Shown one piece after another: positions 1 through 49,786 of a stretch of DNA of 49,786 nt; the first letter of the stretch is position 1, and each line of letters begins with the position of its first letter. The stretch lies in assembly GCA_025935815.1 (NCBI GenBank), contig JAICUO010000001.1:1-49786 (forward strand), read 5' to 3'. The notes under the pieces were generated by a model, which saw nothing but the letters and a program-made list of their open reading frames with translations, had not been told where the DNA came from and made no database searches. The translations under genes and the position numbers were made by a program. This DNA is from Streptosporangiaceae bacterium (lineage in GTDB: Bacteria > Actinomycetota > Actinomycetes > Streptosporangiales > Streptosporangiaceae).

Positions 1-113
1 ATAACTGACGGCACTCGCGGCGGGCCGGGGCTCGGGGGGGCTGCCCGCCCGCGAGTGAATCGGATATTCGGCGCATTTTGCGACGCCGCCATGACCGGGA
101 CGCCGTTGTAGTA

Positions 114-135
114 CTAGCTTAGCTAGCTAAGCTAG
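114..135. repeat. Perfect 22-bp palindrome over the monooxygenase stop codon
   Basis: CTAGCTTAGCTAGCTAAGCTAG equals its own reverse complement. Confidence 0.7.
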
Positions 136-1297
136 CCAGGTCGCGTTCCACGTCGTAGCGCTGAATCCAGGAGGAATCTTCGACCATGGATTGCACCGCG
201 CCGGGCCGGCCAGAATCACCGGATGACATGCGCAGGGAGCCATTGCCGCGGGAGCCCAGCTGAACTCGGGTGGCGTGCGGACGCCGGGTCGCCTCGTACC
301 TGCGCAACGCTGCGCCGACCGTGACCGCCGGGACCTCGGCGAGGCAGACGGCGAGGGCAACGGCGTCCTCGATGGCCTGGTTGGCGCCCTGCCCGTGGTG
401 CGGCAGCATCGGATGGGCGGCGTCGCCGAGCAGCGTGACCCTCCGGGTGCTCCAGCGTTTCAGCGGCTCCCGGTCGTAGAGCGCCCACCGTCCGGCCTGG
501 GTCACCGCGGAGACGATGTGCTGCACGGCGGGCTCCCAGCCAGTGAACACCGTGGCGAGGTCGGCCACGTCAGCGTGCGTGCTCCAGGACTCGATCGTCC
601 AGTTCGGATCGGTGATCACGGCGACGAACGTGACCATCTGCCCAGCCCGCACCGGGTAGCACAGCAGGCGGGCGTCGGGGCCGGCCCACAACAGGATGGT
701 GTTCGCAGCCGATTCGGGCAGCAGGCGGGCCGGGACCAGCGCCCGGAATGCGCTGTTGCCGGAAAAGACGGGATCGCCGCCCGGCGCGACGGTCGCCCGG
801 ACGACCGAGTGGATGCCGTCCGCGCCCACCAGCACGTCGGCATCACAGGTCGGGCGGTCGGCAAACTGCAGGCGGACCGCTTCACCGTATTCCGTGAAGC
901 CGGCTAGCTTCCAGCCCAGGTGCAAGCGCTCGGGCGGCACCTGGCTGGCCAGCATCTCATGCAGGTCGGCCCGGTGTACGGTGTAATAGGGCGCGCCGAA
1001 CTCGGCCGCCCAGGACGCGCCCATCGGCTGCCGGGCCAGGACGCGGCCGTCCTTCCAGTTCCTGACTTCCATCGCGGCCGGCTGCGCGGCCATCTCTCGC
1101 AGCTGCGCGGCCAGGCCCAGCCGCTGCAGGAGCCGGGTCCCGTTCGAGCCCAGGTGCAGGCCCGCGCCTACCTCCCGCAGGGCGGGCGCCTGCTCGTACA
1201 CCTCGACCTCGATACCGCGGCCGGACAATGCCGCCGCCGCGGCCAGCCCGCCGATTCCCGCCCCCGTCACCGCTACCCGCAACGGCCCCATGCTCAC
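119..1297 (-). CDS. FAD-dependent monooxygenase (salicylate hydroxylase-like, group A flavoprotein)
   Basis: N-terminal GAGIGG Rossmann motif, DVLVGADGIHS (DG motif), TLLGDAAHPMLPHHGQGANQAIED (GD motif); start GTG 1297 or ATG 1291. Confidence 0.9.
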   Translation of the reverse strand: MSMGPLRVAVTGAGIGGLAAAAALSGRGIEVEVYEQAPALREVGAGLHLGSNGTRLLQRLGLAAQLREMAAQPAAMEVRNWKDGRVLARQPMGASWAAEFGAPYYTVHRADLHEMLASQVPPERLHLGWKLAGFTEYGEAVRLQFADRPTCDADVLVGADGIHSVVRATVAPGGDPVFSGNSAFRALVPARLLPESAANTILLWAGPDARLLCYPVRAGQMVTFVAVITDPNWTIESWSTHADVADLATVFTGWEPAVQHIVSAVTQAGRWALYDREPLKRWSTRRVTLLGDAAHPMLPHHGQGANQAIEDAVALAVCLAEVPAVTVGAALRRYEATRRPHATRVQLGSRGNGSLRMSSGDSGRPGAVQSMVEDSSWIQRYDVERDLASLAS

Positions 1298-1377
1298 GAC
1301 GACCGCCCCTTTCGGCTGACTGTGCGAGGCACCCGGATCTGGCCACGGCCGGGGATCCTCGCTCCGGTCACCTGCAC

Positions 1378-1410
1378 AGGCTGCCGGCCGGCGCTATGCG
1401 GGTGCTATAT
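1378..1410 (-). promoter_or_regulatory. Putative SARP-dependent promoter of the monooxygenase
   Basis: Minus strand reads ATATAGC-accc-GCATAGC-9 nt-CAGCCT; the same geometry occurs at three other promoters in the cluster. Confidence 0.6.
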
Positions 1411-1428
1411 GGTCACCGCGCGCGTGAC

Positions 1429-1462
1429 GGCGGGGGCACCCGTGACGCCGGGTGCCCCCGCC
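1429..1462 (-). terminator. GC-rich hairpin downstream of the MMPL gene
   Basis: GGCGGGGGCACCCG-tgacgc-CGGGTGCCCCCGCC, perfect 14-bp stem about 10 nt after the MMPL stop. Confidence 0.65.
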
Positions 1463-1471
1463 ACCGCACGG

Positions 1472-3595
1472 TTATCCGTGCGAGACTCGCTCCGTGGGGC
1501 TGCTGATTCCTCCGGCGGTGGCATTGCGCGCCAGCCGGCCAGGCCACCAGAATGCGCGGCCCACGTCCAGCGCCAAGGCGGGCACGAGAACCGACCTGAC
1601 CAGGAAGGTGTCGATCAAGACACCCACGGCCACCAGCGTCCCGATCTCGACGAAGGCGACCTGCGGCGCCGTGCCCAGCGCGGCGAAGGTTGCCGCGAGC
1701 ACCGCGCCCGCGCTGGTGATGACGCCCCCGGTGGCGGCCAGGCCGCCCAGGACGCCGCTGCGATGCCCGAATCGCGCGACCTCCTGGCGGATCCTGGAGA
1801 CCAGGAAGATGTTGTAGTCGACGCCGAGTGCCACCAGGAATATGAGCCCGGTGAGCATGAGCTGGACGTCGACCGCGCCGTAGTGGAAGACGTGCGCGAA
1901 GAGCAGCCAGCTGATGCCGAGGGCGGCGAAGTACGACAGCAGCACGGTGAGGATCAACAGCAGCGGGCCAACCAGTGCCCCGAGCAGCACGATCAGCACC
2001 GCGAGGACCACGACCACGACGAGCGGGATGACCGTCCGCCGGTCGTGCGCCTGCGCTAGCGCCTTGTCAATGTTCTTCGCCGTGGTGCCGCCGACCTGGG
2101 CGCCCGCGCCGGGGATGGCGCCTACGGCCGTCCGGGCCTGGTTCACGGCAGCGGTAGCCGCCTGACTGTCGGTCGGGACGCCCAGCACGGCGTCCACCCT
2201 GATCAGCTGGCCGTCGGTGGAATGCTCCACCGGGAGCACCTGGGCCACGCCCGGCACGCCGCGGACTGCGCTGACCACCTGGCCGGCGGCCGCCGGGGCG
2301 GCGACAACCCGGATGGGATCGCTCTGGCCGGCGTGATAGTGGTCAGCCAGCATCTGCTCGCCGACGATGGAACCGGGGTGGCCGACGAAGCTGTGCGCGT
2401 TGTCCAGCCCGGTCTTGAGGCCGAGCGCGCCGAACGCGAGTGCGCCCAGCACCACGGCGGAGGTGACCCAGATCGTCCGCGGCCGACGGACGATCTGGGA
2501 GCCTATGCGAGCCCACCGCGACTGGGCCATGGGGTCCGGGTCTCCGGCACGGGGGATCCTCGGCCAGAACACCCAGCGGCCGAGGATGACCAGCAGGGCC
2601 GGCAACAGCGTGATCATGGCGGCCAGGCCGCACAGGACGCCGATTGCCCCCGCGGGGCCGAGAACGTAGTTGAATCCCATGCTGGCCGTGAGCAGGCACA
2701 GGAGGCTGACGCTCACGGTCACTGAGGACGCGATAATCGCCGGCGCGGCCCGGCCGAGCGCCATCGCCATGGCAGCGTGCCGATCCTGGCACCGGCGTAG
2801 TTCCTCCCGGTAACGGGCCAGCAGCAACAACGCGTAGTCGGTGCTGACGCCGAACACGAGCACCGTCACCACGACGGCGGTGCCGGAATCGACCGGCATG
2901 CCGAAGAACCTGGCCAGCAGGTAGCTCACTGCCTCGGAGACCGCGAGGGCGGCTCCGGCATTCAGCAGCGGCAGCAACCACAGCACCGGGCTGCGGTAGG
3001 TAAAGAACAAGATCACGGCGATTACCAGGATCGTGACCAGCAGCACGGCCTTCGTGCTCTGCTGCTGGGCATCGTAGGCATCGAGGGCGTTGCCGGCCGG
3101 ACCGGTCAACTGGGCGGCGACCCCCGCGGGCAGGGCCTGCTGTGCCTGGGCGCGAACCTGGCGGGCGTCGGTGGTCAGGGTCTTGGTGTTGGTGCTGAGC
3201 GCGACGATCACCTGCAGTGCCTTGCCGTCCGCCGATGAGAGGATCGGTCCGACCGGCTTCACCGCGTACTTAGCGAAGGCACTCCGGTCAGCCTGGGCCT
3301 TCGCCCGGTCAGCGCCGGTGATGCCACTGGAGTTCACGTAGACGACGATGCCTGGTGAGATGTTCCCGTCCGGGAAACGGTCGGCGACCCCCGCGACATC
3401 GGTGGACTGGGCGCCGCGGGGCAGCTCCACCGTGACGGGGTTCTTCTCCTGACCGGACAGCTTCCCGGCCAGCGGAATGGCCGCCGCGATAAGCAGTATC
3501 CAGATCCCCAGGAAGAGCCATTTGGCAATCTTGCCCGCTGGGAGCCTGGCGAGCCCTGTGGGGGACTCAGTGGAGGACTCATTTGAGAAGAACAT
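1472..3595 (-). CDS. MMPL/RND-family transporter
   Basis: 707 aa with two repeats of TM bundle plus loop; GVSTDYALLLLARYREE and ALGVDYNIFLVSRIRQE motifs; GAGGAG RBS before ATG 3595. Confidence 0.92.
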   Translation of the reverse strand: MFFSNESSTESPTGLARLPAGKIAKWLFLGIWILLIAAAIPLAGKLSGQEKNPVTVELPRGAQSTDVAGVADRFPDGNISPGIVVYVNSSGITGADRAKAQADRSAFAKYAVKPVGPILSSADGKALQVIVALSTNTKTLTTDARQVRAQAQQALPAGVAAQLTGPAGNALDAYDAQQQSTKAVLLVTILVIAVILFFTYRSPVLWLLPLLNAGAALAVSEAVSYLLARFFGMPVDSGTAVVVTVLVFGVSTDYALLLLARYREELRRCQDRHAAMAMALGRAAPAIIASSVTVSVSLLCLLTASMGFNYVLGPAGAIGVLCGLAAMITLLPALLVILGRWVFWPRIPRAGDPDPMAQSRWARIGSQIVRRPRTIWVTSAVVLGALAFGALGLKTGLDNAHSFVGHPGSIVGEQMLADHYHAGQSDPIRVVAAPAAAGQVVSAVRGVPGVAQVLPVEHSTDGQLIRVDAVLGVPTDSQAATAAVNQARTAVGAIPGAGAQVGGTTAKNIDKALAQAHDRRTVIPLVVVVVLAVLIVLLGALVGPLLLILTVLLSYFAALGISWLLFAHVFHYGAVDVQLMLTGLIFLVALGVDYNIFLVSRIRQEVARFGHRSGVLGGLAATGGVITSAGAVLAATFAALGTAPQVAFVEIGTLVAVGVLIDTFLVRSVLVPALALDVGRAFWWPGRLARNATAGGISSPTERVSHG

Positions 3596-4188
3596 AACAC
3601 GCGCTCCTCGTCGATGGGTGGATGAGGAGCAGGGAAGGTCATGTGCCTCGTCAAGATGGCGCGAGCATCCGGCCGGGCATCCCCTTCCGGCCGCTCGTAG
3701 CGTGCCAGCAGCTTGTTAAACTCCTCGAGAAATTCTTCGAACTCGCGAGGCGTGACATGGATAACGCCACGAGAATAATGGACCTGGCTTTCCCATTCCC
3801 CTCCCCTGTCCTGCTCGAGTTGGGAACGCATCAGATCATCCAGGTCAGCAGCAAAATTGATCCTGTTAATCTCGTCGATCAATGCGTGCATCTCTGCCGT
3901 CTGCTCCTTTCGTGGGAGAAGTCGAAGCTCTACACGCGCCGAGCGCCACCAGCGGTCCCGGCCGCTTGACCGTTCAAGCATTTCTTCGATGTAGCCGTGC
4001 TTCGCCATCTGTTCCAGGTGGAGATTGGTCAGCTCGATGGTCTCGCCGAGCACGCGGGCGAGCGTGTTGGATGATGCCGGGCCGTGCTGGAGTTGTGCGT
4101 CTATCCGGAGGCGCTTCGGCTGCGCCTGCACTGCCAGCGAGGCCAGGTCGGTTGTCGTCACGCCCTTGCCGGCGGCCGCGCTCGCCAT
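3334..4188 (-). CDS. ArsR-like winged-helix transcriptional regulator (C-terminus reads into the MMPL gene)
   Basis: QPKRLRIDAQLQHGPASSNTLARVLGE...HLEQMAKHGYIEE...GRDRWWRS resembles actinobacterial ArsR/HTH_20 proteins; start uncertain (ATG 4188 or GTG 4161). Confidence 0.7.
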   Translation of the reverse strand: MASAAAGKGVTTTDLASLAVQAQPKRLRIDAQLQHGPASSNTLARVLGETIELTNLHLEQMAKHGYIEEMLERSSGRDRWWRSARVELRLLPRKEQTAEMHALIDEINRINFAADLDDLMRSQLEQDRGGEWESQVHYSRGVIHVTPREFEEFLEEFNKLLARYERPEGDARPDARAILTRHMTFPAPHPPIDEERVLCSSQMSPPLSPPQGSPGSQRARLPNGSSWGSGYCLSRRPFRWPGSCPVRRRTPSRWSCPAAPSPPMSRGSPTVSRTGTSHQASSST

Positions 4189-4260
4189 GGCCGCCGGATA
4201 ACACACCCGCGAGGCGGAAGCATCCATGGCTTGATCATCATGGCCACGAGACAGCCGAAT

Positions 4261-4303
4261 CCAGGGGGGCACCTCCCGACTATGCGGTTCGGTTACCTAC
4301 ACT
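4261..4303 (-). promoter_or_regulatory. Paired imperfect palindromes, putative response-regulator site upstream of the ArsR-MMPL operon
   Basis: AGTGTAGGTAACCGAACC (minus, 4303-4286) resembles 7291-7308 and 7227-7244; second GGGGGGC/ACCTCCC element centred 24 bp away. Confidence 0.45.
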
Positions 4304-4673
4304 GCGCGCACCCGAACCTCGGGGGACAGGCTGCGATCTCGGGCCGCTGACCAGTGATTCCTTACGAGAGGCGCTGAAATTGGCACCAGGGTCGCAACCG
4401 ATTGCAGCGCGGATTGCGGGCTGCGCCGAAGCTCCTGATTTGCCGGTGATCAGGAAAACCTGGCCAGTAATCGGCTGATGCCGGGGCGTCAGCCATGACG
4501 TCACGCCCCGCAGCGCCAGCCCGGACAGCCCCTGGTCAGCCCAAGCCGCCCCGAGCGGGACGCCAAGTCGCACAGAATTACTCACTTGTAACCGGGTGGA
4601 AACGGTGTTAAACTTGCGCCGGTACGTGCTGGAAACGGGTGGCGCGTCATAAAGGTCCGGCATGGATGGAATC

Positions 4674-4707
4674 GCAGAAGAGATCCATATATAGCAGAAG
4701 AGATCCA
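4674..4707 (+). repeat. 14-bp direct repeat upstream of the SARP gene
   Basis: GCAGAAGAGATCCA-TATATA-GCAGAAGAGATCCA. Confidence 0.7.
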
Positions 4708-4763
4708 CGTAAGCGATTCTCTAACACTGCTTGTCTTCAGGGCCGCACCTTTGAGGGAGGTCC

Positions 4764-6692
4764 GTGGTGCGGTATCGGGTTCTCGGCCGTCTTGAAGTGC
4801 AGGTTGCTGATCGTTGGGTATCGCTGCATCCGACAAAATGGCGGCTGCTGCTGTCGGTGCTCTTGTGCGCGGCGAATCAGGTTGTGCCTTCAGAGCGGTT
4901 GATCGCGGAGCTTTGGGATGAAGAGCTGCCGCAGAGCGCACGCAAGCTACTGCAAGGATATGTCTCCCACCTCCGCCGCGCACTGGACGACGGAACGGCC
5001 CCCCCGCTCACGACCCATAAATGGGGATACCAGGTCTACGGCTATCAGTTGCATGTAGAGAGCGGGCAGACAGATGCCCAGCGATTTGAAAAGCTATTCG
5101 TTCAAGGACGTGCAGCCCTGGCCGACGGGGCTTTGCCGACCGCGCTCGCCCGCTTGGATGAGGCACTGCGACTGTGGCGGGGCAAGCCATTCATGGACGT
5201 CCCGCCCACGCCGACCGTGGCGGTGGAGACCGTCCGGCTCGAGGAGCTCCGACTCCTGGCAATCGAATCTCGCATCGATACATACATGCGCTGCCATGAG
5301 GACTACACGGCGCTGGCGGAGCTGGAAGCCCTCGTGGTGGAGTATCCGCTTCAGGAGCGGCTGAATGGCCAGCTGATGCGCGCGCTGTACCGGGCCGGCC
5401 GGCAGGCCGATGCGCTGATGGTCTACCGGAGGCTGCGCAAGCTGCTAGTCGATGAGCTTGGCGTAGAGCCAAGCAGCCCGGTACAGCAGCTTCACCAGCA
5501 GATCCTTAGCGCCGATACGGCGCTGCTCACTGACGCCTCCACCAGTGACAGACCGGTCACCATCGCGTCGGCACGCGTGGCGCCGTTGCGGGTTCCTAAG
5601 GCCAGCGGAGTGCTGACCGGACGCGAATGGGAACTGTCGAGGCTCGCCGAGATGCTCGATCCGGACGACCGCACGTCGGCCAAGGTCGTGGTCGTTGATG
5701 GCCCGCCCGGGGTCGGCAAATCGGCACTCGCGATCGAGGCCGCGCACCGGCTTGCGCCGCAGTTCCCGGATGGCCAGCTCTACCTCGACCTGCAAGGATC
5801 CACCCTGGGAGCGCAGCCACTGACGGCCTCGGCCGCCTTGCACCGGCTTCTCCGCCTGCTAGACCAGGCGGAGACGACCCCCGCCGACCCCGACGAGTCA
5901 TCGGCGCTGCTCCGCTCGCGACTCGCCCACCATCGCATGATCTTGGTCCTCGACAACGTGGACGACGCTGATCAGGTGTCTGCGATCTTGTCAGCCCGCG
6001 GCGGCTGCGCGATCCTTGTCACGAGCCGCGGGATCCTGGCCACCTTGGACGGCGCCGCCCACATGCACCTGGACATCCTGTCGGAGGACCAGGCCGTGGC
6101 GTTCCTCGGGGAACTCGCCGGACCTGCCCGGGTCGCGGCTGAGCCAGACGCCTCCTTGATGATCGCGCGGTTGTGCGCCGGGCTGCCCCTCGCCCTGCGG
6201 ATCGCGGGAGCACGGCTGGTCGCGCGTCCCGGATGGTCCCTGCGCGTCTTCGCCGAGCGGCTGGCGGATTCGCGGACCCGGCTCGATCAGCTTCAGGTGG
6301 GCAACCTGGGCGTGCGGGCAGCCTTCGAGGTGAGCTACCGGGCGCTTGACAGCAGCGAGGATCCGATTGATCAGCTGGCGACGAGCGCGTTCCGGGCAAT
6401 GGGCCTGCTGGATGAGCCCAGCCTCGGTGTCCCGGTCGTCGCGACACTCCTCGCCGAGCGGCCCGAGGCGGTGGAAGCTTCGCTGGAACGCCTGGTGGAC
6501 GTGCGCCTTGCCGAGGAGACCGGGCCCGGACGCTACCGGCTACGCGACCTGTCGCGGTTGTTCGCCTGGGAGAAGACAGGAAGCCAGCGCCCGCTGAAGC
6601 TCAGTGAGCTTGCCGATGGCAGGGCCGTCCTCGATCTCATCCGGGCCGCGCGGGCCTCTCGCGGTAACCGACCGTGCTCGTCAGGTGATTGA
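4764..6692 (+). CDS. SARP/AfsR-family regulator (OmpR-type wHTH + BTAD + NB-ARC, no TPR tail)
   Basis: YRVLGRLEV start, LIAELW, ALRLWRGKPF, PLQERLNGQLMRALYRAGRQADAL...LVDELGVEPS (BTAD), Walker A GPPGVGKS, LVLDNV, GLPLAL; GAGGGAG RBS. Confidence 0.93.
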   Translation: MVRYRVLGRLEVQVADRWVSLHPTKWRLLLSVLLCAANQVVPSERLIAELWDEELPQSARKLLQGYVSHLRRALDDGTAPPLTTHKWGYQVYGYQLHVESGQTDAQRFEKLFVQGRAALADGALPTALARLDEALRLWRGKPFMDVPPTPTVAVETVRLEELRLLAIESRIDTYMRCHEDYTALAELEALVVEYPLQERLNGQLMRALYRAGRQADALMVYRRLRKLLVDELGVEPSSPVQQLHQQILSADTALLTDASTSDRPVTIASARVAPLRVPKASGVLTGREWELSRLAEMLDPDDRTSAKVVVVDGPPGVGKSALAIEAAHRLAPQFPDGQLYLDLQGSTLGAQPLTASAALHRLLRLLDQAETTPADPDESSALLRSRLAHHRMILVLDNVDDADQVSAILSARGGCAILVTSRGILATLDGAAHMHLDILSEDQAVAFLGELAGPARVAAEPDASLMIARLCAGLPLALRIAGARLVARPGWSLRVFAERLADSRTRLDQLQVGNLGVRAAFEVSYRALDSSEDPIDQLATSAFRAMGLLDEPSLGVPVVATLLAERPEAVEASLERLVDVRLAEETGPGRYRLRDLSRLFAWEKTGSQRPLKLSELADGRAVLDLIRAARASRGNRPCSSGD

Positions 6693-7169
6693 CCTGCCAT
6701 AACGGTCGATGACGAAGGTATTCCGCACTCCTCTAGATAGCAGGAAGTAGGCTGCGATAAGCAGGTTCGGCACCGAGTCGACGATCGTGCCCGTATTCGA
6801 TTTCTCCCCGATTGCATGCCAGGAAACGAGAAATACTACCGAGAGGATGTTGAAGACTACATTATTTATGATAGCTGACTTGCGCCGCCGCGACATCAGG
6901 AAGAACAGATAGATCACGTAAAGGACTAGCGCTACGTTGCTTGCGATGTAGAACACCAGGGAGCCAAACGGGACATGCGAATGCGATCCGGTGGCACGAG
7001 CGTGGGCATAGACTATTATCGAGCCGACCGTAAGCACCGAGTTGTGCACGGCGAAGATGGCGAGGAGGACGAAGTAGACTCGCAGCAAGCCGCCCAAGCG
7101 CGGCAGGTTCCCGCCGCGACTGGCCGCCTTCTGTGGCCTGCCTGCATGGCGTGATTCGTGTAGTCGCAT
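6681..7169 (-). CDS. Small membrane protein (about 4 TM helices, DUF2569-like)
   Basis: Hydrophobic segments, LGGLL near the N-terminus, YFLLSRGVRNTF at the C-terminus; visibly lower GC. Confidence 0.6.
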   Translation of the reverse strand: MRLHESRHAGRPQKAASRGGNLPRLGGLLRVYFVLLAIFAVHNSVLTVGSIIVYAHARATGSHSHVPFGSLVFYIASNVALVLYVIYLFFLMSRRRKSAIINNVVFNILSVVFLVSWHAIGEKSNTGTIVDSVPNLLIAAYFLLSRGVRNTFVIDRYGRSIT

Positions 7170-7226
7170 AACTAAACCGTAGGGTGCGGCGGCCCGGATA
7201 TCGATGGTACTCTCCCCCGGGTTTAA

Positions 7227-7244
7227 GGTTCGGGTACCCGAACC
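7227..7244. promoter_or_regulatory. Perfect 18-bp palindrome in the divergent promoter region
   Basis: GGTTCGGGTACCCGAACC; related copy GGTGTGGCTAGCCGAACT at 7291-7308. Confidence 0.55.
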
Positions 7245-7366
7245 CGCAGGCCAGCCGACGCGGCGGCACCGTGACTCAGCGGCACCGTGCGGTGTGGCTA
7301 GCCGAACTCGGACCCAGGGGGGTACCCCTATAGTGTCTGGCTGCTGCCGCCCGCGAGGATAAATCT

Positions 7367-8686
7367 ATGAAGATCTGCGCTCGATTGCTCACCGGGCCAT
7401 TGACCCGGCGCGGCCGGGCCGCGTCTAGGTACGCGCTGCTCGGCTGGCCACTGGCCTTGGCGGGCTTCGCATTCACGGCAGCGTCGCTGGGTGTCGGCAT
7501 ATATGCGTCTTTTACGCTCATTGGGCTGCCGCTTCTGGCCGCGCCAACGCCGTATGTGCGCCGCCTCGGGACGGTCCACCGGAGCCGGGCGCTCCGCCTG
7601 CTGGCGGCCCGGGTCCCAGCGCCGCCACCGCCCTTCCGGCCGGGGCGGGGAATCGTCGGCTGGACTAAATCCGCACTCACCGACGCTGTCGGCTGGCGGA
7701 CGCGCGCCTACCTGCTGCTGAAGTTCCCGGTTGCCACGGTCGGGTTCCTGGCGGCGGGCTGCTACTGGGTTGCCGGCCCCTACTACCTGACCTATCCGAT
7801 TTGGTGGGAAATCTTCCATGGATTCACCTACCAACCGCATCCGGGTGTCTCTCCTGTCCCGGTCCTCGCCTCCCCCGTGCCGTTTACCAGCCTCCAGATT
7901 CTCTCCCTGCCCGCCACCTTGCCCGTGGTTGCCGCGGGCGCGGCTGTCATGCTCGCGGCGCCGTGGTGCCTGCGGATGGCGAATGCGCTGGATGTTTCGC
8001 TGATCAGCCGACTGCTCGGCGAGACCTCCGCGGAGCGGGTGCGAGGACTGGAGCGCAGCCGCGCGAGCGCGGTCGAGGACTCGACCGCCCGCCTGCGCAG
8101 CATCGAGCGTGACCTGCATGACGGCACCCAGGCCCGCCTCATCGCCGTCACCATGCGGCTGGGCATGGCCAAGGACAAGCTCCGCGTGCGGGACGAGCCT
8201 GGCGGCGGGCCTGACGTCGGCCGCGCCTTCGAGCTTGTCGACGTTGCCCAGAAAACCCTCAACGAGGCGATGGACGAACTGCGGGGACTGGTCCGCGGGA
8301 TCCATCCGCCAGCGCTCGACGCCGGCTTGGACGTTGCCCTGACCACCCTCGCGGCGCACAGCGTCGTTCCGGTGGACATGGTCATCGACATGCCCCGTCG
8401 GGCCTCACCCGCGGTCGAGGCCATCGCGTACTTCTGCGCCGCCGAGCTGCTGGCCAACGTCGGCAAGCACAGCAAGGCGCGGCGTGCCGTCATGGAAGTG
8501 GTGCACATACCCGGCCTGCTGCGGGTCCGGATCACCGATGACGGCGTGGGCGGCGCCCGGCTCGAGGCCGGCGGGGGCCTGCACGGGCTACGCCACAGGA
8601 TAGGAACGGTGGACGGCACCCTCGACGTCAGCAGCCCTCGCGGCGGTCCGACGGTGGTGACGGTTGAGTTGCCGACTGACGCGTGA
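7367..8686 (+). CDS. Sensor histidine kinase (membrane sensor + HisKA_3 + HATPase_c)
   Basis: IERDLHDGTQARL H-box, ELLANVGKHS N-box, DDGVGGA G1, GGGLHGL G2; TM-rich N-terminus; start uncertain. Confidence 0.92.
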   Translation: MKICARLLTGPLTRRGRAASRYALLGWPLALAGFAFTAASLGVGIYASFTLIGLPLLAAPTPYVRRLGTVHRSRALRLLAARVPAPPPPFRPGRGIVGWTKSALTDAVGWRTRAYLLLKFPVATVGFLAAGCYWVAGPYYLTYPIWWEIFHGFTYQPHPGVSPVPVLASPVPFTSLQILSLPATLPVVAAGAAVMLAAPWCLRMANALDVSLISRLLGETSAERVRGLERSRASAVEDSTARLRSIERDLHDGTQARLIAVTMRLGMAKDKLRVRDEPGGGPDVGRAFELVDVAQKTLNEAMDELRGLVRGIHPPALDAGLDVALTTLAAHSVVPVDMVIDMPRRASPAVEAIAYFCAAELLANVGKHSKARRAVMEVVHIPGLLRVRITDDGVGGARLEAGGGLHGLRHRIGTVDGTLDVSSPRGGPTVVTVELPTDA

Positions 8687-8704
8687 GGAGGCTGAGAAAC
8701 ACCG

Positions 8705-9406
8705 GTGCGTATCGTGATCGCAGAGGATTCAGGCGTGATCAGGGCTGGCCTCGCCGACCTGCTGACCGATCGCGGGTATGAGGTGCCCGCTGCGGTTGCC
8801 GACGCCGACGCTTTGCGCGCGGCGGTGGCGGCCCATCATCCCGATGTCGCCGTGGTGGATGTCCGGCTGCCGCCCACATTCACCGACGAGGGGATCCGCG
8901 CCGCGGTCGAGCTCCGGCGGGAGCACCCGGGCCTCGGCGTCTTGGTGTTCTCCCAGTACATCGAGACGTGGTACGCCACCCAGCTTCTCGGTGATTCCTC
9001 CCGGGCAGGCGCGGCCGGCGTCGGCTACCTGCTCAAGGACCGCGTGGGCGACGTGGATGAGTTCGTCGAAGCGCTCGCCAGGGTCGCCGCCGGCGGGACC
9101 GCGCTCGACGCGGAAGTGGTGACTCAACTGCTCGACCGGCGTTCGGTCGGGCTGACCGAACTGACGACCCGCGAGCGCGACGTGCTCGCGCTGATGGCAG
9201 AGGGCCGCTCCAACAGCGCCATCGCCGAGCTTCTCGTAGTCACGGAAAGGTCTGTCGAAAAGCACGTTGGCAACATCTTCACCAAGCTTGGCTTGCCCCC
9301 GTCCCAGGACGACAACCGCAGGGTGCTTGCGGTATTGCGCTACCTGGAGCCAGATCGCGGGGGTGGGAAATCGCCCGGGGCGCCCGCTGACCGCCGTTCG
9401 CGATAA
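8705..9406 (+). CDS. NarL/LuxR-family response regulator
   Basis: IVIAEDS, VVDVRLPP (phospho-Asp), GYLLKD, LTTRERDVLALMAEGRSNSAIA HTH; GAGGAGG RBS. Confidence 0.95.
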   Translation: MRIVIAEDSGVIRAGLADLLTDRGYEVPAAVADADALRAAVAAHHPDVAVVDVRLPPTFTDEGIRAAVELRREHPGLGVLVFSQYIETWYATQLLGDSSRAGAAGVGYLLKDRVGDVDEFVEALARVAAGGTALDAEVVTQLLDRRSVGLTELTTRERDVLALMAEGRSNSAIAELLVVTERSVEKHVGNIFTKLGLPPSQDDNRRVLAVLRYLEPDRGGGKSPGAPADRRSR

Positions 9407-9420
9407 CCCTCCTCTTCGGC

Positions 9421-9453
9421 ATATATCGCCGATATAGCCGGCCCTCCTAGGGT
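9421..9453 (+). promoter_or_regulatory. Putative SARP-dependent promoter of the ebo-like cassette
   Basis: ATATATC-gccg-ATATAGC-9 nt-TAGGGT. Confidence 0.65.
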
Positions 9454-9490
9454 GCGGGCTATAGGCGCACGCGCGCCACAGGGAGGGATA

Positions 9491-10630
9491 ATGAAGGTCG
9501 GCGTGTGGCTGATCGGCGCTCGCGGCTCAATCGCGACCACGGTCGTCGCCGGGGTGGCCGCGGTCAAGTGCGGGTTGTCGGCCCCCGTAGGCTGCGTGAC
9601 AGAGCTGCCTTTCTTCGCCGGCTGCGCCCTGCCCGCAATCGGTGACCTTGTCTTCGGCGGCCACGACATCGCGGTAACGCCGCTGACGAAGCGAGCGGAG
9701 CGGCTGGCGGAAGGCGGTGTGCTTCCGGCCCGGATACTCGACGCCGTGCTCGACGACCTGGTCGCGGCGGACGCGGAGATCCGGCCCGGCGCGGCCAGCG
9801 TGGCCGGATCAGGGCCGGGCCCTGATCCGGCCACGCTGGCTGCGGACATCGCCGGGTTCCGCGAGCGCCACCGCCTGGACCTGGTGGTGGTCGTCAACGT
9901 CGCCTCCACGGAGCCGCCTGCCGTTCCGTGCCCGGACCATGCATCGCTGGCCGCCCTGGAGGATGCCATGGCCGACGGCCTGAGCGTCCTGCCGCCCAGT
10001 TCGCGGTACGCATACGCGGCATTCCGCGCCGGGTGCCCATACGTCGATTTCACGCCCTCCACCGGGGCGCGGCTGCCCGCGCTGGACGAACTCGCACGTT
10101 CCGAGCGCCTCCCGTACGCCGGCCGCGACGCCAAGACCGGTGAGTCCCTGGTGAAGTCGGCGCTGGCGCCGATGTTCGCGCAGCGTGCGCTGCGAGTGCG
10201 CTCCTGGAGCGGGATCAACCTGCTCGGCGGCGGAGACGGCGCGACGCTAGCCGACCCGGCGGCCGCGGCGAGCAAGCTAGCGTCCAAGAGCCGCGTGCTC
10301 GCCGCGCCGCTGGGCGGCGACGTTGAGCAGGTCATTCACATCGACCAGGTCGCGGACATGGGCGAATGGAAGACAGCGTGGGACCACGTTACCTTCGACG
10401 GCTTCCTCGGTGTCCGGATGACCTTCCAGTTCACCTGGCAGGGCTGTGACTCGGCTCTGGGCGCGCCGCTGGTGATCGCTCTCGCCCGGCTGATGTCGCA
10501 TGCGTACGCGACGGGCCAATCAGGTCCGGTCGCACCGCTCGCCTTCTTTTTCAAGGACCCGGTCGGCGAGGCCGCACACGGTCTCGCCGAGCAGTTCGCG
10601 GCGCTTACCCAGTGGGCCGGCCAGCAGTGA
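9491..10630 (+). CDS. myo-Inositol-1-phosphate synthase family protein
   Basis: VGVWLIGARGSIATT NAD-binding start, VNVASTE, FTPS, GRDAKTGE, NLLGGGDG, KLASK, WQGCDSALGAPL, FFKDP; GGGAGG RBS before ATG 9491. Confidence 0.9.
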   Translation: MKVGVWLIGARGSIATTVVAGVAAVKCGLSAPVGCVTELPFFAGCALPAIGDLVFGGHDIAVTPLTKRAERLAEGGVLPARILDAVLDDLVAADAEIRPGAASVAGSGPGPDPATLAADIAGFRERHRLDLVVVVNVASTEPPAVPCPDHASLAALEDAMADGLSVLPPSSRYAYAAFRAGCPYVDFTPSTGARLPALDELARSERLPYAGRDAKTGESLVKSALAPMFAQRALRVRSWSGINLLGGGDGATLADPAAAASKLASKSRVLAAPLGGDVEQVIHIDQVADMGEWKTAWDHVTFDGFLGVRMTFQFTWQGCDSALGAPLVIALARLMSHAYATGQSGPVAPLAFFFKDPVGEAAHGLAEQFAALTQWAGQQ

Positions 10631-11502
10631 TGTCATGGCTGCCGTCGCCGCGGGCCGTCGCCGAACTGGTCCGGGCCCCGGCGGCACTGACCGTTCCCGG
10701 GGACAGCCTCGCCGGGGCGGCCGCGGCCGGCTGGCCGTTTGGCTCGCGCACCCCGGCGCTGGCCGCATCCTCGGTCTGCCTGTACTGGGCCGGGATGGCG
10801 CTCAACGATTACGCCGACCGGATGGTCGACGCGGCCGAGCGCCCGGAGCGGCCCATCCCCTCTGACCGGGTACGACCGGAGGTCGCGCTGGGACTGGCGA
10901 CCGGCTTGACCGCCGCCGGGATCGCAATCGCGGGCACTGCGGGCGGGCGCCGGGCGCTGACGGTCGCGGTACCGCTGGCCAGCCTGGCCTGGGCCTATGA
11001 TCTCGGGCTGAAATCCACGCCAGCCGGCCCGGCCGTGATGGCGGCCGCCCGGGCCTGCGACGTGCTGCTCGGCGCGGGCTCTGGCCGGCTATCCCGGGCG
11101 CTTCCCGCGGCGGCCGCCATCGCCGCGCACACGCTGTCGGTAACCTCGCTCAGCCGGGGCGAGGTGGCCGGGACGGACAGCCGCCTGCCGGCCGTCACGC
11201 TGGCCGTTACCACGCTGACCGCCGGCCGCCTGGCCGCCACCCGCGGTGCGCGAAGCCCGCTGGGACGCGTCAGCTGGGTCCTGCTGTCCGCCTATGTGGC
11301 GACATTCGGCCGCGCGCAGCTCGGCGCCATCAGCGATCCTTCGGCGCCGACCGTACGACGGGCGGTGAGCAGGGGGATCCTCGCCCTGATACCGCTGCAG
11401 GGCGCGCTGGCCGTGCAGGCCCGTGCCCCGCGCACCGCTGCCGCCATCACGCTGGCGTTCCCGCTGGCCCGGTGGATGTCTAGGAAGGTCTCGCCGACGT
11501 GA
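10630..11502 (+). CDS. UbiA-family prenyltransferase (EboC-like)
   Basis: GMALNDYADRMVDAAERPERPIPS first Asp-rich motif, AYDLGLK second motif, multiple TM helices; TGATG coupling to the upstream gene. Confidence 0.9.
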   Translation: MSWLPSPRAVAELVRAPAALTVPGDSLAGAAAAGWPFGSRTPALAASSVCLYWAGMALNDYADRMVDAAERPERPIPSDRVRPEVALGLATGLTAAGIAIAGTAGGRRALTVAVPLASLAWAYDLGLKSTPAGPAVMAAARACDVLLGAGSGRLSRALPAAAAIAAHTLSVTSLSRGEVAGTDSRLPAVTLAVTTLTAGRLAATRGARSPLGRVSWVLLSAYVATFGRAQLGAISDPSAPTVRRAVSRGILALIPLQGALAVQARAPRTAAAITLAFPLARWMSRKVSPT

Positions 11503-12368
11503 TCATCTTCGACCCGCACATTCACATGACCTCGCGCACCACAGACGACTACGCGGCCATGCGCGCGGCCGGGGTGCGCGCCCTGGTAGAGCCCGCCTTC
11601 TGGCTCGGCCAGCCGCGGACGTCCGCGGCGAGCTTCACCGACTACTTCGACGGCCTGATCGGCTGGGAGCCATTCCGCGCCTCGCAGTTCGGGATCCGTC
11701 ACCATTGCGCGATCGCGCTGAATCCCAAGGAAGCCAACGACCCGCGGTGCGCGCAGGTACTGGACCTGCTGCCGCGCTACCTGGTGAAGGACGGCGTCGT
11801 GGCCGTCGGCGAAATCGGCTATGACTCAATGACGCCAGCGGAGGACAGCGCGTTCGCCCGCCAGCTTGAGCTTGCGATCAACGCGCAGCTCCCCGCGCTC
11901 GTGCACACGCCGCACCGGGACAAGCTGGCCGGCACGCTGCGCTCCCTCGCGGTCATCGGGGAGTCCGGGATCGATCCCGGCCAGGTGGTGCTCGATCACC
12001 TGAACGAGCTGACCGTCGAGCCCGTGCGTGACTCAGGCTGCTGGCTGGGCTTCTCGATATACCCGGACACGAAAATGGATCCCGGCCGGATGGTGGCCCT
12101 TCTCCGCAGGTACGGCACCCGGCAGATCATGGTCAATTCCGCTGCGGACTGGGGGAAGAGCGACCCGCTGGCTACCCGCAGGACTGGCGAGGCGATGCTC
12201 GCGACCGGGTTTAGCCAGGACGACGTCGACCAGGTGCTCTGGCGTAATCCGGCGGCATTCTTCGGCCAGAGCGGCCGACTGGATCTCAGTGACGCGGGGA
12301 CCGGCCCCGCCGCCACGTTCGAGGATAATTCGATCCTACGCGGCACCCCTGCCGCAAGCGCCGTTTAG
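11499..12368 (+). CDS. TatD-family metallohydrolase (EboB-like)
   Basis: FDPHIHM, VEPAFWLGQPR, VGEIGYD, VHTPHRDK, LDH, NSAADWG; GTGA overlap with UbiA gene. Confidence 0.9.
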   Translation: MIIFDPHIHMTSRTTDDYAAMRAAGVRALVEPAFWLGQPRTSAASFTDYFDGLIGWEPFRASQFGIRHHCAIALNPKEANDPRCAQVLDLLPRYLVKDGVVAVGEIGYDSMTPAEDSAFARQLELAINAQLPALVHTPHRDKLAGTLRSLAVIGESGIDPGQVVLDHLNELTVEPVRDSGCWLGFSIYPDTKMDPGRMVALLRRYGTRQIMVNSAADWGKSDPLATRRTGEAMLATGFSQDDVDQVLWRNPAAFFGQSGRLDLSDAGTGPAATFEDNSILRGTPAASAV

Positions 12369-12417
12369 CGAGCGCCCGCTGGCGCCATCGCTGCCGGCAA
12401 ATCAGCGAACCAGGAAA

Positions 12418-12470
12418 CCGGTAACTGTGTTGGCTTCCGCGAATTGCGCGGAAGCCAACACAGTTACCGG
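12418..12470. terminator. Long hairpin between convergent genes, likely bidirectional terminator
   Basis: CCGGTAACTGTGTTGGCTTCCGCG-aattg-CGCGGAAGCCAACACAGTTACCGG, perfect 24-bp stem. Confidence 0.8.
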
Positions 12471-12500
12471 ACAGTAGCGGCAGGCGAGGCTCTTGTTCGC

Positions 12501-13445
12501 TCACACTCCGCGCATCTCGCCCATGGCCACGAAGAGCTCCCGCGGTCCCGAGTACGGCCAGCGGCTATGCGCGACCAGTTCATTGTCTATCAGCAGCATG
12601 TCATGCTCTTGCCAGTAGACCGGCGCGGCCAGCTGGTGGTAGATCCGGCGGATGTCCAGCACGATGTCGTCCGGTATTTCGGAGCCATCGCCAAGGCGCA
12701 CGTCGCGCGGAGGCTCATCCTCCGGGAGAACGCTCGCCAGGGTTCTCCTGGTCATCGGGTCCAGCATGGCTGGATGGAAAAGGAGGATCTGATGGAACGG
12801 CACGTGCGCGTCGATTGCATGGTGCCGCCTGACGGCGGCGGCGTCACGCTCGACGCGGAGCGCGCCCGATGGCCGCCACTGCGCGCGCATCCCGCCTTTC
12901 GCGCATATCCTCAGCACCTCGTCCCGGTCGTCGCAGCGGAAGAACTCCTGCCAGGGAACGTCCAGGCCGGCGTGGAAGTGGCGGATATACCTGAGGCCGT
13001 GCCTGGCCAGCGAGTCCATGATCTGGGCCGGCAGCTCCCGGGCTACGGCCCGGCCGTCCGTTACCGCCGTCTCACCGCCGGAAGCCGCGGGCACCGTGCA
13101 GTAGAAGAACTGCATTGTTGGCCACTGCGGGAGGTGTGACCCTTCATTATGGAACTCGATCGTGGCATCGGCCGGGTACGGCGTTGCATGGTAGACAGCT
13201 TCTATGTCCTCTATTGCGGGCAGGTCCGCGTACTTCTCGTACAGCGAGGGGCACAGCGCCTTGGCATGCGCGCGGAACTCTTCGGGCGACTCGATGTCAA
13301 ATCCCCTGAACAAGAGAGAGCCATGCTCATAGAGCAGCTCCTTGAGCGCAGGGCGGTTTTCCGAAAGCCATTCGCGAGGCGCCGCCCCCTTCGCTTCGTC
13401 GGCAGTAACCAGGTAAGACCGGGAGACGGACCCGCTGCCATCCAT
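12501..13445 (-). CDS. TauD/TfdA (SyrP-like) Fe(II)/2-oxoglutarate dioxygenase
   Basis: HGSLLFRGF, IEFHNE (HxE), WPTMQFFYC, GGETAVTDGR, WQEHDMLLIDNELVAHSR; GGAGG RBS before ATG 13445. Confidence 0.9.
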   Translation of the reverse strand: MDGSGSVSRSYLVTADEAKGAAPREWLSENRPALKELLYEHGSLLFRGFDIESPEEFRAHAKALCPSLYEKYADLPAIEDIEAVYHATPYPADATIEFHNEGSHLPQWPTMQFFYCTVPAASGGETAVTDGRAVARELPAQIMDSLARHGLRYIRHFHAGLDVPWQEFFRCDDRDEVLRICAKGGMRAQWRPSGALRVERDAAAVRRHHAIDAHVPFHQILLFHPAMLDPMTRRTLASVLPEDEPPRDVRLGDGSEIPDDIVLDIRRIYHQLAAPVYWQEHDMLLIDNELVAHSRWPYSGPRELFVAMGEMRGV

Positions 13446-13487
13446 CTGCGCCTCCATTTTAACTATCCTAAATTCCACCAGGCGGAA

Positions 13488-13520
13488 AGCCTAGCGTCCC
13501 CAGCAATACGCGCTCTATAT
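13488..13520 (-). promoter_or_regulatory. Putative SARP-dependent promoter of the dioxygenase
   Basis: Minus strand ATATAGA-gcgc-GTATTGC-9 nt-TAGGCT. Confidence 0.65.
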
Positions 13521-13613
13521 GCCGGGGCCGGCACCCCGCAGCCGGGACGGCTAGCCGGAGGGCAAAAATACGAGCTAGCACGATTGCGGGCCAGGCGCGC
13601 GGTTCTTAGCGTG

Positions 13614-14558
13614 ATGAGCATGCCGAAAACCACCTGGCGGCGCCCTGGCCGCAGCGCGGGCGTCGTCATCACGGGGATTCTCTTGCCGGTCCTGTTGTGC
13701 TCGTGTAAAGGCACTCAGGAGGCCGGGCCGGTCGCGGCCGGATCTCTTCCCGCACAGGCCCACAGCAACCTAAGCGACGGATCGTATGTCGCGCTGGGCG
13801 ATTCGTACACGTCCGCCCCGCTTGTCACTGACGAGGCGATCAATCCAAGCGGGTGCATGCGCTCCGACGAGGACTACCCCGAGCTTGTCGCGCGGGCGCT
13901 GCGACCGCGCTCTTTCACCAACATGAGCTGCTTTGGCGCGTCGACCTACGACATAAGCCATCCCCAGCAGGCCAACGATCGGGCCAACCCGCCGCAGATC
14001 AGCGCGCTGTCCCCCGCCGACACGCTGGTCACGGTCCAGGTTGGAGGCGATGACATCGGCTTCAGCCACATCGTTGCCACCTGTGGCGTGCTCAGCTTGA
14101 CCCAGCTGTGGAAGGGGGCGCCGTGCATGGAGCACTACACGGCGGGCGGCACCGACACGCTGGCCCAGGCGATCGCCCGCACCGCGCCGAAAATCGTGGC
14201 GATGCTCACGCAGATCCGCCAGCGATCCCCGGGCGCGCGGATCCTCCTCATCGGCTACCCGGACATCCTCCCGGTCAGCGGAAACGGCTGCTGGCCGCTC
14301 GTGCCCATAGCGCGCGACGATGTGCCGTACCTGCGCACCGTCGAGACCGGCCTGAATGCCATGCTCGCAGCCTCGGCCAGGAAAGTAGGCGTCAGCTATG
14401 TCGACACCTATCAGGGCAGCATCGGGCACGATGCCTGCCAGTCCTCCGACGACAAATGGGTGGAAGGCATGATACCCACGTCCAGGGCAATGCCGATGCA
14501 TCCTAACGCGGCCGGCGAGCAAGCCATGGCCCGGGTCATCCTGGCCAGTCTTCATTGA
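13614..14558 (+). CDS. SGNH/GDSL esterase-lipase, probable lipoprotein
   Basis: YVALGDSYTS block I, SCFGAS, GGDDIGF, HPN; basic plus hydrophobic signal ending LLCSC; start re-assigned from 13149, which overlaps the dioxygenase. Confidence 0.85.
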   Translation: MSMPKTTWRRPGRSAGVVITGILLPVLLCSCKGTQEAGPVAAGSLPAQAHSNLSDGSYVALGDSYTSAPLVTDEAINPSGCMRSDEDYPELVARALRPRSFTNMSCFGASTYDISHPQQANDRANPPQISALSPADTLVTVQVGGDDIGFSHIVATCGVLSLTQLWKGAPCMEHYTAGGTDTLAQAIARTAPKIVAMLTQIRQRSPGARILLIGYPDILPVSGNGCWPLVPIARDDVPYLRTVETGLNAMLAASARKVGVSYVDTYQGSIGHDACQSSDDKWVEGMIPTSRAMPMHPNAAGEQAMARVILASLH

Positions 14559-14572
14559 CGGGCCGCCCGTCG

Positions 14573-14980
14573 TCAGCGGCCATACTGGACCAGTTCCACC
14601 AGGATGCCCGCGGGCTTGGGCAGGTACATGAAGGCCACTTTCATGCCGGGGCGCGCGCCCCGGCATGGACGGGAATCGACGGCCGCGAACCCTTTCCTTC
14701 TCAGCCGGCTGAACTCAAGCTCGATATCGTCGGCGAGGAAGGCCACGTGAAAGAGCCCCGGCCCGCTCCGCCCGAGCATGTCGCTCACGGACGAATTTTC
14801 CCGTACGGGCGAGACCACTTCGATAGCCGAGCCTTGCGGCGTCCCCCAGAACTCGCAGGCTACGCCGTAATCGTCGGCCACCCCCGAGTCAGATTTCCGC
14901 AATCCGAGCGCGATCATGAACTCCCCCACCGCGTCCGGGTCATTGGTCATCAGGCCGACGTGGTCGACTCCCAGTATCAT
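14573..14980 (-). CDS. VOC/glyoxalase-family protein (methylmalonyl-CoA epimerase-like)
   Basis: VDHVG, IEVVSP, GLFHVAF, LVELVQ give the H/E/H/E metal ligands; ATGA overlap with ACP stop. Confidence 0.85.
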   Translation of the reverse strand: MILGVDHVGLMTNDPDAVGEFMIALGLRKSDSGVADDYGVACEFWGTPQGSAIEVVSPVRENSSVSDMLGRSGPGLFHVAFLADDIELEFSRLRRKGFAAVDSRPCRGARPGMKVAFMYLPKPAGILVELVQYGR

Positions 14981-15240
14981 GAGGCCGGCATTTCCGCCGC
15001 ATTAGCGGTGGCCCGGACCAGCTCGATAAGGGCGTCCACCGTACGGACCGCGTTGAAGGCGCGCAGGTCCAGCACGATGCCCAGCTCATTCTCGAGCTGC
15101 GCCAGCACTTCGAGCGAGGCCAGGCTCGTCCACGCGTGCGCGGCCAGCGCCGGCTCGGCCGCAAGCCCGCCCACGGGCTCCTGCAGGACGTCGCTGAGTG
15201 CATCCAGGACAACGTCGCCGATCTTTGATTCATTATTCAT
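14977..15240 (-). CDS. Stand-alone acyl carrier protein
   Basis: 87 aa, acidic, WTSL (WDSL-type Ppant Ser), LENELGI, RTVDAL; ATGA overlap with FkbH stop. Confidence 0.8.
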   Translation of the reverse strand: MNNESKIGDVVLDALSDVLQEPVGGLAAEPALAAHAWTSLASLEVLAQLENELGIVLDLRAFNAVRTVDALIELVRATANAAEMPAS

Positions 15241-17126
15241 GTCGATTGACCATCCCGTTCGCGCAAGGTGATCCATTCTGGAACGTCAACTGTCGATTTC
15301 TCCAGGTCAAGGGTGAATTCGCCATCTGCTGTACTGGTGAATCCGGCGTTCTCCCAAAAGCCCGCCGATACCCTATTGCGTCCAGACGGGACGTACCGCC
15401 CGTTGAGCGCGGTCACGCCAGCGCTGCGCGCTCGCCGGGCCAGCCATCCGACCACGCCGAGCTCAATACCGCGCCCGAGCACCCGGCAGCTCAAGACCAT
15501 GTTCAGCACGGTCCAGGAGCGCCTGCCAAGCTGGACCCAGAGGCCGCCTACGATGCCCTCGTCACCGAAGCGATCCGCTACCGAGATGGAGCCGACCAGG
15601 TAATCCCCGTTGTCATTCAGGCCGGCGGTAGCCGTCTCGTCGAAGCGAATCCCGGTCAGGTTGAACTGGTTGGTGCGCGCCGCGAGCTGGGCCACCCGGA
15701 CCAGCGTGTATTCCGTCACGGGCGCGACCTCCAGGCGCAGGCCCAACGCCCGCAGGTATTTCTCCGGGGTGCCAAATCCCGTCTCGAACTCGCTGCGCTC
15801 GGCCCGCGCCCGGTAGAGGTCCGCGCGCTGCCGGTCGGTATCGGTCAGCGTCATGACGTCGAACCACCCGGGTTGCACCAGCGAGCGGACCAGGTAGGCC
15901 GGCTCGCCCGCGGCGGAGATGACCGGGATATCGGGCAGTTCGCTGCTGACCGCAAACCGCTCGACATCCGAGTCGTCCATGAAGGCGAACGACCCGGTCG
16001 CCAGGTTCAGCGACCGCGCGGCCTGACGAATGTTCTCGGCTTTGGCCGACCAGTTGACGGCACGGACCGAGAATGCCCCCGGCCGGAGCACTACCTCGGG
16101 ATGCTCGGCTAGCACCCGTTCGGCCACCTCGGGGTCGTTCTTGCTGGCCAGCACGAGGATCACGCCCTGTTCCCGGAGCCGCCGGACCGTGCGCTGCAGG
16201 GCCAGGTAGCAATTCCCCGGGTACAAGCCGCCAATCTCCAGGCCTGCGCCCCCGGCCTCGCCGACCACGCCTCCCCACAGGGTGTTGTCAAGGTCGAGCG
16301 CGAGCACCTTGCGGGACAGACCCCGCTTCGCCTGGACCGCCCGGCGGACCTGCTGGGCCAGGAGCAGCAGCGCGCCGTCGGTATACGGCATGTCCCCGTA
16401 CTGGCGCATCCGCTCATCGCGGGCGGGGAAGGCGGCATCCGCGAGCCGGGCGGCGAAGTCGATGCCCATGACCTGGCGGTGCTCCTCGGCCAAGCCGAGC
16501 AGGCCGGCGTTCAGCTGGTGCCATGCCTGGGCAACCGATGCCCGGCCGCGCCAGCTGATCAGGGTGTCCAGCACCTCGTTCGGGATCGGCACGGTGTGCA
16601 GCACCAGGGTCGCCTGGCTGCGCGCCAGGCACGACGCCAACAGGCTCCGGAACGCCGCCAGCCGCGTCTGGAGGTACCGCACGAGCGCTGCCGCATCGCC
16701 GCCGTCCCAGTCGCGGGGCAGGAAGTAGGACTCGTCGATGAGCAGGGCGACGATGTCCGGGTCACCATGGCCGGCAAAGCCTGCCGTCGCCAGCGACATC
16801 TCGAAGCTGGCATACGCTCCGGGCTCGATGACGGGCAGCACGCCTGCGCCGGTCACGGCGGCCCGCAGCAGGTTCTCGTAAGCGCCGATGGTGCAGGTGG
16901 CCGCGATCGCGACCCGGACCCTGGGCAGCGACTCCCCCCGCGGCTCCAGGCGGGCCAGGAGCCTGCCCGCCTTGTGCATCACCACCGGATCGGCCATGCC
17001 GGCCAGCGCGTGCCGGGCGGCCGGGCCTGGCTCCCGGCGATCGGTGACCGCGGAGCGCAGTTCATCCAGCAGTGCCTGCCCGGCACTCAGCGCACCGGCC
17101 GTCAGGGGGCTCGCGTCTCCCGTCAT
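15237..17126 (-). CDS. FkbH-like glyceryl-ACP synthase (HAD-IIIC phosphatase/transferase)
   Basis: KVLALDLDNTLWGG, ASKN, VNWSAKAENI, FMDDS, RTNQFN, DRFGDEG, LSCRVLGRGIE; TGATG coupling to KSIII. Confidence 0.93.
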   Translation of the reverse strand: MTGDASPLTAGALSAGQALLDELRSAVTDRREPGPAARHALAGMADPVVMHKAGRLLARLEPRGESLPRVRVAIAATCTIGAYENLLRAAVTGAGVLPVIEPGAYASFEMSLATAGFAGHGDPDIVALLIDESYFLPRDWDGGDAAALVRYLQTRLAAFRSLLASCLARSQATLVLHTVPIPNEVLDTLISWRGRASVAQAWHQLNAGLLGLAEEHRQVMGIDFAARLADAAFPARDERMRQYGDMPYTDGALLLLAQQVRRAVQAKRGLSRKVLALDLDNTLWGGVVGEAGGAGLEIGGLYPGNCYLALQRTVRRLREQGVILVLASKNDPEVAERVLAEHPEVVLRPGAFSVRAVNWSAKAENIRQAARSLNLATGSFAFMDDSDVERFAVSSELPDIPVISAAGEPAYLVRSLVQPGWFDVMTLTDTDRQRADLYRARAERSEFETGFGTPEKYLRALGLRLEVAPVTEYTLVRVAQLAARTNQFNLTGIRFDETATAGLNDNGDYLVGSISVADRFGDEGIVGGLWVQLGRRSWTVLNMVLSCRVLGRGIELGVVGWLARRARSAGVTALNGRYVPSGRNRVSAGFWENAGFTSTADGEFTLDLEKSTVDVPEWITLRERDGQST

Positions 17127-18142
17127 CAGATCCGCACCAGGCTGCAATACCAGCGCATGCCGATCGACGTGCCGCTCAGCGCGACGGCGTCTCCCGGGTT
17201 GATCTCACCGGCATCGAGCATCAGGCCGAGGGAGGTGAGCTGGTCGGCGGCGCCCATGTGCCCGTGCCGCGCCGCGACGGTGGCGTTGGTGCGGTCCAGT
17301 GGTATCCCGACTGACCGCGCGACGTCCTCGATGACGTCCCGGCTGTCGTTGAGGTACAGCAGGTGCGTGAGCGCGTCGATGCCGATCCCGGCCCGCTTGC
17401 ATGCCCGGTCGACCACGTCGAAGGACCGCGTGCTGAGCAAGCCGAGGAATTGCCGGAGCCGGCGGGGGTTCTTATCGAAGTGCGCGTGGATGCGCTCGTT
17501 CCCCGCTTCCGCGATCAGGCTGGACCACTGCGGTGGCGGGACCGGGGCAATAGCCCCGCCGTAGTCACACCGGAACCACTCGCACAGCTCGGGATCGGTG
17601 AACTGCTCGGTGGACAGCCACTGGTTGCGGGGGAAGCCGCGGCGCAAGATGACGGCTACGGCGCCGTCGCTGTGCACGGCGTTGTTAACGTTCATCCGGT
17701 TGCGGTGGAATTCGCTGACCCGGTTGACCGCCACGAACAGGGCCGTGTCGATCTCGGGCTGGACGGCGAAGACCCCCGCGAGGAGCCCCAGGCCGGTAAC
17801 GCCCGCAGCGCATCCCTCCGTGAGCAGCATCGTCTGCCGCTCCCCGAGGCCAAGTTCCCTGGCCAGCGCGGCCGAGGAGTCCCAGTGCAGGTATTCCGGT
17901 ATCTCAGAGACCGCAAGGGCCAGCAGGTCAACGCTATCGAGGCTGATGCCGGCCCGGTTGACGGCATCCCTGGCCGCCTGCGCGGCCAGGGCCGTCGCCG
18001 TGACTGAGGGGGCCGCCCGGTGAAAGGTCTGGCACCCCCAGCGAAGGATCCGCTCCGGGTCAGACACGTACTGCCCGGCCACCTCGCTGACTTCTTGATC
18101 CGCGCCGAACGCGTACCCGAACCCGGCTATCCCGAACGTCAT
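17126..18142 (-). CDS. FabH-like ketosynthase III / acyltransferase
   Basis: EGCAAG catalytic Cys, SDGAVAVIL, GHMGAADQ in place of GNTSAAS, no PHQAN; ATG 18142 just after the NRPS2 stop. Confidence 0.85.
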   Translation of the reverse strand: MTFGIAGFGYAFGADQEVSEVAGQYVSDPERILRWGCQTFHRAAPSVTATALAAQAARDAVNRAGISLDSVDLLALAVSEIPEYLHWDSSAALARELGLGERQTMLLTEGCAAGVTGLGLLAGVFAVQPEIDTALFVAVNRVSEFHRNRMNVNNAVHSDGAVAVILRRGFPRNQWLSTEQFTDPELCEWFRCDYGGAIAPVPPPQWSSLIAEAGNERIHAHFDKNPRRLRQFLGLLSTRSFDVVDRACKRAGIGIDALTHLLYLNDSRDVIEDVARSVGIPLDRTNATVAARHGHMGAADQLTSLGLMLDAGEINPGDAVALSGTSIGMRWYCSLVRI

Positions 18143-18147
18143 CTGAA

Positions 18148-21100
18148 TCAGGGCTCCCGGCCTGCGTCGGTGGCGGTGGCGATCCTGCGGGCCTCCGCTA
18201 GCCGGCCGAACTCCCCGCTGTCCCCCGCCGGGTCGGCCATGATCCGTGCTATCTCCCGGCCGCCATCGGCGTTGGTCAGCAAGACGAAGCCATCGCCGCT
18301 GCGGATCCGGCACATGGCCACGGCGAAGTAGCCGGTGAATTCCCCGACGCTCCCGAAATCGAGGTCCGCTTGCAAGTGATCGACCACGGTGGACAGCCCG
18401 TACAGGGTTCCCGGCGTGGGCGTCAGCATCTGCTCGGCAAGCGATTGCGTGATCAGCGCCGACTGGCCGAGGTAGGCGCGCCTGATCTCGAGCTGAGCCT
18501 TGGCGATGTCCTCGGCGGTGCTCCACAGGCCGCCCGCCGCGATGGCGGGATGCGCCGGGCCCAGCCCTGCCACGGGGATGCCGAACGCGTCATGCCCGCG
18601 GGCGACCGGCTGGCTGGCCGTCGCGGGGCACAACGGGTCGAAGCTGCTGTTCACCATGCCCAGCGGTTCGAAGACAAGCTCCTTCATGAGCTGCGGGAAT
18701 GCGCGGCCGGTGATATCCGTCATCAGGAGATCAAGCACCAGGTAGTTGTTCTTGTTCTTTTCGAACAACTGCCCCGGCGGGCACTTCGGCCGGACCTGCG
18801 GCGTCCGGGCCGGATGCCTTCCGGCCAGCGCCTCCAGCGCGGTCGGCAGCGGTTCGTCGTGCCCGTACGCCGCGTGATCGGGTTCGGTGGCCAGGCCCGC
18901 CACGTTCGCCAGCAGGTGCCGCGCGGTGACCGGCGACTGGCCGGTGCCGGGCAGGCGCCAACGGACCAGGTAGGAGTTGACGTCCTTGTCCAGGTCGAGC
19001 CGTCCCTCGGTCACCAGCCGGAGTACTCCCAGCGCCGTGACCTGCTTGCTGACCGACGCCACCCGGAAGAGGGTCTGGCTGGTGACCGGGGCTGAGCCGC
19101 GGGCATCGACTCGCCCGTAGGCGTCCGCCGACACCAGTTCACCGCCGCGGATGGTCGCCAGGCTCACGCCCGGGACGTGATGCTCGCTCATCACCGCCTC
19201 GGCCGGCGATGGTGCTGAAACGGACCGCGGGCGGCCGCCGCGAGCGGCCGGCGCGCTCGCCTCGGCCGCAGGCCATGAATCGGCCATCGTGGCTAGCTCG
19301 GCCGCGTATTCCGCCATGAGCCGGCGGATGGTCGCCTCATGGTGCACCGCGGGCGAGTAAGTCCACCAGGACCGGATCTGGGCGGTCTCAGCCAGGACAT
19401 CTACCTCCAGGAGATGCTCGCGGGCCGTCATGGGGTCACGGATGGCCACCAGGTCATCCAGGGTGAACGTCCCGGATGGCCCGGCGCCGTCCGCCGGGGA
19501 CTGGGCGAACCCGAAGCGGACCGCGGGGCTGGGCATCCGGGCCAGCGCGTCAGCCAGGGCGTCATCCACCGCCAGGTGGCGCAGCATCCCGTAGCCGAGG
19601 CCATCGTCGGGCACCGCGCGCAGTTGCTCGCCGACTGACCGCAGCACCGCGCGGGCGCCTTGCCGCGGCGGGATCCACAGGGCAACCGGGAAGCGGTGCG
19701 TGAAGGGGCCCACGGCCCGGCGAAGGTCGCGGCCGGCGGCGGCACCGCGCTGCGGCCGGCCCTCAACATCAACGAGAAGGCGGTCTCCGCCGGCCCACCG
19801 CGTCAGGACCACGGCCAGCGCCGCGAGCATCAGCTCGCGCAGGTTCTGCGCCGGTACCTGGCGGAGCTGGCCGGCGAGCCCGGCCGGGAGGGACTCGGTG
19901 ATGGTGCGCGCGCTCGCGACGAGGGCGGTTCCCTCCGGCCCGTCGGCGGGCAGCGGCGGGCCCGGGACGAGATTGAGCCAGTGGTGTGCCTGGCCGGTCA
20001 GCTCGGTCCGCGCGGCCATGTCCGCGAGCTGGCCCGCCCAGGGGCCGAACTCGATGCTGGCCGGCGGCAGTGCCACCTCCTGGCCCGCGGCGAGCTGGTG
20101 GTAGGCGGTTTCCAGGTCCTCAAGCAGGGCCAGCCATGACGCGCGGTCCATGACGAGCGCGGGCGCAGCCATCGCCAGCCGGGCCGGCTGGCCGCCGTCC
20201 GGCGAGACCAGCAGCGCGTCCAGCACCGGGCCGTCGGCGATGTCCAGGCGCTGCCCCAGCTCAGTCAGCGCCCGCTCGTTCACCGCGCGCTCGGCCAGGA
20301 CCGGCTGGCCGGAGCCCGTCCGGCCCGGCTGGCTGCGCCCGGCCGGGCTTGCTCGCCGGACCGGCCCGGCGGCATCGGCGGCCGCGAGGGTGACGTGCCA
20401 CCTGCGGTCGACCGGGACGACTCGCAGCCGCAACGCGTCATGGTGGCTGGTCACGGCGCGCAGGGCGGCGTCGAGGGTCTCCGCATCGACCGGGCGGGTC
20501 AGGTGCAAGCTGGCCTGGTACTGATCCGGCTGCCCGGCGGCGTTGCGGTCCAGCAGGATGCGCTGAGCGGGAGTGAGCTGCAGCGGCCGGCCATCGCGGC
20601 CGCCGGCCGCCAGCAGCGCCGAGGCCCGGTCGATCGCCCCGGCGAGCTCGGCAATCGAGCCGTACTGGTAGATCATGCGCAGCGATACCGGCAGCCCGGC
20701 GCTTCGCGCCTGCGACAAGGCTCGCAGCACCATGAGCGAGTCGCCGCCGAGGTCCATGAACCGGTCGTGGGCGCCCACCTGGTCCACGCCAAGCAGGCCG
20801 GCCCAGATGCCGGCCAGCCTGCGCTCGGTGGCGGTCCGCGGCGCGAGGAACTCCGTGGACGACGACCACAGCGACGCGCGATCCGGTGCGGGCAGCCCGC
20901 GCCGGTCCAGCTTGCCGTTGCGGGTAAGCGGGATCCGGTCGAGGGCGACGAACGCCCCCGGGACCATGTAGTCAGGCAGCCGCTGCGCGCAGTGCGCGGC
21001 TAGTTCCGCGGCCTGCACCGGGCCCGCGCCCGCAGGCGTGTAATAGGCCACGAGCCGCTTGCCGCCGGGATCGTCTCCGTAGGCGATGACGACCGCCTCC

Positions 21101-24100
21101 CGCACCTGGGGATGGGCGGCCAGCACGGCCTGCACCTCGCCGGGCTCGACCCGGTAGCCGCGCACCTTGACCTGGTCGTCGATGCGCCCGAGGAAGTCCA
21201 GGTTGCCGTCTGCTCGCCGGCGGACCAGGTCACCGGTGCGGTAGTACCGTGACCCGGCCGGGCCATAGGGGTCGGCGACGAAAAGCTCAGCCGTCAGCGC
21301 CGGGCGGTCGATGTAGCCGCGCGCGACCCCGGGACCGGCCGCGCACAGCTCGCCGGGCACACCATCCGGCACCGGCCGGCCGGCCGCGTCAAGGACATAT
21401 ACCCGCATGTCATCCACCGGGCGGCCGATGGGAACCCGGCCGCCGGCGGACAGATCCGCCTCCCCGATGACGTGGTAGGTCACCTGGACGGTTGCCTCGG
21501 TCGGGCCGTATCCCTGGGTCAGCCGGGTTCGCCCGATGCCCTGGCTCGCCACCCACTCCGCCAGGTCGGCCGCTTCCAGGGGATCGCCGCCGAACAGCAC
21601 CTCACGCAAGGCGAGCCGCGACAGCCGCGTGCCGTCACCGCCTGCCGACCCGATCAGCGCGCGGAACGCGACAGGTGAAATCGCCACCGTCGTCACCTGG
21701 TGCCGCTCGAAGAAGGTGAAGAGCTCATCCGGTGCCTGCGCGATCTCCGGCGGGACCACGACGAGCCGCGCGCCGTGCAGCAGCGCCCCCCACATCTCCC
21801 ACACCGACACGTCGAACGCGTGGGAGTGCAGCAACGCCCATGTCTGCGCCGCGTCGAACTCGGCCCGGCCCGCCATCGCGGTGAACAGCCGCAGCACGCT
21901 GGCGTGGGTGACGCCGACGCCCTTGGGCCGGCCGGTGGATCCCGAGGTGTAGATCACGTACGCAAGGTTGTCCGGGCGCACCGCCGTGGTGAGGTTGGTG
22001 GCCGGGGAGCTGGCGATGGCTGCCTCGTCCTGGTCGAGGATGACCAGGTCGCCGGCGTAGACGTCCGCTAGCGCCGGAGCGTGCTCGCCATCGGTCACCA
22101 CGACGGACACGACGGTGTCACCGAGCATGAACCGCAGCCGCTCGGCCGGCGCCGACACCGGCAGGGGCAGGTACGCGCCGCCGGCCTTGAGCACCCCGAG
22201 CAGCACCGGGATCAGGTCCAGGCCGGGTTGCAGGCACACTCCGACCAGGGACTCCGGCCCGACGCCAAGGTCGCGCAGGTGGTGCGCGACCTGGTTGGCG
22301 CGTGCGTTCAGCTGCGCGTAGCTGAGCTCGCCAGCGCCGGCCACGACGGCCGGCGCGCCGGGGGCCTCGCTGGCCCGCTGCTCCAGCACCTCGTGCATGC
22401 ACATCGTCACGGCGGGGGCGGGCCCGGCCGTGATGGCCGGTTGCCCCTCCCCCGGCGGCAGGTAAGCCGCCCGGGCGTCGCCATCCGGGTCCGCTGCCAT
22501 CGCCTCCAGGACGGCCCGGAACATCGCGGCCAGCCGGTCCGCGCTCGCCCGGCTGATCGCATGGGTGTGGGTGAGCAGGGCCAGGAATCGCGGGTTGGCC
22601 GCGACGTTGAGCCCGAATTCGGTGACCGTGACACCCTCGGTGGCATCGACCTCAATGAGGTCAGTGTCAATCTGGTGGTATTCCTGATAGGTGAACAGCA
22701 CGTCGATGAGGCGGCTTCCGTCGCCCATCTCGCGCTGGATGACCGTCATGGGCAGCCGCTGGTGGGGCAGCAGTTCGGCCTCGCCCTTGAACGTCTGGGC
22801 GGCAAGTTCCCGCCAGGTGCCGGCCGGGCGCTCGAAGGCGAACGGCACCGTGTTGAGGAACACTCCGTACATCTTGTCGGCGCCCTGCGCCTGCGGGCGG
22901 GTGGAGCACACCAGCCCGCTGGAGAACGCGGGCTCCGGGGTGAGCATGCTCATCACCTTCAGGTGAGCGGCGTGCAGCACGCTCTTCAGCGACGTCCGGG
23001 ATGCGCTGGCCAGGGCCCGCAGGCCATCGTGCAGGTCCTCATAGACGACGATCACGCCGTAGTCGTCGCGCGGCATCCGCGGGTCGCCGGCCCAGGCGGA
23101 CGGCAGGGTGAGCTTCGGGAAATCTGCCACTACCTGCTGCCAGTACGCTCGGTCCTCCTCCGATTCCAGTGACCGCTGCTCGGCCGCGATGAAGTCGGCG
23201 TACCGCGCCGCGGGAGCCTGGTAAGGCTCCGGCGCCAGCCCGTCGCGGAGCCGGCGGTAACCGCTGAGCACTTCCATCAGCATCGAGTGGAAGCTCCACC
23301 CCTCGGTGATCGCGTGCAACTGGGTGAACGCCAGGCGCCAGGTAAGTTCCCCCTGGATCAAGGCGGTCAGCCGCATGAGCGGCGGCTTGCCCAGGTCGAA
23401 CATGGCCGCGCGCTCGCGCTGGTGCAGCCGGCGGACCGCGAGCTCCTGCTCGGCCTCGGTCAGGCCGCGCAGGTCGACGAGCGACACCGGCAGCTGCGCG
23501 CGGGCATGCACGAGCTGAAGCGGAACCGAGTACCCGGCCAGGTCGAACGACGTCCGCAGTATCTCGTGGCGGTCCACGACCACCTGCACGGCCTGCTCCA
23601 GCGTGGCCTGCGAGAACGGCCGGTCATCGCGGACCTGGAAGGACGCGCAGTCCCGGTAAATGCTGCGGCTCGGATCGGCCAGCATCTCGGCCAGCATGCC
23701 GCGCTGCGCGTACGACAGCGGGTACGCGTCGGTGATGTCGCCGGGTAGGCGCTCTTTGTCGTGCGCCGAGATCAGGGCAAACGGCGGCACCGATCCGGTG
23801 TCCTCGCTCAGTTCCGTCCGCGCGGCCAGCACCGCGGCGAGCTCGGCGATGGTGCGGTGCTCGAAGACGTCGCCGACGCCGACGTCCAGTCCGGCGGCGC
23901 GCAAGGCACCGACCAAGGCGACGCCCCGGATGGAGTGCCCGCCCAGGTCGAAGAAGCTCTCATGCACGCTGACCTGGTCCAGTTCCAGGACCACGCGCCA
24001 TACCTCGGCAATCTGGTGCTCCAGGGGGCTGCGCGGCGCGGCGAACTGGGGGCCGGCTGCGCGCGCCAGGTCCGGCTGCGGCAGCGCGCCCCGGTCGACC

Positions 24101-27100
24101 TTGCCGTTGGCGTTCAGCGGCAGCCGCTCCATCATCATGAAGATGGCCGGGACCATGTACTCGGGCAGGCTCGCCGCGCAGTGCGCGGCAAGTTCCGCCG
24201 CGGCCGGCCGGGCGTCCTGCGCCGGGACGCAGTAGGCAACCAGCTGGCGATCTTCGGTGCCGGAACCGGAGGCCACCACGACGGCCTCGAGTACCGCCGG
24301 GTGCCCGAGCAGGGTGGAGCGGATCTCGCCCGGCTCGATCCGGTACCCGCGGAGCTTGACCTGGTCGTCAACGCGGCCCAGGAAGCAGACCACGCCATCC
24401 GGGCGCACCCGTACCGTGTCCCCGGTGCGGTACAGCCGGGCACCGGGACGCCCGAACGGGTCGGGCAGGAAACGGCCGGCGGTCATTCCCGGCCGGCCGG
24501 CATACCCCCGGGCCACGCCGGTACCGCCGACGTACAGCTCGCCCGGTACGTCGATGGGGACCGGGTGCATCCCGGCGTCCAGGACATACAGCGTCATGCC
24601 GGGCAAGGGCCTGCCGATCGGCGTGATCTGCGACGTCGCCGGCTCATCGACGCCGAAGACCGATGAGCCGACCGATGCCTCGGTAGGCCCGTACTCGTTC
24701 ACCAGGCGCCCGGGTCCCAGCAGCTGCAGCCAGCGGTCGGCCAGCTGGCCGAGCAGCGCTTCTCCGGCGACCACGATGACCGCGGCCAGCTTGCCCGCCT
24801 GCTCGTCGTCGAGCTGTCGGGACAAGACATCCAGGTGGCCAGGGGTCAGCTTGATGAAGCTGAACGGACCGCGGGCCGCCAGCGTATGGCCCAGGTCGGC
24901 GATGTCGAGGCCGGGTGGCAGCATGTGCACCGGCTGCCCGGTCACCAGCGGGGCCCACAGGTTCGGCACGATCAGGTCGAATGCCACCGACGAGAACAGC
25001 GGCGCCCCGCGGGTGCCCTGCGCGGCCAGCGTTTCGGCCGCCCAGCGCACGTGGTTGGCCAGCCCCCGGTGCGTTACCTGCACGCCCTTCGGGCGTCCGG
25101 TCGATCCCGACGTGAAGATCACGTAGGCGAGGCGATCGGGGTCGGCCTGGATGCCTGCGGATGCCGTTGGCATGCGCGAGATCTCGTCTTCCCCGATGTC
25201 CACGACAGTGACGTCGTGGCCCGCGGCTGCTATCAGGCCGCGGTGCCGGGATCCGGTGACGGCGATCCGCGCGCTGGCGTCGGCGAGCATCATGCCGATC
25301 CGCTGGGCGGGGAATGACGGATCCAGCGGGATATAGGCCGCGCCTGCCTTCCAGACTGCCAGCAGGCATGCCACCAGGTCCGGGCCCCGGTCGAGCAGGA
25401 CGCCCACGGTCGTCTCCGCGGTAGCGCCAAGCTCCCGCAGGCGGTGCGCGATCTGATTGGCCCGCGCGTCGAGCTGCCGGTAGGTCATCGACTGGCCGTT
25501 GAACGTCACCGCCGGGGAATCCGGTGACATGGTGACCTGCAGCTCGAACAGCCCGTGCACGCTCTGCGCCGGGCCCGGGTTCATCGCTGGGAGGTTCCAG
25601 TCGTTCAGCAGGCGCTCGCGCTCGCCGGGGGGCAGGTATGCGGCCTGGGCATCGCCGTCCGGGTCGGCCAGCATCGCGGCCAGCACCGCCCGGTACATGG
25701 CGGCCAGCCGGGCGAGATTGGCCTCGCTGACTACCTGGGTATTGGAGGTGAGCAGCAGGTTCCCGCCCAGGGCGATGATGGCCAGCCCGAACTCGCTCGG
25801 GCTCTCGTCCACCGTGGCCTCGACGTCGATCAAGGTGGTGTCGAGCTGGGGGAAGTCCAGGAAGGCGAAACGGACGTCGATGAGCCGTTGGCCGCCGCCC
25901 ATCTCCCGCTGGATCTCCGGCATCGGGAACCGGCGGTGTGCCCACGCCTGCGCTTCCTGGGCGAACACCTGCCCGACCAGTTCGCGCCACGTCCGCGCGC
26001 TGCGGTCGAACGCGAACGGGACGGTATTGAGGTAGACGCCGAACACCCGCTCGGTTCCCGGGGCCTCCGGCCTGCCGTGGCAGACCAGGCCGGTGAAGAA
26101 GGCCGGCTCGTCGGTGAGCATGCTCATCACCTTCAGGTGCGCGGCCATCAGCACGCTCTTCACCGAGGCTCCGCACTCGGCCGCGAGCGGGCGCAACTCG
26201 CTGTCGATGCCGGGGAGCGGCTCTTTGATCCGGTGCACCGTGCGCGGGCTGTCCGGCCCGTCACCCCACGCCGCGGGCAGGGAGAGCTTCGGGTGGGCCG
26301 ACACCACCACGCGCCAGTGATCGCGATCGCGATCGTCGGCGAGCGTTTGCAGCTCGCTGGCGATGAAGTCCGCATACCGGATCGCCGGCAGTTCCAGCGG
26401 CTCCGGCTGGAGGCCGTCGCGGATGCGCCGGTAGTAGCCAAGCAGCTCCATCAGCAGCGAGTGGTAGCTCCAGCCCTCGAGGATGGCATGGCATTCCGTG
26501 ATCGAGATCCACCAGGTGTTCCCGTCGCACATGTGTGCGGTCACCCGAACGAGCGGTGGGGTGCTCAGGTCGAGCTGCCGGGACCGCTCTTGGCTGGTGA
26601 AGGCACGGATCGCCGCGCGCTGCTGGTCCGCGTTGGCCCGGCGCAGGTCGATCGTGCGCACCGCGACGTCCGCCGCGGGGTGCACAAGCTGAATGGGCGT
26701 GGAGTAGCCGGTCAGCTCGAATGAGGTGCGCAGCACCTCATGCCGCCCGACGACAATGCGGGTGGCCTCTTGGATCGCCTCGGGAGATAGTGGCTTGTCG
26801 TCGCGGATGCGGAACGAGGTGACGTTGTGGTAGGCGTTGAGGTCGTGGTCGGCGAGCATTTCCACGAGCATGCCGAGCTGCAGCCGCGATAGCGGATAAG
26901 CGTCAACGACATCCGCCGGCAGCCGTTCCCGGTCGGCCTTGGTAATCAATTCGAAGGGCGCGACAAGGGTCAGCTCAGGCGCTGGCGACTGGCGACTGGC
27001 GACCAGCTCGCACACTCCCGCCACGGTGCGGCGCTCGAACACGTCGGTCAAGGAGATGTTCAGGCCCGCGTCCCGCAGCGCGCCTACCAGGGCGACCGCG

Positions 27101-30100
27101 CGGATGGAATCGCCGCCGAGGTCGAAGAAGCTGTCCGCCACGCCCACCCGCGCAACGCCGAGCACCTGCGACCATGCGGCCGCGACCCACTCCTCCACCG
27201 GCGTCCGCGGGGCGATGTACTCCCCTCCCGGCGCGGAGGCGGCTCCGTCCGGCGGCGGCAGCCGCCGCACGTCCAGCTTGCCGTTCACCGTCAGCGGGAT
27301 CTCCGTCAGCGGCACGAACACCGCCGGGATCATGTAGTCGGGCAACGACCGGGCCAGCAGCGTCCGCAGTTCCCCCGTTGGCGGGACATCGTCTCCCTCC
27401 GGCACGACGTAGGCGACCAGGCGCTGCCGGCCTGGTGTGTCCTCGTGCGCGACCACCACGGCGTCGTGCAGTCGGGAGCAGTCCCGCAGGGCGGCCTGGA
27501 CCTCGCCGAGCTCGATCCGGTATCCGCGGATCTGGACCTGATTGTCGATGCGGCCAAGGAAGTCCAGGGTCCCGCCGAGGCGGCGGCGAGCAAGGTCCCC
27601 GCTGCGGTACAGGCGTGATCCGGGCGGCCCGAACGGATCGGGCACGAACCGCTCGGCGGTCAGGCCGGGCCGGTTCAGGTAGCCCCGGGCCAGCCCGGCT
27701 CCGCCGACGTGGATCTCCCCGGGGACCCCGACCGGCACTAGGCGGCCATGCGGGTCAAGCAGGTAGATGCGCAGGTCGCTGAGCGGTCCTCCGATGGGGC
27801 TGGCGGCCGAGCCCAGATCCTGCCCGGTAAGCCGGTGGTAGGTGGTGTGCACCGTCGTCTCGGTGATCCCGTACATGTTCACCAGCGCCGGGCTGTCCAG
27901 GCCGAGGCGCGCGGCCCACGGCCGAAGCTCCGGGATCTGCAGCTTCTCGCCGCCGAAGATCACATAGCGGAGTTTCAGCCGGGCGATCCGCTCATCGCCG
28001 TCGGCGGCGAACCGGATCAGCGCGCGGAACGCCGAGGGCGTCTGGCTGAGCACCGTTACCTTGTGCTTGACCAGCAGGTTCAGGAAGTCGTCAGTAGAGC
28101 GGGCAACGTGGAACGGGACCACGACGGCGCAGCCGCCGTACAGCAGCGCGCCCCACATCTCCCACACGTAGAAATCGAACGCGTAGGAGTGGAACAGCGA
28201 CCACACGTCGGTGTGGTCGAACCCGTAGTGCCGCTGGGTCACCGTGAACAGGCGCAGCACGCTGCCGTGGGTCACGCACACGCCCTTGGGCCGGCCGGTG
28301 GATCCCGATGTGTAGATGACGTAGCTGAGGTTGTCGGCGCAGGTGGCCCGCTGCGGGTCGAGCGGGGAGTGCCGGGTGATGGCGGACTCGTCCCGATCCA
28401 GCACCACCAGCTCACCCGGGTGCACCTGCGCGGCCAGCGGCACGTAGGCGCTCTGGGTGACGACGATCCGCGCTCCGGCATCGGCGACCATGAAGGTCAG
28501 CCGGTCAGCGGGGTAGGAGGGGTCCAGCGGGAGGTAGGCCGCCCCGGACTTCAGCACCGCCACCAAGGTGATCACCACGTCGACACCGCGCTCCAGGCAC
28601 ACTCCGACCAGCGTGTCCGGTGCGGCGCCGAGGCTGCGCAGGTGATGGGCTAGCTGGTTGGCCCGGCGGTTCAGCTCGGCGTAGCTCAGCGTGACGTCAC
28701 CGCAGACGACCGCGACCGCCGCTGGCGTGGCCCGCACCTGGGCCTCGAAGGCATCGGCGACCGAGCGCTGGCCTGCGGGAGCCGGGGCCTGCGCCTCGCG
28801 CTGGCGGTCGCGGACCACGGCCAGCTCGTCCTCGCCGAGGATTTCCAGCGCTCCGACCATCGCGGTGGGCCGGGACGCGGCGTGGGCCAGCAGCCGCACC
28901 AGGTGCTGGCCCACTCTCTCGACGGTGTCCCGGTCGAACAGCGCGGTCGCATATTCCAGCTGCCCGTTGATGGCTCCCTCGGCTACCTCCTCCATCTGCA
29001 GGGACAGGTCGAACTTGGCCGTCCGCCAGGGCACCTCCAGTGACTGGGCCGCGATCCCGGGAAGGTCGATTCCGAGGACCTTCGGCTCGGCCATGATGAA
29101 GGAGACTTGGAACAACGGGGTGCGCGACAGGTCTCGTTCGGGTGAGAGCTTGTCGACCAGCTGGGCGAACGGGACCTGCTGGTGGTCAAGGGCGTCCAGC
29201 AGGACGACCTGGGTGAGCGTGATCAGCTCCGAGAAGGCCAGGTCGCCCGGCCACTGGCCGCGCAGGACCAGGTTGTTGATCCCGTAGCCGATCAGCCGCT
29301 GCAGTTCCGGGCGGGTCCGCGCGGTGGCCACCGTCCCGACCACGACGTCCGGCCGGCCGGTGTAACGGGCCAGGAGCGCCTGGAAGGCCGCCAGCAGCAC
29401 CGTGAACGCGGTCACGCCGTGCGCGCGGGCGAGCTCGCGCACGGCGTCGGCGAGCGGCTCCGGGATGCGGACGGGAATGGCGTCTCCCTGCCAGCTGCGG
29501 GTGTCCGGACGCTGCCGGTCGGCGGGCAGGTCGACCCGCTCATGGCCGGCCAGCTGATTGCGCCAGTACTCGATGCTCCGCTCCATCGCGGGCGTGGCCG
29601 CGAGGTCGCGCTGGTAGGCGGCGAAGTCGGCGTACTGGATCGGCAGCGGCTCCAGCGGGCAGGGGTCACCGGCGATTGCCGAGCGGTAGCAGGCGCTGAG
29701 GTCCTCGGCGAACACTCGCAGCGACCAGGCGTCGCAGGCGATGTGGTGGAAGATCACCACCAGGAGGTGATCGTCGTCCGCGATGCGGATGAGGCGTGCC
29801 CGCAGTGGCCACTCCCGGGCAAGGTCAATGCCCGCGGACGCGTCCTGCTCGGCGAGCCGCATTGCCTGGCGTTCCCCGTCCGGCGCTTCGCGCAAGTCGG
29901 TGACGGTGAGGGTGTCCGGCCATACCGGGCCGATGACCTGGACCGGCTCGGTGCCGGCCAGCGCGTACCGGGTGCGCAGGATTTCGTGGCGCTCGATGAT
30001 GGCGTCGATGGCGACGGACATCGCATCCGGGTCCAGCGGGCCGCGCAGCCGGAGGATGAGCGGGATCAGGTACTCCGGGCTATCGGGTTCCATCCGGTTG

Positions 30101-30255
30101 AGGAACCACATCTGCTGCTGCCCGAACGACAAGGGCAGCGGTCCTTCCCGGTCTACGGGCGCGATCCGCAGGCGCCGCCTGCCACGGGCCCCTGGATGCC
30201 GTCGCAGCGACTGCGTAGCGTCGGTGCTGGTCTGATTGACATCCCCGATGGTCAT
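18148..30255 (-). CDS. NRPS2: C-A-T-C-A-T-C-A-T-E(degenerate)-beta-lactamase-like domain, 4035 aa
   Basis: Three TSGSTGRPKG A domains; T motifs GGDSI, GGHSI, GGDSL; C motifs HHIACDA, CHAILEG, LHAITEG; E-like region; C-terminal ASVSK (SxxK) domain. Confidence 0.95.
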   Translation of the reverse strand: MTIGDVNQTSTDATQSLRRHPGARGRRRLRIAPVDREGPLPLSFGQQQMWFLNRMEPDSPEYLIPLILRLRGPLDPDAMSVAIDAIIERHEILRTRYALAGTEPVQVIGPVWPDTLTVTDLREAPDGERQAMRLAEQDASAGIDLAREWPLRARLIRIADDDHLLVVIFHHIACDAWSLRVFAEDLSACYRSAIAGDPCPLEPLPIQYADFAAYQRDLAATPAMERSIEYWRNQLAGHERVDLPADRQRPDTRSWQGDAIPVRIPEPLADAVRELARAHGVTAFTVLLAAFQALLARYTGRPDVVVGTVATARTRPELQRLIGYGINNLVLRGQWPGDLAFSELITLTQVVLLDALDHQQVPFAQLVDKLSPERDLSRTPLFQVSFIMAEPKVLGIDLPGIAAQSLEVPWRTAKFDLSLQMEEVAEGAINGQLEYATALFDRDTVERVGQHLVRLLAHAASRPTAMVGALEILGEDELAVVRDRQREAQAPAPAGQRSVADAFEAQVRATPAAVAVVCGDVTLSYAELNRRANQLAHHLRSLGAAPDTLVGVCLERGVDVVITLVAVLKSGAAYLPLDPSYPADRLTFMVADAGARIVVTQSAYVPLAAQVHPGELVVLDRDESAITRHSPLDPQRATCADNLSYVIYTSGSTGRPKGVCVTHGSVLRLFTVTQRHYGFDHTDVWSLFHSYAFDFYVWEMWGALLYGGCAVVVPFHVARSTDDFLNLLVKHKVTVLSQTPSAFRALIRFAADGDERIARLKLRYVIFGGEKLQIPELRPWAARLGLDSPALVNMYGITETTVHTTYHRLTGQDLGSAASPIGGPLSDLRIYLLDPHGRLVPVGVPGEIHVGGAGLARGYLNRPGLTAERFVPDPFGPPGSRLYRSGDLARRRLGGTLDFLGRIDNQVQIRGYRIELGEVQAALRDCSRLHDAVVVAHEDTPGRQRLVAYVVPEGDDVPPTGELRTLLARSLPDYMIPAVFVPLTEIPLTVNGKLDVRRLPPPDGAASAPGGEYIAPRTPVEEWVAAAWSQVLGVARVGVADSFFDLGGDSIRAVALVGALRDAGLNISLTDVFERRTVAGVCELVASRQSPAPELTLVAPFELITKADRERLPADVVDAYPLSRLQLGMLVEMLADHDLNAYHNVTSFRIRDDKPLSPEAIQEATRIVVGRHEVLRTSFELTGYSTPIQLVHPAADVAVRTIDLRRANADQQRAAIRAFTSQERSRQLDLSTPPLVRVTAHMCDGNTWWISITECHAILEGWSYHSLLMELLGYYRRIRDGLQPEPLELPAIRYADFIASELQTLADDRDRDHWRVVVSAHPKLSLPAAWGDGPDSPRTVHRIKEPLPGIDSELRPLAAECGASVKSVLMAAHLKVMSMLTDEPAFFTGLVCHGRPEAPGTERVFGVYLNTVPFAFDRSARTWRELVGQVFAQEAQAWAHRRFPMPEIQREMGGGQRLIDVRFAFLDFPQLDTTLIDVEATVDESPSEFGLAIIALGGNLLLTSNTQVVSEANLARLAAMYRAVLAAMLADPDGDAQAAYLPPGERERLLNDWNLPAMNPGPAQSVHGLFELQVTMSPDSPAVTFNGQSMTYRQLDARANQIAHRLRELGATAETTVGVLLDRGPDLVACLLAVWKAGAAYIPLDPSFPAQRIGMMLADASARIAVTGSRHRGLIAAAGHDVTVVDIGEDEISRMPTASAGIQADPDRLAYVIFTSGSTGRPKGVQVTHRGLANHVRWAAETLAAQGTRGAPLFSSVAFDLIVPNLWAPLVTGQPVHMLPPGLDIADLGHTLAARGPFSFIKLTPGHLDVLSRQLDDEQAGKLAAVIVVAGEALLGQLADRWLQLLGPGRLVNEYGPTEASVGSSVFGVDEPATSQITPIGRPLPGMTLYVLDAGMHPVPIDVPGELYVGGTGVARGYAGRPGMTAGRFLPDPFGRPGARLYRTGDTVRVRPDGVVCFLGRVDDQVKLRGYRIEPGEIRSTLLGHPAVLEAVVVASGSGTEDRQLVAYCVPAQDARPAAAELAAHCAASLPEYMVPAIFMMMERLPLNANGKVDRGALPQPDLARAAGPQFAAPRSPLEHQIAEVWRVVLELDQVSVHESFFDLGGHSIRGVALVGALRAAGLDVGVGDVFEHRTIAELAAVLAARTELSEDTGSVPPFALISAHDKERLPGDITDAYPLSYAQRGMLAEMLADPSRSIYRDCASFQVRDDRPFSQATLEQAVQVVVDRHEILRTSFDLAGYSVPLQLVHARAQLPVSLVDLRGLTEAEQELAVRRLHQRERAAMFDLGKPPLMRLTALIQGELTWRLAFTQLHAITEGWSFHSMLMEVLSGYRRLRDGLAPEPYQAPAARYADFIAAEQRSLESEEDRAYWQQVVADFPKLTLPSAWAGDPRMPRDDYGVIVVYEDLHDGLRALASASRTSLKSVLHAAHLKVMSMLTPEPAFSSGLVCSTRPQAQGADKMYGVFLNTVPFAFERPAGTWRELAAQTFKGEAELLPHQRLPMTVIQREMGDGSRLIDVLFTYQEYHQIDTDLIEVDATEGVTVTEFGLNVAANPRFLALLTHTHAISRASADRLAAMFRAVLEAMAADPDGDARAAYLPPGEGQPAITAGPAPAVTMCMHEVLEQRASEAPGAPAVVAGAGELSYAQLNARANQVAHHLRDLGVGPESLVGVCLQPGLDLIPVLLGVLKAGGAYLPLPVSAPAERLRFMLGDTVVSVVVTDGEHAPALADVYAGDLVILDQDEAAIASSPATNLTTAVRPDNLAYVIYTSGSTGRPKGVGVTHASVLRLFTAMAGRAEFDAAQTWALLHSHAFDVSVWEMWGALLHGARLVVVPPEIAQAPDELFTFFERHQVTTVAISPVAFRALIGSAGGDGTRLSRLALREVLFGGDPLEAADLAEWVASQGIGRTRLTQGYGPTEATVQVTYHVIGEADLSAGGRVPIGRPVDDMRVYVLDAAGRPVPDGVPGELCAAGPGVARGYIDRPALTAELFVADPYGPAGSRYYRTGDLVRRRADGNLDFLGRIDDQVKVRGYRVEPGEVQAVLAAHPQVREAVVIAYGDDPGGKRLVAYYTPAGAGPVQAAELAAHCAQRLPDYMVPGAFVALDRIPLTRNGKLDRRGLPAPDRASLWSSSTEFLAPRTATERRLAGIWAGLLGVDQVGAHDRFMDLGGDSLMVLRALSQARSAGLPVSLRMIYQYGSIAELAGAIDRASALLAAGGRDGRPLQLTPAQRILLDRNAAGQPDQYQASLHLTRPVDAETLDAALRAVTSHHDALRLRVVPVDRRWHVTLAAADAAGPVRRASPAGRSQPGRTGSGQPVLAERAVNERALTELGQRLDIADGPVLDALLVSPDGGQPARLAMAAPALVMDRASWLALLEDLETAYHQLAAGQEVALPPASIEFGPWAGQLADMAARTELTGQAHHWLNLVPGPPLPADGPEGTALVASARTITESLPAGLAGQLRQVPAQNLRELMLAALAVVLTRWAGGDRLLVDVEGRPQRGAAAGRDLRRAVGPFTHRFPVALWIPPRQGARAVLRSVGEQLRAVPDDGLGYGMLRHLAVDDALADALARMPSPAVRFGFAQSPADGAGPSGTFTLDDLVAIRDPMTAREHLLEVDVLAETAQIRSWWTYSPAVHHEATIRRLMAEYAAELATMADSWPAAEASAPAARGGRPRSVSAPSPAEAVMSEHHVPGVSLATIRGGELVSADAYGRVDARGSAPVTSQTLFRVASVSKQVTALGVLRLVTEGRLDLDKDVNSYLVRWRLPGTGQSPVTARHLLANVAGLATEPDHAAYGHDEPLPTALEALAGRHPARTPQVRPKCPPGQLFEKNKNNYLVLDLLMTDITGRAFPQLMKELVFEPLGMVNSSFDPLCPATASQPVARGHDAFGIPVAGLGPAHPAIAAGGLWSTAEDIAKAQLEIRRAYLGQSALITQSLAEQMLTPTPGTLYGLSTVVDHLQADLDFGSVGEFTGYFAVAMCRIRSGDGFVLLTNADGGREIARIMADPAGDSGEFGRLAEARRIATATDAGREP

Positions 30256-30305
30256 GCCCTGGTCTCCTGTTCAAGGGGTCTGGGTGCGTATGTCCGCCGC
30301 CGACG

Positions 30306-33300
30306 TCATTCCGGCTCCATGAGCCCTGCCACGGCCGCGGAAAGCCGGGCTACCGTTGGCCGCTCGAATATCAGCCGGACGGGAAGCTCCAGGTCGAATT
30401 CATCCTGGATATCGGCCATCACCTGCAATGCGAGCCGGGAGTTCCCGCCGAACTGGAAGAAGTTCTGGTCAGCGTCCAGCTCGAGGCCGAGCGCCGTCGC
30501 CCAGATGGCGGTGATCCGGCGCTCGACCTCGCCCTGCGCCGCGTTCGCGCCAGCCGCCGCGCCGGCCGGCGTCATCGCAGGGTCGGCCGCCACTGTCGCC
30601 AGCGTCGCGATGAACCGGTCCGCCAGCCGGGCAATGGTGAGCTCGTCGAACAGGGACGTGGCGTACTCGAACAACCCGGTCATGCCGCCGTCCGCGGCCT
30701 CGTAGAGGTACAGGGTCAGATCCGTCCTGGCCGTACGCCAGATGGCCTGGTACGGGCCGAGGCTGTCGCGGCCCATCGTCTCCCCTTCGGCCAGGTAGTT
30801 GAAAATGACCTGATAGAGCGGAGTCCGCGAGAGGTCACGGGCGGGAGCCATCATGTCGACCAGCCGCTCGAAGGGCAGGTCCTGGTGCGCGAAGGCAGCG
30901 CGGCTCGTCCGCGCCACCCCGTCGAGCAGGTCATCGAAGCGCGCGTCGGGGGTCAGCCGGCAGCGGAGCACCAGCATGTTGAGGAACGCGCCGATCAGCC
31001 CGCCGATCTCGGGCCGGGTCCGCCCGGCCACCGGTGCGCCAATCGCGACATCCCACTGCCCGCTCCAGTCGGCCAGCAGGGCCGCGAATACCGTCAGGTA
31101 GGCCATGAATGTCGTCGCGCCGTGCTCCTTGCTCAGCTTGGCGATGCCGTTGGCGGTGTCGTCGGGGATGGCGAAGGTCACCGTCGCGCCCCGTGAATCG
31201 CGGACGGCCGGGCGGGGGCGGTCGGCGGGCAGTTCCAGGGGCGCCATGCCGCGCAGTTCCCGCTCCCAGAAGTCCAGGTGCGGCGCGATCACCTGCTCAG
31301 TCAGCGATGCCCGCTGCCATACCGCGTAGTCGGCATACTGAACCGGCACCGGCCGCAGGTCAGGCTCGCGGCCGTCCGCTATCGCGTCGCAGAGCTCACG
31401 GATATCGTCGGCGAACACCGCCGACGACCAGCCGTCGGAGGCGATGTGGTGAACCGCCAGCATCAGCATGTGCCCGGCCGCCAGGCCGGGCACGAGCAGC
31501 GCCCGCCACACCGGGCCGCGGGCCAGGTCGAAGCCCTGCTCGAACTCCGCGCGGATCAGGGCGTCCAGTTGCTCGCTGGTCAGGGTGGCATCGGCAACCC
31601 GTAGTGAGACCGGGCCCGGCTCATCGATAACCTGCCACGGCTCCCCGCCCTTGGCCAGGTACCGGGTGCGCAGGACCTCGTGCCGGGCCACCAGCGTCGC
31701 CAACGCGGCCTGGACCGTCTCCGCCGACAGGTGACCGGGCAGGCGAACCCCCATGGGCGTCACCCACTCGGTGTTGCCGGGATTCATCTGGTCGAGGAAC
31801 CACATCTGGTTCTGCTGGAAGGACACTGGCAGCGGCCCGTTACGCGGCACCGCCTCCAACTGCACCGCCTCCGGCTGCGGGAGCAGCTCACCGGGCCGAC
31901 CGATGAGGCGAGCCTGCGCGGCGACCGTGGTCTCGGTAAAGAGGTCCTGCATCGCGACCGGGTGCCCCGCGGCCGCCGCCAGGCGGCTGGCCAGCCTCGT
32001 CAGCAGCAGCGATGAGCCGCCCAGCTGGAAGAAGTCGTCCTGGGCGCCCACGTCCGCGACCTTGAGCAACTGCGACCACACCCCGGCGACCACGCGTTCA
32101 GCAGGCGTCTGCGGCGCCCCGCGGTCAGGCCGCTCACCGGAGTAGGGGTCGGGCAGCGCCGCCCGGTCCACTTTCCCGCTGGTCAGCATCGGGAATTCCG
32201 GCAGCACGACGAACGCCGAGGGGATGAAGGGATCGGGCAGCCGGGTCTTCAGGTGGCGGCGCAGCTGGTCCGGCGTGATCTCGCTGTCCTGGCTCAGCAC
32301 GTAGGCCACGAGGCTCATCGGGGCGTCGTCGCGGGCACGCGCCATGACGACGGCGCCTCGCAGCGCCGGATGGGCGAGCAAGGCCGTTTCCACCTCGCCC
32401 GGCTCTATCCGGACGCCGTTGACCTTGACCTGGTCATCGAGGCGGCCGAGGTAGTCAAGGGCGTCGTCGTGACGCCACCGGACCAGGTCCCCCGTGCGGT
32501 AGATCCGCGAGCCCGGCGGCCCGTACGGGTCGGGAACGAAGCGCTGCGCGGTCAGGCCCGGCTGGCCGAGGTAGCCGCGCGCCAGCGCCAGCCCGCCCAC
32601 GCACAACTCTCCAGGTGTACCGAACGGAGTGGGCCGGCTCCGTTCATCCAAGACCAGCACCCGCACGTTGGCGATGGGAGCGCCGATCGGCACCCGGCCC
32701 GACAGCTGTCCGGCATCCACGAGGTGGGCGGTGACGTCGATCGCGCACTCGGTGGGCCCGTAAGTGTTCCACATCTGCGCTGGCGAGCGCGTGCGCAGCT
32801 GCGCGCACAGCCCGGCGTCGAGCGGCTCGCCGGCCGAGGCGATCAGGCGCAGCGCACCGCAGCCACTCCAGCCGGGCTCATCGGTCATCAGTCGCAGCAC
32901 CGACGGGACCGCTTGCAAGACAGTGACGCCGAACCGGGCTACCGTGTCCAGCAGCAGCGCCGGATCGTGCTCCGCCCCGGCCGCCGGGAGGACCACGGCA
33001 CCCCCGCTGACCAGCGGCGCGAAGATTTCCCACCCCGCCGCGTCGAACGTCAGCGCCGTTCGCTGTATCACCCGGTCAGCGCTGGTCAGCCCTTGCTCGC
33101 GCACCGTCCACAGGACCCGGTTCGCGATGGCCTCGTGGGTGATCACCACGCCCTTGGGCCGGCCGGTCGAGCCGGATGTGTAGATCGCGTAGGCGGCCAT
33201 GGCCGGGGCCGGCCCACCGGAAGGCACCGTGTCCGGTGCACCCGCCGCCTGGTCGTCGATCTCGGACGGGAAAAGCACCGGGACACCGCTCCCGGCGGCC

Positions 33301-33644
33301 TTCCCGGCGCCGGCCGCGTCGGTTACCAGCAACCGCGGTCCCGTGTCCGACAACAGCCATCGCAGCCGCTCTGCGGGCTGGGCAGCGTCCAGCGGCACGT
33401 AGGCGGCCCCGCACTTCCAGACCGCCAGCAGCACGGCAACCAGGTCCGGGCACTTGGGCAAGCAGACCGCGACCAGGCTCTCCGGCGCCACTCCGGCATC
33501 CAGGAATGCCCGCGCGAGCCGGTCGGACCGGGCGCCGAGGGCGGCATAGCTGACGGGCCTGCCCCGGCTGTCGATGATCGCGGGCGCGTCCGGGGTCAGT
33601 GCTGCCGCGCGAGCGAACAGGGCAGGTAGCGGTTTGGCATCCAT
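30306..33644 (-). CDS. NRPS1: A-T-C-T, about 1112 aa
   Basis: YTSGSTGRPKG, YRTGD, SGKVDR; T1 FFQLGGSSL; C HHIASDG; T2 FFQFGGNSRL with no A domain in between; start ATG 33644. Confidence 0.93.
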   Translation of the reverse strand: MDAKPLPALFARAAALTPDAPAIIDSRGRPVSYAALGARSDRLARAFLDAGVAPESLVAVCLPKCPDLVAVLLAVWKCGAAYVPLDAAQPAERLRWLLSDTGPRLLVTDAAGAGKAAGSGVPVLFPSEIDDQAAGAPDTVPSGGPAPAMAAYAIYTSGSTGRPKGVVITHEAIANRVLWTVREQGLTSADRVIQRTALTFDAAGWEIFAPLVSGGAVVLPAAGAEHDPALLLDTVARFGVTVLQAVPSVLRLMTDEPGWSGCGALRLIASAGEPLDAGLCAQLRTRSPAQMWNTYGPTECAIDVTAHLVDAGQLSGRVPIGAPIANVRVLVLDERSRPTPFGTPGELCVGGLALARGYLGQPGLTAQRFVPDPYGPPGSRIYRTGDLVRWRHDDALDYLGRLDDQVKVNGVRIEPGEVETALLAHPALRGAVVMARARDDAPMSLVAYVLSQDSEITPDQLRRHLKTRLPDPFIPSAFVVLPEFPMLTSGKVDRAALPDPYSGERPDRGAPQTPAERVVAGVWSQLLKVADVGAQDDFFQLGGSSLLLTRLASRLAAAAGHPVAMQDLFTETTVAAQARLIGRPGELLPQPEAVQLEAVPRNGPLPVSFQQNQMWFLDQMNPGNTEWVTPMGVRLPGHLSAETVQAALATLVARHEVLRTRYLAKGGEPWQVIDEPGPVSLRVADATLTSEQLDALIRAEFEQGFDLARGPVWRALLVPGLAAGHMLMLAVHHIASDGWSSAVFADDIRELCDAIADGREPDLRPVPVQYADYAVWQRASLTEQVIAPHLDFWERELRGMAPLELPADRPRPAVRDSRGATVTFAIPDDTANGIAKLSKEHGATTFMAYLTVFAALLADWSGQWDVAIGAPVAGRTRPEIGGLIGAFLNMLVLRCRLTPDARFDDLLDGVARTSRAAFAHQDLPFERLVDMMAPARDLSRTPLYQVIFNYLAEGETMGRDSLGPYQAIWRTARTDLTLYLYEAADGGMTGLFEYATSLFDELTIARLADRFIATLATVAADPAMTPAGAAAGANAAQGEVERRITAIWATALGLELDADQNFFQFGGNSRLALQVMADIQDEFDLELPVRLIFERPTVARLSAAVAGLMEPE

Positions 33645-33769
33645 GACGCTCTCTTTCGTGCGGTGCTCACTACGGTCCACCGCTGCCGCAGGCGCAACGG
33701 CCGCAGGGCGGTCCGCGCCTCATCGATATGGCCGAGGTGCGCGGCAGCGCCCGTCTCTTCGCCACATCG

Positions 33770-33802
33770 ATGATCCGTTTGGCGGCAATACCCCATCTAT
33801 AC
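33770..33802 (-). promoter_or_regulatory. Putative SARP-dependent promoter of the NRPS operon
   Basis: Minus strand GTATAGA-tggg-GTATTGC-9 nt-GATCAT. Confidence 0.6.
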
Positions 33803-33834
33803 GAGTTGGGGCCCGGCGCTGTGTGTGCGCGAGA

Positions 33835-35730
33835 TCAGCCGCGTATCCGGCGCCAACATGTGGGCCGCCCGCGTGGCGCTGGACGTGCGCCCAGGGCGTG
33901 GAGCGGACTGAGTTCTCCCTGCGCGGCCAGGCCAGCACCCCGCCGTCCCGGTCCCCGGGCCAGCAGTCCTACCGCGAGCCCGCCGAGGCGACGCCCTCCT
34001 AAGGACACCCGCGCCGGCCGCCGGCCTTCCCCGCTGAGAACAGGACCGAAGGAGAATGAGGCACTGACCGCGGTGACGAGCCCGCGTGCGTAGTACCGCA
34101 CCTGATAGGCGCCGTGGCCAGGCGGCGACGGGAAGCTCGCCGTGCCGATGCTGGCCGCGGTACCGACGCGCTGGGCGCTTCGGCACCGGCGGGCGCGGAC
34201 CGCGCACAGCGCGATGACGTCCGCCGCGGAGTGACCGGCCGGCGCTGACCAGTCCACGTCGACCGTGGTCCCGGCCGTCCCTGCGTTGACAGCCGCGTTG
34301 ACCGTGGGCGGCACCCAGCCGCCGAGCACGAACGCGGGGTCGGACCACTGGGCGGCCTGCGCCGCGGTGAGCTGCCGGGAGCAGGCCAGGCGCTGGCTGG
34401 TGTCGACGGGCTGGCCCTGCGGGGTCACCGACCCGTACTCCCAGAACTGCACGTGGGCGGCGGCCGGGCAGTCGGCGTTGTTGAGCAGCCAGCCGGCCGG
34501 GTTGACGTGGGAGTCCATCGTGGTGTCGATGTAGACGGCCTGGCTGTAGGGGTACACGGTGGGGTCGATCCGGGCCAGGTAGACCGAGCCGCCGGCGACC
34601 CCGGCGGCGTGGGTGAGCGTGTCGTCGTAGAACACGTAGCCGTTCTGGCCCTGGCTATTGCGGACCTGGGTGACGTATCCGGCGTGCATGGACTTCAGCT
34701 CGTCGTGCGTCCAGAACACGCTGCCGACTCCCCAGGTGAAGTCCACGTCGCCCTGGATGTAGCTGTCGGTCACGTACCCGAGCCCTTGGAGCCGGATCGT
34801 GTCCTGGTAGGACAGCAAGCTGACCCGGTTCAGCGTGATCCGGTCGGCGTTGCCGCGGAATGCCTCGGCCTGGCTGCCGCCGAAGGGCGTGGTGTTGAGC
34901 AGGGTCAGGTTCCGCAGCGTGAAATCATTGGCCTCCACGCTGAAGTTCGATCGCCAGCAGTTGAAATCGTCGTGCACCGGGATGGCCTGCCGGGCACAGA
35001 CGTCGGTCGTGTTCGCGGAGTTGAGCGCGTTATTGTTCGCGTACTGGATGACCGTCCCCGAACGCGACTGGCCCGCGACGGTGATGAGCGGCTTATCCGG
35101 GGCAACCCAGTCGAGCTCGGTGTAGGTCCCGTCCGCCACCTTGATGGTCCTCGGGATGGCGTTGTTCGCGGGCATCGCGTTTATCGCGCCCTGCACCGTG
35201 CAGAATTCGCCTCGCCCGCGGGAGTCGACGGTGATGATCCGGGCGTTCGGCCGCGGATGGCGGCGCGTCGTGGTGAACCGCCAGGCGTGCGGGTCGGCGA
35301 TGCCGGTGAAGCCCGCCGCGGTGAAGACCGTGGGGTCGGCGGTCACGTAGTAGGCGCGGCCGTACGCCAGCTCGTGGTGCAGGTAGATAGTCGCGGTGTC
35401 GCCGGTGATGATCACCGGGTAGTAGCTGAAGGAGTGCGGGTTCCCGGCTTCGTCGGTCGCCCCGCCGACGGTCTCGGTGAACGAGGCTGGATCAGCGAGG
35501 TCGATGCGGTCAGCGACCGAGCCGTCCGCGTTGTGCACGGTGATCGAGCCAGTAGTGCCCAGCGTTGGCGCCGACCCGAACGTGATCGTCAGCGGCGTGT
35601 CCACGCAAGCGCCGGTACTCCCATAACCTGTCCCGGTGACCGTGCCCCCGGTCGCGGCGATCGCCGAGCCGCCCGTCGTCGCGCCGGCTATCAGGGCCAG
35701 GGCAATCACTACCCGCCAGGTCCTCATCAT
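33835..35730 (-). CDS. Secreted pectinesterase-family (CE8) protein with N-terminal Ig-like domain
   Basis: Signal peptide MMRTWRVVIALALIAG; TVQGAINA, DGTYTE, QAEA, YQDT, IQGDVDFTWG, YLAR, FWEY. Confidence 0.8.
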   Translation of the reverse strand: MMRTWRVVIALALIAGATTGGSAIAATGGTVTGTGYGSTGACVDTPLTITFGSAPTLGTTGSITVHNADGSVADRIDLADPASFTETVGGATDEAGNPHSFSYYPVIITGDTATIYLHHELAYGRAYYVTADPTVFTAAGFTGIADPHAWRFTTTRRHPRPNARIITVDSRGRGEFCTVQGAINAMPANNAIPRTIKVADGTYTELDWVAPDKPLITVAGQSRSGTVIQYANNNALNSANTTDVCARQAIPVHDDFNCWRSNFSVEANDFTLRNLTLLNTTPFGGSQAEAFRGNADRITLNRVSLLSYQDTIRLQGLGYVTDSYIQGDVDFTWGVGSVFWTHDELKSMHAGYVTQVRNSQGQNGYVFYDDTLTHAAGVAGGSVYLARIDPTVYPYSQAVYIDTTMDSHVNPAGWLLNNADCPAAAHVQFWEYGSVTPQGQPVDTSQRLACSRQLTAAQAAQWSDPAFVLGGWVPPTVNAAVNAGTAGTTVDVDWSAPAGHSAADVIALCAVRARRCRSAQRVGTAASIGTASFPSPPGHGAYQVRYYARGLVTAVSASFSFGPVLSGEGRRPARVSLGGRRLGGLAVGLLARGPGRRGAGLAAQGELSPLHALGARPAPRGRPTCWRRIRG

Positions 35731-36025
35731 TACCACCCGAAATCGCTCATAAATGCTCACCAACATTATGCGCGCGTTACCATCCCGGCGGGCGGTGTAC
35801 GTCACCGGCTCGTCCTCGGGCGCGATAATGCCCGCCCGCCCGCCTGCCTGCCCGGCCCCGGCCCGCTTCGGGCTGCAAGTTTCAGTTGCCCGTATCCGGT
35901 TACGGCTGACCGGCTCCCGGCATTCCGGCTGGTCACGCCGGCCAGGCGGCGTGCCGCCGCCGGGTCGGCCGCGGACCTGGTGAACCGTGATTGTTCCCCC
36001 GGGCCGGGCTGGTTAGCGTGCCGTC

Positions 36026-36037
36026 GTGAGCGCTCAC
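36026..36037. promoter_or_regulatory. LacI-family operator-like palindrome
   Basis: GTGAGCGCTCAC with central CG, immediately upstream of the GAGGAG RBS of the GH43 gene. Confidence 0.6.
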
Positions 36038-36052
36038 ACCGAGGAGACGGTC

Positions 36053-37510
36053 ATGAAACTGGTGCGCACCCTGCTGGCAGCCGTGGCCGCCGGCCTCGCG
36101 GCTTTCACCGGCACCGCCGTGACCGCGGCCCCGGCGGGCGCCGCGCAAGCCACGTTCACCCCCGGAGCGGCGTGGACCGACCAGGGCGGCAACGCGCTGC
36201 AGGCGCATGGCCTCGGCATCATCAAGGTCGGCTCGACCTGGTACGCGTTCGGGGAGGACAAGACCGCGGAGTCCTCGGCCAACACGCAGTTCCAGGACAT
36301 CCCGTGCTACAGCTCCGCCGATCTCGCGCACTGGACGCGCCAGGGCCAGGCCCTGGCCCGGCAGTCCAGCGGTGACCTCGGGCCCGGCCGGGTCATCGAG
36401 CGGCCGAAGGTGATCTTCAACGCCGCCACCGGGCAGTACGTCATGTACCTGCACGTCGACAGTTCCTCCTACTCCGAGGCCAAGGTCGGGGTGGCGACGA
36501 GTTCCTCGGTCTGCGGTCCGTACGCCTACCGCGGCAGCTTCCAGCCGCTGGGGTTCCAGAGCAGGGACATCGGCCTGTTCCAGGACACCGACGGGTCGGC
36601 TTACCTGCTCAGCGAGGACCGGGCGAACGGGCTGCGGATCGACCGGCTGTCCGCCGACTACCTGTCGGTGACCAGCGCGGTGGCAGTCCTGCCCGATTAC
36701 GAGGCTCCGGCGATGATGAAGATCGGCGGGACCTATTACGTCTTCGGGTCGCACCTGACCGGCTGGTCCGCCAACGACAACGTCTACGCGACCGCGACCT
36801 CGCTGGCCGGCCCCTGGTCGTCGGCGAGCACCTTCGCGCCCGCCCGCACCAGCACCTATCAGTCGCAGACGGCCAACATCATCACCGTGCAGGGCAGCGC
36901 GGGCGCGACCTACATCTACGCGGGCGACCGGTGGACGACATCCAACCTCGGCACCTCGCCGCTGATCTGGCTGCCGCTCACCATCCAAGGCACCACGGTG
37001 ACGATGGGGTGGTACAACCAATGGTCACTCGACACGAGCGCGGGCACCTGGTCGGCGAGCGCCTCGCTGCCGCCGTCCGGCACGCGCGTGCTGACCAACC
37101 AGAACAGCGGCATGGCGATGGACGTCACGGGGGCGTCCAAGACCGCCGGCGCCCTCGTCATCCAGTGGCCCGCGAACGGTGGCGCCAACCAGGAATGGAC
37201 GCTGCAGCCAGTCTCCGGGAACGTCTACACGGTGCACAACGCCAACAGTGGCCTCTGCCTGGATGTGCCCGGCTCCTCCGCCACGGAGGGGGTCCAGCTT
37301 GACCAGGGGACCTGCAACGGCCGCGCCGGCCAGGAGTGGGCCTTCGAAGCGGTGGGGAGCTACCAGTCAGCTTCGGATGCCGACTTCGTGCTCGCGTCCA
37401 TGAACAGCGGCATGACCGCGGAGGTCAAGGGCAATTCGACTGCCTCGCACGCGCAGGTGGATCAGTGGCCGTCCAACGGGGGCACCAATCAGGTCTGGAT
37501 CACCGGCTAG
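36053..37510 (+). CDS. Secreted GH43 glycoside hydrolase (exo-beta-1,3-galactanase-like) with ricin-B/CBM13 domain
   Basis: Signal peptide; QAHG, ERPK, SRD, EAP, SQ motifs; QxW repeats (NQEW, GQEW, NQVW) at the C-terminus. Confidence 0.87.
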   Translation: MKLVRTLLAAVAAGLAAFTGTAVTAAPAGAAQATFTPGAAWTDQGGNALQAHGLGIIKVGSTWYAFGEDKTAESSANTQFQDIPCYSSADLAHWTRQGQALARQSSGDLGPGRVIERPKVIFNAATGQYVMYLHVDSSSYSEAKVGVATSSSVCGPYAYRGSFQPLGFQSRDIGLFQDTDGSAYLLSEDRANGLRIDRLSADYLSVTSAVAVLPDYEAPAMMKIGGTYYVFGSHLTGWSANDNVYATATSLAGPWSSASTFAPARTSTYQSQTANIITVQGSAGATYIYAGDRWTTSNLGTSPLIWLPLTIQGTTVTMGWYNQWSLDTSAGTWSASASLPPSGTRVLTNQNSGMAMDVTGASKTAGALVIQWPANGGANQEWTLQPVSGNVYTVHNANSGLCLDVPGSSATEGVQLDQGTCNGRAGQEWAFEAVGSYQSASDADFVLASMNSGMTAEVKGNSTASHAQVDQWPSNGGTNQVWITG

Positions 37511-37629
37511 GCCAGCACGCGAACGCCGTCGATCCGGAGGAGTTCCCCCAGGTTCGCGCCCTTGCCGCCGACCACGGTGACCTGCGTCTGGTCGATCTCT
37601 TCGAGGCTCAGCACGTAACGCTCGACCAT
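37507..37629 (-). pseudogene. Truncated N-terminus of a PEP-synthase/rifamycin phosphotransferase (Rph)-type protein
   Basis: Hand translation MVERYVLSLEEIDQTQVTVVGGKGANLGELLRIDGVRVLA*; VGGKGANLGEL is the PPDK_N start motif; GGAGGTG RBS; not in the ORF track. Confidence 0.75.
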
Positions 37630-37735
37630 CGCGACACCTCCAGGTGGCCATGCTCCGCGTCAGACTCTTAGCCCGGGTACACGATAGGTACACGGGTCGC
37701 AGTCATGCGGAGGGCTTGATCGGGGGGGCTGGTTT

Positions 37736-38776
37736 GTGAACGTCACGGTGACTGACTGGGTTGTCCTGCTCGGCATCACGCTGGCGCTGTTCGCGATTGA
37801 CCTGGTGCCGGCGACGCTGCGGCCGCACGCCATCGGCTTCCGCGAAGCCGCCGTGTGGTGGGGGCTGTTCGTCGCCGCGGCGGCGGGCTTCGCCGTGATC
37901 CTCGCCTTCTTGGAGGGAGGGGAGTATGCCGCCCAGTTCACCGCGGGCTACATCGTGGAGCTGAGCCTGTCCGTCGACAACCTGTTCGTCTTCGTCATCA
38001 TCATGTCGTCCTTCGCGGTCCCCCGCGAGCACCAGCAACGGGTGCTCATCTTCGGGATCGGCACCGCGCTGTGCCTGCGCGCTGGCTTCATCGCCGTGGG
38101 CGCGGTGCTGCTGGAACTGCTGTCGTTCATGTTCTTGATCTTCGGCCTGGTCCTGATCTGGACGGCGGGGCGAATGCTGGCGCACCGGGGCGCCGACCCC
38201 CACGTGGCCGACGGCCCCCTGGTCCGCGTCGCCCGCCGGATCCTGCCAGTCAGCGACCAGTTGGACGACGGGCGGCTGATCACCCGCGACGGCGGGCACC
38301 GGGTGGTCACGCCCCTGTTCATCGTGTTCATCGCTATCGGCGGCACGGACGTGCTGTTCGCGCTGGACTCGATCCCCGCGGTGTTCGGCGTCACGGACGA
38401 GGCGTACATCGTGTTCGCGGCCAACGCGTTCGCGCTGCTCGGCCTGCGCGCGCTGTTCTTCCTGGTGACTGGACTGCTGGACCGGCTGGTGTACCTGTCG
38501 GTGGGGCTAGCGGTGATCTTGTCCTTCATCGGGGTGAAGCTCATCTTGCACTGGGCGCACGGGCTCAGCGCGGCGGTCCCCGAGATCAGCACCGCGCTGT
38601 CGCTGGCCGTCATCGGGGCGGTGCTCGCCATCACGACGGTGGCGAGCCTGGCCAGGGCACGCGCCGGGCGGTTACCGCCCCACGAGGAACGGGACGGTGT
38701 GGCCGGCCAGCCACCGCGATCGCCGCGCAACCTTCATGATGCCTCCACCCTTCTGAAAGTCTTCGTCGCTGGGTGA
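37736..38776 (+). CDS. TerC/Alx-family metal homeostasis membrane protein
   Basis: ELSLSVDNLFVF, DVLFALDSIPAVFG, ANAFALLGLRALFF. Confidence 0.93.
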   Translation: MNVTVTDWVVLLGITLALFAIDLVPATLRPHAIGFREAAVWWGLFVAAAAGFAVILAFLEGGEYAAQFTAGYIVELSLSVDNLFVFVIIMSSFAVPREHQQRVLIFGIGTALCLRAGFIAVGAVLLELLSFMFLIFGLVLIWTAGRMLAHRGADPHVADGPLVRVARRILPVSDQLDDGRLITRDGGHRVVTPLFIVFIAIGGTDVLFALDSIPAVFGVTDEAYIVFAANAFALLGLRALFFLVTGLLDRLVYLSVGLAVILSFIGVKLILHWAHGLSAAVPEISTALSLAVIGAVLAITTVASLARARAGRLPPHEERDGVAGQPPRSPRNLHDASTLLKVFVAG

Positions 38777-38821
38777 GCACACGGTAAGCGGCGGGGACGC
38801 GGCGGCGGTACCGTCGAATTA

Positions 38822-38849
38822 CGGTATCCGCACGGCGGTATCCGCACGG
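38822..38849. repeat. 14-bp tandem duplication
   Basis: CGGTATCCGCACGG twice in tandem in intergenic DNA. Confidence 0.6.
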
Positions 38850-39044
38850 TCGGCGTTACGGCGATCATGAAAGGCACGGGGCGCAGAGTCTCGTTAGGTG
38901 ATGCCGTGGGCGTGGCCGCTGTCCGTTGCTCGATCACGTACCCGGCCCCGGCCATCGCCGCGAAGGCACCCGGCAACGACGACCGTGCGGGCCGCCCAGG
39001 TAAGGGCGGCCCGCACGGTCAGGTCCGGCTCAGTGCCGGGTGGG

Positions 39045-39692
39045 TCAGAACTTGCCGGACGCGATGGCGGCCAGCGTCACCCGGGTGACCTTGTAGGCCG
39101 CCACGGACGACGGCACGTTCCCCTGGGCCGGCTCCGTGTCCTTGATCGGCATCCCGGTCTTGGCGCTGATCGTCAGCACCTCTCCCCCGCTGCCGCCGAA
39201 CAGGGCTGATCCCGCCTTGAGGGTCAGCGTGGCCTGGCCGCCGGTCGTCGACTTCGCCACGGCGACCTGGGGAATGGTGGACAGCAGGCGCAGCACGCCC
39301 GCCCGGACCTGGGGGTTGCCGCCCCCGGCGGACAGTGCCTCAACGCTGTTGCTCCAGACGCGGTTGTTGATGATGTTCTGCAGGGCCTGGCCGGCGGGCA
39401 GCTTCGGCGGGGTCTTCATCCCCTTCGCCTTCAGCGTGGGCCACTCCTTGGCGATTTCCTTGTCCCAGGCCGCCCGCTGCGCGCTACCGGTGCGGCTCAG
39501 CCAAAAGTCATAGGTCCTACGAGACTCGAAGGCCGCCATCCACACATCGCCGAGCAGGTCCTCGGCCGCCGCACGCCCCGCTCGCCGCGCCAGGTACGCC
39601 CCGACCGCGCCCTCATGGCGGCTGATCACCTCCATGAAGGCTTCCCCGTCACCGGCCAGCGACCTGCCGATCAGTTCCGCGTCTGACGTCAT
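39045..39692 (-). pseudogene. In-frame chimera of an ECF sigma factor N-terminus and the C-terminus of its likely extracytoplasmic partner
   Basis: MTSDAELIGRSLAGDGEAF...RHEGAVGAYLARRAGRAAAEDLLGDVWMAAFESRRTYD is sigma region 1.2-2.2; after about 39505 the sequence is unrelated (PQVRAGVLRLLSTIPQV); no region 4; GGAGG RBS. Confidence 0.65.
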
Positions 39693-39794
39693 GACCCTCC
39701 TTCCGCTACTGCGCGCTCCACCCTGAGATTGCCGATTCACCTCCAAAGCGTTCAGGACCAGGAAAAGCTGCACCGTTGTCAGCGCGCACCGTCG

Positions 39795-40520
39795 TCAGTC
39801 GCGAGGATCTGGCCGCGCGGGCGCGAGGCCCGCGTCAAGCTCGCCCAGCCACTCGACCAGGAACGGCTCCTGCCAGGGCACTAGTGAGATCTCGTATTCG
39901 CGGGAGCCGGGCGCCTGGCCGGCCAGGACGCCGCCCGCGGTGCGGATCAGCCGCTCCGAGGCGAGGTTGCCGAGCGCGACCGTGGCGGTGAAGCGCACGA
40001 TTCCCGCGGCGCGAGCGCGATCTGACAGCAGTTCGAGCAGCTTGCTGCCCAGGCCACGGCCCTGCCATTCATCGACGATGGTGACGGCGATCTCCGCGGC
40101 GCCGCGATCTTCATGGTCGCGGACGTAGCGGGCGACGCCGGCCCCGCGTCCCCGGCGATCCAGCGCCGCGAGCGCCTCGTGGTCGTGGTGATCGACACGG
40201 GTCAAGAAGCGCAGCTCGGCGCTGCTCAGCCGGGCCTTGTTACCCAGGAACCGCGACCGGCGGGACTGCTCGCTCAGCCGGTCAAAGCAGTCGGCCAGCA
40301 GTGCGACGTCGGTGCCGCGCACCTGCCGTATCAGCACCAGGGATCCGTCGCGCAACATCGACGGCTGGCCGGTCAGGCTGGCGCGGGCTTCCCCGTCACG
40401 CGCCATCCGCAAAGCTCGCCGCCGCCGCCGCAGCGACGTTACCCTGCCCTTTCGCGCCGCGCCGGGCTGACGCCGGCCCGGCCAGGCCTGGTGGGCCGCT
40501 TCCCCGTATTCAGCGGTCAC
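39795..40520 (-). CDS. GNAT-family acetyltransferase
   Basis: LRDGSLVLIR, LSEQSRRSRF, VDHHDHEAL, AEIAVTIVDEWQGRGLG, N motif; start uncertain. Confidence 0.85.
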   Translation of the reverse strand: MTAEYGEAAHQAWPGRRQPGAARKGRVTSLRRRRRALRMARDGEARASLTGQPSMLRDGSLVLIRQVRGTDVALLADCFDRLSEQSRRSRFLGNKARLSSAELRFLTRVDHHDHEALAALDRRGRGAGVARYVRDHEDRGAAEIAVTIVDEWQGRGLGSKLLELLSDRARAAGIVRFTATVALGNLASERLIRTAGGVLAGQAPGSREYEISLVPWQEPFLVEWLGELDAGLAPARPDPRD

Positions 40521-40542
40521 TCCTGCTCCTTGCCGCTACGTG

Positions 40543-40571
40543 AAGGGCGGCCCCGAGATGGGGCCGCCCTT
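40543..40571. terminator. Hairpin between msrA and the GNAT gene
   Basis: AAGGGCGGCCCC-gagat-GGGGCCGCCCTT, perfect 12-bp stem. Confidence 0.6.
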
Positions 40572-40653
40572 ACACGATCTGCGGTAGTGCTGAAGCGGTG
40601 CTGACACCGCGTTGAAGTGGCGCTGCGGCCGGCTCCGGCGCGGGGTCAGGCTC

Positions 40654-41169
40654 TCAGGATGAGACCTGGTCCGCTCGGCGCGGGAGCTTCCAGCCGGGGC
40701 GGACGAAGTGGCACGTGTAGCCGTCGGGGTAGCGCTCCAGGTAATCCTGGTGCTCGGGCTCGGCCTCCCAGAATGGCCCGGCCGGGGTGACCTCGGTAAC
40801 CACCTTGCCCGGCCACAGGCCGGAGGCGTCGACGTCGGCGATCGTGTCCTCGGCGGTCCGCTTCTGCTCGTCGCTGCGGTAGAAGATGGCCGACCGGTAG
40901 CTGGTCCCGATGTCGTTTCCCTGCCGGTTCAGCGTGGTCGGGTCGTGGACCTGGAAGAAGAACTCCAGCAGGTCCCGGTAGGAGATCTTGTCCGGGTCGA
41001 AGACGATCTCGATCGCCTCGGCGTGGCCGTGGTGGTTGCGGTAGGTCGCGTTCGCCACGTCACCACCGGTGTAACCGACCCTGGTCGCCAGGACGCCGGG
41101 AAGCTTGCGGACGAGATCCTGCACGCCCCAGAAGCAGCCGCCGGCGAGGATGGCCTTCTCGGTTGTCAT
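40654..41169 (-). CDS. msrA: Peptide-methionine (S)-S-oxide reductase
   Basis: GGCFWG active site, [37 protein letters not shown]. Confidence 0.97.
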
Positions 41170-41636
41170 GATGCACTCCCAGTGTCATGCGCGGGCTCGA
41201 ACAGCGCGCGGTAGCCGCCGTACCCCTCGCGCTCCAGGTCATCGAGCGGGATGAACCGCAAGGCAGCGGAGTTGATGCAGTAGCGCAGGCCGCCCTCCTG
41301 CGGGGGCCCGTCCGGGAACACGTGCCCTAGGTGACTGTCGCCGTGGGCCGAGCGGACCTCGGTCCTGACCATCCCGTGGGTGGCGTCCGTGCGCTCGACA
41401 ACGTTGCCCGGCTCGATCGGCACCGTGAAGCTCGGCCAGCCGGAGTGGCTGTCGTACTTGCTGACCGACGCGAACAAGGGCTCACCGGACACGACGTCGA
41501 CGTAGATGCCGGGCTCCTTGTTGTCCCAGTACTGGTTGCGGAACGCGGGCTCGGTACCGCACTGCTGGGTGATCCGGTACTGCTCCGGCGTCAGCCGGGA
41601 GATGGCCTCGGGGTCCTTGCGGAAGGTGTCCGCCAT
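41166..41636 (-). CDS. msrB: Peptide-methionine (R)-S-oxide reductase
   Basis: [33 protein letters not shown]; GAAGGAG RBS before ATG 41636; ATGA overlap with msrA. Confidence 0.97.
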
Positions 41637-41839
41637 GTCAGCTCCTTCGCCGATGCTGCCGCCCGCTGGCTGCGGACTGGCTCGCGAAGCATGCAACCGC
41701 GCGCGGGCCACCGTTGTTCCGGCGTCCGTCGTTGCCGGTCAGGCCCCTGGGCGGGCGGCCGGTCCCCTGGGGGCCGGCCGGGCCGATGAGCCAGCGAACG
41801 CCGGCCGTCATTCCAGCCTCCAGACCGGGACCCGGTGCG

Positions 41840-42628
41840 TCAACCTTTGTCAGGAGTAAGGGCGGCCCGGCGCTGCTGGCCGGGTTGCGCCAGGCCGAGG
41901 GTGTCCAGGGCGACCAGGACGCCGCCGGCGAAGGCGGCCGGCATCACCACGATCGCCATCAGCGGGATCATGCAGAGCAGGGCGGCCGGGAGGCCGAGGC
42001 CGACCACGAGCATGCGGCGGCGGCGCAGCATCGCGGTCCGGCCGCGAAGGTCGATGCCGCGCCGGTAGAAGGGGACCGCGACGACCTCCAGCGCGATGAA
42101 CCACGCGGTCACCAGCACCAGCAGGACGGGGACCACGGTCTGCCCGACGACCGGGAGGAAGCCGGCCAGGAACAGCAGGGTGGTGAATACCAGCGAGCGC
42201 AGCAGCAACAGGATGCCGTCGCGGACGCCCAGCAGCAGCAGTTTCCACCATGACAGGTCAATGTGCCCCTCGGCGGCGCCCAGGTCATCTTCGATCCGCT
42301 CGGCGATGTGCTCATAGAACGGGCCGCCGACGATCAGCGTCAGGGTGGTGAACCCGACCAGCCCGAGCAGCACCGCGCTGCCGACCAGGGTGAGGCCCGC
42401 GGCGAACCGCGTAGCCTCCCGCCAGCCGCCTGACCAGTGGTCCGCGAATGGCGTGATCAGCGCGGCGAGGTCGCCGATGTTAGCGAGCAGCGCGATGGCC
42501 CCGCCCGCCAGCAGCGCCGTGGTCAGCACGGCCGGCAGCATGCCGGTCAGCAACAGCCTCGGCCGGCTGAACAACATCCCCAATCCCTGCCCGAAGTACC
42601 GAACTCCGGCAATGAAGTCGCGCACCAT
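41840..42628 (-). CDS. EI24/CysZ-family membrane protein
   Basis: GVRYFGQG, GGPFYEHIAERIE, FLPVVGQ, MIPLMAIVVMP; GGAGG RBS before ATG 42628. Confidence 0.8.
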   Translation of the reverse strand: MVRDFIAGVRYFGQGLGMLFSRPRLLLTGMLPAVLTTALLAGGAIALLANIGDLAALITPFADHWSGGWREATRFAAGLTLVGSAVLLGLVGFTTLTLIVGGPFYEHIAERIEDDLGAAEGHIDLSWWKLLLLGVRDGILLLLRSLVFTTLLFLAGFLPVVGQTVVPVLLVLVTAWFIALEVVAVPFYRRGIDLRGRTAMLRRRRMLVVGLGLPAALLCMIPLMAIVVMPAAFAGGVLVALDTLGLAQPGQQRRAALTPDKG

Positions 42629-42676
42629 ACCGCCTCCAGCTGGCCCCAGGCCGGTCACCGATAGCTTAACGGATTC

Positions 42677-42767
42677 TGAAATTTTCACCGGCGGTGGCCC
42701 TTGATCCGGCCGATACTCTCGAAATATTTCCGAAACCGTTGACGGTCCGCCGGGGCCAACCCATGCT
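42677..42767 (+). promoter_or_regulatory. Housekeeping-type promoter with upstream GAAA/TTTC palindromes for the CE15 gene
   Basis: TTGACG (42739-42744)-17 nt-CATGCT (42762-42767); palindromes TGAAATTTTCA (42677-42687) and GAAATATTTC (42721-42730). Confidence 0.5.
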
Positions 42768-42899
42768 GTCGTCAACCGCAGGGCGCAGCTAGCGCCGGCC
42801 AGATTACCGTCGGCGTGATTCGCTATTCCGCTGGAAATCCGCGCATTTCATTTATCGATGCCGGAACTTGCGTCTACTCCCAGAAGGAGGGTCCTGGTC

Positions 42900-44738
42900 A
42901 TGATCAACTCGGGCCGGTCCGCGATCCGTTCGATGGTTGTCATGCTGGCGCTATTCGCGCTCGCGGTCACCGGAGCGGTGACGGTAACGTCCACGGCCGC
43001 GGTGGCGGCTGGTGGCGTCGAAGACAGCGGGGCGGGCTGCCCGGTCTCCCTGCCGGGCTCTCTGACCGCCAATTCGACGCTTCCCGACCCGTTCACGAGG
43101 CTGAACGGAACGCGTATTTCCAGTGTGGCCGACTGGACGTGCCGGCGCGAGGAGATCCTGCAGCTAGCGCAGAAGTACATTTACGGAACGAAGCCAGCGA
43201 AGCCCGCGAGTGTCACCGGGACGGTCTCATCTACCAATATCACGGTCAACGTTTCCAACAATGGCAAGAGCGCCAGCTGGTCGGCGGGAGTGCAGCTGCC
43301 GAGCACTGGTTCCGGGCCTTTCCCGGCCGTCATCGTCTACGGCGGCAGCGGCGTGGACACGTCCACCATCTTGAACTCGGGTGCCGCCGTCATCAACTAC
43401 AACCCCTACAACGTCGGCGCCGAGGGCACGGCGCGGGACCAGGACACGGGCGCGTTCTACACCCTCTACGGGCCCTCGGACAACACCGGGCTGCTAATGG
43501 CCTGGGCCTGGGGCGTTAGCCGGATCATCGACGTCATCGAGCAGTCGGGCGGCAACATCCTGAAGGCGGACGACACCGCCGTAAGCGGCTGCTCCCGGTT
43601 CGGCAAGGGCGCCTTCGTGGCCGGCGTGTTCGACCAGCGCATCCCGCTGACCATGCCGGTTGAGTCGGGCACCGACGGCGTCCCGATCTACCGCGGGATT
43701 CCCGGGGAAAGCGGCTCCCAGCCGCTGAGCAACGCCTTCGGCGAGCAGCCGTGGGTGGGCGACGCCTTCAGCCAGTTCAACGGCAACCCGAACACGCTGC
43801 CGGTGGACACGCACGAGATGGTCGGCATGGTCGCCCCGCGCGGGCTGTTCATCATGGAGAACCCGCACATCGACTGGCTGGGCGCCCGGTCCGGGAGCGT
43901 CGCCGCCCTAGGCGGGGCGGAGGTCTACAAGGCGCTCGGCGCGGGGAACAACATCTCCTACATCTCCGACGTCGCGAACGGCACCCACTGCGCCACCCGC
44001 CCCGAATGGCAGGCCCCCATGGCCGCGAGCATCAAGTTCTTCCTGGAGAACACGGGGACTCCGCCCGCGGTGTTCCGGATCTCGTCGCTGAAGCAAGGCA
44101 ACCTGTCGCAGTGGCGGACCTGGACCACCCCCACCCTGTCCAGCAGCTCAAACACGGTGACCGTGACCAACCCGGGCGCGCAGGCCGGGACCGTCGGCAC
44201 CGCCGCCAGCCTGCAGGTCCAGGCCAGCGACTCCGCAGCCGGGCAGACCCTCACCTACTCCGCCACCGGCCTGCCGGCCGGGCTGGCCATCAGCTCCGCC
44301 GGCCTGATCTCGGGAACCCCCACCACCGCCGGGAACTCCAACGTCACCGTCACCGCGACGGACGGCACCAGCGCCTCCGGAGCGGCCAGCTTCACCTGGA
44401 CGATCAGCGGCGGGACGACCACCGGCACCTGCCACGTCACCTACACCAGGAACAGCGAGTGGCCCGGTAACTTCACCGCCCAGGTGGTCATCCAGAACAC
44501 CGGCACGTCCGCGATCAACGGCTGGTCGGTGACCTTCACGTTCCCCGGCGACCAGAAGGTCACCGCCAACTTCAACGGCGGCTTCTCCATGAACGGCGAG
44601 AACGCCACCTTCACCAACGCCAGCTACAACGCCACCATCGCGGCGGGAGCCAGCACCACCGACGGCTTCCAGGGCACGTTCACCAGCAACGACGCCAGCC
44701 CGACGAGCTTCTCCGTCAACGGCGCCGCCTGCACCTGA
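42900..44738 (+). CDS. Secreted CE15 glucuronoyl esterase with Ig-like and CBM2 domains
   Basis: LPDPF, AWAWGVSRIID, GCSRFGK nucleophile motif, ESG; ATGLPAGL Ig repeat; C-terminal C...W...NGW...FSVNGAAC CBM2; AGGAGG RBS. Confidence 0.9.
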   Translation: MINSGRSAIRSMVVMLALFALAVTGAVTVTSTAAVAAGGVEDSGAGCPVSLPGSLTANSTLPDPFTRLNGTRISSVADWTCRREEILQLAQKYIYGTKPAKPASVTGTVSSTNITVNVSNNGKSASWSAGVQLPSTGSGPFPAVIVYGGSGVDTSTILNSGAAVINYNPYNVGAEGTARDQDTGAFYTLYGPSDNTGLLMAWAWGVSRIIDVIEQSGGNILKADDTAVSGCSRFGKGAFVAGVFDQRIPLTMPVESGTDGVPIYRGIPGESGSQPLSNAFGEQPWVGDAFSQFNGNPNTLPVDTHEMVGMVAPRGLFIMENPHIDWLGARSGSVAALGGAEVYKALGAGNNISYISDVANGTHCATRPEWQAPMAASIKFFLENTGTPPAVFRISSLKQGNLSQWRTWTTPTLSSSSNTVTVTNPGAQAGTVGTAASLQVQASDSAAGQTLTYSATGLPAGLAISSAGLISGTPTTAGNSNVTVTATDGTSASGAASFTWTISGGTTTGTCHVTYTRNSEWPGNFTAQVVIQNTGTSAINGWSVTFTFPGDQKVTANFNGGFSMNGENATFTNASYNATIAAGASTTDGFQGTFTSNDASPTSFSVNGAACT

Positions 44739-44760
44739 TCACCCAGGCGCTGGTGCAGCG

Positions 44761-45615
44761 CTAGTGCTGGCTACGTGGTGGAAGCTGGCCGACGCCGACG
44801 AGGAACCAGTACTGCTCCGGGTGCTCGGGGACGTCGTCCGGCTGGCCGGGGCGCCACTGGGGTGCCCAGACCAGGCCGGGGTCGATGAGCGTGAACCCGT
44901 CGAAGAAGCGGGTGATCTCCGCGCTGGTCCGGGCGCGGCCCCGGGCGGACACCTTGTTCTTGTACACGGTTTCCAACGCGGACAGGAGGTCGGGCCGAGG
45001 GTCACTGCAGGCGTGGGAGACGACGAGGTAGCTGCCGGCGGGCAGCGCGTCGCGCAAGGTGGCGACGATCTGCTCGGGCTGGTCGGCGTCGGCGAGGAAG
45101 TGCAGGACCGCCACCAGGAGCAAGGCGATGGGCTCGGTGAAGTCGAGCAGCAGCTGGGTCTCGGGATCGGCCAGGATGCGGGCCGGGTCGCGCAGGTCAG
45201 CCTGGATGACGGCGGCGGCGGCGCTGCCGTCCAGGATCAGCTTGCTATGGGCGACGGCGACGTCATCCGCGTCGACGTAGACCACGCGGCTGCCGGGTGC
45301 GGCGACCTGGGCAACCTGGTGGACGTTGTCCTGGGTGGGGATGCCGGAGCCGATGTCGAGGAACTGGCGGATGCCGGCCTCGGCGGCCAGGAACCGCACG
45401 GCCCGGCCGAGGAAGGCGCGGTTCGCGCGGGCGATGGCCCTGGCGTTCGGCTCGAGCGCGATCATCGCGCGGGCGGCGTCCTGGTCGGCGCGGAAGTTGT
45501 GGTCCCCGCCCAGCCACCAGTCGTAGACCCGGGCGACGTTGGCCTTGCCTATGTCGATGCCTGGCGGTACCCAGCCCGGCTGCATTGTCATCGCGCTTCC
45601 CGTCCCAGTCGCCAT
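44761..45615 (-). CDS. SAM-dependent methyltransferase (actinobacterial Methyltransf_19 type)
   Basis: ARVYDWWLGGDHNF, ANRAFLGRAVRFL, GIRQFLDIGSGIPT, GSYLVVSH, PGLV...WRP. Confidence 0.9.
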   Translation of the reverse strand: MATGTGSAMTMQPGWVPPGIDIGKANVARVYDWWLGGDHNFRADQDAARAMIALEPNARAIARANRAFLGRAVRFLAAEAGIRQFLDIGSGIPTQDNVHQVAQVAAPGSRVVYVDADDVAVAHSKLILDGSAAAAVIQADLRDPARILADPETQLLLDFTEPIALLLVAVLHFLADADQPEQIVATLRDALPAGSYLVVSHACSDPRPDLLSALETVYKNKVSARGRARTSAEITRFFDGFTLIDPGLVWAPQWRPGQPDDVPEHPEQYWFLVGVGQLPPRSQH

Positions 45616-45757
45616 GCCGGCACAGCTGCTGTCAGCCTAGCCCAGCTCGGGCACGGTGGACCGCCGCCGGCGGGTGCCGTACAGTTATTTCGCCCAGCCT
45701 TCCGCTTCCCCTGTGAGCCGCCAGGTCTCAGGCGGCGTGATCGGAGCCGGCTACCAG

Positions 45758-47101
45758 GTGAGTACCGAACCGGATATGGCAGCCGCCCGCGGTGACCCCG
45801 CGCGATCCCCGCTGCCCCCGCGGCTGCGTCCCCCGGATGCCACCGCTGACCCGGCCCGCATGGCAGCACAGGTCCTCGATGCCCTGGTTCCCGGTTTCGC
45901 CGACGCCGCCGGGATATACGTCCTTGAGCAGCTGCTCAGCGAGGGCAACGCTGACCGGCAGGCAGTCGGCGCCGGACAGCGCGGGCTGGTGGTGCGCAGG
46001 CTGGCCACCCGGCACGCGTCCGCCGACGTGCCGGCCCTGTGGGCGGCCTTCCCGTCCGGTGAGGTGGTGGCGCTCGCCGCCGACTCCCCCACCGTGCGCT
46101 GCCTGCGTGACGGCGCCCCGGTGATCTTCGACCAGCCGGGCAGCCGGGTCCTGCAGTGGATATCCGCGGAAGCCAGGACGACGCTGGGCCGCTACACCTC
46201 GTTCCTGGCCGCGCCGATGGTGACCCGGGGCACCGCGGTCGGCATCCTGGTCCTCGCCCGCGCCCCCGGCGCGCCGCCGTTCCACGGGGCCGACCTGCAG
46301 TCCGCCGCCGACCTGGCCGGGCGCGCGGCCGCGGCCGTCGCCGACTCCCTGGCGCTGATGCGGCACCGGTCGGTGGCCGAGGCATTGCGGCCGCCCCAGC
46401 CGGCCGTCACCCGGGCACCTGCGGGCCGGCTTGAGATCGCCGGGCGATGCCTGCCGGCCACGGGCTGCGACGCCGGCGGCGACTGGTACGACATCATCCC
46501 GCTGCCAGGGGAAAGGACCGGCCTGATCGTCGGCGACGTGATGGGCCACGGCCCAGTGGCCGCCACCGTCATGACCCGGCTCAGCGCGGCCGCCTACGCG
46601 CTGGCGGGCCTGGAGCTGCCACCGTCGGAAGTCATGCGGCAGCTCAACCGGACCGCCCTCGCGCTGCCGCAGGACACGATCGTCACCTGCGCGTACGCCG
46701 TCATCGACCCTGCCCGCCAGTCATGCGTCATCGCGGCCGCCGGCCACCTCCCGCCCGTTTTGGCCATGCCCGACGGCACCACCCGGGTCCTCGGCATGCC
46801 GGGCGGCCAGTCCCTCGGCGTGACCACGGCCAGCTACGGCCAGGCTCGCACCAAGCTCCGGCCGGGGACCATCCTCGCCTTGTACACCGACGGCCTGGTG
46901 GAAACCCGGACCTGCCCCTTCGATCAGGGCATCCTCGCGCTGCGGTCCGCCCTGGCCCGGCCGCGCCGGGACCTGGACGCCACCTGCGCGGAGCTCGCCA
47001 GCTCGCCCGGGGACAGCCGCGAAGACGACATCACGATCGTTCTCGCGAGGATCCCAGCGTCGATCACGCTGCAACGCGACGGTGCAAAACAGCGTAACTA
47101 G
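45758..47101 (+). CDS. GAF + SpoIIE/PP2C-type phosphatase
   Basis: GGDWYD, VGDVMGHG, AGHLPP, LYTDGLVE, EDDITIV; start uncertain (45656-45776). Confidence 0.88.
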   Translation: MSTEPDMAAARGDPARSPLPPRLRPPDATADPARMAAQVLDALVPGFADAAGIYVLEQLLSEGNADRQAVGAGQRGLVVRRLATRHASADVPALWAAFPSGEVVALAADSPTVRCLRDGAPVIFDQPGSRVLQWISAEARTTLGRYTSFLAAPMVTRGTAVGILVLARAPGAPPFHGADLQSAADLAGRAAAAVADSLALMRHRSVAEALRPPQPAVTRAPAGRLEIAGRCLPATGCDAGGDWYDIIPLPGERTGLIVGDVMGHGPVAATVMTRLSAAAYALAGLELPPSEVMRQLNRTALALPQDTIVTCAYAVIDPARQSCVIAAAGHLPPVLAMPDGTTRVLGMPGGQSLGVTTASYGQARTKLRPGTILALYTDGLVETRTCPFDQGILALRSALARPRRDLDATCAELASSPGDSREDDITIVLARIPASITLQRDGAKQRN

Positions 47102-47188
47102 GTAGACTTGGCACGTCTCTGGCCGCTAGCGCTGGGGCCGTTGGGGCTAGCCGCCGGGGAGGCTGCCACCGACTACGGGGAGTGCTGC

Positions 47189-49537
47189 ATGGCTGAAGAC
47201 GGCGGGATGTTCGCTATCCGCCTGGCTGGCTGCAGGCAATTGACCGGCCTGTCCCAGAAGGAGCTGGCCGCGCGATCGGGACTGTCGGTCCGCACGGTCG
47301 GGGGCCTGGAGCGAGGCCGCGTGCGCTCGCCGCATCCGGACACGGTGCGCCGCCTGGCGGATGCCCTCGAGTTGCACGGACAAGCCAGGGATGAGTTCAC
47401 GGCCGACGCCCATCGCCGGCTGGCCGACGCCGCCGGCGAGGCGGAGGCAGCCGCCCCCTTCCCCGCCGGTCAGTCCTCCCCCGGGGCCGGGCCTGGCGCG
47501 CCAGTGCCCCGGCAGCTCCGTCTCGGTGTGCGAGACTTCACCGGCCGCGCGGCCGAGCTGAGCTTCCTGACTGGCCTGCTGAACCCGCCGAGGGGACCGG
47601 GCGGCCGCGGCACCGGGGTGGTCGCCGCCATCGGCGGCATGGCCGGAGTAGGCAAGACCGCGCTGGCGATCCACTGGGCGCACCTGGCCGCCAGGCACTT
47701 CCCCGACGGGCAACTGTATGTGAACCTGCGCGGCTTCGCCTCCTCCGGCGCCCCCGCCACGCCCGCTGAAGCCCTGCACGGGTTCCTCGACGCGCTCGGC
47801 GTGCCACCTGAGCGCATCCCGGCCGGGCAGGACACCCAGGCGGCCCTGTACCGCAGCCTGCTAGCGGAGCGACGGATGCTGATCGTGCTGGACAATGCCC
47901 ACGACGAGGGCCAGGTCCGGCCGCTGTTGCCGGCCAGCCCGGCCAGCATGGTCATCATCACCAGTCGCAACCAGCTCGCCGGGCTGGCCGTCACCGACGG
48001 CACCGAGCTGCTGCGACTGGACATCCTTCCCCATAACGAAGCGGTGCGACTGCTCACCGTCCGCATTGGCGCGAGCCGGGCCACCGCTGAGCCCGCCGCG
48101 ATCCATGAGATCGCACGCTTGTGCGCGCACCTGCCGTTGGCCCTGGCGGTCGCCGCCGCCCGGGCCGCCGCCCGTCCCGGCATCTCGCTCCCCGCTTTGG
48201 CCGACGAATTGCGCGACACCGCTCACCGCCTGGACGTCCTGGATGCCCGCGACCCAGCCGTCAGCGTCGCGGCCGTGTTCTCCTGGTCCTACCGGCAGCT
48301 CGGCGACGACGCGGCACGCATGTTCCGATTGCTGAGCCTGCACCCCGGCCCGGACATCAGCATGCACGCCGCGGCCAGCCTGGCCGCGGTCGACGAGCCG
48401 CAAGCCAGCCGCCTGCTGCTTGACCTCGCCCGCGACTGCCTGCTAACCGAGCACGCGGCCGGCCGGTACGCCTTCCACGACCTGCTGCGCGCCTACGCCG
48501 CCCGCCAGGCCCAGGACCGCGATAGCCCGGCCGACCGCGACGCCGCGATCGGCCGGATCCTCGACTACTACCTGCACACCGCGGCGCGCGGCGCCCTCCT
48601 GCTCGAGCAATCGAGGGAGCGGATCGCACTCGCCCCGGCCAGAGCGGGCGCCGCCCCCGAGCAGCCCAGTGATCGCGGGCAGGCCCTGGCCTGGTTCGAG
48701 GCCGAGCACCAGGTCCTGCTGGCCGTCACCGGCCTTGCCACCAACGTTGGGGCGGACAGCCACGCCTGGCAGCTCCCCTGGGCGATGACGGGGTACCTCC
48801 ACCGCCGCGGCTACGTCCATGAGCGGGTCGCCCTCTTGGGAATTGCCGTGGCAGCCGCTGCCCGCCTTGACGATGCGCTCGGGCAGGCCGTGTCCCTCCG
48901 CGCCCTCGGAAGCGCCTGCATCGACGCGGCTGACCATGATCAGGCCCGCGCTCACCTGGAGCGTTGCCTGTCGCAGTATCAGCGCCTCGATGACCGGACG
49001 GGCGAGGCCTGGGCGCAGCTAGGCTTGTCGAGGCTAGCCGAGGCCCAGGGCAGGTACGCCGACGCTCTCGGCCATGGCGAGCAGGCGCTTCGCATTTACC
49101 AGGCCATCGGCCATCCGGCCGGGCAAGCCCGGGTGCTCAACAGCCTCGCCTGGGGCCACGCTCTCCTGGGCGACTACCATCGAGGCCGTCGCCTCTGCCA
49201 GCAGTCGCTGGCCCTCATCGCCACGCTCGGCGGCTGCGACTTCGAATGCCAGGTCTGGGACACCCTCGGGTACATCGAGCTTCATCTCGGCGACTTCGCC
49301 CAGGCCGCCGCCCATTTCGAGTGCGCGCTCAGCCTCAGCCGGGAAAACGGCGACCGCAACTCTGAAGCGGAAATCCTCACCCACGTCGGCGATGCCCGCC
49401 ACGCCGCTGGCGAGCTGCCGCAGGCCCGCCAGGCCTGGCAGCAGGCGCTGGGCATCTATGACGAGATCCAGCATCCCGGCGCCGATAAGCTCCGCGCCAA
49501 GCTCATCGCGTCGTTTCCCCGCCCCGCCTGCCGGTAG
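47189..49537 (+). CDS. XRE-HTH + NB-ARC + TPR transcriptional regulator
   Basis: LSQKELAARSGLSVRTVGGLERG HTH, GMAGVGKT Walker A, IVLDNA, HLPLAL, FHDLLR, C-terminal TPR repeats; GGGGAG RBS before ATG 47189. Confidence 0.92.
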   Translation: MAEDGGMFAIRLAGCRQLTGLSQKELAARSGLSVRTVGGLERGRVRSPHPDTVRRLADALELHGQARDEFTADAHRRLADAAGEAEAAAPFPAGQSSPGAGPGAPVPRQLRLGVRDFTGRAAELSFLTGLLNPPRGPGGRGTGVVAAIGGMAGVGKTALAIHWAHLAARHFPDGQLYVNLRGFASSGAPATPAEALHGFLDALGVPPERIPAGQDTQAALYRSLLAERRMLIVLDNAHDEGQVRPLLPASPASMVIITSRNQLAGLAVTDGTELLRLDILPHNEAVRLLTVRIGASRATAEPAAIHEIARLCAHLPLALAVAAARAAARPGISLPALADELRDTAHRLDVLDARDPAVSVAAVFSWSYRQLGDDAARMFRLLSLHPGPDISMHAAASLAAVDEPQASRLLLDLARDCLLTEHAAGRYAFHDLLRAYAARQAQDRDSPADRDAAIGRILDYYLHTAARGALLLEQSRERIALAPARAGAAPEQPSDRGQALAWFEAEHQVLLAVTGLATNVGADSHAWQLPWAMTGYLHRRGYVHERVALLGIAVAAAARLDDALGQAVSLRALGSACIDAADHDQARAHLERCLSQYQRLDDRTGEAWAQLGLSRLAEAQGRYADALGHGEQALRIYQAIGHPAGQARVLNSLAWGHALLGDYHRGRRLCQQSLALIATLGGCDFECQVWDTLGYIELHLGDFAQAAAHFECALSLSRENGDRNSEAEILTHVGDARHAAGELPQARQAWQQALGIYDEIQHPGADKLRAKLIASFPRPACR

Positions 49538-49786
49538 CCCGCGACGGGCAGGTCCGCGCGGGAGAACCTCGTGACCCCGCGAGCTCCGGAAAGTCGCCGG
49601 CGGGCGGGCCGGCCCTACCCGGCCGGGCACCTCGTTTTCGGGACCCCGGGAGGCCGCAGCCCCACCTGCCGCTTCCGAGCATGATGGTGAGTCATCGGTG
49701 TCATAGCACAATGCCGCTTACCTCCGGTGTCCCGTCTTCACCGGCTGCCCGGTGCGCCCCGGTAGCCGCTCCAGGTCACGCCTCCG

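Follow-up and report, generated by a model that had tools for sequence, protein, structure and literature searches.

A cluster from a Streptosporangiaceae bacterium with a predicted amide-to-ester variant of a widespread peptide synthetase family

Related systems

FkbH-family proteins load D-glyceryl onto acyl carrier proteins (ACPs). In the quinocarcin and naphthyridinomycin pathways, a hydroxyacyl-ACP from primary metabolism fills an NRPS (non-ribosomal peptide synthetase) module that has no adenylation (A) domain, by way of a KS-like shuttle, and the model proposed below resembles them in this respect. There the group is a glycolyl from a transketolase-like pair, the scaffold is a tetrahydroisoquinoline, and neither FkbH nor an epimerase takes part. 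The NRPSs for vioprolide and cystomanamide obtain glyceryl from FkbH instead of an A domain, and in vioprolide a condensation (C) domain makes the ester to the FkbH-derived glyceryl, according to the sections of PMC8949500 on these systems. In both, FkbH is a domain in cis, whereas the present locus has a stand-alone FkbH and ACP with a KSIII-fold acyltransferase and a VOC protein, which would serve a C-T module without an A domain; also unlike those systems, the acyl donor to glyceryl would be an amino acid residue.

The CDA NRPS of Streptomyces coelicolor has 11 modules and a classical TE, and its SCO3242 and SCO3243 genes have a monooxygenase, a SARP regulator and a two-component system as neighbours. 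That lipopeptide cluster (SCO3210-3249) contains the SCO3242 prenyltransferase and the myo-inositol phosphate synthase SCO3243, as here, in the portion of PMC3610822 concerned with them. Unlike the present locus it has no FkbH cassette, and its NRPS is different. The ebo operon, for which the relevant parts of PMC6282210 propose a role in export, shares EboA, EboE, UbiA, TatD-like and phosphatase genes with the cluster. The cluster differs in having a myo-inositol-1-phosphate synthase (MIPS) and an extra isomerase for the cyclase, and in that its ebo-like genes come in two parts, mixed in among genes of the NRPS pathway.

The assembly line and the glyceryl cassette

The window (1..49,786), i.e. 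the whole stretch of 49,786 nucleotides analysed, is the entire contig C311, from a soil actinomycete, and ends in a repeat. It is part of the cluster only, and the continuation is very likely on contig C127. The assembly line and the cassette behind it consist of:

30306..33680, minus strand: NRPS1, A-T-C-T; A-domain code DAWQAATIDK; module 2 without an A domain
18148..30255, minus strand: NRPS2, three C-A-T modules, a degenerate E-type domain and a beta-lactamase-fold domain
NRPS2, following C1: A1, Thr code DFWSIGMVHK
NRPS2: C2, modAA-like, then A2, Asn-like code DLPKVAEVGK
NRPS2: C3, modAA-like, then A3, code DVWALGGVQK, no residue assigned
about 19279-20580, minus strand: degenerate E-type domain of NRPS2
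about 18253-19200, minus strand: beta-lactamase-fold domain of NRPS2
17126..18142, minus strand: KSIII-fold acyltransferase with a ChlB3/CerJ-type triad, Cys111-His295-Asp300
15237..17126, minus strand: FkbH-type glyceryl transferase/phosphatase, with DxDxT and the SCRV cysteine; TIGR01686 263 bits, cut-off 147
14977..15240, minus strand: stand-alone ACP
14573..14980, minus strand: VOC protein, methylmalonyl-CoA-epimerase-like, metal ligands His/Glu/His/Glu; proposed glyceryl-ACP C2 epimerase

The operon NRPS1-NRPS2-KSIII-FkbH-ACP-VOC, as described in a first-pass annotation of this DNA, has all its genes in the places given. The gap between NRPS2 and the cassette is 5 nt, and the genes from KSIII to VOC overlap at stops and starts by 1 nt and 4 nt.

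The deletion in module 2 of NRPS1 is clean: exactly the A domain is gone and the T2 serine is kept. Of 120 top NRPS1 homologues, 113 have the architecture A-T-C-A-T. The KSIII-FkbH-ACP-VOC cassette lies behind NRPS2 in all five clusters read that have an A-less NRPS1 (the window, G430, G431, G580 and L193). Two close clusters from Streptomycetaceae with a readable NRPS1, G907 and G1137, are A-T-C-A-T; their module-2 code, DVWNVAMVHK, is that of L-Ser in tistrellabactin (PMC10391617, Table 1). No cassette-type KSIII was found genome-wide in either, and the cassette is absent from 10/10 distant clusters. Since the A-less NRPS1s group together in a single clade of the NRPS1 trees (support 0.97-1.0), as do the KSIIIs of their clusters (SH-aLRT 97 in a quick tree), the correlation represents one event and not five: A-domain loss and cassette recruitment are on the same branch. 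It should be pointed out that serine at module 2 is read from synteny, because G907 and G1137 do not come out as sisters of the A-less clade and module 2 is Asn-like in 89 of the 113 A-complete homologues. The nearest A-complete sequences are weakly placed, and five of these seven are Ser/Thr-coded. Neither C311 nor C127 was found to encode a stand-alone A-T didomain. By the first-pass annotation, homologous loci routinely without FkbH and KSIII genes would have spoken against its reading; such loci do exist, yet they support incorporation of glycerate because they keep a complete module-2 A domain. We regard it as reasonably probable that glyceric acid is loaded onto the A-less module in trans by the adjacent cassette, which would place an ester where close relatives have a predicted L-serine.

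The FkbH protein scores above the TIGR01686 cut-off and has the HAD motif DxDxT and the C-terminal cysteine of its family. Residues C111, H295 and D300 of the KSIII align with C113, H296 and D301 of ChlB3 and are invariant in 22 homologues. This Cys-His-Asp triad, which replaces Cys-His-Asn, suggests acyl transfer without Claisen condensation. ChlB3 and CerJ (PDB 7EQI and 3S3L) have the same triad with equal spacing, and ChlB3 moves an acyl group from carrier to carrier, as part of PMC9573744 describes. The window KSIII differs in being a distant match (E 1e-17), with glyceryl as predicted substrate and an NRPS T domain as predicted acceptor. Tetronate cassettes (FkbH-ACP-KSIII plus PKS) have a beta-ketoacyl donor PKS and a Claisen-type KSIII, and the window cassette has neither; tetronate ring formation was rejected, there being no PKS on C311 or C127 and the KSIII triad being non-Claisen. 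The VOC protein is at most like methylmalonyl-CoA epimerase, since it scores 63 bits against TIGR03081, the equivalog for that enzyme (cut-off 115), while fold and metal ligands are common to both; only 32 of 56 FkbH-bearing loci have a VOC gene within 10 kb. No KSIII orthologue was found in 30 relatives or in 400 phylum-wide genomes. The KSIII is nested among those of N-N-bond clusters, from which the cassette was apparently recruited; 47 of 77 loci with this KSIII type are N-N-bond clusters and 20 are phenazine clusters, and there the enzyme probably acylates a small molecule and not a carrier.

In an unlikely alternative, T2 receives Thr or Ser from a second use of NRPS2 A1, and glyceryl is a tailoring substituent that the KSIII puts on a peptide amine or hydroxyl in the manner of CerJ/ChlB6-type enzymes. 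In its favour, the N-N-bond and phenazine clusters of the closest KSIII relatives have no A-less module, A1 of NRPS2 is Ser-coded in G430, G431 and G580, and A-less modules frequently receive amino acids in trans, according to PMC8949500 (section 4.1) and a part of PMC8552735. Against it stand the loss of the A domain and gain of the cassette on one branch, with the A domain retained in the 113 homologues mentioned, the start of the cassette 5 nt past NRPS2, and the nature of glycerate, which corresponds exactly, with a hydroxyl for the amine, to the residue that the closest A-complete clusters code for.

The closest PDB sequences of C2 and C3 are the modAA domains of McyA and AmbE (E 6e-59 to 2e-44; next-best matches 2e-27 to 2e-32), and the modAA call stands for these nearest sequences and not for a place in a reference phylogeny. 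CmodAA domains of McyA, AmbE and AlbB, treated in part in PMC10880069, are the best structural-database matches, and C2 has a CmodAA-like setting, after a GGDS-type T domain and a Thr module. Unlike CmodAA domains, C2 and C3 have xxHxxxEG motifs (CHAILEG and LHAITEG) instead of the classical HHxxxDG (PMC10880069, same part), and distant relatives use this C type after non-hydroxylated residues (Gly, Val and Ala-like modules). For both reasons dehydration by C2 and C3 is not assured.

The fused terminus and the ebo-like genes

The terminal domain of NRPS2 belongs to Pfam PF00144. Its model has a pLDDT of 91.5 when based on an alignment (only 35 from the single sequence), and SurE is among the Foldseek matches (rank 6, TM 0.75). 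The Ser and Lys of SxxK are invariant in 42 aligned rows. Lysines occupy the Tyr and Asn positions of the PBP-TE catalytic set, and the His position is Ser in the window; in alignment A2 this His is missing from five close-clade domains and kept in 37/37 others. Fusion to an NRPS was seen in the window and in 37/37 long proteins returned by a search limited to 2219-7062 aa. SurE, PenA and Ulm16 likewise have the beta-lactamase fold and SxxK and serve as the last enzyme of an NRPS assembly, in the portions of PMC11735501 and bioRxiv 10.1101/2024.11.16.623930 that describe them. The window domain differs from them in being fused in cis, in having no C-terminal lipocalin domain (the protein ends about 35 aa past the fold) and in its Tyr-to-Lys replacement and loss of Asn and His. 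Thus the fused PBP-like release domain of the first-pass annotation is real as to fold, but it is not a PBP-type TE by the defining features. Head-to-tail cyclization is unlikely because the N-terminus is probably capped. Matches to the release domain occur in 33 of 401 Streptomycetaceae genomes (about 8%), and none was found in 43 congeners, mostly incomplete MAGs.

The other window genes are:

1..50, unstranded: right half of a palindrome repeated in the genome; C127 starts with the remaining half
119..1297, minus strand: salicylate-hydroxylase-like FAD monooxygenase, matched best in the PDB by tropone 2-monooxygenase 8RQH
1472..3595, minus strand: MMPL-family exporter
3334..4272, minus strand: probable winged-helix regulator whose 3' end runs into the start of the MMPL gene; weak HTH_20 match, E 0.004
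4764..6692, plus strand: SARP regulator (BTAD + NB-ARC)
6681..7169, minus strand: DUF2569 membrane protein; the G431 cluster has one too
7367..9406, plus strand: sensor kinase (7367-8686) and LuxR-type response regulator (8705-9406)
9452..12368, plus strand: ebo-like MIPS, SCO3242-family UbiA prenyltransferase (NF045897 362 bits, cut-off 260) and TatD-like hydrolase
12501..13478, minus strand: 2-oxoglutarate dioxygenase of the TauD family, starting likely at 13445; a candidate for beta-hydroxylation of carrier-bound Asn
13614..14558, plus strand: SGNH/GDSL hydrolase with lipoprotein-like signal; not conserved

The MIPS-UbiA-TatD genes, two-component system, SARP and SGNH genes are all on the plus strand, a correction to the earlier description, which had also left the winged-helix regulator unnamed. 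The long open reading frames of KSIII and SGNH extend past the true starts. Homologues of the FAD monooxygenase (51-60%) and of the two-component system are each found in 5/6 close clusters. The SyrP-like hydroxylase and SGNH esterase are unconserved across the six closest clusters; a CmlA-type hydroxylase replaces the TauD-family enzyme in G430 and G431, and no hydroxylase was found in the other four.

Homologues of EboA, EboB/TatD, EboC/UbiA, EboE and EboF come together only across C311 and C127, with EboA domain and EboE scores above cut-off; the EboD sugar-phosphate cyclase is missing and MIPS is in its position. One might suppose that these genes make a prenyl-cyclitol and that it is the acceptor of the fused domain, the peptide being transferred to it, exported by MMPL and possibly freed outside. 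In 6/7 close clusters the ebo genes either alternate with NRPS2 or follow directly downstream of it, the five close-clade domains have lost the His kept by all the others, and the beta-lactamase fold carries out acyl transfer in LovD and CapW. Scytonemin export has been proposed to use an ebo lipid carrier, and the same parts of PMC6282210 report that no covalent conjugate was found. The close clade is a single lineage, there are no ebo genes near the fused domain in 10/10 distant clusters (80 kb read in each), all nine SCO3242-family matches in 39 distant genomes are on other contigs or more than 1 Mb off, and ten ebo operons read elsewhere are mostly without an NRPS. On these last three grounds a general link between fused release domain and ebo genes was rejected, and the acceptor role is quite improbable. 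The combined proposal, of an ebo-clade release domain rebuilt as a transacylase onto prenyl-cyclitol for MMPL export and the VOC protein as the first glyceryl-carrier epimerase, is equally improbable; if true, the ebo operon would gain a defined product and job, and there would be a new cis-acting NRPS release chemistry in about 8% of sampled Streptomycetaceae genomes.

Probable continuation on contig C127

As the first-pass annotation had noted, there is no PKS, classical TE or MbtH gene in the window; MbtH and a type II TE-like reading frame are on C127. That contig also encodes SbnA/SbnB, a carbamoyltransferase, a tryptophan halogenase, an ammonia-lyase, a CoA ligase, an ACP, a second KSIII and a stand-alone C domain, and, as its ebo share, an isomerase, EboA, EboE and an EboF-like phosphatase. 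The 19-mer of the terminal repeat has eight copies, four near contig ends, with half copies only in C127 and C311. Read depth spikes at both ends, and C127 and window depth match in two DNA runs. No contig bridging C127 and C311 was found among the assembled contigs of the sequencing runs. A contig of X1, an independent run, matches the window at 12455-16982 and 16976-19036 with zero differences, so that the cassette is not an assembly artefact. RNA runs X5 and X10 also gave contigs over both stretches; such contigs are no proof of transcription.

It is very improbable that C127 is non-adjacent, or that the ebo/monooxygenase/halogenase block is a separate neighbouring pathway, in which case the product would lack the aryl cap. 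The junction does fall inside the eight-copy repeat with no spanning contig, one genome (G709) has ebo, FAD monooxygenase and Tat protein genes without an NRPS, and halogenase and ammonia-lyase are missing in most close clusters. However, C127 carries those close-cluster genes that are absent from the window (MbtH 68%, OTCase-like 64%, SbnA 61%), together with their MFS, Tat protein, isomerase, EboA, EboE, phosphatase and stand-alone C genes, and most of these have no better counterpart, or none at all, elsewhere in the genome. The Tat-secreted protein had no match above 0.8 in the ESM Atlas.

The OTCase-like protein scores 227 bits against the ornithine carbamoyltransferase equivalog (cut-off 281), and the ornithine motifs SMG and HCLP are changed in 16/16 cluster loci matched; a true ornithine carbamoyltransferase, and hence citrulline as residue 1, is disfavoured on both counts. 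In G1076, G981 and G914, sbnA-sbnB-mbtH-NRPS1 stand side by side, and the sole non-standard code is that of module 1.

Proposed pathway

The predicted product is arylacryloyl-ureidoAla-O-glyceryl-Thr/Dhb-(OH/dehydro)Asn-X. It is probably N-acylated with five units, given that C127 holds the halogenase and the genes assigned to the acyl cap and to the Dap/carbamoyl pathway. SbnA/SbnB would make diaminopropionate, and carbamoylation by the OTCase-like protein would, with somewhat better than balanced expectation, give beta-ureidoalanine for NRPS1 A1. Ammonia-lyase, CoA ligase, the Ser-type KSIII and ACP of C127 are likely to form an aryl-acryloyl cap (chloroindole-acryloyl, cinnamoyl or coumaroyl), which the stand-alone C domain would put on residue 1. 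FkbH, from what is known of its family, would load D-glyceryl onto the ACP. The VOC protein might quite possibly invert C2 to give L-glyceryl, the stereo-analogue of L-Ser; KSIII would then probably transfer glyceryl by transthiolation from ACP to T2, and the NRPS1 C domain would form the ester. NRPS2 would add Thr, Asn and a small residue X, with C2 likely to dehydrate Thr to Dhb, and TauD with C3 likely to yield beta-hydroxy- or dehydro-Asn. Release would be by the fused domain; a macrolactone on the position-2 hydroxymethyl is the leading, still tentative, outcome, and hydrolysis is somewhat unlikely. Export would be by MMPL/MFS, with ebo as a co-regulated export aid and not part of the scaffold. 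Of the product first suggested, glycerate as the second unit, with Thr/Dhb and then Asn after it, has comparative support; the acyl cap, Dap/carbamoyl pathway and halogenase had been missed.

Significance

The cluster was first called an orphan, which is wrong as to homologues: it belongs to a large NRPS family, for which no described product was found in the literature searched. The foxicin, ashimide and rotihibin clusters were rejected as matches, their gene tables and texts giving different NRPS architecture and accessory genes. The cluster is a predicted amide-to-ester variant of a widespread family, a natural swap through loss of an A domain and gain of a portable glyceryl cassette. If right, it offers a ready design for hydroxy acids in peptides via trans loading. 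It also opens a large family, as far as found without a product, with a cis-fused PBP-fold end of a type that is stand-alone only in the portions of the recent descriptions cited above. Cultured Nonomuraea strains (L018 and L079) carry the cassette form, and therefore both the swap and the long-open function of ebo are accessible to deletion and metabolomics.

The NRPS assembly line and its surroundings

The window makes up one entire contig (C311) in the assembly of an actinomycete, 8.0 Mb in size and 83% complete. Pfam and NCBIfam matches bear out the gene content of the first-pass annotation, in that every gene named there is present. They give NRPS1 the order A-T-C-T; NRPS2 has three C-A-T modules, followed by a degenerate E-type domain, with APALVMD at the place of the HHxxxD motif, and a beta-lactamase-fold domain. 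The KSIII gene starts 5 nt behind the NRPS2 stop, and stop/start codon overlaps join KSIII, FkbH, ACP and VOC, the cassette proposed to supply glyceryl to the A-less module 2 of NRPS1. Contigs of public sequencing run X1 match window 12455–19036 without differences, in two pieces. The cluster is real and coherent, about 55–60 kb across two contigs. Other features of the window are:

119–1297: FAD monooxygenase, whose nearest solved enzyme by a wide margin is tropone 2-monooxygenase (E 1e-96)
3334–4272 (-): regulator-like ORF that at its 3′ end overlaps the MMPL gene by 262 nt, in a different frame; its stop codon has possibly been lost
33835–49537, to the right of the cluster and unrelated to it: plant-wall-degrading genes (pectinesterase, GH43-ricin, glucuronoyl esterase-CBM2), TerC, MsrA/B, and SpoIIE-type and NB-ARC-TPR regulators

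Genes present in related clusters and missing from the window were searched for in the same genome, and the matches gathered on a second contig, C127 (locus L151):

Tryptophan halogenase, nearest PDB match the 5-halogenase 2WET (E 5e-229)
OTCase-like protein, Tat-secreted protein, isomerase, EboA, EboE, phosphatase
Flavin reductase, SARP, aromatic ammonia-lyase, CoA ligase, second KSIII, type II TE-like ORF
MFS, stand-alone C domain, ACP, MbtH, SbnB, SbnA
DAHP synthase, farther out than the other cluster-type genes

C127 very likely adjoins the window. A palindromic repeat is split between them, one half starting each contig; a shared 19-mer has eight copies in the assembly, four near contig ends, with half copies only at these two starts. 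In runs X1 and X2 both stretches have coverage in 30 of 30 bins, and their depths are similar. The adjacency is nevertheless one that we infer, because no contig among those listed for the two runs bridges the junction. The repeat is about 53 bp, near-perfect (window 1–50), also occurs on C127, C113, C385 and C40, and has high depth in public runs. The second KSIII (L151:12800–13816) has Ser at the catalytic Cys position, a DpsC-like trait, with the His-x4-Asp pair present.

Probable exchange of an adenylation domain for the cassette

The comparison covered six close clusters plus a metagenome contig. Four (G430, G431, G580, L193) have, as in the window, an A-less NRPS1 and the cassette behind NRPS2. 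In G907 and G1137 NRPS1 is A-T-C-A-T and the cassette is absent; a KSIII profile search of these genomes (95–96% complete) gave no match. The G1127 cluster is cut within NRPS2, with no cassette seen. Alignment reveals a clean deletion of the module-2 A domain with the carrier serine retained. Among the best 120 of 2739 passing NRPS1 homologues, 113 have two A domains and seven a single one; the module-2 code reads as Asn-like in 89 cases, while Ser and Thr account for 9 each, Gly for 4 and others for 2. The module-2 code of G907 and G1137, DVWNVAMVHK, is that of L-Ser in Table 1 of PMC10391617. In the NRPS1 trees the 10 A-less proteins all fall into one clade, to which G907 and G1137 are not sister. 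The link between A-domain loss and cassette is thus strict, yet it represents one evolutionary event, since the A-less proteins form a single clade. More NRPS2 and KSIII copies occur in named records with neighbouring accession numbers, some perhaps from the same genomes. The G430 cluster assembly (L091–L093) has many frameshifts, which are probably sequencing errors, as NRPS2 is intact (3889 aa) in another N. salmonea record.

FkbH would load D-glyceryl on the cassette ACP, as described for its family (PMC8949500). KSIII resembles ChlB3, an enzyme of carrier-to-carrier acyl transfer (PMC9573744), in that Cys111, His295 and Asp300 line up with the ChlB3 triad. The VOC protein is similar to methylmalonyl-CoA epimerase, with the metal ligands retained; with an FkbH product of D configuration, it may therefore epimerise glyceryl C2 on the ACP. 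L-Glycerate has the geometry of L-serine. Against an epimerase role, VOC is near only 32 of 56 FkbH loci.

The cassette is portable: 77 loci with a KSIII of cassette type came from a scan of a species-genome collection, and FkbH and ACP follow it in 56. KSIII is beside an N-hydroxylase and a MetRS-like gene in 47 (termed N-N-bond-type, an interpretation of Pfam matches), with phenazine genes in 20, and with an NRPS2 of window type in only two (L018 and L079, Nonomuraea). A quick tree of 78 rows covers 76 of the 77 loci together with the window and G580; in it the four KSIIIs of NRPS type group as a single clade (SH-aLRT 97), which enclosing branches of weaker support (85–93) place within the N-N-type KSIIIs.

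The N-N-bond-type loci (L010, L017, L031 and 44 more of L010–L086) combine KSIII-FkbH-ACP with a Lys/Orn N-hydroxylase, cupin, MetRS-like protein and ATP-grasp ligase, and also have an amidinotransferase-like gene, peptide-binding protein and M1 aminopeptidase; the product is likely a hydrazine-type N-N compound bearing a glyceryl group. Phenazine clusters (20 loci within L057–L086; L062, L077, L080) have an A domain plus KSIII, a few having KSIII-FkbH-ACP instead, which suggests a parallel exchange of aminoacyl versus glyceryl donors. Near KSIII homologues are found under the names Salinispora arenicola and Streptomyces chartreusis, and an unrelated metagenome cluster, L210, has an FkbH gene among NRPS modules.

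The ebo-like genes

In six of seven close cases the cluster includes six or seven of the seven ebo-like genes, which often stand behind NRPS2 in the same direction; G430 retains MIPS only. In distant members they are not linked to the cluster. Ten ebo operons elsewhere are mostly without an NRPS. The FAD monooxygenase is close by in two, L263–L264 (G709, with no NRPS within 20 kb) and L253 (G1207). The association with an NRPS has precedent in SCO3242 and SCO3243 of the CDA cluster (PMC3610822). PMC6282210 proposes that ebo serves in export, with no covalent conjugate. We regard the genes as recruited, serving as an export or accessory module. In G431 and G580 (L089:18080–19618, L138:1301–2656) a protein whose tail weakly resembles tryptophan-2,3-dioxygenase adjoins the Tat protein; the window's genome has no match to it at E 1e-20.

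Condensation and release domains

The second and third C domains of NRPS2 are nearest to modAA domains, and a hydroxylase with a dehydrating C domain has been proposed for myxovalargin and odilorhabdin (PMC10880069). Such a reading is less certain here, given the atypical motif of both domains and the finding of hydroxylases in only three of seven close clusters.

The beta-lactamase-fold domain is likely the release enzyme. Its alignment-based model (pLDDT 91.5) matches DD-peptidase/SurE/ClbP folds. SxxK is invariant; the Tyr of YxN is Lys here and retained in only 3 of 42 rows, and the His is lost in five close-clade rows and present in 37/37 others. A fused PBP-like release domain had been proposed, and fold and fusion stand; it should be pointed out, however, that PBP-type TEs are described as stand-alone with a lipocalin domain (PMC11735501; bioRxiv 10.1101/2024.11.16.623930), so this cis-fused terminus is not a member. 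With a capped N-terminus, release would most likely proceed by lactonisation at the hydroxyl group of position 2 or by hydrolysis. The preceding E domain is missing from several close homologues and is probably vestigial. The release domain was matched in 33 genomes out of 401 from Streptomycetaceae and in 10 out of 400 sampled at order level, the fusion being checked directly in 10 distant and six close loci.

Residue 1, the acyl cap and the family

The starter code DA[WL]Qx[AC]T[IV]DK, common to all of the best 120 of 2739 NRPS1 homologues, resembles Gln codes. It occurs in 9 of 10 distant clusters (80 kb each), of which eight have an OTCase-like gene and five a close SbnA; in three it is the sole non-standard module. 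The carbamoyltransferase is without ornithine-binding motifs. The best fit for residue 1 is beta-ureidoalanine, which is isosteric with Gln and known from zwittermicin (PMC4392301); for SbnA/B function, see PMC12751119.

Cap genes vary: PKS in G430, G431 and G580, a fatty acyl-AMP ligase in G907, a FabF-type gene in G1137, and here an ammonia-lyase with a CoA ligase, accompanied in every case by a stand-alone C domain. The best match of the ammonia-lyase is BagA, below cut-off (628 versus 1000 bits). It has Leu-Leu at the specificity position, which is His in tyrosine lyases, so that Phe or chloro-Trp are possible substrates. This lyase (L151:9624–11198), with its hydrophobic specificity residues, is near a PyrH-like tryptophan 5-halogenase (L151:275–1807), and is possibly a chloro-tryptophan ammonia-lyase.

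A large NRPS family (L153–L192; P0180–P0207; P0211–P0327), also found on Streptomyces plasmids, has the invariant starter code, SbnA/B, an OTCase-like gene, paired TauD, FAAL-ACP-stand-alone C, xxHxxxEG C domains and the fused beta-lactamase-fold terminus. No description of the cluster or family was found in open-licence full-text papers; the product may be described in subscription journals, supplements or MIBiG. Every part of the cluster has precedent. The family is apparently uncharacterised, and what appears to be new is the swap documented above, a putative epimerase of glyceryl, and a release domain that is fused in cis and rebuilt.
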